From: Lingula anatina
Lineage: Eukaryota > Animalia > Brachiopoda
Assembly: GCA_051362555.1 (NCBI GenBank)
Contig: CM120643.1
Location: 16,744,848-16,808,847, forward strand
Length of the DNA: 64,000 bases
Reading direction: 5' to 3'
Part shown: positions 1 to 64,000 of the stretch, one piece after another
Layout: each line of letters begins with the position of its first letter
Position numbering within the stretch: the stretch's first letter is position 1
Made by a program: the position numbers and the translations under genes
The notes under the pieces: model-generated
What the model saw: only the letters and a program-made list of their open reading frames with translations
What the model was told of the DNA's origin: nothing
The model's database searches: none

Positions 1-63
1 AGTGGGGTCTGTTTTTGTTGTTTTTGTTCTTCTTCTATGTTCTTCTCAACATCATCATCATAA

Positions 64-65
<2 letters not shown>

Positions 66-113
<48 letters not shown>
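66..113 (+). repeat. (ATT)16 microsatellite abutting the GOT2 splice acceptor
   Basis: Direct reading; it is followed immediately by TCAG|GCA at 114-120. Confidence 0.95.
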
Positions 114-117
114 TCAG

Positions 118-8599
<8,482 letters not shown>

Positions 8600-9635
8600 A
8601 GCGCGACAACATGTGGGGGTGTGTCAAGTTAGGACATGCCAATGATTTTCTGACATGCATTTGAGACAGCAGAAAGATAAATAAAAGGGGTTGTGTTGTT
8701 TTTATGGTACTGAAGTAGAGGTCATTTTTTTTTTAAACACAGTTTAAAGATGGAGATTTCAGGGATTCAGAGCGGAACACAATTTAAGTAGTTTCATATC
8801 TGCAAAAGTCAATTGTCTCATTCTTTTTATTATTATTATTTTTTTTTTTATTTTAATTTTTGCAGTGGCAAACTTTTATGCTTCATGAACTGCTTCAATT
8901 GTCATTTCACTTTGGAAGGATTTTGGGTAAAAAAGTCCGTGCTGCCAAAACATGGACATGAAACATGAAATACTGTAAATATTGTCGCGGATACATGGAC
9001 TTGTTGTCAGCTGACTGTATACCCCCTTGTAGCTGAATTCATCTATAGTCTTATATCATTGCAATACATCTCTAATATGATGTAAAAGTCAGCTAACTGT
9101 AATTATTACATGTATAGGAAAATATATTTAATGTAAGATGAGAAACCATATGATAAACAGTTTTTGTGCCATAATGTTTTTGTTTTGTTTGGTGTTTTTT
9201 GTTTGGAATGTCAAATTATGATGGATTGTTGATGTGAAAAACTTATTTGGAATTTACAGATTTTAGATAGCAAAGATATCACTTTAGATCATGATAGAAA
9301 TCTTGTCTTTCAGTTCTTAAAACTGTTTGTATTTGCCCCTCAGTCGAACATATTTATGATACTTTTGACAATTTATTTGGAAATTTTTTCAGAGCATGTT
9401 TGAACCTTGTGTTTTGGAAGTCAATATTTGTAAAAATTGTGTATTAAATTTAATAACTTGTTAATTTTATGGTTCAAAGTAATAAATTATATATGTTTAT
9501 GTGTAACATTCTGGCATTCTTGAAAGGTCAGTTATATTGATGGTTTGGTGTGCAAACAGTGTTCATTAGGTGAAGCACATGGAAAGTTGTAAATATAGAT
9601 CCAGGATTAAAGGATCTGGATGTGTATGACTTGTG

Positions 9636-9768
9636 CAGGGATGAGATTTTTCCAACTTTCGAGGGGATTTCCAACTTTTTGGGTGCTGTTGATGCTTACA
9701 ACAGTTTGAGATTTTTCTGTTTATCAGCAGAATTCTGACTTTTTGGGAGCCAAAGGGTCTTGTCCCTG
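9636..9768. mobile_element. Short MITE-like element
   Basis: Imperfect TIRs CAGGGATGAGA / TCTTGTCCCTG; flanks CTTGTG / CTTATG are a possible 6-bp TSD with one mismatch. Confidence 0.5.
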
Positions 9769-12700
9769 CTTATGGGACTTACGTGACAAAAGTCACTTTT
9801 TAGTTAGGTGAAGAACTGAAAACTGCAGTGCTGTGAAAAGAAGGCATTTTCAATTAATAACTTGCACAGAGTTTATTTTTGCAGAAGTTGATATTTGGCA
9901 TTTTTTTAAACTGCAAATACTCAGGCTATGCTTGCCTCCTATTTTTTTTCTAAAGCCAAGTTAACAGCCTTTTTCCCTAATTTCCAGTATGTCATTTTCG
10001 ATCTCGACAATGATACACGTATTAGTTACAATAGCCTTTTACATATTATGCTTGAATAGATTAAAACTTGCACATAAAAATTGAAGTTCTTTATATTATT
10101 TTGTATAACTGAAGGCTTTTGGTGTATGTAGGGGGTGTGGTGCACATTTTGTCATATGTTATTTTGCAAGAATACAGTGAAAAGTACAGCGTGGCATGAA
10201 ATTACTAGAGAAGTGAAGTTTGCATTAGAAAGCTTATAATAATTTAATACTTTTTGGCAAAGGTTAAGATAAATAAATCTTGTTACAGCTACAAATGTTA
10301 TTTGGTTGCTTTGAAAAATGTGTTTGTCGATTTTGTGCAACAACAAGCACTACCACTAGCCATATTACACGTCTGTATGCTTGAGTCGTCACAACTAAAC
10401 TGATGAACTCCACAGCTTAGAGATACTACTGAGCATGCGTCAAGGTGTCAGAATGTCTCCGAGCGCAGCCGAGAATTAATTACAGCTTTGGAAGTAACTG
10501 GCTCGCGCTGCCAGTTATTACGCCGTGGGGTATTCGGGGCACAGACCGTGTTCACAAGATACTGCCAATAGATTTTTAGATTTTTAGAAAATACATTTTT
10601 TATGTGAACGAACCCTTAATGCATTGCCTAATATTGTATTGCAGAATGGCTGCAGGTTCAAAATCCTTAGGAACCATTTTCCATGCTGGCTGTAATATTT
10701 GTCCGTAACCCAAGTGTAAATCAACAAAATCTGATATTAACTTGCTGATATGTCCCCAAGAAAGATTAAATCATTCAGAAAAGGCAGACCTGTGTCTACA
10801 CAGTTTATAATATTAAGAATCATGTGGCTTTTAACTGCTATATATGTGCCAACTTTTTAAGAAAAGAGTCCTTGTTTTCTGACTGCATTATGTTCAGGGT
10901 AAGCAATTTTGGGATGTTAAAAAAGTAACTGTTATCAAATATTGTGGATAGGGAACCATTAGGTGTTATTTATAGCTGCAGCACCTCTGGAATAAGTCTT
11001 TGTCAGTTCTGTGGGGAATTATGGTGACAATACTGGCACCACTCAAACATGTACATTTGTGTAACACCCTTTTCAGTAATGGCAGTGTTTGGTAAGTATC
11101 ATTTTACATTTTTGACTTATTTAAATTATATAGTTCAGAAAAATATGTTCTTTTCTATTGTTTGGGAATACATACCTGAAGTCTGTTTTCCTAATTAAAA
11201 AAAAGTCAGTTTTTCAAAAAGAAGATATGGTGGTTTTGATAATTTAGTTCAGTAGTTCCCAAAATTGTTCAAATTAAATTAAAAAAAAAAAAAAAAGATT
11301 TTCAACATAATCCTTTGAGTCACAGTCATTATCAATTGATATTTAAAACAAGACCCTTTAGCAACAACCAGTTTATTTGCTGACTAGGTCATTTGATCAT
11401 TGATAGGAAGTTGACTTTCCCATTAGTTGTTCTGTGTGATGGAAATATCCATAGACTACTAGCATTTGTATTTTCCTTTATTCCATAAAGAAACATTGTG
11501 CCACTGAGTGTTATCGGTTTGCTAAGTTTTACAGAACTGTTTGGGCTTCGCATAAATTGTTTGCAGTGCTTTTTAATTTTTCAGGCTGTACAGTAGCAAC
11601 TTTGGTAATTATAAGACTGCAGTCAGTAAGACATGACCAGACATCTAAGAAAAGGACTATAAGTACCTGTATGTCTGTATGATACTATCAGACATACTAG
11701 GCATCATATAACTTTAACGTGAGAAGGTTCATTAATCAAATGACAAAGCCTGGATAACAGAATTCCAAGTCTGCTGAAAATAGCCTGAATAATGGAACGA
11801 GATGTAAGCAATTCTTTTTTGTCTTATGACATTTTTAATTGAATTAAAATATTTCTTAAGATCATGGTTTGGATCACACAAATCTTTCTTTTTTCTGAGA
11901 GATTGAAGAAATATGGAATAAGAAAATATTTTATAAAAGGCTGTGTACTTGCATTGGTGAAAAATGAAGTGAAATTTGGTGTATAAAGTGCCTTGAATTT
12001 TTTTTTTTATAGTTGTCAATATTAAAAATTGTAATGCATTGAGGAATGGAAAGAAAAAACAATATAAGTCCCTTTTCTACACGGTTCTGGATTCCTTAGA
12101 AATGTTTTGTCAAGTGCCTCCTCGTCGATAGCATTATTAAACATTTCAAGCACTTAAAGAAGGCAGAGTTGAACAATGAATACAAATCAGCATCTTCGGC
12201 ACTACCAGTATTTTGTCAAGTGCATTGAATAAAAACAAATATAAGTATTTACAAAAAGACCCTGTGTATACCCACAAACTTTCTCAAGTGCACTTTTCTT
12301 CCATCTCGTGGAGCCACATTGAGTGCATGACTGAAAATCACTTTGGAATATTAATATTTAGTCTAAGATTTAAATAGATTGTGTGAAAGTGTATGAAGCA
12401 TTTTCAGCATTGTCCGTGGCATTATCTCTATTTACTTATGTTCTCAGCTGTTAGTATGCGGCTGATTTAAACCTTAACAACTGCGACGGAAGGGTTTTGT
12501 TATGGAAGACATGCTGGAAAGTTTACTGCCATAAAAGTGAGAACAGGATTGGGTGGAAGTGATACTGCGGGATAAGGAAAGGTAAGGTGTAGCACGGAGG
12601 ATGTTTTATCTGGATTAGTGTGTGGATTTTTTATTTTTGTGTGTGTCTGTGTTTGTGTCACTGTGCATGTTTGACAGTGAATTCTTAAAGTGAAATTGAT

Positions 12701-13732
12701 TGAAATATGAATAATATTTAAATCATTTATACAGTTAACCTTATCTATATAACATAATATTGAAAACATTTTAAATTATTTGCAATTAAAATCATTTAGG
12801 CTCTTTTTAGTATTCACAATTTTTCTGAATAGTAATGAATTTAATGAGTGGTTGATCTGCAGTGCAATTGCATCTGATCAATTTTCACACCAGCTCTGTT
12901 ATTTTAATTAACTGCGAAGAATAGGAAATTGAAACGATCTTCGTATAGACACAAATTTTCAAAATCTGTTTCTGAATGAAGTATTTGTCAATAGATGTGT
13001 ATAAAGACTGATAGCATTATTCATCAACATCAACCATTACAGCAATCTGAGACCCAGTTTATCTCAAACTGTAATTGTAATTAGAGAATTCACACAAAGC
13101 CTGCACTCCATGGCCAGGACATTGTTTGTATGAAAAATTGATTTATCTCAGATATCTCAGTTTCCTATCACCCATTAAGATCAGAGGCAATATCCAGTGT
13201 CATAAATTACAAAGCCCTCTTTATAACGGTAGCTACATCAGCCGTAATCTCCCTATTCTAATATTGAGAAAAAAAAGAATGCTTTAATTGTCAAGATTTA
13301 CCAGTGTTCATGAATATTTTATTTTAGAATTATAGAAAAGCTAAGCTGGTGTGAACCACTGATCTAAAACAGTTGTTGAATTCAGCAACAATATTTACTC
13401 GTATGAACAATATATCATCTAGGCAGTAATAAGGAAGTCCCTGTGATGGAGTAGCTGTCGTGTGCAGCAATACTGATTTAGCAGTTGTGAAAATGAAATA
13501 AATTATGGAAGAGTTTGTGGTTGCTGGGCACTTTTTATTGTGGAAAAAAAAAATACTTTTTATTAACCTGGATATAAGCTGCATCTCACTGAAGCCATAA
13601 AACTGTTTGCATTTGGGTAATCAAGTTGTTTGAATCTGAAAATCTGTGTTTATGGTTTTTTAGATTAGCGAAAATATAATTCTTTTTTTTTTTATTTTCA
13701 GACAGTTTTAAAGTGACCAGCGTGTAATAATC

Positions 13733-13774
13733 ATGGAGGTGATTTACAGTGCAAGTAGTTGGATCTACATCTAG
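13733..13774 (+). promoter_or_regulatory. Upstream ORF (MEVIYSASSWIYI*) in the 5' UTR part of the exon starting at 13702
   Basis: ATCATGG (good Kozak context) at 13730-13736 and TAG at 13772-13774, 44 nt before the main ATG; acceptor TTTTCAG ends at 13701. Confidence 0.45.
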
Positions 13775-13818
13775 CTGAAGCCTTTCTACTGGTCTTTTTA
13801 AAAACGGGTTTATCAAAT

Positions 13819-16800
13819 ATGGAAGAAGAAGAAGAATATAACAATCAGCCGGAAAAAGAAATATCAGTTACCTGCTCGACACCACCTTTTGACACAAAGT
13901 ATAACCATCGAGTTCCTGAGGGTGGACACCTTGAAGAGAGTTTAGTAAATGAAAGGACAGAAAAAAGAGACCCAGAGGAAGGGGATGATGACAGTTCATT
14001 TTCATTTGAGGACAAAGTGAATACTCGGTCTGTGCATGACAACCAAAATGACAGTGAAAAGATAAAAGATGTTAGGAACAGAATGGGAAATGAGTGTAGG
14101 GATAGCATGGATGGTGATTATACTGCTGATGAAGATGAGGATTGGGAAGGTGATGAAGATGTTCATAAACAGAATGATAAAGATGACAATGAATTAAGTC
14201 AAACAGCCATAAGTAATGAACAAATTTCTGCCCAGGATCCAGTTACACAAGTGCAGGAGGAGGGATGTGCAGCAAATATTCCTAGCAACGGTAGCCTTTA
14301 TCTCAATGACAGTACTGATGGTGCTTGCCTTAGTAACCATGACATGTTGCCTAGCAATGGTGACAATGAAGAATTTTACATGGAAAGTGAAAGTGAACAT
14401 ATAATTCCTCACCAACAAACTGAACAGTTCATTTCTCAGGATAGAAATGAAATTATTTCAGAATCATCAGTGGAAAACAAAGAGGAAAAATATGAAACAG
14501 AGCTCTCTAGTTGCCATGACAACCAAAAGAAAATTTCCACCATGCAACAAAATACTGAAATTTCAACCTCAGGCAATTTTCACAGCATCCACGAAAATCA
14601 CCATGACAATCAAAGCCAGGTTAGCCATGAAAATTACCATGACAACCAAAGTAAGCCATGTCCAGATGAAAGGGATGATGCATGGATCTCAGGATCTGAA
14701 CCTGCAAAATCATTTGACTGTTCTGAAACTTTGCATGAAGAATATTTTGAACTACCTGATAAGAGTAGAGGCACTAAAATGACCCGAATTGACCAACTGG
14801 CATCACCAGAAAGGACCGGCTGTTCACATGATCACCACGGCAGTAAACTGCCCAACATGGAGTTGCTAAAAGAGAAGAGAAAAAAGAGAAAGGCAAGAAA
14901 GCAACTTCTTAAGCAGACTGAAGAATGCCCAGAAATTTGCCAACAAGTGGATGATGTATCTGAAATCAGAAAAAATGAGGACAATTTGAAATTACCAGCT
15001 GGAGGAAATGAAATAGAAAATAGTAAGATACCTGATGCAAATTTTGAGTGTGTAACCCTTCCAGAAAATGATGTCAATCAATCTGTGACAGTGATTACAA
15101 CAACAGAATCAACAGTTGCAATTCCACCAATTGCAGTAACAACATCAACAGCAACAGCAATAACTACAACACTTAATAGTGCTCAACCTGCTGCTGTAAT
15201 CAAGGAAAAAATTGACGTGTTTGCTTATCTCCCCAGTTTACGAGTGCGTAAACCCGTGGATCTACCTCCGGAGGTCCTGGAGGATCCCCTGAAGGATATC
15301 TTGCTCACAATATTTGACAAGGCCGATTTGAATAGTAATGGGAGCTTGAATGCTGCCGAATTAGAGGAGGTAAGTATACAATTACCATAATTTCAATTCA
15401 AACACCTATTATTTTGATAATTAATTTTATGATGAATTTCATATTTCAAACATTGATTCAGTATTTTGAGATATATTTTTTATCCCTTTTCAACATTTTT
15501 TAACTTCTTACCTGAAAGAAATTAATATCTGAATTTAAACCAACCTCTGTTAGTACATTATAAATTTTCAAATTCAATAATTTGGGACTTACAAACAAAA
15601 TATTGTTAGGGATATACAATTTGCTTTATAGGACAAAAAATTACTGCTTTCAATAATTTTACATATAATCTGTTGTTCAAACTAAACACTTTTTGCATGT
15701 TAAGTTGATTGTGATAATCTTACGATGAAGATAAAATTTGTTTGCAGTGACTGGAATGCTGATGTATTAATTCGACAGAAATATTAAAAGAATACTTTTA
15801 TTTATTCAATTTGAGCTTTCCATTATTGATTTAAGTAAAGTTCAATTCAATTTTTATTTCCAAGTATTTTCAGCTGAAAGTCCCTGACTTATTTGTTTTG
15901 AGACTAAATGCTATGAAAGGCATCAAAAGAGATGGTGAATGAAAAAATTATTTAATGCCTATATGTTTTTTTTTGTGCTGTTAGCTGTTGAAATCTCCTA
16001 CCTTAGACATAGATATAAAGTGGGATGATGTAAAGAAGATGACAAGATCACTGGACAGTAAAAAGGTTATGTAATAAAATATGCAATAAAATGATTGCTG
16101 CTGTTGTTGTATACATATTTATTATTAACTTTCCCATATTTGATATATATATATAAGATAAAATGTGGATGTAAGAAGATGCAATATATATATATATAAT
16201 AATTTATGTAGGCAGTCAGTTTGATTATTCAATGCCTAAACTGAAAAATTGTTGAATGGATTAAGTAACTCCTGCAACTTGTCTTTAATAATGCAGAATT
16301 TTTCTCCTTTTTTTTTAGAAGTTCGTATAATTTTAAAGTTCATATCAATTTGTGGCTATTTCAGGAAGGAAACGTCACATTTGAAGATTTCAGACCACTG
16401 GCAGTGGAAGCTATGAAAGTGATCTATGGACGGGACCAGCAAGTGAAGGTGAGAGGTGAACATTGTGATAGGTGTGACGTGGTTGAACACTGCTATTATG
16501 GTTTCAATTGTGTTGGATAATGAAGTGAAGTATTGGAATTTAAAGTGAAGTGTTGTTTAGAGTACAAATTTATTCAAGGAATGAAGGAAAGGTTGCATGA
16601 AAACATGTCATGCTATAAAAATATTTTATGTGCTTAGCTTTTGAAAATGAAATTTAAGATCAAGCACAGAGTTACATAATGTACCAGTATACTGTTGGGG
16701 AGGATTATTGTTTCTAATATAATAAGAAAGTTACATGTACTAGTACTTTGAACACAAATGTTTTTATTAGTTTAATCAGTTTAACAATTTAAGATATTGA

Positions 16801-17221
16801 AAAAAAAAAGGAAAATATTTTAGAAAAATATTCAGAATTTAATTATATTATTAGATACCAGAAGATGTAAATATGATCAAAATATTTATTTATTTTATTC
16901 TGCAATCTTTATTTACCTCCAGAGCCATTGGGTTGAGCTGGACCTGGGAGAACACACCCTGTATTTCAACAGAGTTACAGGAGAAGCCAGGTAATACATG
17001 TACCACCCAGATTTCACACCATTTATGAACTTTTAATTAATAAGCAGGCCTCTATGCTTATTGTATTTTCATTAGACTTTCATATTTCAAAATAAGTCTA
17101 CAGGGATTTATTTTTAAAAATAAAAGTTTTGTAAAATTTTGATTTGATTTGATTTGAAACATCCTAACTGATAATAGATATTAGTTTCCCTTAAACTCAA
17201 TCACTCTGGATAAAACATCTG

Positions 17222-17277
<56 letters not shown>

Positions 17278-20200
17278 TTTGTGTGTGTGTGTTAACCTAA
17301 TAGACTTTATTACATCACACATAACAATAACCATTCTGCATTCTTCGCTACAGCTATATTATCCCTGAGGACTATGTACTGGACCTGCACTTTGCAGATG
17401 ACCTGTTTGCTGATGCTGTACGTGCTGCCCTGGCCAGAGTGGACAGAAGACATACTGGTCAAGTTGGAGCGAAGGATTTCTTCACTGTAAGTATTACAGT
17501 CTACTGTGCTGTATTGTGGATTAAAAGTGTGTTAGGTAAAATTTGACATAAATTAATTGTGTTAACAATTTTCTGCATTTTAATCAGTGGGTATTTTTTA
17601 AAGCATTTTTCTTTTCAAAATGGTTTAATGTCATTAAAAATAAGCAAACTTTTTATCTTTGATTTTTTTCCATTTTTTACTCACAGGTGCTACGCTCCAT
17701 TGCATTCAGTCTCAGACTTACTGATGAAGATCTCAAGGAAATTACAAAGATTTTTGGGTGAGTTTATAATACTTTGTTTTTAAATTACACAATGCCACAC
17801 ACAATATGATGTTATTTAACACAGTGATCTGAACATAAATTAAAAATTAAAATTATATACTGATATTTAGACTAGATTCAATATTTTTATTCAACCCGCC
17901 CTTATAAAAATTCCCTGTATGAATTAGCAAAGGATTTCCTATAGGTTCCTATAGAAATTCCTATAAGATTTCCTATAGGACCCTATAGGAATTTTTGTAA
18001 TGGTCTGAACATAAATTAAAAATCAAAATCATATACTGATATTTAAACCAGATTCATTATTTTTCATTCAACCCGGCCTTATAAAAATTCCCTATATGAA
18101 TTAGCATAGGATTTCCTATAGGTTCCTATAGAAATTCCTATAAGATTTCCTATAGGATCCTATAGGAAATTTTCGTAAGGGGATACACCTAACACATCAC
18201 ACCAGCACACTGTCTCACCTAACACAATGTCACACCAAGCTCAATACCACATCTAACAAACTGTAATTATATAACAATGCAATTACCAGCACACTGTCAC
18301 ACCAAATACAATGTCATACCAACCATATGATTTCAATTTTTTGTAAAACCTAATATCTTTGAATGACCTTTTTTTATCTCTTAATTATATCACAGTGACA
18401 ATAATTTATATCAACAGTTGACACTTTTGATACCTACTCTACATGCAAAATAATTTTTGTTTCAGGTTTTCACCAAATCATTCTTAACTGATTATCTTAA
18501 ATTTTGTTTATTAATTTTTTCTAGCTCAAAGCGAGTCAGAGTCAGTCATGAAGAGTTTATTCCTGTTGCTAAACAACTGATCTGTATGATCTATCGAGCC
18601 CGTGAAGAAGGAGCGGTGAGTTCTTTGGTGTTCTTCTTCAGTCATAACCTTCAACATTAATTGAGCTTGACATATTCAACAGACTACTGATTTTTATTTG
18701 TTTTTCACAGTTTTTCTTTCATTAATAGTATGATTTACAATAACCAATTTTTAAAAGAAATAATTGTAGGTAGCCCTGCAGTTATCATGTAAGCTAGATT
18801 ACATCAGTTGTTCTGCATTGAGAAGAATACCTAAGTTGCCTTACCATACAGTTTTGTTTTAGTAGAGTGACTCTTACTATTATGGTACGTTGTACATTAT
18901 TTAGTAGGAGACTATGCAAAGGCACTTGAGTTACTCTATTAGATTAATTAGTAGGTGGCACAACAGAGGGATTAGGTTTTTTTGTCTAAGGTGAGCTATT
19001 CATAATCAGATGAGCTGCTTAGATGAATCCTACTGAGATAGGTCAAACCTCAATGGAAACCCAACTTTGGTCTGTTTGAGGACTATTTGGGTGTGTGCTG
19101 TGTTATTTATTAGTCAACGTTATGAAGGTAGATATGTATACACTGTTTAAAGTGCACTAGATGACATGGATGATTTATAGAAGGGTAAAATCAGCACAGG
19201 AAGTGTTTTTATAGGGTTTTCTTATTCTTGGCTTATGTTATTATGAATATCCAAGTGTTCCTTTTATCCATTTTAATGCCAGATATTGAACTGCGCACTG
19301 TCAGTATATTGTCTTGATGAAATGATATAAACTGGAAGACACTCATAAAAATATAAAAATGATTTTATCATAATTTATGTTGTGCATTTTTGCACTTAAA
19401 TCTGCCTATGTTTTTATATGTTCATTTCATATTATTTTACAGCTGTGATGCAATAAAATTTACACTATAATTTGCAGTAAACACTTCTGACACCCATTCA
19501 TTTGCTTTTTAACACAGATAAAAAGCTTTGATGCATGTATAACACAGTAACTAAACATTTGGACAATGGGGTATAAAAAGAGATAATTCTAAACTGAATT
19601 TTTTTTCCAAAAAAAAAAAAAAAAAAGTTGAGATCAATTAAAAAAGTTAGTTGCAAGTCTGGCAATTGTAGTATTTTATAGAGACTGCATGTAGCATGAG
19701 GATGTTGGATGATCAGCTCTTGACTAATGGACTTCAAACAACTGCTTCAGAATTACTTTTATCATATTTACTTCGGTTTGAATCTGTTACCAGACAGACA
19801 AACCCCGGGTATTTCACTGATAGAAATGCTCATATTTACTTCAAATGAAACGAACTGAGACCATTTTTGCAGCCAGTTTGTCAAAAATATTGTTGAGCCA
19901 TTGATTTTTCATGTCTGTTGGATAATTCTCTCCCTGGAGAGTTACACAAATGTGTTTGATAATGCAGGGGCTTTGTCGTATTGCAATCGAATACAAACTT
20001 GGCATTTTTGGCTGATATTGTAAGCAGTGACATCTTAAAGGACTGTTTCATCTACTAAATCATGGTGGTTAAGTGAGGCTTCCTTCAATCCAAAACTCTA
20101 GATTTACACATTTTGACATTCATAACACTTTTGATTACGGTTAACAAATAAAGCTACTGAAAAGAAAAATTACTTCAAGATTAAAATACCATCTAAACAC

Positions 20201-23200
20201 ATTTTAAAGGTCTCAGTCTTCAAGCTGCCCTCCCCCTCTGTGATACCAATTGGTTGACTTTTTATCCTTGAAAAAACTAAACTGACAATAAGTTTTAGAC
20301 CAGAAAAGAGCAGATGCATTTGAATGTATTTACTCACAAAAGTATCAGTGCCCTCCAAAAAGCTCCAAAAAGAACATCATTCTCTCAAGATTGGCTGGCA
20401 GTGAACAGTGAGAGAAATGTGGAGACATTCAGTAGGATAGCAGACAGTCAAGTTCTAAAAGAAGAATAGCACCTAAACAGTAAGTGGAAGTGACTAAGAA
20501 ACAAAATTGGGAAGCTGCCACTTTGAAGTGTGGTGTATAATTAATAGGTGATCTACATAAAGATGATCTTATTGCCTTTTAGAAAAATAACTACTGGCTA
20601 AGCATTTTTTTCTAGAAATAATGCTGACAATATAATTTTGATTTGATACATTAGTTTATTTCTTTAAGAAGAAATGAAGGGATGTATGAGTTTGTTTAAC
20701 TTTGACGTGCATTAATAGTCATAAATCCAAAGTATATTTAACTGTTCTTGCATGAATGTTGTTCAGAATAATGTACCTGGACCTAGGCTACTTGAACTTT
20801 ACTAATTTGTTTATTTATTTATTTATTATTTGCAAACTTCAAGTACAATTAGTTTCATGAAAAAAAAAGTGAACAATGCTTGCTACCTTAAAAAATTCTC
20901 TAATCTTCAAGACCAGTCCCCTAGGAGAAACAATCTAACAGAGTACATATGTTTATCCCCTCAGGGACAACATGCTGCCCAAACAATTAAATACATCATT
21001 TTCCAGTTGACTGGGCTATGCATCAGAACTCATGCAGTTAAAAGTTCATTCTTAACTAAGATCTAATATACGTTTATTAGATCTTAGTTCTTATCAAGTT
21101 GTACATATAAGTTTCTGAGATTTAGAAGACAAAATACATGTGACAATTATGTTATTTCAAAATATTTTTTGGCTTAGTCAATACTTCTATCAAGTAGAAT
21201 GTTTGTGGAAAGTTACTGTGTCACCTTGAATCAGTAAAAAAGATAATAATATATTAAGCCTACTACCTGATCATAAGTTAAGTTAGAGGATAAGTAACAA
21301 AAAGGAAAATATGAAGAAAAACCATATACCTATAAGGGATATTTTTCTGCTTTTTTCCATGTGATACAACCATTGAAAATTAAAAGATAAAGCATGTGGG
21401 AAGCAGATGTACTTTAATTCCATATTGACATGTCTGGTGATTTCTTTAAGGTTTCGACTGATCTACATTGTATAACTAATCATATCTGAATTGCACACTG
21501 GATGATTACTAACCAGAAAAAAGACCATTAACCTCTTAAGTGAAGCAAAGGAAGACAAAAATATGACAGCTATTTCTTTTTCTGCTGTCAAACAAGAAAG
21601 AGAGGACAACTAGATGCTGGTACAATCAACTTGATATTAACCCATTTGTGTAAACACAGATTCACTTCAATAGGATAAACTTGGCTCTGTCAACAAAACC
21701 AGATAATATATTTTCGTATCAGTTTTCTCTTGATTGCAAGTCAATTAGTGGATTGGCATTTACTTAACTGAGTGCAGCTTGCTGTTTTGGTTTTGGACAA
21801 TAAGTTTGTCACAATGATGAACTGTTGGAGACGTCAGAGATGTCAGTGACATGTGGGAGATGGGTCATTGCGCCAAGCATTTTAACTTATAACCATGAGA
21901 AGGACATCTGGAAGGAAAAACTTCATATTAATTTTCTGAAACAGATATTTTTACAGATTTTTTAAAAACCAGCATTATATGTTGATGTACTAGTATTGTA
22001 CATGTAAGTTGATTGATTATGAATGATGAACACAAATTGTTTTTTAAGACTGGCACCGAAAAACATTGAAGGTATTGAATTGTTTTTAAGTGCAAAAATA
22101 AGAAAATTTAAGAGCAGGAACTTAGAGAAACTTATGAATTGCAGTTAATGTGAAGACAATAATAGCTGTTGGAGAAATGTTTTTTCTCTCTTCTAGAATG
22201 ACTGGTGCATGATGTCCAGCCCGAGAGCAGGAAGTTTTTGGTTCAACAAGAAAACTGGACAGGCCAAGAAAACACCCCCTGCCCATGTTATACGTGCTCA
22301 ACAACAACAGCTTGAAGAGAGGTAAGAGAGTGTGTGTGTGTGTGTGTGAGTGTGTGTGTGCATGCATGTGTTGGTGTACTTGTGTGTGACATTATACATG
22401 CTCAACCACAGCAGCTAGAAGAAACTCTAGCAAGAGAGAGAGAGTGTGTGTGTGTGTGTGTGTGTGTGCACGCGCGCGCATGTGTTTGTGTGTGTGTTTC
22501 TTTGTAAGCAGTAATTACCAAATGTAAGTAATTTTAAATAGTTGAAGGTTACCAATGAAAACATTCAGAAGCCAGGGAAACTGTGTACACAGATAAGAGA
22601 TTCATCATCTAAAAATATGTAGGAATGGTGAAAAAGTTGACATCTCAATGACATCAGCAAACAGGGCTGTCAAAAAGTGCTTGTCCCTTGAGCAGCGAGA
22701 GTGGACAGTTTATTGATCTTTGCCTTTTAGGTGCGCCTTCAACACTACAGAATTTTAGCTAAGTAAACAACCTAGAATTATTTAAAACTCAGTTTTACAG
22801 CAATGAGGTATTATATTATTATCAGAATATATTTAAAGAAGCATAATTTACTGCATTTAGTTTTATATTAAACTTGGGAGGAAAAGATACTTCAATTTGG
22901 GATTAGTTCAAGATTTATGGACAACAGTGCAGGTACATGGTCACACATTTTCAAACTTTGTTGAGGATATCTTGAGGACCTTATAGTCAATTGCGTCAAC
23001 AGGGCATAAAGTGACAGTAAATGGCCAACTCTTTGTACAGCTTCACGGGATTATACTGAGTATTTACGGGGATCAAAGAGAGATCAAGTGGCATTGCATG
23101 GCCCTGTCAACAGAGCACTTCACCCAGTATAGGACGCTGACTTTTCCTGGGTAACCTGACACAGTGGAGAGATATGTTTACCAGAGAGGCTGAACCCTGG

Positions 23201-26200
23201 GGTGGGGAGGGAGGGGTGGGTGTGGTTTACCAGAGAGGCTGAACCCTGGGGTGGGGAGGGAGGGGTGGGTGTGGTTTACCAGAGAGGCTGAACCCTGGGG
23301 TGGGGGGGGAGGGGTGGGTGTGGTTTACCAGAGAGGCTGAACCCTGGGGTGGGGAGGGAGGGGTGGGTGTGGTTTACCAGAGAGGCTGAACCCTGGGGTG
23401 GGGAAGGAGGGGTGGTTGTGGTTTACCAGAGAGGCTGAACCCAAGAATAATAATTAAGGGAGGAAGGGAGGGGTCATGGTTGGATCCAGAGCTATTTTTT
23501 GACAGTCTTCCAAATGATCTTTGTTGATCCATCCTCCATTTTTGACCGTCTTCCAACAGAAAAAATTAGATAATCGTAAACTTGAAAATCTGACCATCTT
23601 CTGGAAGACCCAGAAGACTGCCTCAATCGGCCAGTAGGGGTGGAACTTGTAATCATAGGTCAGAGTGGGGCTCAGTACAAAAAAATTTAGAAGATCTCAA
23701 CATGTTTAATTTCAATACTGTATTTTGTAATGAAAAAATAAAATATATATAAATATTGTTTACAAACTCACTTTAATATAGTTTGCTTTTATTAGACCAA
23801 AAAAGTCTGAAAATGATAAAAATGTCTAAAAGGTCAACCTAGATCTATATCAATTCTACATTATTTACAAAGGGGCAATGCAGAGGACCTAGCTCAAAGT
23901 GGTGTGTCCCCCCTGGCATGAAAGTGTTCATTGGCCGATTAAAAAGCTTAGTTGCTCGGTATTACGAGGTCACATTCAACAGGGAAAGTCAAACATACAC
24001 ATTTGTTACTGAGGGTGCTAAGATGAATAGCGTTTAGGACATTTAATATTGAAACGATATTTTTATTGACCTAAAACTTAAGGATCAAGACTTGTGACCA
24101 GGGAATTTAGAAGAATGGACATGGCTGTTTGAAAAAAAAATTAGTAGAAAGGGATTTTTTATAACACTTCATCTTCAAGCAATGGTGAACTTCTGGTGGA
24201 ATTTGTATTTTGCTGAACAAGTCATCAGGCACACTGGATTGAAATTATGAAGATGCAAGATTATTTTACTACAAATTGAAAATATTAATTGAATGATGAC
24301 AGTGAAATTGTTGAGGAAGAGGGAATGTATCTGAACCTTGATGACTCTCACTAATAAGGACACACACAATAGGGCCTGCACGAGTACATGCAAAGGCAGA
24401 TAAATGCAGTTTTATTGAATAAATGGTAATATGTCTCAACATAGAACTAGTCTACGTGACATTGTACGACTGTCCCCAAGAGGTGGTGGGTCAGTCCACA
24501 CTGGGGTCAGTGGAACAGTCAGTAAATGGAATATTAATGGCAGAAGGACAACATCTTTGACCAATACTGTCCAGAAGATTATAAACAAAAAGAGGGAGGA
24601 AGAAAGGTGATATTTTATCAATTATTGTAAAATTTCAGCAGCTCTGTTTCAAATTATTTGCTATAAAAACTTAACTTTTTTTTTATAATTTCCATCAGCA
24701 GATGGTAAGGACCAAATGTTTGATGGAGGACTATTACACATTGCATTCTGAAACCTTTATGGAAAATTTTTGCTTCACAAGTGCAAATGTCCCTATTTTC
24801 AGTTATTGAATGATCCGAAAAAAAAAAAAAAAAAAAAAGGCATGTTACATTTGTGTTAATAAAATTTGGGTGTTTTGACTGACTGTTTTAATTGAACTTA
24901 ACAGTATGTGAAATTTGATTTAATTTAGAAAAATCATAATCATTGATTGTGATTTTGTTTTCATCTAGCCCTGTCTTAAGGAGGAAAACTATTTGAAAAT
25001 GTGAAGCTGGCAGTGAAAAATAATTATTTTCCAAAATTGCCTCTGCTGTTAACATCTCTCTTTTTGTTTGTTACATGTAAACCAGTGGTATGGAAAGATG
25101 AAGACAAAATTTTGTGGGTTTCAAACAGTTTTAGGATAAAAAAATATGACGAAATTAAAAGAGTAGAATAATGCCAGTAATTAGCATGAAATTTTAAATA
25201 GCATGTGGTTTGTTTTCTTTTGTCACTATCACTGTCACTATCATCATTCTCTACCTGTACAGCATACATTTTCATTTCAGCTTCATATAAAAATCTAGTG
25301 TTCGTTTTATATGCTGTTGCACTGTCAGAAATGTTCATAGCATTTCTGTACACATGGATACATTTTTTATTTATAAATATTTTCGATAACGTGTGTGTGT
25401 GTACTCAATTGAAATGCCACAATAATGATTCAAAATAGTTATTATATTTTAATAATTCTAAATATGTTCATTAGCTACAGATGCATGCCTTTATTAAAAT
25501 GAGAGAGCACATATAAAGTACAAAATTAAGTATTTGTTTAATTTCAGGGAGTTGAATACTTGCAGTGTCAATATACATCAGAACCGCTGTTTAATCAGAT
25601 AATTACTAATTGATTAATTTATGTTTTACAGAGAAAAAGAGAGACAGTTTCTTGCTGCCAAACTAGAGGAACTAAAAGAATTTACAGAAAAATATGAAAA
25701 GGAGAAGAAGGACAGAGAGGTAAGGGTTTCAATTTCATATTAAATTTTTTCATATTGGGTGGATATAAAAATATGTCACATTTTTATTTTATTTTATTTT
25801 CTCTAACTTTATCCTCTACAATTTAATTTTACCAGATATTAATACGCCTTGAAGTTTTTTATGACACAAAAATTCAGACTCAGTTGCTTAATATATAAAA
25901 TCTATGAAGCAGTCGATACAAGAATGACAGTAAAAAAGTGTCAAAAAATGCACAATGAAAATCAATCCTTCAGTAGACCTTTTATAGGTAAAAACACAGG
26001 GTTGTGATACCAAGTCTAAGTTGAGAATACTACAGTATACTATAGTTAGCAACACTGCACAGTGCAGTGTGCTAGTTGTGACGAGCACAATCTCAACTCA
26101 CAACAATGTCAACTACACCATCGCTGTTAAAATAATAAACACCAAAAGAAAACAAAGAAATTCACCTGCAACATTTATTTGTAGCATTTTGCACACTTGA

Positions 26201-29200
26201 ATAAGTTTTGACAAACAAACATGGGTCATGTTTTCCTTTTGGTTCAGATAAACCAAAAATAACAAACTAGGTTTATTCACAAAGTGAGCATAATTGTTCT
26301 CTATTCAAAGGTAAAGTTTTCTATGCATATTATGCCATTTCCATCCAAACTGAACAGAATGTGAACTGAAAAAAAAAAATATCGTAAAGTCTTCTACAAT
26401 TTTTAGGACAACAACAATTGTTTGCTATTGTGCCACATCATAAATATTTACAAACTACGGACGTGTAGTAAAAGACTACTTTTCTCCTGCAACAACAAAT
26501 GCTCATTTTTTCTCTGTGGCCTGAGAGCAACATTTTCGAAGACTGTAAACCAACCACCTGTTTGACAAAAGATAACATCTGCTCCACTATGTGTATGAGG
26601 TGTCAGACCTGACGTAGGTGAGTTAGGCACAATAGTTGTATTAAATTTTGATTTGCTGGTTTCAAGTAGTATGAGTATATATGGAAACCCAAGTAGGTTA
26701 AAAGATTTACAGAGATGAGAAAAGGGTTTAGACGAATTCTTTAATGAAAAATAATCATTTTGAATTAGATAAATTAAACATCCCAGACATTTACTAAAGT
26801 GTGCTCTGAAATTCAAAAAGGATTTAATGAGTTTAAAATTTATAAAGAAAGGAAAAATCATTACTAAGTGAAAAGTCTTACCTGTACATAATCCTACAGT
26901 AAAAATAATTCTTACTTAAATAATATGATTAGCTTTGCATGAAAACAAATTATGCTTACTGTGCTTTAGTGTTATGGTGACGCTAATTGCTCCACATTTA
27001 TATGCAGGTGACTCCATCATTATGGGTGAATCAATGGATTTAGTTCAAGTCAGATTTTTATGAATGTATACAAAGCTGGTCATTATGTAAAATAAGATTG
27101 AACTGGATTAGTACTGTGTTGTTAAGTTACAGGGAGGTGTGTAGCAAGGAAGTGTGTTGTAAATAATGCTGAAAAGGTTACTGTATGCCCTTTGAGGAGA
27201 TTGTTATTGAGAGTTGATTTTGAATTTAATAAGAAAACTGGTTAAGGTTTCAAGAGAAGTGATTATTGAGAGTTGATTCTGAAGTTGATGTGAAAACGGT
27301 GGAAAAGTTTTGTGACACAGAGATGCATGTTTCAAGTTGGCAAAAATGGAACTGAAAAGCCATACAATGGATATTTTAGCTGATTTGTGCTGATTTGGTT
27401 TGTTTTATTTGAACTAATTGAAATGGATAGTGGTGAATTTTATATTCAGGTGAGTGTTTTTTTTTTAAATTGCGATTGACTCCCCATTTTCTCTCTCTCT
27501 CTGAACACGCTCTTCGCCATACAGTATATTGCCCTAAAATACTTAAAGTCAAAGGCTTAATGATCCACTATTTCATCCCAGCAGTTGCTACAGTTATACA
27601 TAAGGTACTGTATATTAAATGCTTGGAGTATTAATATATAACCTAAGACTTAATGGGATTTCAAGAGCTTGATGAGTGTAGCTGATTGAAATTGAATTTT
27701 TGCTGAAATTTTCACTGGAGAACCAATTGTTGAAAGAAAGCTGTGACAGTCAAATAGGGGGTATGCCACCAAACTTATATTCTTTACAAACCAATATTTA
27801 CTCAGACAATATATACTTCTGAGCCCAAAGATCTCCATCTTGATATATCAGTCTGTGCCTTCCGCCTGTTGTGTGCACTCCCGGTTTCCAAAGATCATGT
27901 TTCCATCAACGCAAATATTATAGATTGTCTAGAATTAGCACATTTTACCAGCAATACACCTTGTGTAAATTTACCCAACTTTTAGCTAGTTCTCCATTAG
28001 AAATTCAGCCAACTGAGTGCCATATACAAGTGGAGACAAAAACACTGATTGCTCTTCAAACAAAAAGGATATTTGCGGATTTTGTGAATGTAGTGTAAAT
28101 TGTAAGGACATGGGGAGAACTATGTGACTGTAGTCTAGATGCAGTATTTAAATTTTACTAATAGCTAGGAAAAGATTTACTTTTGAATCTGTAATCAAAC
28201 AAAGAGTACCTGTGCACTTTTACCTTGGAGTCCTGTTTGTTTTGTCCAGAAAGGGGACTGTGACATTTGCTGAAAGGAACTACATCAGTTCTATAAACAC
28301 TTAGAAACAGGTGGATTTCTTGAAGTAAAGCAGCATCTCTGGACTCCGCCTTTGTTCTTTTATTTGTTCCTCAAGCAAGAGTAAATGCACCAAGAACTAC
28401 AGAAAAGTTTTATTAAAAAAAATCTGCAAGTGGTTCCCTATCAAGATACTTGCACTGCAGTAAGGGTTGAACCACATAACATATACAAAATATTTGATGA
28501 TAAAGGAAAATCAGTGGCAGGGCTAAACACTGGAGAGTTTAGTTTATGGTGAGTGCTTGATTTAATTTTAGCTTTTCATTTAACAAAATGTAATCAACTA
28601 AAATGGAATTTATTTATTAAAAAAAGTGATTTACAAAGTTAAAAAAAAAAAGACATTTAAATATGTTTTTTAGCCAAATAAAATAATTTTCAACATTTAA
28701 AGAAATTAGTGTACTTAGTTACTTTGAAACTTCTTACCCATGAGAGCTCCAGTGTATACAGTATAACAGTACTGTAGAAGCGCATGGAGAACATATTGTA
28801 AACAAAAGTCAGAAAAATCAAAATATTGAACATGAACGCTTTTGTGATCTTGATAAGGCACATTAGATACACATTATGGTGTCAATAGAGCACATTTATC
28901 AAGGGAATTAAATTTTCTGTTTGTAATCCTTCTTTAACCTGGATTGGCTAGCATCATAACTTGTGTATTAGTGGGTGGCACTTTACAGATGAATTGACAA
29001 ATGATTGCATTGTTTGAAATACTTGAAGAAAAAAAGGTAGATTGTTTAAATTGCCCATGTATAGGACTTCAGTCTTATCACATGATCTGACATTTGATGG
29101 AACTGAAAAATTTTGATTTAAATTTAGATTTATTGTAAGAATAACCTGGAATCATTAACACATCTGTTGTAATATCCAGTAACAGCCTTTTTATGTACAG

Positions 29201-32200
29201 ACACAGATGTGTCTGTACATATTGCCATCACCTGCGTCTGTCGTCGCCGATGCCGATGCCGATGCCGATGGCAATGCCGTCGCCGTGCACTTTCACTGTA
29301 AACACGATAAGTGGAACACAGTTTTATTTTTTGGTTTTATATTTACAGAGCTGATGAATATTCATAAAACGCAGGTCAAGTTCGAAAATCAGCATGATCG
29401 GGCCATTATTGTAGAAGTTATGCTGTTTTATCACTTTTCAGCATATATGCAACCCTGTAAACACATTTTAAGGAAAACCGTTAGGCCTGTTGTCATGAAA
29501 CTCACAAGAGTAATCAATCTTACTAAAACGCAGATCAAGTTCGAAAATTGGCATGATCGGGCCACTATTTTACTAGTTATGCTGTTTTTTCCTTTTTTTC
29601 AGCATATGTGCAACACTGTAAACACAATATAAGAAAAACCGATAGGCCAATTGCCATTAAACTCACAGGAGTGGTCAATCTTACTAAAATGCAGGTCGAG
29701 TTCGAAAATCAGCATAATCGGGCCATTATTTTAGAAGTTATGATGTTTTTTCACATTTCCTCAGATTCAATTCTTAGGCATGTTAACAGTCTTATTATTT
29801 TACTAATAAGATACATAAAAGTGTTTGTTTGACATTTCCTGCATCTTTACAACATTGTTAGTTGATTATGTAAAAATGATGGTAAACTTAATATCGTGTA
29901 TTGTGTAATAAAGTGTCAAAAATGGAAATAAACTCATATCATTGCAGTTTGTCAGATTCAATCATTCACTATGTTCAGAATCTCAGAATGGAGGAAATTG
30001 GACATTTAACACTATTCTATTGATATTTTTCCCATCTCATCAATTATCTTAGTTGATCATATAAAAATTGCAGTAAACTGTTCATTTTGTTTTATGTTAA
30101 AAAAGTGTTAAAAATGGAAATAAACCCATGTCAGATCAGTGCTGTCTTGTTTCACATTTCCTCAGATTCAATTCTTAGGCATGTTAACAGTCTCATTGTT
30201 TAACTAATAAGACATGTAAAAGTGTTTGGTTGACATTTTCTGCATCTTTACAACATTATTAGTTGATTATGTAAAACTGATGGTAAACTTGTTATCGTGT
30301 ATTGTGTAATAAAGTTTCAAAAATGGAAACAAACTCATATCATTGCTGTTTGTCAGATTCAATCATTCACTATGTTCAGAATCTCAGAATGGAGGAAATT
30401 GGACATTTAACACTGTTGTATTGATATTTTTCCCATCTCATCAATTTTCTTAGTTGATCGTATAAAAATGGCAGTATCCTGTTAATTTTGTTTTATGTTT
30501 AAAAAATTGTTAAAAATGAAAAAAAAAAAACATTTCAGAACAGTGCTGTCTTGTTTACATTTTGGCATTTTCAAGTTGTGACTTTGAAGTTCCATGGGCC
30601 TGAAGACCTTTGCTAGTCACATTTTCTGAATATCCATGATGCTAATATTTTATTATTAAAAATTGATGGTCATTATGCTGTTAAACATTATGTAATATTG
30701 CATCAAAATTTGAAAAAAATCTATTTTGGACACTGCTCCCATGATGAGCATTTAAGAAAAACCATGTCACTTACTGTTCTCAAACAGTACAGTAAATATG
30801 TACAGATGTGTCTGTACATATTGCCATCACCTGCATCTATCGTCGCCGTCACTGTCACTGGTGCCGTGCACTTTCATTGTAAACACGATAAGTGGAAGTC
30901 AATTTTACTTTTTGGCTGTATATTTACAGAGCTGATGAATATTCATAAAATGCAGGTCAAATTCGAAAATCAGCATGATCGAGCCATTATTGTAGAAGTT
31001 ATGCTGTTTTTTCACTTTTCAGCATATATGCAACACTGTAAACACATTTCAAGGAAAACCGATAGGCCTGTTGTCATGAAACTCACAGGAGTAATCGATC
31101 TTACTAAAACGCAGATCAAGTTTGAAAATCGGCATGATCGGGCCACTATTTTAGTAGTTATGCTGTTTTTTCATTTTTCAGCATATATGCAACACTGTAA
31201 ACACAATATAAGAAAAACAGATGGGCCAATTGTCATGAAAGTCACAGGAGGGGTCAATTTTACTAAAATGCAGGTTAAGTTCGTAAATCAGCATAATCGT
31301 GCCATTATTTTAGAAGGTGTGCTGTTTTTTCACATTTCCTCAGATTCAGTTCTTAGGCATGTTAACAGTCTCATTATTAAACTAATAAGATACGTAAAAG
31401 TGTTTGTTTGACATTTCCTGCATCTTTACAACATTGTTAGTTGATCATGTAAAAATGATGGTAAACTTTTTATCGTGTATTGTGTAATAAAGTGTCAAAA
31501 ATGGAAATAAACTCATATCATTGCAGTTTGTCAGATTCAATCCACTATGTTCAGAATCTCAGAATGGAGGAAATTGGACATTTAACACTGTTCTATTGAT
31601 ATTTTTCCAATATCATTAATTTTCTTAGTTGATCATATAAAAATGGCAGTAAACTGTTCATTTTGTTTTATGTTAAAAAAGTGTTAAAAATGGAAATAAA
31701 CCCATTTCAGAACAGTGCTGTCTTGTTAAAATTTGATGTTGAATTTGCAGTTTAACATTATGTACTTTTGCATCAGAATTGGCAGTAGCCTATTTTGTGC
31801 ATAGTTATTTCCTGCTTTTTGTCTGTACATTTGACAGCTTTGCTGCCTTGTTAAAAATTAATTTCATCACTGTATCAGTGAATGACAATGGTTTATAATG
31901 TCATTGTAGTTCAGCGAAAGAGACGAGGACAGTGAATGAAAATATTTTTTTCATTTTTGTCAATGTAAGTGACTATCATTTATCGTATAGTGTGCTTTTG
32001 TAATTAAAAAAGATCAGATTCTGTAATGTATTTTGTAAAAAGAAATAATTACGTAGCCTAATGGATTGGTACACACAGTTTTAAAAGTTAGCAAACATCA
32101 GCTCTGAAAACCAGCTTTTTATATCATACACCTTGCATTAAAAATCAAAACATGCAGTCTCCTAAATTCTTTAAGAAAATTGCTCAATGGCACAATCCCA

Positions 32201-35200
32201 CACACAAGTGTCTGCGTCATTAATATAGTCTGTGGTGGATGGACTAACAGTAATCTTATTGACAAAGTCATGGCATTCCTTCAGGGTTTGCTGGGTTCTT
32301 ATTGTACTCACAAACACTACCAGAAAGAGTGGCCAGAAATTTGATGAGTTACATTTGTAAATGGATCAAACCCCGAGCCATGCAGTTGTTAGGCTCTGTC
32401 CTATTAACTTGATTTTTTTTAAACTTGGCTATGATTATATTTGTGTCTAAAGAAAACCATTGCTTGATTAATTTCATCTATCTAACTCATCACTTACTTT
32501 GAGGAATATATTTTTCAATTTTTTTTAAACTATTGTTAGATTGAATAATTTTTGAAAATGATAAAAAGTATGTAAGTTTATAAAGTAACATTTACCTATT
32601 ATTGGCTATGCTACAGAAATTATTGGAATGTCAAATAATTGAATAAAATAAATAAAAGAAAAATCTTTTAACTTTCCCTTAATTGCCAGACTATAAGCTA
32701 CAGTAACCAAAAGAAAAAAAAAACTTAAGAATGGCCCCCAAAGTTCTGCAGCATGCCACTTGCCGGACATCTGAGTTTGTGACACAGATTACCACCATGG
32801 TGATAATGTTGGTTTATCTCCTGGCCAGCCAACAGACTGGTGATATCATTGCAAGCTCTGTGTATATTAAATTCAGATTGACATTATCTTGTCATTCTGT
32901 GGGACTTCTTGTCATTCCATGTCAAAGACTTGTCCATTATGTAACGGTTCATGTTTTGACCCATGTGTGTCTATGATAATCAATGACAGATCAAGAGATG
33001 GGCGCAGTGACTCACTGCCCCCCCCCCTCCCCAACTTTGGAAGCACCCCCTTCTTACTTGGAAGAAATAAGTATTCAGACAACAGTTAGCAATAGTGTAT
33101 GGTATTTTTTTCTGTGGTGCATACTCAAAATAATAAGTGAAGGAGAGAAAGACATAAGTAATTGTCTTTGTACCCCATAAGCTAAAAATGATAAAAATCA
33201 AGAAATAGAAAATTTTATAAGATATGGTGGGGAAGTTATCAAGAGGATGTATGAGGTTTATCTTGTAATAGACAGTGAAGAGTAATGAACAGCAGCAAAC
33301 TTATGTGAATATCTGACCTACAATTTTTTTATATTGATGTTGCTATCTTTTGGCATATATATTTTTTTCCTGCCCTGTACTCTCGTTCTTTTATATGCCA
33401 TTATTATTTACCTATTATTTTTTCCTTATATCTCATTTATTTCTTCATGTTGTCTCTTTTTTATTTTTGGATAACTTCTTTTCTCTCTGTATTTTCCCCA
33501 CCATAGGAAGAAATAGATATTTAGATTAAAGAGAGGACAAAACAAAACTGAATTAGCAGTTGTCCTTTTGTTTGAATTAAAACCAGTAAGATAGTCATGG
33601 TGAAAAAATCAAGTTAAATGCATGTAAGCGTAAAACAAACAAACAAAGAAACAAACAAAAAATCAAGACATAACAAGTCTTTTAAAATGATGGAGAGAAA
33701 AAAGGATGAAAATTCGACACATCACACCAGTACCTGTTCCAAATCCTAACCTTTAGGCCACTCCACTGGATAACCAACACTTCTCTTTGCTCTTTGAGTC
33801 AGTGAGCTACTGCGTTGATTTAATCAATACAGATAACATGCAGCAACACTCCAGATTATGCTGCAGTAATAACAAGATTACTGGAATGACTTGACGAGCA
33901 AACTTGCAGGCAAACTTATAACTTAGCATCACTTAGTGCTTACTTTAAATGTCTAACCAACAGAAGCACAGGGCTGTTGATGGATTTTTTATGTGGTTTA
34001 TTTTACTCCTGGATTGTGTTCTGGTGAAGTTACATTGAACAACATTTGGTAACAATGGCACAAGCTGAATATTTAAACTATAAAAAGGTATGTTTAAGAG
34101 AGAGAGAGAGAGAGAGAAAGAGAGATAATGCATGAGATGTTACGGAAAAAAATTACACCTGATACATGAATATGTGATTTAAATGTGTGTATGTGGGTTT
34201 CTGCATGTACATTTATGTAATACATGTATAATCAAATTACTTATGAAGCCACTTTTTATATGCAAGCACTGCCAGATAATTCTCATGAATTAAAAAAAAG
34301 CAGGTTCAGTAAAAATTCTTCTAGCAATAATATTTTACTTAAAAGGTTTAGGTTCATGGTTACCTTTATATGTTACCTCCTAGGTTTTTATGATCATTTT
34401 TCTTTTACAGTAATTGGTTGCAGACATGCCATGAAATATTTTTTTTAAATCTCTTACCATAAAATCAGTGTAACAAAGTAAACATGAGACTGAATATATA
34501 TTGGATCTTATTGTGACTTGGGTGGTATCCATCTTATACATGAAGGTACTGTCGACTGCATTTTGTATTAAAAAAAAAAAAAAGCCCTACTTTTCCTTGT
34601 GGGAAAGGTGATTTTCTAATGTAACGGAATGTGATATCTGATGGAATCACATGTACTACTGTGTGTTTAATGAAAACTCACTTCAATGGCTTTGAAGGAG
34701 CAAAAGTGCCTTCTGCATTGTATCTGAATTAAAATTAGGTAACTTCAAACACCAGAAATCCTGTGGTATTCTTTGAATGGTTTAATATTATTCTTGTTTA
34801 ACAGTGAGCTTATCTTATGCAAAACTGTTCAAAATTAATATTAATGTAAAGGAAGGATATTTCTAGGGCCAGTGCTTGCTTTTTGTTTTTAATTTAATTC
34901 TATTTAATATTGTCACATTTTTAGAAATAATAAAAAAAATAAATCCTTATAAGTTTAGAATGCTGTATTAACACTCCCAAAATCAGTGCATAACTGTAAC
35001 ATCTTATTATATTGTGTAAAAGATTAGCCTATATTTCAACATTTTGTATATTGTCATATTGCATATTTCATAATTATTATATTTTTGTGTCATATGCACC
35101 TCCTATAACATACATATTATCATATCATATCACATGCATGTATTAACATTAATACGGAAGAATAGATTTCGTATCCAATAAGATTATTTTGTTTCTACAA

Positions 35201-38200
35201 AATGTACAGTATAATAGCATTATTCAATATGATAACTTTATATAATGCAATAACATTTATCAAATAGTAGAACATCTCACAGTATTTATTGTAATTGTTC
35301 CATTCTTTCCAGGCCTTGGAAACTCGACACAGTAACCTGCAAGTGAAATACGAGGCTGCATGTCTGGAGCTGCAGAAGACACAAGGACTATTGGAGAAAT
35401 TACGAACAGAAAACAAGAAGAAAGCAGAACACATTGAGGGTTTACAGAAAGAAGTCACTTTTATGGCTGATAGGGTTAAGGTTCTGGACCAAAAAGGTGT
35501 GAGCAAAGAATGAAAATATTTTTTCACTGGGTAAAGAACTGTCATGTTACTCTGGGTACTGAAGATGTGTTGTATTTCTTGTTGTTTAAATTAAGAAAAG
35601 AAAATAAAGATTCAAATGATTTAAACTAAATGGTATTATATAATATTTTTAATGATGGTGAGATGCTTCAGATACATAATCATTAAATGAGTTGAATTCA
35701 AAGAGAAACAATTCTTTTAATGATCTTTCAACACGTTAATGTCTCTAACACTACAATATCTTTGTTTTGTCTGTTGTTTTCAAACAAAAAACTTCATGTA
35801 TGCCACTTAATCATAACCCATTTTTATTTACAGCTTTGGATTTGGAAAGAGCTGAAATCACAGTAGAACAATTGAAAAGAACACTGGAATCCTACCAGTA
35901 AGAATTTTTTATATTAAATTTTGATATCACATCTTTGTGAACTAAAGTTCCTCAAGCTAAAGGTCTTCATAATAAATAATTATAGTGTCGAGGGTGAACA
36001 TTATATTCATTGTTTTTATTCTGAAAATCTGTCAGTAAAGTTTGTATTCAACAAATCTTAATGGAAATTTCACCTGATTCAAGAAATCAATACTTCCAGA
36101 AAATATAGGATCTGGAGGAAATATTGATTGCATTACAGCACACAGCTTGAACCTGCTGAGCTGCTTAATCTCATGAGATTTCATGTACTCAAAATCTTGT
36201 TTTATTTGCATTGTTTTCATTACTCCCTTATAATGCATTTGATAATGGCTTATTCTCTTAAATCTGAGAATAAAACCACTCTGCTGTATGAAGTATGTGG
36301 AGGATTTTTACTCTACAAGGTGTTATTCTTTGCAAAATATTGCAATAATACTATGCAGTGCTTTTTCCGTCAATGCCCTTCTCCACACTGAAGATCAACT
36401 TATAAAAAATACCACTACTGATGCATGTTTCTCAGAATCTTGATTGAATTCATTCAATGGGCTAAGCACACTGAAACTGAATAGAAGTAGGAACGGTTGG
36501 TTTTTCTAGTAGAAGGTCTTTTATCAAACTCATATAGGAAAAAGAACTAAAGAAACTCTGTAGGGAGTACGATGATGTTGAATATTCCTCATTGATTAGA
36601 TCTAGTGACAAGACCAAAAATCACTCCAGTCTGAGAGTACAAAGGAATTCAAACATGTTCCTTTTATTTCCTGCACCTTAATTGGTTCTAAAAATAATAT
36701 TTTCATTTCTGTGATTAACAAAAGTTATTGGCTTTCTGCAAAGAATGAAGGCATCAAGTGCAGCTTAGATTTACTTTTAGATTTTCAAATTTTAATCAAT
36801 ACTTTTTAGAATTTAATACAGTTAATGTTACAAAAAGGAGTAACAATAAAATATTATAGATCTAAGGTTATTTTGAAATACAAAAATAGTCTCCAAGTCT
36901 TATAAATTAAATAATATTTTATTATTTCAGTAACTACAAAAAATGTGTTGTATTTATTCCCACTGAGCCATGGCAGAATTGAACATTTATAAATTTTTAA
37001 TCCTATTAGAAGGAGTTAAAATATTACTTGATTTTTTTTCTTGCAGAAAGCAAAACCGAGACAAAGAGTCAGAGCTAAAGGAAACCCGCCAGTGTCTGGA
37101 AGATACAGGGAAAAAACTGTCCGTAAGTTATTCATCTAATAACAAAAAACATTTAATATATGAAGAATTTCTGTACAAGCCAGAACAAGGCAAGACAAAA
37201 TTTTAATGGTTATGCAACCGTTTGTCAACTTTTAGGCTCTCTTATTTATTTAATAATTTGAATGATTTTTTTAATAATTATATTTAACTTCATGCAGTCA
37301 CTTCTAACACAATGTCCTCATACAAAATATTTTCCCAAAATTGTAAGATTTCACAGGAAACTGAAAATTATTCCTGGCCATAAAAAGCTACAAGGCAGAA
37401 TATGAATATCAGCCTTCTGCTATGAGAAAAAAAAAATGTTGTACTCGTACAAGGGATTGGGATAAAGAAAAAAAGAGTGGGCATAAGACAGTATTAAAAA
37501 AATGATATCTATTGAACAGGTTGCACATACTCAGATAGAAGATTTGGAAGAGAAGGCATCAGACCTGAAACAACAGGTGAGGGAGGAACTGAGGAGAAAT
37601 GAAAAACTGGAGCAGGTGAGTAACTGCATGTTTAACTTAAGGCATCATATGCTTAGAGTTGTCAGATGCCACAGACTTTTTAAAATTGCATTGGTTGTGT
37701 ACAATATGTCATGCTTTTTAACAAAAGATTAAAACAATACATGAAAATACATGAACATAATGAGTTTAACTGTATCTAACACTTTAATGGTATAATCAAT
37801 CTCACATAGGATGGCAGTGTGTTTACTGTCTACATTTTTGTTTGTATGCTAGCAGTTGATAAATATTTAAAATGCCCTTTAGGATGTTTCATTCATATTA
37901 GCTTCCTCATGACTGTCTTTTATCTTAATGGTTCATTATAAGCCTAACTGAATGTAATATTATTACTTTTACAAATACTGTACAGCAATTCCCAAGATTA
38001 CCTTAAAGTTTACGTCTGTTCAGAATGCACATAATCTTATATTTATTTTTATCAAGCAAATTTTGTACAATTACACTAAGCCCAATTTCAATTAATATGC
38101 ACCTAATGTTCAACGAATGATGACTAAAAATACAAATTTGAATTGAACATGTTTTTATTTCTAAAAAACTTATCTGTATATTTCAGGATATAGAGGGCAT

Positions 38201-41200
38201 TCCTCACTTAAAAGAGAAAATAGAAGAGGCTGAAGCAGCAGCTGTGAATTTTCAGAAAGAACTGAGAGAAAAAGAATTTCTTCTGCAGCAGGCCAGGAAG
38301 AGCAGTCGGGAGTATGGTGAAAAGGCTAAGGTGGGGCTCAGGATTTCTAGACTAATGCAGGGTGCAAATAACTTAATACCGTCTTCAGCCCCCTACAGCA
38401 AGAATTATTATTTCCTGGAAGTTTCAAATAAACAACTTTTAATTGATAAAAATTAGAAATTAATATCTTGAAATTTTAATTTTCTGAATAATAAAGAAAA
38501 AATTTCCAGGAAAATTGTATAAAATATTTGAAGCTTGAAAAATCAAAGCACACAATAGAGACACACTGTGGTAAAATGGAGTTTACTTGAAAATGGCTGG
38601 CTGAGTCAATTAAGCCCTTGTTCTTAATTTTAAAAGTACTAATGTGAAATTTGAGAATTCATATATTATGAATTTTAAAAAGCTACAAATTTTAATTCAC
38701 TTTTACAATGCATTGCATGTATTGTTACATTATTATTCCAATTTTGCCAATACAAATGATAATAAAGCTTAATTGGGATTAGTATGGAACATTATGATGT
38801 TTTAAAGCATATATTTGAAGCTGACTGGGTGTTGTTTTAATATTATTCAGGCTTTAGAAAAAGAAGTTTCAGAGATGAACAAAATCCAGGAAGAGCTTCA
38901 TGTGGCCAGGTGCGAGACCCTCTCCTTGAAACAACTGATTGTAGGGAAAGACTCCCTGGTGATACAGTTGACCCAGGCACTGGAGTTTGCTAAGGTGGGA
39001 ATATCGAAGAACCATAGGTTCTAATAAGTTACTTGGCCACAGAAGTTTTTACTCCCTTTCACTAGTTCTTCACAAGTTTTCTTTCTACTGTTCAATTAAG
39101 TTTGAACTAATTAATAACTTATTTTAATTTTTAAAAAATTGGCCATGCCAAATGCATACAGGTTTCCTTTTAAATTACTAACTTACAAAATAACCTAAGT
39201 TCATCAATCTTTTATTTCTGTCTCAAAAATGGCTGACGTTTCTATTTCCATTTCGTAGAACATGCTTCAGGAACTGCATGGCACAGGTTGTCAGATTTCT
39301 CCTAAAATCCAAGAATTGCTTGACAAGGCAAGTCTGCTCCAGCTGGCAACTTATCCCCAGGGGACGCCTGTGCTCAAGACCCTCCAAGATGCCTCAGAGA
39401 GTATACGGTATGCTATTTTCTCCATATATTTTTTACTGGCCAATATTCAGTCCCACCGGCAAATCTTTTTTGAATAATGTATAGTTTTCTTTGTTTTTTT
39501 CAAACTGTATTTAAGCCCCCCCCCAAAAAAAAAGGGAAAAAAATTAATATATACAGTTTCAATTCTTTAATCGAAAATTTTTAAAAATCAGACATCAAAA
39601 GTACCACCAATTTGTGCAGATGGATGCTCTCTGAAAGATTTTCTCCTGAATGTTTCATATGTCTCATTCTAATCCAACACAAAAATCCTAATGTTTAAAA
39701 ATTGCAAGGATTTGCAGTGTAGATTTGTTTATAATCTATGACAGTGGTTTTCACCCCCAGATCTCCAAGCCCCAGTGTAGAGCCCTGGGCACAGACAGTA
39801 CAATGGGACGGCACGCTGTCTGCTAACAGAAGAACCAACTCGGCTCCCTCTAGTGGGAAACAGGCAAGTGTCAGCACAAACTGTTATGAAAATATTCCAT
39901 TGGCCAAATTTTACCTCAGCTCTTCTGACTCTGTCTGATTCACTTGGCAGATGATGCAAACTTAGAAACAGATCCTGAGATTGCATTTGCTTGTTTTCCC
40001 TGGCTGTGATATATAGTGTTTCTGCTTTTCAAGCTTTATGTTGTGGTGAAACTAGGATGTCATAATTTTTTTTTTAATCATAAAATCTTGCATTATATCA
40101 ATTGACTGTGCAAAATTAATAGCTGCCATGCACGAAATATAAGTGATGGCTTCAAATTCTGATAGAATTTCTCATTCCATTACTATTTTTAATGTATTTT
40201 TCAGAATTCAAGAGTACAATTAGATGTCAGAAGACCTCCCTTCTCAGCAAGCTCAAGTGATACCACGACAAGACAAGCCAGTGCAAAACTCAATCAAAAA
40301 CAGAATGGCCTATTTTTGAAGCGTTTATTGGTTGATACAGAATCAACTGATGGTAAAATGAGTAATACATTGCCAGCACATCCAGTCAGGCCTAAAACTG
40401 CTGTAGTAAAACCAACAATCCATTCAAACTTTCATTCTAATAATTCGACATTATTCACAAATAATGGCAGAAAAGGATCAGTGGATTTTGCTGATAATTG
40501 GACTAGCAGTAGTAACAGTACTAGTACAGCTTCGTCTTCAGAGGGATATAATCCCCGAAAACCATCACTCTCTCCTTCACACTGCAAGTCCAAGGCAGTA
40601 CCCCCTACAAAGCAGGAACTTAAGATGGAGAGAGAGGCAATAAAGGCAGCATTTGCCAGGATGTCCGTGTATGAGAAAGACAGTTTGGTGTCAAAATTTG
40701 TGAACACTGGTGACAGGGTTCTAGTCAGGCTTGGAGCAGCTAAGAAGTTAAAATCCAAAGGTAACAAGAAATTTTTAGTTTTTCACAATATTTTAGTTCC
40801 TCTCTCATAGTACTATACTTATTTATAAAATAAGCTTATTCGAGGAATTATTTATAATGTTTTAGTTTTGTGATCTCTGTCATGACATATACTTAATCAT
40901 AGAAATTTTGTGTCTTCAACACTGTTGTCTTTTAAAGTGTGCTACTACCTTTAATAAAGTGTAATTTGAGCAAACAGATTTTGATAAGATTTTTTTTTCA
41001 ACAGGAACTGCACCAAAAGAAATTCTTCACAGTGGTATAGTGAAGTTCATTGGCCATGTTGACCGCGAGTATGCAGATCAGAAATTGTATGCTGGTATAC
41101 GATTGGATGAAGCAGGTAATGGATTACGCACCAATCAAACTAGATTGGAGATGAAAGTTCACACACATATCTTCATGGCCGTTCTATATTATGGTTACGA

Positions 41201-41994
41201 CTTCATTATCATTTATTATTAATTATTCTTTAAAAATTGAAGTTTTTTTCCTTATTTTACTTTTACTGTCATTATAAAATGAAAATGTCACCTTAAATTT
41301 AGGACAAAAAAAGTCTCTGTTCATACAATGGTAAATTTCATTTTTCAAACACTTTTCAGTGGGAGACACAGATGGTTTGTTCAAAGGGAAAAGATACTTC
41401 TATGTCCCTGCCAACCATGGCAAGCTGGTACGACTACTCAATGTGGTCTCTGTGCTGAATACCAAGGTGGGTTTCTATCTTTTTCACCAGTCCATCTTTT
41501 TTTCTTTTTTCTAAACCCAAGTTTAATACTTTGCTTTAGCATTTCTACACATTCATCAAATCAATTTCTGTCAATTTTAAACCAACTTGAAGGTAATATC
41601 TATGTAAAAATGAATATTAACTTAAAACAAATCTACAGGGAAAAAATCACCAAAATAAAGAGTTCAAACAGCCCGAAATTTTGTAGTCTATTTTAATTTC
41701 TGCTGGTAGTAGTCCTAAAACTGTGACAGATAAAATAGTTTAAGATAATGTAAAAAGGTTCAACTTCAGTTCTCTGAATTTCAGAGTAGTGCAATTAGGT
41801 TCCCTCAGAATATAAATCATGTGTTCATCTTGTTTCAGATGTCCAGTTACAAGAAGGTAGAGGACAGCGTGTATGAATATATGGAACAGAACAAGGGATC
41901 ACTCCATTTAGACTTGTACCACTACCCCTCAGTTCCAGTCAGACCCCCCTCTCCCCACACCTCCTCCAATGACAGTGCTAACCAAGGAACATGA
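13819..41994 (+). CDS. Uncharacterised ~1393-aa protein: acidic low-complexity N-terminus, 2x(EF-hand pair + WW-like), coiled coil, Ser-rich linker, C-terminal CAP-Gly. Coding exons: 13819-15369, 15985-16065, 16365-16448, 16923-16990, 17354-17486, 17687-17757, 18525-18615, 22197-22321, 25632-25719, 35313-35496, 35834-35897, 37047-37122, 37520-37615, 38187-38330, 38851-38994, 39259-39407, 39761-39863, 40205-40760, 41005-41115, 41360-41466, 41839-41994
   Basis: All 21 exons have AG acceptors and GT donors (one GC), with compatible phases summing to 4182 nt. EF loops DLNSNGSLNAAE and DSKKEGNVTFED, plus degenerate DRRHTGQVGAKD. WW-like HWVELDLGEHTLYFNRVTGEASYIIP and DWCMMSSPRAGSFWFNKKTGQAKKTPP. 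Heptad-rich exons 25632-38994. CAP-Gly: GDRVLV...GIVKFIGHVD...YAGIRLDEAVGDTDGLFKGKRYF...HGKLVRL. The join across the 9.6-kb intron (25720-35312) is the least certain part. Confidence 0.8.
17220..17292 (+). repeat. (TG)n microsatellite
   Basis: Direct reading. Confidence 0.95.
17825..18181 (+). repeat. 176-bp tandem duplication, each copy ending in a ~105-bp mini-MITE full of CCTATAGG palindromes
   Basis: TG(A/G)TCTGAACATAAATTAAAA at 17825 and 18001; TIR-like CCCTTATAAAAATTCCC ... GGAAATTTTCGTAAGGG. Confidence 0.8.
23176..23442 (+). repeat. G-rich minisatellite, 49-bp unit x ~5.4
   Basis: GTTTACCAGAGAGGCTGAACCCTGGGGTGGGGAGGGAGGGGTGGGTGTG starting at 23176, 23225, 23274, 23323, 23372 and 23421 (partial). 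Confidence 0.97.
23475..23636 (-). mobile_element. MITE (CAGGGGCGGAT-type TIR family), decayed inverted copy of the 42275-42430 element
   Basis: Internal sequence is the reverse complement of 42275-42430 (GAAGAC..GTCAGATTTTCAAGTTTAC..GGTCAAAAATGGAGGA); flanked by 5-bp TSD GGGGT (23470-23474 / 23637-23641). Confidence 0.8.
27423..27449 (+). CDS. Candidate alternative first coding exon (MDSGEFYIQ) of the EF/WW/CAP-Gly gene
   Basis: AAATGG start, open to a consensus CAG|GTGAGT donor, phase 0, compatible with the exon at 35313. Confidence 0.4.
28385..31964 (+). CDS. Candidate alternative N-terminal exons 28385-28548 and 31910-31964 of the EF/WW/CAP-Gly gene
   Basis: ATG-initiated 164-nt open frame ending TG|GTGAGT (phase 2); 55-nt exon after TTGTAG enters in phase 2 and exits in phase 0 at AAT|GTAAGT, in frame with 35313. 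Confidence 0.5.
29188..31852 (+). mobile_element. Composite (two-headed) non-autonomous Helentron-type element (HINE; pearl/CvA-like) with 159-bp core repeats
   Basis: T-run, then perfect hairpin TATGTACAGACACA-ga-TGTGTCTGTACATA (29192-29221); (GCCGAT)n microsatellite; 159-161-bp repeats (29371/29530/29691 and 30952/31111/31270); ~401-bp duplication (29751/30152); second head at 30797-30820; 3' subTIR TGTCTGTACAT (31820-31830) plus GACAGC-ttt-GCTGCC hairpin and TTGTT. Confidence 0.88.
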
Positions 41995-42274
41995 ATTAAC
42001 AAATGACGTACAATAGACATCACATCAACTGAGTACTTGCCTATAACTTTAGTTAATTACCTCCTATCAACCCCAGTGCTAACCAAGGAACATGAATTAA
42101 CAAATGACGTACAGTAGACATCACATCAACTGAGTACTCGCCAATAACTTAAGTTAATAACCCCCTATCAACCCCAGTGCTAACCAAGGAACATGAATTA
42201 ACAAATGATGTACAGTAGACATCACATCAACTGAGTACTCACCTTTTAATTAAAATTACCCCCTTGCAACCCAT
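41973..42274 (+). repeat. 101-bp tandem repeat x3 overlapping the stop codon of the CAP-Gly gene
   Basis: CAGTGCTAACCAAGGAACATGAATTAACAAATGA at 41973, 42074 and 42175. Confidence 0.95.
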
Positions 42275-42430
42275 CAGGGGCGGATTTAGGGCGTCTTCTG
42301 GGTCTTCCGGAAGACGGTCAGATTTTCAAGTTTACATTGACGGGTATTTCGGAAGACGGTCAAAAATGGAGGACGGATCAACATAGATAAATTGGAAGAC
42401 TGTCAAAAAATTACTCTGGATTAGCCCCTG
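42275..42430 (+). mobile_element. 156-bp MITE, TIR CAGGGGCGGATTTAG / CTGGATTAGCCCCTG, 5-bp TSD CCCAT
   Basis: TIRs match at 11 of 15 positions; CCCAT at 42270-42274 and 42431-42435. Confidence 0.85.
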
Positions 42431-42535
42431 CCCATGGTGGTGTATCAGACATTTTAGCAGATTACAATGATTGCAGTATGGCGGAATCTCCCATTTATTC
42501 AGCTAGCATGATGGGTTTATCTGAACACTCCCTTA

Positions 42536-42742
42536 AACCCCATTTACACGGACGCCGTCCTTACTGCATCCTTTGTGCGACCATGAAACTGGCATCACTG
42601 TGGTCTTAGAAAGAAGGCACAAGCATCGCTTTGGTTTCAGAATGAATGCTCAGTGATCTGCCAGTTGTTGGGACATAAAGTATTTTTGTACCCTCAAATA
42701 CTATGGGATGCACAAAGGACGCCATCCAGTGTAAAGGGGGCT
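42536..42742. mobile_element. PIF/Harbinger-like MITE
   Basis: Long imperfect TIRs ACCCCATTTACACGGACGCCGTCCTT / AAGGACGCCATCCAGTGTAAAGGGGGCT, in TTAA context on both sides. Confidence 0.65.
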
Positions 42743-43704
42743 TAAGACCATGACGTTTGGGTCATTCCACAAAAAAGTGTACTAGAAGGTGCACCAATAT
42801 CTGAATGAATGAAGGAAAAGGGTGCAGTTCAAGTTGGACAATATTAAAAAAGAAATATGTGTGCAAAATGGGAGCATTTCATGTCATAAATCAAAATCAC
42901 CTTTTACCATTATATTTTATACCTCATTTCTGCATGATTTTAAAGTCTTGATTATTTCATATGTGGCTTTATTATCCAACTGTGCCATATTCTGTGGTTA
43001 TTTTAAGATCTGCAAGCAATTTTATCATTACTTCAGTGTCGAGGATTTTCTAAAAACTTGAAAGTTAATATTATCTAGTCAGGGAACACAAAAAAGATCA
43101 CGAAATAAAATAATTGTAAAAAATTGCAGTATTCTTCTCCTTTGCATGAAAATGACAAAATTTTGTCGAAGGAAATAAAAATGAATGAATTAATTGCATA
43201 TCAGTCTGCTGGATACAGTTACCTTTCAATTGAAATGTGCAAGATACACTGGTAGATTTTTCTGTGCTTTGCTTCCACTGGTTAAAATCACTCATTTGAC
43301 TTTCCCTCGCCTCCATGTTCTTTTTTGTAACAGTTTTTGATCCATTCAATCCACATGCCGTTGTTTTTTGCTGAGGTAACTTGTCCGCTTTCTAACTAGA
43401 TTGATTCAGACATTATAAGGGTAAAAGTACTCTAATTGCATTTCTACCCCATAGTAATCCGTTTGTTCCGAACACTTTTAACGTTACAGCACATATCTCT
43501 TTCCTCGACAGGCAATCCTGGCACAGGTCCTAAGCGTTCCTTTCAACAGGGTTTACACTCCAGTGCCGTCAATCCTAATTCTTATATCACCTTCTCTCTC
43601 ACTTCTGTGTCAATCCCTCTAACTACCTCAGCAGTTGCTATTCTATTGGGTGTCAGTAACTCTGACCATTTCCACACTTAAAAAAATTGGAAAATTTATC
43701 ATTC

Positions 43705-46700
43705 TCATTTCTTCTGGGCTGTCTTGGATTTCTTCTTCTTCTCCAAGGCAGGGTCATCTGGTGGAAACAATATAGATTCCATGTCAAATCTGAACAAGTC
43801 TGGATGATATATCTCCTCCGGTATAGGCTCAGGAGAGTCCTGTGGATAAAATGTTGGTATTGGTGGCGGGTCCAACTCCCTTTCTCTGACACGATTAGGC
43901 AACATGCTGTCCATAATACGAACATAGGCGTGTAGAGGCCCAGGAATTGTGGAAGCTTTGACATATATGACGTTATACTTTGTATCAATTTTGTAAATCT
44001 GAAAGACAATGAATAAGGCAAATGAATAAAAAGTGTTTTAATAATCGGATTGTTTATCAACAGACTCAAATAAAATCATTTACCCACACTTTTGTTAAAG
44101 TATATGCAAACGTTAAGGTAACATTTGACTCTGTGTGTCTTTACATTGCAATAATATTTTTAAATAATTTTCAATGACAGGATTTATTAACTTCACCCTC
44201 AGTTATCAGCAGGTATAAATGGAATTAAATAAATGCTTTTGTAAAAGTCAAATTTGACAATTCATCTTGAAGAGTAAATAATTAAAAAATAAATATACAA
44301 AATAAAACAAAAATCTAAAATTATGAGAATATGTTTGGTTTACCCTTGTTCCTTTTAGTGTTCTCCATTTATTGCCCATGTATCCAGGCATCTTTTGCCC
44401 TTTTGGGATTACGTCTCTTCTCTGAAAGGAAACTTAAAAACTTAAAACAGAAATTTAAAACTATAGATAATAAAACTGAAAGGCAAACTTGTTCATTGGT
44501 TGTTATCATGATAGCTTTGCAAGAAATTGCTACATTTACTCACAAATAGTTTTGTTTTCTCTTTGTTTACAATTATGAGTAAATTAATCAATTAAAGCAG
44601 CACAAAAGAATTCTGTCTACCTGTACCTCAATTAATAAATGCATATCTCCTCCTAAATTTAGTAAATCACTATCACCAAATGTTATTTTGAAAATGAAAA
44701 AAAAAAAAAAAAAAAAAGTGTGTGTGTAGTGAGTCCCCATTATTTTATAGGGCTTACCCCAGGAGCTATAGAGCCCACTCTTCTGAACCAGCGAGTTGTG
44801 CCGTGGCCTCTTCCTCCCTTGAAACCGTGTTTTTTTATTACGCCCTGAAACCCATAGTCTATTCTGAAATAGAAATTACTAGGCTTAAACGATAACCTAA
44901 CAAACCTGAATGTGTCATAACTTTTTAAAATTGACTCATGATAACAGTATGTAGATTTTTTTGGTACTTTCTAAATCATTTCAAAATCCATCTGCATCAA
45001 CAGGGATAAAAGTTAGCATAACAATTAATAAATCAGAAGTCCAAATCAAACAATTTAAACTCAATTTGTGGGAAAAAAAAGACTCTCAATTACTGCATAT
45101 CAGAAGAGTTTCATAACTGTCAGAGCAACAATTGTTAGTTCTTCATAAAAAACTGCAGTTTAGAGAATTTATTACACACAGGAATGAGGCAGACTTTGAA
45201 AAATGCAATACCGTCACCAAAAACTCACGTCTTAGCCTGGAGGTCTACATAATCTCCAACACGGAAATGTGACGCAAATAGTGGAGTACCTTGAAGACAA
45301 ATTAAGGATAAAACATATGCTGAAAATATTTGCTTCTGAAAACCATTGTTTTTTTTTTTTTTTTTCGTTTGTTTCCTTTTCGGCTAGGGATGGGGGAGGC
45401 ACAAACACATTTTAACGCCTATTACTTTGCTGTCACTGAATTCCTAACACTTTCTTAATGCTATCTTTAACCATCTATTTTCTGATTATTCAAAGGAATC
45501 CATAGGTTCAATTTTCTTTTTCTACAAGAGAATACCTTTAAGTTATTATTTTTACTGAAATAAAGCAAAACCATTTAAGTGAAGACTGAAATAGGTGCAG
45601 AACACCATTTAGCTATTATCATTTATGTAGAATTTATGATAAAAAATGTAGGTAAAATGTACCAATATATATATATATATATATATAATGTAAATATCAG
45701 TAGGTCACGTGGCTATACAAATTATGAAACAAATAGGGCTAAGTGTATCTTTATCTTAATCTTTAAAAAACATTTAAGCAATATCTCAGCCAAATCCTGT
45801 TTCCCACATGTTGTTTACTTGTAAACTGCAACCACAAACCTACCTGGCCGAATTGCAGCATTGGGAGTCACTACAAATTTAAATACCTTCCTTTTTGGGG
45901 GAACCCCATGTTTCTCAAAAAGAGAGAGTTCAAGAGGACTTAACTGAAACAAGACATGATCAAAATACTGTAAGAACAGCCAATCTATCAGTAAAATAAT
46001 TAGGAAAATTAAATCTATAGGTTCCATTTTCTTTTTCCACAAGAGAATACTTATTTTTTTATATTGAAATAAAGCACACCCATGTAAGTGAAGGTTGAAA
46101 TAGGTGCAGAACACTATTTACCTAATATCATTTATGTAGAACTTATGATAAAAAATGTAGGTAAAATATATCAATTTTTATATATAATGTATATTGTCAG
46201 TAGCTCAAGTAGCTTTACAAATTATAAAATAATAAAACTATAAAATCCAAATTTTTATAAAAAAATGTTTTTACTGTAACAGTTGTTGTAAATGAGATCA
46301 CTGGCCAACAAAACTGAATTTTGAGACAAAACTGTTGCTTACCAATACAATTCTACCAAAAAAAAGTGAAGTGTCTCATGCTTACCCGTCTTGGATCTAT
46401 GCCCATACTTCCTACAAAGACAGCCCCAAGCTTTCCCTTCATTTTAGGATGAAATTCTTGGACAAATCGCGTCTGAGCAAATTCGTCTGGAGTTAAGTAT
46501 TCCACTACATGATTATCCAACACCTAAATGCCATAAGGAAATAGTACATAGATTCAGTTGCAAGTCCTCAACTTTATCTAGCCAATTACAGATTATAATT
46601 TTTCATTTTTGGCAAATCAGACCACTGGCATACAGGTGTAAATAAACTTTCAAAAAAAGTCAATATATCAATCTCATTCAATAGCTAAAATCAAACACAA

Positions 46701-48527
46701 CAAGCATCTGACTGAGAAATATGATGCAATATAGCCTTAAAGGACAAAAAAATACAACTATTATTATAAATTATAAAACAAACACACTTACAATTTGTTA
46801 ATTATAAAACACTGATATTTAGTTTCAATCTGATACCTGTAGCATGGTCAGATACATTTTCTTTCCTTTAGTAGTCCAGTGAGGAACACAGCCTATCTTC
46901 ACACCTACAACTCCAGTACGTTTTGTACTGAAGTTAATAACAATAATCATAATGATGATGATGATGATCTATACTAGTTCTTCCACAGTTTCCAAAGGCT
47001 GTGACTTAGCAATTTATATCAAAATACAATGATGACATATGCTTATCTTTCATAAGGATGCATTTACATTACAATATACATTTCAACTGGTATACCTCGA
47101 TTCAAGAGTGAAAACAACAAAACATTTATTATTAATAATGGAGTAAATACAGCCATTTGACATCAACATAAATAAGTGCTCTCACAATACCTGAAAATGT
47201 CCTACTTCTCTTCATGTGGTCATCATTAGTCTAAACTAATAATGATCAAGACAAAATCTTTCACAAATAAACATAATTTTCATTTTACAATTACCCCTTC
47301 CTCCATTCCCCCCTTGCCCATGGACCATCTTTAAGAGGACAATTCATTTTGGCCAACTCTTCCACCTTGCTCCTCGCCTCATTTGCTATGACCTCCTGGA
47401 GGAAGCTCTCATTGGCTGGGGTCAGTCCACTGTCCTGTATCCTGGCCCTGCGCTTCCTGGCAAAAGGTTCTGGTGGACGCTTTCTGACACCACGCTGCTG
47501 TTGGTAATGTGTTGGAACTAGGACCCTGTATCAAACATTGAGCAATGATAATTAATTTCAATGAAACATGGTTGTTAACCAGACTTTCCCTGGGAAGCAG
47601 TCCAGCCATCATTTGGACGACCATTATTAGCCTTAAAAGATGGCATATATTTATATTTATATTTATATTTATAAAGACAGCTGGACGGCTTACAAAATCT
47701 TTGGGTTGGTTGGTTGGCTTTACTTGGGTTGGACTCTGTAAATCAATGACCAAATTGCCGATTCATATTTTGGACTTCCTGTACCCCAAATCCTGTGGAA
47801 ACCCCCTGGTTATTACTCAATAGATTTGATTAAATCAGGGGCATAACCGGACCTTTAAAAATTGTACGCACAGATTTTGAAAATTCCCAGGTACGATTAT
47901 ATTCCTTGAAAAATACACTGAATTAATGGAGAATAATATCATGGTTGGCTCAAAAAATTGTACCCACAGTGCATCCGTGTGTATGCCTGGTTACGCCCCT
48001 GTAAATTTAATTTTTATTACTAAGTTTCCATGTGACAATGTTCTGATACTAATATATCAAATGTTGATTCAACAGTTTTGAAATTTTAGCTTGTGACTAG
48101 GCCTGTCAGTTGTCAAAATTGTCCTCGTGGTGGAGAGCTAGTGCATCAAAAGATTATACCAATGGGGTAAGGGCTGGGAAAATTGAGATATTTTTCCATG
48201 CAGAGTATTCAAAAACAGAGGCTTTTTGTCAATGTTATTTCTGGCTCCCAAAAAGTGGGACATCCGCCGAAAATCGGACAAATATCATCTCTGATTACAG
48301 TATATGATTTGGAATTGAAATTGAAGCCTGAAGGAGGCAATATATGAATGTTATATCACTTTGAATTAAATTTTAAAAAAATGTATAATACGATAATGCG
48401 TTACATGCAATATCATGGTTTAAAAAGCTTACCTGACAAAGGGTTTTGTGTCTAGAATACATCTGGTTTGAGAAATACTGAAGCATTTTGCAAGCACACC
48501 GGCTGAGCACAGCGACCTGCTCGCCAT
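43705..48527 (-). CDS. MRPL3: Mitochondrial large-subunit ribosomal protein uL3m (39S L3), ~397 aa; exons 48433-48527, 47295-47525, 46837-46927, 46386-46523, 45844-45943, 45229-45289, 44758-44863, 44344-44421, 43705-43998
   Basis: In-frame splicing (1194 nt): basic N-terminal presequence MASRSLCSAGVLAKCF...; [92 protein letters not shown]. One acceptor is AAG (45290-45292). Confidence 0.93.
45498..46230 (+). repeat. ~235-bp dispersed direct repeat, one copy in each intron flanking mRpL3 exon 5
   Basis: ATC(C/T)ATAGGTTC(A/C)ATTTTCTTTTTC...GAAATAGGTGCAGAACAC...TATGATAAAAAATGTAGGTAAAAT at ~45498-45730 and ~46013-46230. Confidence 0.85.
47836..48001. mobile_element. 166-bp MITE, TIR CAGGGGCATAACC / GGTTACGCCCCTG, 5-bp TSD TAAAT
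   Basis: TIRs match at 12 of 13 positions; TAAAT at 47831-47835 and 48002-48006; lies in mRpL3 intron 1. Confidence 0.88.
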
Positions 48528-49033
48528 GCTTGTCGACTAGTCGCTTACATCATTAAAAAATCAATTTATGTCTAAAATATATCAGTCTTCAAAGTGTATG
48601 CAACACAAAAAAAAACAAAAGAATTCATCTAAAATGTATCTTTGTACAGAAAAAATTCACGCAGTTGTATGTATAAAAAATATCTCAATCATTTTACATG
48701 ATGTAAGCGTTGGCATGGTCGCACATTGCAGCTGCACATTGCACGAGAGTGTTGTCGGCTGCTGCTGTGCCATTTCTTTCTTTTTGACTGGTAAATATTG
48801 TTTGTACAAAGATGATTCAGCGAAGTTTGAAACATTAATTTTGCATAGAATTTTTTAATAGTGGAGTGGAATTTTTCCAAACAGCAATTGCTGACCGGCT
48901 CCAAAACTTGAAAATTTATCTGCGTAGACTTAGCTAGTAGACTAGCATTCCTGGCGATTTGAAAAACATAAATCTGCTTTATACTTTTATCTTAGGTATT
49001 TGAATCGTAGTTGCAGTTCCTAGACATGTGAGG
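48528..49033. promoter_or_regulatory. Probable bidirectional promoter / 5' UTRs of mRpL3 and URI1
   Basis: Divergent ATGs at 48527 (-) and 49179 (+) are only ~650 bp apart; CpGs are locally retained; donor GAGG|GTAAGG at 49033/49034 and acceptor TGTAG at 49176 imply a non-coding first URI1 exon. Confidence 0.6.
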
Positions 49034-49178
49034 GTAAGGACATTTGGATTATTTCATATTTTATAAAATTAAAAAGATACCGTACAAAATTTTCAATGAC
49101 CACCTAACGTGTAATAATTTCCCCAACTAAGAATTGAAGCTACAATTTTAATACAAGTTTCTCTTTCACTGTGTAGAT

Positions 49179-52100
49179 ATGGAGCCAGCCCATGTTGCTA
49201 GACTTGAGGCAGAGCTTGAGAAAGCTGTGCAGAAAATACAGGAAAAGGTTAAACAGTGGTGAGGGTTTGTTATTGTAATTTTTACAGCGTGTCCCAAAAA
49301 CTTTTAAAACACTTCATACGCAACTCAAAGTTCAACGTGGTAGCACTCATAGACCCCATTCCCATAGATTTTAGATCGATCTATCCCTGTGGGGAGTCTC
49401 ACTAGATCACTGTCAGCTTAGATGGCTTAAGCGTCTGTCCCGCCTACTGAAAGCTGTAAGGGGATAATTAACTATGGTGCGGACTTGGCTGACTGCAATT
49501 TAGCGTGAACCCCCAGGGAGTTAGGTCGATCCGGATGGATCGATCTAAATCTCTGGGAATGCACCCTTGGACCCCATTCCCACAGATTTTAGATCTATCT
49601 ATCCCTGTGGGGAGTCTCACTAGTTTACTGTCAGCTTAGCCAGCTTAAGCGACTTTCCTGCCTACTGAAAGCTGTAAGGGGTAATTAACTGTCGTGCGTT
49701 TTAGCGTGATCCCCCAGGGAGTTAGGTCGATCCGGATGGATCGATCTTAATCTCTGGGAATGCACTCTTATTAATGCATTCTGTTATGTGGAAACACTTA
49801 TATAAAGATATAAATGCACATAATTGCAACATGATGATTGGCTAGTGTATCCACTGGGATGTGGGGGCCCTTAAATTTTTATGAAACTTTCCTTTCCTCA
49901 AGTTCCACACTGCTCACAGTTGAAAATGTACACTTCAATCTTTCATGCGTTAACATATACAGTATGTTTTAGCAAATGTAAGTAGGAATGCTAATACATA
50001 AATTTTTGCACTAATCACAAACAAGTTAGCATGCATATTTATACGCAGAGAATACTTGTAGCCGAATATTAAAATTTACTTGGTTTCTTTCCAGGAACAA
50101 GTATAGAGATGACTATGTTGCTTTAAAGGAGCGTTTGACAACATTACCTGATAAAGTTACACATGATATAATGGTAATAAGGGATATTTAGAATAGCACA
50201 CAGACTTATTTATTTATTTATTTATTTATTTTTAAATCATACAATTTATTTGTTTATCAGTAAGTAATACATTTTTGGGGGATGGGGGAAGAAGGTCTAT
50301 AAAGTTGCCACCACTGGTACATCTTGCAAGCAATGTCTTAAGAAATGTATTTATTAGTCAGAAGCTGAAGTTGGGTTACTTTGACTTATGAAAATGATAC
50401 TTTTATTAAATTTCATTTGGTGAATAATAGAATGACTAAATAAAAATATATATACAGAAAAGTTTGAGGTACTCAATTTCAAGTATGTGGCAGTTAATTA
50501 AAATATAACTTGATGACGTAGTTTAATGAACAAGTTTTAATTTGTGCTTCATCAGAAGATGGCTGATTGAAGTGTTTGGGCTATCTCATTCCATTATGTT
50601 AAGATAAATATTTTTGTGTGCAGGTTCCCTTCACATCTGTAGCCTTCATGCCAGGCCAGCTTGTCCACACTAATGAGATACTAGTGCTGCTGGGAGATAA
50701 CTGGTTTGCAGAGCGATCAGCCAAGGAGGCTTCAGAAATAGTGGACAGGAGAATTGCAGGTAATAACATGAGGTAATTGGAATGAAGAAGTAACTGTACA
50801 TAAGACTTGGGATTCGTAATTTTTATTCTCTACTTAGTTCCAATATTTACGTACCTTTAAAACATTGTTTGGTAAGTGAAGGCAAACTTTGACACATTTT
50901 TAAAGTAATTTATTTGAAAAAGGAAGAAAATTATACTATTTATTGTTGAAATGATTATATTTCTGAGGTTCCATATTTACAAATACGTTAAATACCCTGC
51001 AATAAATATTAAAATTATTAATATTAACTATCAGCTGTTGCAGGCATTGAAACTATGTCAATTACGGACACTTACAATAATTACGCCAATTTTGATGTAT
51101 GACACAAAAGCCTTTGTGATCAGCAATAAAGACATGAGTTTTGGTGAGGTATCCTTTGCAAAATACATGTCAAGTCTAATTGTATTTTTCAGCTGTAGAC
51201 AAAAGTCTGGGGGACTTTTCTGAAGAATTAAAACTTTTGGAATCGAGGAGACATTTTACTCGAGATGTAGCACAGGTATAGATGAAGAAATTAATTTGTA
51301 ATCATTATTCTTTCTGCCTGATGTTACTAATCTCTGTTGCACAAAATATATCTCAATATATCTTTTGGAAATTGATAATTGGTTTTAAAATATACCGTCC
51401 TGAACATGTTCTTGACATCGTTAAAAACATTCTTGATTGAACCATAAAATGGTGTTATGTAGAACAGTTGCATCACCATGAATGTGTACTGTCAACACCT
51501 GGTCACTTGCGATATTTAGTCAAAGTCTCCTCCATCAGGTTAATCACCCCTCTCTGTGGCCGCTCACAGATGAAACTGTTCAGGTTGATAAAGCAAGGCA
51601 GATCGTTCCACTTGAAATCATATGAGCCTACCATGTGCATACACCCTTCTGGTAAGCGACAGTAGTTATTATCTGGCTGATTGCCGCCCCATGCTGAGAA
51701 TGTGACAGGTCTCTTTGTGCCATGCCATATCCACACCCCCTCTTTGTCCAGGTCGGTACCACTGGTCCAAAATCCCCAGTGTTTGTATGGGATTTCTAAA
51801 ACATGGAATGAATATAAATTGAGCATTTGACCATTATGTTTAATGTTTAAAACACTCTGGTTTAAGAGACTATTTGGTATTTGAAACTAGATACCGTAAC
51901 AGTGACTAGTATATTATAGAATAAAGATTCAATATTGAAGTGTGCTTTATTTGCATAAAGATATTAATTTATGATAGCAAGACTAAACAAATATAAGTCA
52001 ACTTCAAGTTTCCAGAAGTTCATATAGAACTGATGACATTTACATTGAGTAGGGGAGGTACATATTACTAAGCTCGCCTTTTGGCACAAAACTCAAGTAT

Positions 52101-55100
52101 TCAGAAATTGGATTTTCCCTCAAGATGGTTTCATCATTTTAATATAGAGAAGAATTTCAATATATAGAAGTTTTTTTGTGATGCAAAAAAAAAAAACAAA
52201 CAAACAAACAAAAAAAACAAACAAACATGATTTAATTTATTTATAGAAATCATAGGAAAAGATTAAAAAAGTAAACCCTGAGATGTTGGGGAAAGGATAA
52301 AATTGATTTACATTGGTTTCAGTTGGAAAAATTAACTATGAATGCACCAGTTTACAAATATGGTCATAGAACTAAATGGGTTTGGCAGTTATAAACTTGC
52401 ATCAGTTTGTATATTGCACCAATTTTGCTGTGAACAAATTCCTTTGAAATGCCTAAAGACACTCTTGCACATACACAGATATCAAACAGAGCCTGAGTGG
52501 TAGCTAACAGAGAATTCTGTACCTGGTTTCAATTTATTCCGCTTGATGTGATTCTTGAGAAAATTCTGCTCTGCCTGGGACTCAATACTGACGAGGTTCG
52601 CAGCATGAAGGTCTCTGCACATCTTATTAGCTGACACCCAGTCTGTCTGATGCAACTCGAACACGTAACAAGAAGTCTGGAATGGCGTGAACCCTGGGGG
52701 GCAGGGCGAAAACACCACCTGTGGTTGACTGCCACTCTGGGCTGCTGTGTTCAGATCTGGAAAATGTTTTATAAATCATATAGAAGTTAAAAATACAAAT
52801 TTTATGTTATTAGTAGATATGTTTCCATACAGTTTTATAAGTGTGACACATTGGTGAACACAAATACATGTTTAAAATACTTTATTTTCATTAGCTGATA
52901 TAAGTGTAGGGATACAGCCTACATGTAGTGAATTGGTCTCAAGGTCCAGAGACTTAGTCCTGGTGACTGTCATGTATACTATGGTTTATCTAAGATACAG
53001 ATAAGCCTTATAACTTGAATTATAGTTGATCTCAACAAATCTCATGGTATGTAGTCTGGAATGGTATTTTTTCTCTTTGATATTACCTAGCTTGAAACTT
53101 TGCAAAATTTGAACAGATGTTTTGGTCCAAAGTGTCAGAGTTATGAGGAGTCTACTGTATTTCATTATTTTCTCATTTCTGTTACACCAATCTCTTGCTT
53201 TAGTATATAAGCAGTTTTAAATTTACGAAGTAAGGATTGGTACAAATGGCGAGAAAAAAAGTAAATCTTGGAAGTAAATCAAAGTAGGATTTGGGCAGGA
53301 TACATAATTTTATTAACAACAACTGGAGTGTAGTTACTAGTAGGTGTGTTCCAGATTCATTTTTTCCATTGACCTTCAAGTTGAACGCTGGTAATTTGTT
53401 CCTGCTGGGTCTGTTGCAATTTTCTTCTCCTTATATGTTTACATTTTACTTCTTCTATTTTCTCATAGATTTCTTGTAGTCAGATTGCCAAGCACTCATT
53501 AACTTAAATATAAATCAAGAAAAAATTGCTTAAAGTAGGGTTTCTGTCTAAGAAGTGTTGACGCACTTTCATGAAAAATAACCCTTAATTTCTGGGACAA
53601 CTCCACATTTAATATTTAAATTTATGTTTTGTTATGTTGTCTTTAAAGAAAATAACCCAGTAAGAGGGAAACATTTCATCTGGTTGAACTGATTTAAGAC
53701 GTAAAGTGTAGGTTATTGACTAAGAAAAAAATGAGAATACCATATGATTGGACAGATGTTTTGAGTTAGTGGGGACCCAAGTTTCATTTAATTTTGATCT
53801 GGATAAAATTTTAAAACATTTTAATCTTAATTTTAAGAAGCAGAATCTTACAAATCCCAGTAAACATGTATACTACTGTATACAAATATACTGGGATTTG
53901 TAAGATTTTGCTTCTCAGGGGGTGGGGGTGGGGGTGGGGGGGGGGGGATAAAATGTGTTTGCTTTCCAAAGATTAATCTTGGATGTGATTTAGTAAAACT
54001 ATTCTTATTGGTGTTTTGTGCAGATGCTCACCTCGGCATTAATTGACATGATTCCGTACATGGATATTAGTTCATATTTGTATGCACAACATGATTTATG
54101 CCTTTGTGATACCATTTTGGGTTAAAACCTGTATGTTGGTGAGAGATCTTGATGTGGTATAGAATTTGGATAGATGATCTGGCAGCACACTCAAATCACA
54201 GTTTCACTCACAAATGATTTGCCATTTGTATGAATCAGTGAACATAAGCTAATGTTCTGGCAAGATCTTTGTCAAGTCGAGGTAGATATGTGGTTTTGTT
54301 GGTTTAACCTTTCAGAAACTGTTGTTTGATCTCCACCATAAGTGCCCTGCTGGCTTGAGATGCATTTGACAAGTAAATTTGTGTGGTAGAATAAACCTAG
54401 ATGTTTGTGTCCATGAGCATGTATGTAAGTTTGTGAATTGGCAAGAGAAGTTACATATGAAAGATGTGCATTCTTTCTTTAAGTTAACCTCCCAGCTGTT
54501 AAGTTCACCCCAGTGAGGTTAATGCTGGAAGATGTCCCATTGCCAGGGTCAAGCGAGGCAAGAAAAGTTTAAGATTTTCCCAGCTGTTGAAGTTCTGTGT
54601 TACAAGTCTTTTCTCTCTCTTTCACGTATTTAATGGTTAATAGTTGTTAACTACTTGTGGCAGAAAGGTATAAACACTTTTTTAAATCGAATATAGCCAG
54701 GAGTTATTCTAAATTGAAATCCTGTTCTGCAAATTACTTGCCCCAAAATGCATTCTATCTCCCCCCCCCCCCCCCCCCCCAATGATGCAGGAGAAAATGG
54801 TATCCAACTGTGTCACAACTGTGGGAATGTGGCAAGTTAAGAAGAGGACAGGGAGGACCAAATGTTTCAGACTTTCATTTGGCATCTTGAAAGAAGAAAA
54901 ATTTCAGCCATTACCACCCATACACTTGATCACCAAGAAAGGGAAATATACCCGACTTATTATTATTATTATTATTATTATTGTGTGTGTGTGTGTGCGT
55001 GCGTATATGTGTGTGTATACCCATATGCCTTTCCATGGGGCTCTTAGATAAAGATATAAAGAGAACAGCATTTTATGCCCAGGGAATGGCAATAAGGGTC

Positions 55101-58100
55101 AGTCCATTGCATTTGCTGCCAATGAGGAGTTGATATGAATCCAATGGCCCACAAAGCTGGGTCTTATAATGAGAGGTTGAACCAGCATTACTGAGAACAG
55201 TTTTGTTGTCACCTGAGGAGAACTTGGTTTTTGCAGCCATCTTGTTTCTGATCAACCAGAGCTTAATTATGACCAGTTGTTTGTACGGATAAGTTATATG
55301 TATTACAATGGGTAAAAAGTTGCTTTTGTTCTAATATATTCATTTGTCTTACCTGGCCTGTAGTTATTATGAGCTATTCCTGCCAGCAATTGCTTCTGCA
55401 TCTGCCCTAGTTGTTTCCTCAGGTCCATGGACAGAGAGTTCACAGAAAACTGAACATCGCTGCGCAGCTGGCGTAACTGGTCAGAGATGGCCTGAGAAGA
55501 GCTGAAATATATTTTTTCAAAATTAAGTCGTAATTATGAGTGAGTGTGTGTATAAGAGAATAATTTGCTTTCATATCAAGAAGAGGTTTGAAACATAAAG
55601 ACCAACTTAAACTTTAAAACAGTTATGTCTACATCAATAAAGCTGGAGGGAAAAAAGGGTAACTTAATAAAAATGTGCAGTGAGAAAATGAATTGGAAGT
55701 AATTCAGTTTACAAAAGCCAACTTGGATTCAACAAGGTTTATTTGATCCATCAGTACATGGTACTGTAAAACTAGGGCTGCAGAGTTGGGGGGTCCCCTT
55801 CTGCTGGGAAATCTTTCCAAAACATGCAATTTGGGTAATTTTAAAGTTAAAAGATATGGTTCTGCTGGGCCAAGGTGGGTCTTTTCTAGAATTTTTAAAG
55901 GCTTCAATGTTTGAGTGCTAATCTTTTCTTTAAGAAAAAGAGGTGGGTGTCATGTTATCAAGTTGTTTTATCAGTGATTTAGACATCTAACTGATAGTAA
56001 CTGCATGTTTGTCACAACTACTGAGCTGTGTAAGATGATGAATATTACATATTTTATGTGTACTGAGACATTTAGAAGGTCGGGCACTTTTCTTTGAAGG
56101 CAAAGCACTTTCCATCGGGTGAGTGCATTTTGAAAACATTTTACCACCCTTAGCAAGTGGTAAAATCATATAAATGTTTTACCACTAAATTCCAGTAAAT
56201 TACTAGTATGCTAATTTCTGGTTTTTAGTTTCTGCAAGAGAAAAAATCTGACAAACAGGTTGCCATGTAAGGTTTTCATATCTCATTAGATAATCTGTAC
56301 AAAAATCCATTTGAAGAAATCAATAGATATTATTTTTAAATATTTTTCATCCAGTATGCCTTTAATGTATGAAAGAATACTGTTTGCTTAATTCTTTATG
56401 ATTTTAACTTAAATTTTGTAAATGCTCTCCAGGTGTATTTTTTTTTCATTTACTGAAAAAGTAGGATTTGACAATTTATTTACAAAACCAAACAAATTAA
56501 AGTTGGAACGATCTATGTTGAATGACGCTTTCATTGGGAATGGGACACTAGATAATTAGGGGACAGTGATATTGCATTCTTACCTGGTAGTTGAACAAGT
56601 GCTCTGACAACTTTGAGTTGGACAACATGCTGCTCCCCGCATATCAACAGTAACATAGTGGCGTAGATTGTTTTTGTCAGTGACACCATCATTCTGGATG
56701 GCCTTCTTGGCCTTGTCTTTTGACTGTTTTTCATTGTCCTTCTTTTTACCCTTCTTGCTGTCATGCTGTTGTGTTCTGTCTGTTAAGTGGAAAGGATCCT
56801 CAGCAACTCCTTGTCCAAGCCAGTCTTTACCGAGATTGTCTGAAGAAATTTCACCAGAGTTTTTAAAACTTTCGCTGCCTGTATTGTCTTTTCTTCGGGG
56901 ACCATTCTTAGCCTTGTTTTTTGCCTCTTCCACTTTGGCCTTAGGCAAACTTTTTAAATTTTGAATCACTGGATAACTTTTGCTGGGATCCAAGTTCAAT
57001 CCATCTTCATTTCCATATAAAAAGTTGTTGTTAAGGTCATCATAATCTGATTCATCATACCCTGATCCAATCAACTCAATGTCCACCTCCTCAAAAGTTG
57101 CTGGATGAAGGCATATCAGAAAGAGAGCTAAAAAGAGACCAGTTTCTCTTTGGCAGCCACAAGTTAGCCAAAAAAACTGCATTTTGTAATAAATTTGAAG
57201 TTCCCAGTGCCAGTGATGTAACTTGTGGTAAGGAATCTGTTAAATGTGAAGATTTTGTACCATGTTTTAACAGGTATTTCATCATAATGACTAATGAAAT
57301 GGGGTTTGCCATGGTAATATCCATTTTGCAAATTTTACATTTATATTTACAGCTAAGGAGGGATAACCGATCTTCTTAGTTTCAGTAAAAATTTTTAGTT
57401 TGAAAAATGAAATTTAGGCATTTGTTACTTTAAGATTTTTGGAAATAGCATGAAATAAAAATTTTTGGTAAGCAACAAGTTACTGTATTTGTGAATTGAA
57501 GAAAACCATCTGAATTTTCCCCTTTACAACCCTTTTCTGCCTCTTTGCCTCGTCAAGTGCCTGTAGTTTCAGATTTTTACATCAAAATATTTGAAATATT
57601 TTTGGAACATGACTTTTCACTTGATTTGCCAGGGCTTAAGAGTGATATCTGATTGCAGATTTTAATCTTAGATTCTTCGTAACTGATGTTCAAAGTTACC
57701 AAAAAAGCATAGTCAATTGTTTTCTGGTATTTAAAAGAAACAGCAATTAAAAAATAATAACTACAGATTAATTAGAGGTATAAATATTTCATTTAGAGAA
57801 GTATGAAATGTTTAAAACACTGTTACGGGGGATGCCATATGTAGGCTTTGTGAGCTTATTATCATTCTGCCCCCTTATTTGTTATTCTGGCAATAAGGAA
57901 ATAAGTTGTCTGCATTACCTCAACACGGTTCAGAAAAAATCAACAAATAACACTGTTAAATTTTGTACTAATTTATTTAAGTGGTCAGTTTAGGCTGATT
58001 ATTCAAGCTTCTTATAGAGATTTATACAGAAACCTTTTGGTTAAAATTTTAGTTTAAAAAAAAGCAGCGTGTGCAAGACATCACTTCCTTGAAACTATAA

Positions 58101-61100
58101 AAATATTGACCTTATGAAAATGACAAAATGGTTTCTGGAAATCATTCACTTGATTTAAGCACCTGTTTTTCACCTAAAAGTACGTAAATTACAGCTTGTT
58201 GAACTTTTTGATTGTGTTTGAACAAATACATGCGATGAATTATGTAACCAAAAATAATCCAAGTTTTGACCCCCTTATAAACATACCTGGCCACTTGTCA
58301 AATGTTTTCACACAGTTCTGAATTGTGTGCAACCCAGGAGTGGTTTACCCCAGAAAAAAGTTGTATTTTTTTGTGGGGCAAATCTTTAATGTAAGGCCAA
58401 CCTAATGATTAGATCACTCTGCTTACTTATGTGAAGTACTGAAACACTGCTTGTTTAGAGTTTTTTGTGAAGCTGTTGCCAAGCTAGTCTGTGCAAAAAT
58501 TAGTTCTATGCCTGTTTTTCGTCTATGTTTTCAAGAATAAAAAATTTTTGTTAAGTTATCTGATGTAGACTTCCACTTCAACATTTTTTTCAGTTTATAC
58601 AAGTTTTGCTATACTTTTGAATTGAAATTTTGATTTTTCAAGGTTTTTTCTTTTTTCCAATTTTCTGAAAGTTTTTTTTTATCCAATAATGAATATGGAC
58701 TTGTATTATAGCACCCTGTTGTTATTGAAAGTAACTGATTGCTGCCTTTTTTTCATCTTAGGAAAGTCTTGATCATAGAGAAATCAGGGAGGTGTATGAT
58801 GAAGAAGAGGAAAAGAAATGGAAAGGTATAATTGCTTTCAATTAAGCCATTGCTAATCTTTAAGCTAATTTGCCATTTGAAAATGAAGGTATATATAAAT
58901 ATATATATTGTATACATTGTATTTGATTATTGAAAAGAATTGAAACTAAATCAAAATCTCATCAGTTGAGCTCAGACTGATACCATGCCCTCTATGCCAT
59001 TAAGTGGTGGAATGATATGTATGATAAACAAATTTCTTAATTTGCTTCAAATTTTTCTTCATACTGGTCTGGTGAATATATCTTAAATAATTATGAAAAA
59101 TGTTATTCTCAGAGGAACACAGAAAGAATGTACGGAGGTATCACCAGCAGAAACGCGAAGCAGCAGCCAAGCAGGAAGACCAGGTTAATGAAGACCTGTG
59201 GAGGCACCTTGATGAGCTGGAGATGCAAGAGGCCAGGAATAATGAGATGAATAGGTATGTGTAGGGAATTGCTGAGATACTCTTATGGCAGGGGAATCTT
59301 ATCTCATCAGTTTGAAGTAATATTTAAAAAATGGAAACTTTGGTGTGCTTATAAAGGAAATTGGCTGAATGCCCTTTTTTAGTCATTCTAAAATAAAAAA
59401 TGGGCATTTGGAATCTGTGGGAAATAGAGATGATGGAACATTTTCACAAAATTGTAAATATATCTGATTACTGATTCAAATTTCAGTTCTGTTGTCATCC
59501 TGTCTTTGTAGCTTTTTTTTAACATACCTTTAGTGTGAATAAGCTTGTAATCCAATGGGGATAGTACATAAGTGTTGACTAAGTACAGAAATGGCTCCAT
59601 CTGCTCAATGGGCAAATATGATCAGTCTTTCATAAAACATAATTTTGAAGTAGTAAAAAATCTTCTTTTTTTTTTTGTAGAATTTGTGGTAGTTTCACTG
59701 TATAAAATAGAACTTTTAGAGTAGCTGCTTTTCCATTTTGTTGCTACCACTCAGTAAATGTTCTTATTAAAAAAATTATGTCTGAAATCATGTAAAATTC
59801 ACAATTTTTCTCCTTTGAAATGATTGAGTCATTACCGTATATTGGTGAGGTTGAAGTGCTGGAGTGTGTAGAGTTACAAGGAAGGAGGGTAAGGGGGAAA
59901 TGCATGCCACCCAGACATCCCATGTGACATTCATGTATGTAGTGATGGAAATACACACCCATGTGAAGATGTTTGAGGCATGACCAGACTACCATGGGGG
60001 AAATGATCGCTTAAGAATTTTTTAAATGCCAAAGTTAGTTGTCATTGACATTCCCATAAGAAAAAAATTCTATAGAAAAATTAAATGTCTTGCCATTTAT
60101 TGTAGTTATAGTTTTATGGAATATGCAAGGTTTACTCAAAGTTTACTATGTAGTATATCTTGGGATTATCTTATATGTGTGTGTGTGTGTGTGTGTGTGG
60201 TATCATGTGAAAACACCACTGAGGTGAAATCTAAGCAGTGTGACATCTGAGACCAGGAGCTGCATGAGGTGGGCATTCATGTCAGCCGGCCTCCATTTAC
60301 CATGCAGATGTTCAAATTTGAGCGTTGTTTTAATAACGTGCAATTTTAAATTGTTTGATTTTCTTCATGTACTGAACAGTTTAAGGGACAAGCCTTTTGT
60401 GTCCATTCAGAGCTTAAGCAATTGATACCTTGATACAGTGGATATTTTGTAGGGATTTTGGACTTAGCTTGTTCTCTGTCTGAATTCAGATGGCAGACTT
60501 GACTAAGTTGACTTGGCAATATTAGTTGCCATGAGCTGCAATGTTTTATAAATACTACAAGACTGCTCAATGTTAGTTGTTCACTGAAATAAAGCCACAT
60601 TACAATGGTGTGCAAAATCTGTTGACAACTGAAGCATAAAAGGAGCGAAGTAACTAGTTTAGCTCCATATTTCATTCAGTGACAGGAAAAGACACTTTTC
60701 CTGTAAACCACAAGCTGTGCCATGAGAAATACAAGGTTCATATTAGCATTTAACCTTTACTGGAATCATTTGTAGTAATCTTAATTAAGTTAAAGTAATT
60801 TTCCATATCTTGTTTTGTGACAGGAAGTTCATATGTGCATGTAAATTGAGTAACACCCACGTGCGGTTTTGGGAAATGGGTACTCCGTGATGGTAAAGTG
60901 TTATGAGACTTTGGCTAGACAGTGTGTACAATCTGCACATTTTCCGTATCCTGTGAAGGAGGAAGCAGTAATTTTACAGAATAGATTGTAAAAAATTTGG
61001 TGGCTGCAATGGTAAAATGAATAAGTTCAGCATTTCCCAAGGAAAATAAAATTTCGCAATAAAGCACTTACAGCTGAGCACCATGAATGGTACTCACCTG

Positions 61101-63934
61101 ATTCAAGTAGTCTTTCCTTCCTTCATTGTGCTGGTTGGTCTATATATCTACAAAAATAAATAAGGAAATAAAATGAACAAAAATTAGCAAAAGAAAATAT
61201 TCATTGAATAAATAAAAAATGAGTAATAAGTGAATTAAAATATGATAATAAGCAGAGAAGTCATGCCAAATATACTAGTTACATGCAGCCAACCCTACAC
61301 ACCTAACGTGTTTTATCTCCCAGATTCTTTTAAATTTGTTGGAATATATTGATTAAACTTGCAAACCATATGAAATTATGTCATTAAATCTGCAAAATCA
61401 ATGCTAATGCCAAATAGTGAGTAAAATCCAGCCTTGTGTATTTTGATATTGTTAAAACAAGAAACTATATCTAAAGTTAGATTTGTAGATTTATCTAAAA
61501 CTGATTTGTAGTTAAAGGATTCAGGTCTGCTAGTAGTATTCCATTTTGTGTTTGCATTTTCCAGATACAGATGTTTTTGTGATTATTAAATATTTTTTCT
61601 AGACTGTCAGATGATGAGGATGGTGATGGGAAACCTCCAGAAAGCAGAGCAAAGAGCAGACTCATAAAATGGGAAGATGAAGAGAAACTACAATTAGCTG
61701 GGAGCACCAGTGAAGGTAGGAAAGTGCTTGGTTGCTACACACATTACTTTTGTATAACTATGCAGACACTACTGTCTTTAGATGAATGGATGGATGGATG
61801 GATAGATATGTGTACAGTGTCAGTTCATATTGTAACATGAGTAGTCGTCCATCTGGGCTGTGACACCAAAGCCTGACATTGGAAATAAGTTTCAGTTACA
61901 TGGGGAAAGTATATCCTCTTCTTTCAGAAATAAAAGCAATACAATTGACATGTCAAAGAAGCATTTCACGTGAATTAATGCCATAAAAATTCACAGAATT
62001 GAAGTGAGAGCTACAGCATTGTGTGAAATGATATTGTGGCATGTCGCATGCATTGTAGTGTTGGGCATAACAACATGGGTACAGACTATATAGCATAGCT
62101 CATAAGTGGAAAAGTTGCACATGCATCATCAATGGTTCACCGAGTCTTTGCATAAGCAAGCTTAGCAACTGTGCTATATTTTATGTGCACATTTGGGACG
62201 AGGAAAGTCAAGATATGTAGGTGATCCGTGAAAATATTAATTAAGAATGTGTACTGTCTGTAAAAGAGACTAAATGACTCAAAAGACTCAATGAACTTCC
62301 GTGTAGGGAGTACAACCCTCTTGCTGTGGAATTAGAAACAGTGGACTTCTGGTATTTTATAGTGGTCAGTGTACTTACTGTGTTTTCTCGTGGTCTGTGG
62401 ATTTCTGGTGTTTTATCATGGCTAGTGGATTTCTGGTGTTTTATCATGGTCAGTGGATTTCTGGGTTTTTTATCATGGTCAGTGGATTTCTGGTGTTTTA
62501 TCATGGCCAGTGGATTTCTAGTTTTTTATCATGGCTAGTGGATTTCTGGTTTTTTATCATGGTTAGTTGATTTCTGGTGTTTTATCATGGCCAGTGGATT
62601 TCTGGTTTTTTATCATGGTCAGTGGATTTCTGGTTTTTTATCATGGCCAGTGGATTTCTGGTTTTTTATCATGGTTAGTTGATTTCTGGTGTTTTATCAT
62701 GGTCAGTGGATTTCTGGTTTTTTATCATGGTCAGTACATTATCATTGTACTTTTATTTCTGATGCACCACCAGATGCCTTTTGTCATTACAAACTAGTTA
62801 CAGACTCATCATCATCATCATTCCTCTTCGTCCCATGTGTACTTAGGATGGACGAGAACTGAGTACCAAAGGTAGCTCTGAGATGGACACCACCTGGCAA
62901 AAGAAAGAGAGGAAGGCCCAAGACTACCTGGCGCCGAACAGTTACAGACTGGGCATGCTGTTACGCCTTCGTGGCCGAGTGCCTTATGAAGGTACAGAGA
63001 ACAATGTACTTACTGGTGTCTCAGAGTCAAAAAACCAAGAAAAAGCCAAGAGCTGGTTCTAAAGGCCAAAAGAGATCCCAAAGAGCAGACCAAAGAGGCC
63101 AATTTATTTCAAGTTACACCTTATATACATGATCAGATAGTACACGTTTACCAATCGGAACCAATAACACAATGAACAGTTTTACCTTTAAGTTACCAAT
63201 CACAGGAGAGATTCAAACTTACACACCGGACTATACTTTACTTATGGAGACATCTACCGGTAGCAGTATAAAACAATCTCAACTAACACACTACATCGTT
63301 ACAATGCCTCATGCTAGTCATTTTATGCTATCATCTGTAGGGGCAATTTTAAAATACCCATCACAAGACTTGCATTCAGCACTTGCTTTAAAAATAAAAA
63401 AAACTGCTTGTAGATTTAAATGCTAAAACATTGCATGGAGGCTAAAAATGCATGTTCAGGGCAAGACTTACTTGTATCAATGTGTGACCTACTTTCTTGA
63501 GGAAAAGTTCAGTAAAGGGCAAAGCACTGAGTATACAAGTAGTCATGGACTTGGCACCCCGGTATTTTCAATGCACTAGCGTCAGACTAGACTAAGTCTT
63601 TCAGCTTGTCAAAAATTCCAGGGGATAAGTTAGATGCCAAATAATTGTTCCGTGTGGGAGTTATTGGAAAAATTAATAATTATACTAGCAGAAAAGGTGT
63701 ACCATTGGGAAAACCGTGTGGAAAAAAAGGTGTACTGTCTGGAGAAAAAATCTTGAAAAAAGTAATTGTACCGGTACGAATTTTTGGAACTTAAGAGTAC
63801 TTTCACTTTTGTTTCTGGCAGGAAGTAGCAGTACCGCAGACATAAATGAAGAAACAGAATCAGATGATGAGGCATCGGAGGCACAATCTAACAGTCCTAG
63901 GAAAACTATTTTCTTCAAACATACTGCAAAAGAG
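49179..63934 (+). CDS. URI1: Unconventional prefoldin RPB5 interactor 1 (continues past the window); exons 49179-49258, 50095-50173, 50624-50759, 51193-51275, 58762-58825, 59113-59254, 61603-61715, 63822-63934
   Basis: Alpha-prefoldin domain W..YRDDYVALKERLTTLPDKVTHDIMVPFTSVAFMPGQLVHTNEILVLLGDNWFAERSAKEASEIVDRR; EIREVYDEEEEKKWKEEHRKNVRRY; DLWRHLDELEMQE; acidic region and TIFFKHT. Phases are consistent. Confidence 0.93.
49351..49770. mobile_element. Tandem pair of ~200-215-bp Harbinger-like MITEs in a URI1 intron
   Basis: Each copy runs CCCATTCCCA(T/C)AGATTTTAGATC ... GATCGATCT(A/T)AATCTCTGGGAATGCAC; copies start at 49352 and 49570. Confidence 0.75.
51503..57182 (-). CDS. Secreted C-type lectin (perlucin-like CTLD, QPD/WND motifs), ~424 aa, nested antisense in a URI1 intron; exons 56584-57182, 55353-55501, 52523-52756, 51503-51795
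   Basis: Phases 2,1,1 sum to 1275 nt. Hydrophobic N-terminus (LFLALFLICL); acidic then Lys-rich stalk; CCPTQSCQSTC cluster; helical neck; long-form CTLD CPPGFTPFQTSCY..WVSANKMC..LVSIESQAEQNFL..FWTSGTD..EGVWIW..WGGNQPDN..EGC..WNDLPC..FICE. Confidence 0.9.
53836..53915. other. 80-nt near-perfect hairpin
   Basis: AGAAGCAGAATCTTACAAATCCCAGTA / TACTGGGATTTGTAAGATTTTGCTTCT (26/27 Watson-Crick), plus inner stem TGTATAC-tact-GTATACA. Confidence 0.85.
62340..62735 (+). repeat. 28-bp minisatellite x ~14
   Basis: AGTGGATTTCTGGT(G/T)TTTTATCATGG(TC/CC/CT) repeated, degenerate at the 5' edge. Confidence 0.95.
62807..62939 (-). mobile_element. Truncated RTE-clade non-LTR retrotransposon insertion with internal inversion
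   Basis: 11-bp TSD AGTTACAGACT (62796-62806 / 62940-62950). On -: the RTE ORF end ..TWDEEE* plus a (TGA)n tail (62807-62839). On +: the RTE C-terminal motif VLRMDEN*VPKVALRWTPPGKRKRGRPKTTWRRTV (62839-62943). Confidence 0.88.
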
Positions 63935-64000
63935 GTAAGTGGTTTTATGTTTGATTTATATTGGCAGTACTGGGAACATGGTGGGTATTAACATTTTTAA

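Follow-up and report, generated by a model that had tools for sequence, protein, structure and literature searches.

A Lingula anatina gene, split in public annotation, that likely links paired EF-hands to a CAP-Gly domain with an altered GKNDG motif

Among centriole appendage proteins, CEP164 combines a WW domain with a coiled coil, and CEP350 a coiled coil with a CAP-Gly domain. Dystrophin-family proteins contain spectrin repeats and a WW-EF-EF-ZZ module, the CAP-Gly domain of TBCB is C-terminal, and that of CYLD reportedly has a ubiquitin-binding role, according to the title of a cited study. Ninein, as described in excerpts of the literature, carries two EF-hand pairs and a coiled coil. 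In KIF13B, the CAP-Gly domain sits in the tail domain (bioRxiv 10.1101/2022.08.09.503328). Radial spoke protein 7 (RSP7) has EF-hands that bind Ca2+ (excerpt of PMC3494852); it docks via an RIIa D/D domain, according to excerpts of PMC3494852 and PMC8339350, the latter of which lists it among proteins of non-metazoan taxa. In CAP-Gly domains, the K and N of the GKNDG motif have been tied to EEY/F binding and microtubule tracking in work employing K-to-E, N-to-D double mutants (excerpt of PMC9062740), and the EEY/F interaction depends on the GKNDG loop (excerpt of PMC13406575). CAP-Gly domains whose motif is changed can have other partners, as in CYLD, where they bind peptides and other proteins (excerpt of PMC13623971).

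We analysed a window of 64,000 nucleotides of Lingula anatina DNA, in which a spliced open reading frame of 21 exons (positions 13819-41994; plus strand, as are all features below) encodes 1393 aa with zero internal stops. AG was present at 20/20 acceptors, and the donors of the 20 introns comprised 19 GT and 1 GC. This stop-free 21-exon model, proposed by a sequence-only reading of the window, is borne out, as each of the 20 junction peptides is also contained (≤1 mismatch) in one or more of three Lingula anatina proteins from NCBI, here P0001, P0002 and P0003. Several features had been overlooked by that reading: an in-frame cassette exon of 54 codons (24445-24606; in P0003, skipped in P0002), whose inclusion gives 1447 aa, still stop-free; a low-complexity stretch rich in Ser and Thr (aa ~1001-1240), which separates the rod from the CAP-Gly domain; and a tail of ~50 aa C-terminal to the latter. 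Compared with the NCBI haplotype, the window differed at 3/931 residues outside the acidic region of exon 1 versus 12/462 inside it, a conservation contrast that is confounded by a second low-complexity region with 0/185 differences.

NCBI lists the locus as two genes, LOC106175714 and LOC106175708, and no public protein spanning exons 1-21 was found. P0003 (XP_013413291.1) comprises exons 1-13 and P0001 exons 10-21, with an identical 140-aa overlap. The disputed join between exon 9 (25632-25719) and exon 10 (35313-35496), both encoding coiled coil, is present in one of the three models, P0003, so that the earlier claim of a single gene across 25719->35313 is now better supported. The exon-9 donor, which starts a 9.6-kb intron (9593 bases, the longest of the locus), scored 10.3 with a leave-one-out matrix, among the stronger of 21 donors. 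The last exon of P0003 maps to 32285-32344, upstream of exon 10 in the window, and a duplicated segment would thus be needed in the older NCBI scaffold. The NCBI split probably arose because exons 10-13, which are common to P0003 and P0001 and single-copy in the window, occur twice in that scaffold; as a result, none of the three models has EF-hands and CAP-Gly together.

It is distinctly unlikely that the locus instead holds two transcription units, one encoding the EF/WW-like part followed by a short rod, the other a rod/CAP-Gly protein starting at 34055, with the four-part chain absent or a minor isoform. The separate NCBI genes and the length of intron 9 would fit such an arrangement, as would the P0001 start exon of 11 codons (34055-34087): it carries an ATG, its donor scores 8.9, no in-frame acceptor lies upstream of it, and it represents an internal start or else an artefact of prediction. 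No exon joint was seen in RNA reads, which were too few to show one, with trace depth on exons 8 (run X7) and 9 only, in one of four runs. However, both NCBI models contain the single-copy exons 10-13, the location of the last P0003 exon calls for the duplication, the alternative end of P0002 relies on a weak acceptor (score 1.0), and the rod stays in frame across the join. We consider it likely that the locus makes one 1393-aa protein, which public annotation splits into pieces.

Exon 1 (13819-15369; aa 1-517), 97.5% identical to P0003 1-518, encodes a low-complexity N-terminal region (aa 1-~462), acidic as previously claimed (22% D+E versus 10% K+R over aa 1-470), and the first EF-hand. EF pair 1 continues through exon 2 (15985-16065) and exon 3 (16365-16448), the latter encoding EF2 and its exit helix. 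In the second module, a linker and EF3 are encoded by exon 5 (17354-17486), EF pair 2 continues in exon 6 (17687-17757), and exon 7 (18525-18615) encodes EF4 and its exit helix. The EF-hand pairs were confirmed by Pfam EF-hand_7 (PF13499), which matched in two stretches (37.3 bits versus a cut-off of 30), and the predicted model of module 2 superposed on a lobe of calmodulin (Z 9.3, rmsd 3.0 Å, 81 residues) and of centrin (Z 9.2, rmsd 2.5 Å, 80 residues). Local alignment of the two modules scored 97, a value reached by 0 of 2000 shuffles (maximum 54), with identity at 30 of the 116 aligned positions; the window contained no further copy. The modules are thus duplicated, as had been proposed, but their introns match only in part, two of the four agreeing in position and phase.

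The loop of EF1 (aa 503-514; 15325-15360) is the sole canonical Ca2+ loop (D, N, N, G6, N, E12, with D, N, N at X, Y, Z and Glu at -Z) and the sole match to a PROSITE-type Ca2+-loop pattern. The degenerate loops of EF2 and EF3 and the lost loop of EF4 have no canonical ligands: Y is K, R and K in loops 2-4, respectively, loop 4 has neither the X Asp nor G6, and -Z is D in loops 2 and 3, a position where E alone serves according to an excerpt of PMC7655957. The Ca2+ sensing suggested by the sequence-only reading would therefore depend on one site, three of the four loops having no canonical ligands. Among 33 solved-structure matches, the best was Chlamydomonas RSP7 (PDB 7jtk_M; E 2.5e-7), followed by centrins (from 3.3e-4); this top rank came from summed repeats, the best single stretch scoring 21.5 bits versus 21.0 for centrin-2. 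By eye, the run EEFIPV was common to module 2 and an RSP7 repeat.

Each EF pair is followed by a strand pattern in a low-confidence model (pLDDT about 40-55). WW-like element 1 is encoded by exon 4 (16923-16990; W575, with P599 at its end in exon 5) and element 2 by exon 8 (22197-22321; W696-P721), which also starts the rod. Both elements exhibited W, Y/W at N-2 and P at N+11, while the second Trp of the polyproline groove was lost, being Tyr in module 1 and Lys in module 2. The WW profile (PF00397) had no Pfam match in P0003 at E ≤ 10 or in exons 4 and 8 at E ≤ 1, in searches whose HMMER filters drop weak matches; Foldseek returned KIBRA chains at E 0.09-0.13, with no aligned range given. The WW-like designation thus keeps its residue pattern and a model at pLDDT 48, but neither a Pfam match nor the ligand-binding second Trp.

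The predicted coiled coil continues through exons 9 and 10, exon 11 (35834-35897), exon 12 (37047-37122), exon 13 (37520-37615, the final exon common to P0003 and P0001), exon 14 (38187-38330, following a Gly/Pro break at aa 908-910) and exon 15 (38851-38994), where it ends (aa ~1000). The predicted rod of about 274 aa has one Pro and was modelled as a nearly continuous helix (over P0001 aa 2-254, block pLDDT 53-93), in agreement with the ~270 aa first claimed; it is slightly acidic (61 D+E versus 54 K+R). Directly after it, exon 16 (39259-39407) opens with MLQEL (aa 1002-1006), which has Met where the Spindly consensus JxxE-phi needs Leu or Ile. This near-match is at chance level: the relaxed motif occurred 4 times in aa 727-1050 versus a shuffled mean of 3.0, and 34.5% of 2000 shuffles reached 4. 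The Ser/Thr-rich linker includes exon 17 (39761-39863, with the GC donor) and part of exon 18 (40205-40760), which also encodes two short predicted helices, CAP-Gly strand 1 and a Lys-rich loop.

The CAP-Gly core is encoded by exons 19 (41005-41115) and 20 (41360-41466), and exon 21 (41839-41994) encodes a helix, a Pro/Ser-rich tail and the stop. The domain (PF01302) matched with 49.6 bits versus a cut-off of 26.5 (E 3.7e-13); it had been described as terminal, which holds apart from the tail that follows it. Its sequence was nearest to TBCB, CLIP-115/170 and p150Glued (E 1e-4 to 6e-3), with CYLD at E 0.12-1.5, and an Arg near the domain end was retained in the alignment to TBCB. GDTDG (41362-41376) replaces GKNDG, the loop that marks the EEY/F-reading proteins CLIP-170, p150Glued and KIF13B, so that K becomes D and N becomes T. 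Binding of tubulin or EB tails, a step of the earlier proposal, can therefore not be assumed and is weakened; from its sequence, this domain is unlikely to bind EEY/F tails. The CAP-Gly region (aa 1246-1342) contains 18 K+R versus 9 D+E, while its core, taken by itself, is close to neutral (10 K+R versus 8 D+E). No SxIP-type motif was found past aa 460.

Our preferred reading, held tentatively and at somewhat less than even chances, is a rod-shaped, Ca2+-tunable linker that would act on microtubule structures of cilia or centrioles, its two EF-hand-pair modules and the altered CAP-Gly lying at opposite ends. The ~274-aa helix would dimerise as a parallel coiled coil with a length of about 40 nm, given the rise of about 0.15 nm per residue in coiled coils. 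The cleft of each EF pair may hold an amphipathic helix of a partner, with Ca2+ input via EF1 in module 1 and none in module 2; the WW-like strands would form small, packed accessory domains that do not read polyproline; and the basic CAP-Gly region would hold the microtubule lattice or another partner and would not read the tyrosinated EEY/F tail. The setting could be a cilium, a flagellum or a basal body. The ciliary leaning of the earlier reading gains a lead from RSP7 as best solved-structure match, at a single-stretch score about equal to that of centrin.

The main rival, in our judgement rather improbable, is an activating adaptor of cytoplasmic dynein of the EF-hand class (FIP3, ninein, CRACR2a, Rab45, KASH5). 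In such an adaptor the LIC1 helix would sit in the grip of an EF pair, with the rod lying along dynactin, MLQEL serving as Spindly motif and the CAP-Gly end binding cargo or providing a tether to the track. The layout of EF pairs, long coiled coil, short motif and variable C-terminus agrees with excerpts of PMC7655957 and bioRxiv 10.64898/2026.04.25.720804, and excerpts also describe degenerate loops in FIP3, ninein and KASH5, like three of the four here, besides the two EF pairs of ninein. The length of the rod and the MLQEL immediately following it fit as well, but the Met of this motif, its chance-level frequency and the only slightly acidic charge of the rod argue against dynein activation, and no chain named FIP3, ninein, CRACR2a, Rab45 or KASH5 was among the 33 solved-structure matches. 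A scaffold with no microtubule role, whose CAP-Gly would bind a non-tubulin partner as that of CYLD does and whose rod would tie this partner to the EF/WW-like head, is unlikely: both GKNDG residues tied to tail binding are altered and the core is nearly neutral, yet the domain lies nearer to TBCB, CLIP-115/170 and p150Glued than to CYLD, and the closest matches of the EF pairs are proteins of cilia and centrioles. The route taken by the sequence-only reading, a plus-end tracker like CLIP-170 or p150Glued that reads EEY/F tails of tyrosinated tubulin or EB under a Ca2+-sensing head, appears very unlikely. It would account for the Pfam-passing CAP-Gly domain, its nearest solved relatives and the retained Arg, but not for the replacement of both residues needed for tracking and EEY/F binding, in a loop on which the interaction depends, nor for the missing SxIP-type motif.

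We found no relative outside Lingula, in searches of limited reach, and conservation can thus not indicate which features matter; within the same reach, no characterised orthologue turned up. Speculatively, and with little probability, the protein could belong to an unrecognised family of adaptors that activate dynein or of linkers in cilia, and would be its first member seen. RSP7-type EF pairs, each capped by a WW-like element, would then lie at one end of the 40-nm rod, opposite a CAP-Gly domain with altered specificity; the protein would be Ca2+-gated, with its own tyrosination-blind tether, and split annotation would have masked it from domain-architecture searches. It would add a class of CAP-Gly proteins coupled to an EF-hand head. 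The Lys-Asn pair whose mutation is used in cell biology to eliminate tail binding is here replaced naturally, which offers a ready test of CAP-Gly roles without GKNDG. As a dynein activator, the protein would combine a built-in tether with a Ca2+ input in one adaptor; as a ciliary protein, it would show RSP7-type EF arrays put to new use in an animal, with no RIIa anchor. These statements concern one species, a predicted transcript model and a function that is predicted and inferred only; the locus is also a concrete case in which split annotation leaves a domain architecture missing from public proteins.

Compared with known systems, the likeness to RSP7 consists of tandem EF-hand pairs of the same length and a Phe-x-Pro pattern in the second hand's exit helix, and is limited to the EF pairs; neither the rod nor the CAP-Gly nor the WW-like strands aligned. 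An RIIa domain was absent from the six Pfam families matched by P0003 at E ≤ 10 and the two matched by P0001 at E ≤ 0.1, and the way RSP7 is anchored can therefore not be transferred to this protein. The EF-hand dynein adaptors, NINL included, share mostly degenerate EF pair(s), a coiled coil of >200 aa and a variable C-terminus; however, no sequence kinship was seen, and excerpts of the literature mention neither WW-like strands nor CAP-Gly for them. CLIP-170/115 and p150Glued share coiled coil and CAP-Gly, and KIF13B a C-terminal CAP-Gly, but similarity to these, TBCB, CEP350 and CYLD is confined to the ~60-aa domain, which has GDTDG here, and the Lingula protein carries EF and WW-like modules at the opposite end. 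Pfam scans returned no motor, ubiquitin-like, USP or zinc-knuckle domains. In the dystrophin family WW likewise adjoins EF-hands, but here an EF pair precedes the WW-like element, twice; this reversed order and the missing Pfam matches to spectrin-repeat and ZZ domains set the protein apart from that family. Ninein, CEP164 and CEP350 each have a counterpart of one Lingula end module on a long coiled coil, a resemblance of design only, the sole direct score being that of the CEP350 CAP-Gly (E 1.3). The four-part architecture was not found in print; it looks like known parts newly arranged within one gene rather than a multi-part system.

The 21-exon gene model proposed in the sequence-only reading, running from 13819 to 41994, gave a protein of 1393 residues with zero internal stops. 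All 20 acceptors were AG, and the donors comprised 19 GT and 1 GC. Moreover, each of the 20 junction peptides was found in at least one NCBI protein model, the junctions of these models being independent predictions, not proven transcripts. A polypyrimidine AG resembling a strong acceptor was observed at 13690-13701, about 120 bases 5' of the ATG and with an in-frame stop in between, which suggests the presence of an unlocated non-coding exon upstream. The N-terminal region (residues 1-470) was acidic, with 22% D+E and 10% K+R; a chi-conotoxin Pfam row in this region (E 0.14-0.53) was weak and was taken as chance.

Three Lingula anatina models, all labelled 'uncharacterized', match parts of the gene: P0001 (XP_013413286.1, LOC106175708), which spans exons 10-21; P0002 (XP_013416403.1), a partial model of 264 aa located on a different scaffold from P0001; and P0003 (XP_013413291.1, LOC106175714), with 977 aa, on a contig equal in length to that of P0001. 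The disputed join of exon 9 to exon 10 (25719 to 35313), between the EF-hand/WW-like half and the coiled-coil/CAP-Gly half, is made by P0003, which continues to exon 13. P0001 and P0003 overlap by 140 identical residues, yet exons 10-13 are single-copy in the window. The terminal exons of P0003 (32285-32344, upstream of exon 10) and P0002 (26311-26364) have weak acceptors (3.0 and 1.0 in the splice matrix, respectively) and are probably prediction patches, and the first exon of P0001, of 11 codons, is located at 34055-34087. The simplest account would be that the older scaffold has two copies of the segment between about 32.3 and 37.6 kb, whether by misassembly or by real duplication, and that the gene predictor split the gene there. 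On this account, the split would be the reason that EF-hands and CAP-Gly occur together in none of the three public proteins. P0001 and P0002 fall in one 90% cluster despite having no mutual overlap, and this cluster has a third member; a bridging protein would account for the common cluster, which is only a hint. Finally, a 54-codon cassette exon (24445-24606), whose reading frame is open in the window, is included in P0003 and skipped by P0002.

Several repeats were observed in and around the gene. Intron 9 contains a duplicated block of about 950 bp (29203-31727) with 160-bp and 401-bp tandem units, which could explain the assembly trouble at this locus; a 264-codon frame inside it (30617-31408) is a chance frame. 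The gene ends within a tandem repeat of 101-bp units (41973-42240), the first of which holds its last codons and the stop. Satellites were found at 2838-4553 (146 bp, 11.8 copies), 23176-23442 (49 bp, 5.4 copies), and 62339-62735 (28 bp, 14 copies), and a dispersed repeat of about 150 bp was present twice, in opposite orientations and with 83% identity (23484-23632 and 42279-42421). The upstream neighbor, at 6681-7998 (+), is a class I/II aminotransferase according to Pfam, presumably similar to mitochondrial aspartate aminotransferase. The downstream gene, at 43708-47530 (-), we take to resemble mitochondrial ribosomal protein L3; no ribosomal Pfam match was found in the four fragments tested. 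C-type lectin exons (Pfam Lectin_C) were located at 51506-52775 (-), and the same lectin gene may include a frame of 219 codons at 56583-57239 (-), for which Pfam gave no match.

Four of the nine raw-read RNA runs listed under the species label (6-25% of each run) were aligned to 22100-28600, which holds exons 8 and 9, exon 10 lying beyond. In one of them, run X7, the exon-8 bin had a mean depth of 0.71 and the exon-9 bin one of 0.84, and the adjoining bins were empty; this coverage, about 154 and 182 aligned bases, respectively, amounts to one or two fragments. The exon-8 bin was empty in the remaining three runs, and in none of the four was a splice joint within this interval supported by the three reads required. 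The trace RNA in run X7 fits low, spliced expression and proves nothing on the exon 9-10 join. The repeat copy at 23484-23632 draws hundreds of reads that extend into unrelated sequence, and is therefore common in other transcripts.

The two modules, each an EF-hand pair followed by a WW-like element, aligned with a score of 97, which none of 2000 shuffles equaled (top shuffle, 54), indicating that they arose by tandem duplication. In the alignment, 30 out of 116 residues were identical, and a profile built from both modules detected no third copy in the window. The introns, earlier described as occupying matching positions, matched exactly in two cases out of four, both in phase 0 (one 14 codons past the first loop Asp and one directly before the residue three positions ahead of the Trp); the other two did not match.

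The EF-hands were confirmed by P0003, which scored above the Pfam EF-hand_7 cut-off (37.3 bits versus 30). In a single-sequence structure model (mean pLDDT 47.6), each module consisted of four helices and then a meander of strands, and the model of module 2 superposed on a calmodulin lobe (Z 9.3, rmsd 3.0 Å) and a centrin lobe (Z 9.2, 2.5 Å). Among 33 matches to solved structures, radial spoke protein 7 (RSP7) of Chlamydomonas was the best (E 2.5e-7), followed by centrins (from 3.3e-4); the lead of RSP7 reflects several repeats, its top single stretch (21.5 bits) being about level with centrin-2 (21.0). Module 2 and an RSP7 repeat have EEFIPV in common, as compared by eye. An ESM Atlas search with P0002 retrieved generic EF-hand clusters only (scores up to 0.84), exons 3, 4, 5, and 8 searched singly against solved structures gave nothing relevant, and Foldseek with the module model returned nothing at E ≤ 0.001. 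The proposed Ca2+ sensing would rest on loop 1, the only loop with canonical ligands: in loops 2 and 3, Y is occupied by a basic residue and -Z by Asp, and the start of loop 4 is missing. According to the part of PMC7655957 consulted, Glu alone can serve at -Z.

The name 'WW-like' is fair for the third element of each module. No Pfam WW match was found in P0003 at E ≤ 10, and the second Trp is replaced by Tyr in module 1 and Lys in module 2. Both elements retain the Trp, an aromatic at Asn-2, and a Pro at Asn+11, which we take to be the core of the WW fold. At low confidence, the model gives module 1 three strands, and module 2 a pair of long strands with a short one. Foldseek listed three KIBRA structures (E 0.09-0.13), as a lead only; match lists from structure comparison were filled by EF-hand proteins, so that the WW-like parts were barely probed. 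Polyproline binding by these elements is doubtful.

In the predicted coiled-coil rod, residues 727-1000 were modeled as a nearly unbroken helix with one Pro, six Gly, and 61 acidic versus 54 basic residues. A two-copy prediction of this rod (P0001 aa 12-275) scored 0.28 against a mark of 0.32, and NCBIfam gave generic coiled-coil matches only, far under the cut-off. The CAP-Gly domain was also recovered (49.6 bits; pLDDT 30-45 in the single-sequence model of P0001), with TBCB, CLIP-115/170, and p150Glued as nearest relatives; a specific relationship to CYLD was dropped after sequence comparison, these three being nearer. The main correction to the sequence-only reading concerns binding to tubulin or EB tails: GDTDG stands where these relatives have GKNDG, and the replacement of Lys and Asn makes reading of such tails unlikely. 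In the parts of these sources consulted, this Lys and Asn are described as required for EEY/F binding and tracking (PMC9062740), and the loop as needed for the EEY/F interaction (PMC13406575). The wider CAP-Gly region is basic (18 basic versus 9 acidic residues), but the core is not (10 versus 8).

In a comparison with the NCBI haplotype, the acidic region of exon 1 showed 12 differences in 462 residues, and the remainder of the protein showed 3 in 931. With all low-complexity parts pooled, the counts were 13 of 675 versus 2 of 718 in the rest (Fisher p 0.003). Because the second low-complexity region was free of differences, this contrast may be due in part to haplotype history. Searches for relatives outside Lingula returned none among three candidates scored for exon 5 against longer proteins, none among 163 for exon-1 aa 445-517 (proteins of 284-905 aa), and one among 1982 for P0002 aa 1-215 (proteins of 463-2000 aa), which was the Lingula model. 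In phmmer, 60 aa of exon 18 matched only the Lingula model P0001 among 1.84 billion representatives; ESM Atlas gave no usable match for exon 18, and none of 422 and 356 stretches in metagenome contigs were confirmed as relatives. As all these searches used fragments or word indices, they do not prove that the gene is an orphan; it may be lineage-restricted or fast-evolving.

We tentatively favor a rod that serves as a linker on microtubule structures of the cilium or centriole, every functional step of which we infer. The EF clefts would grip partner helices, with EF1 as a possible point of Ca2+ input; at the C-terminus, the basic CAP-Gly region would hold a lattice or a partner, leaving EEY/F unread. 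The main rival, about half as probable, is a dynein adaptor of the EF-hand class. The layout agrees with descriptions in the consulted parts of PMC7655957, bioRxiv 10.64898/2026.04.25.720804, and PMC10071310, and the motif MLQEL comes right after the rod; however, MLQEL departs from the JxxE-phi consensus at J, motifs of this type occur at chance frequency in the protein, and no dynein adaptor was present among the sequence matches. A scaffold with no microtubule role seems somewhat less likely again, closely followed by two transcription units. A canonical plus-end tracker, given the altered GKNDG position, is the least probable of these readings.

The gene is real and, within the literature covered, undescribed; it was seen in one species and has an inferred function. 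Its architecture and accessions were not found by title or listing, and proteome tables in supplements could contain these accessions by different names. RSP7, as presented in the consulted parts of two sources, is a radial-spoke protein that is anchored through RIIa and has EF-hands that bind Ca2+ (PMC3494852), and it is assigned to taxa outside the Metazoa (PMC8339350); Pfam found no RIIa domain in our protein. Indeed, the protein differs from RSP7, from the EEY/F-reading CAP-Gly proteins, and from the dystrophin family by one defining feature of each, and would be in kind a coiled-coil cytoskeletal linker with modular ends.
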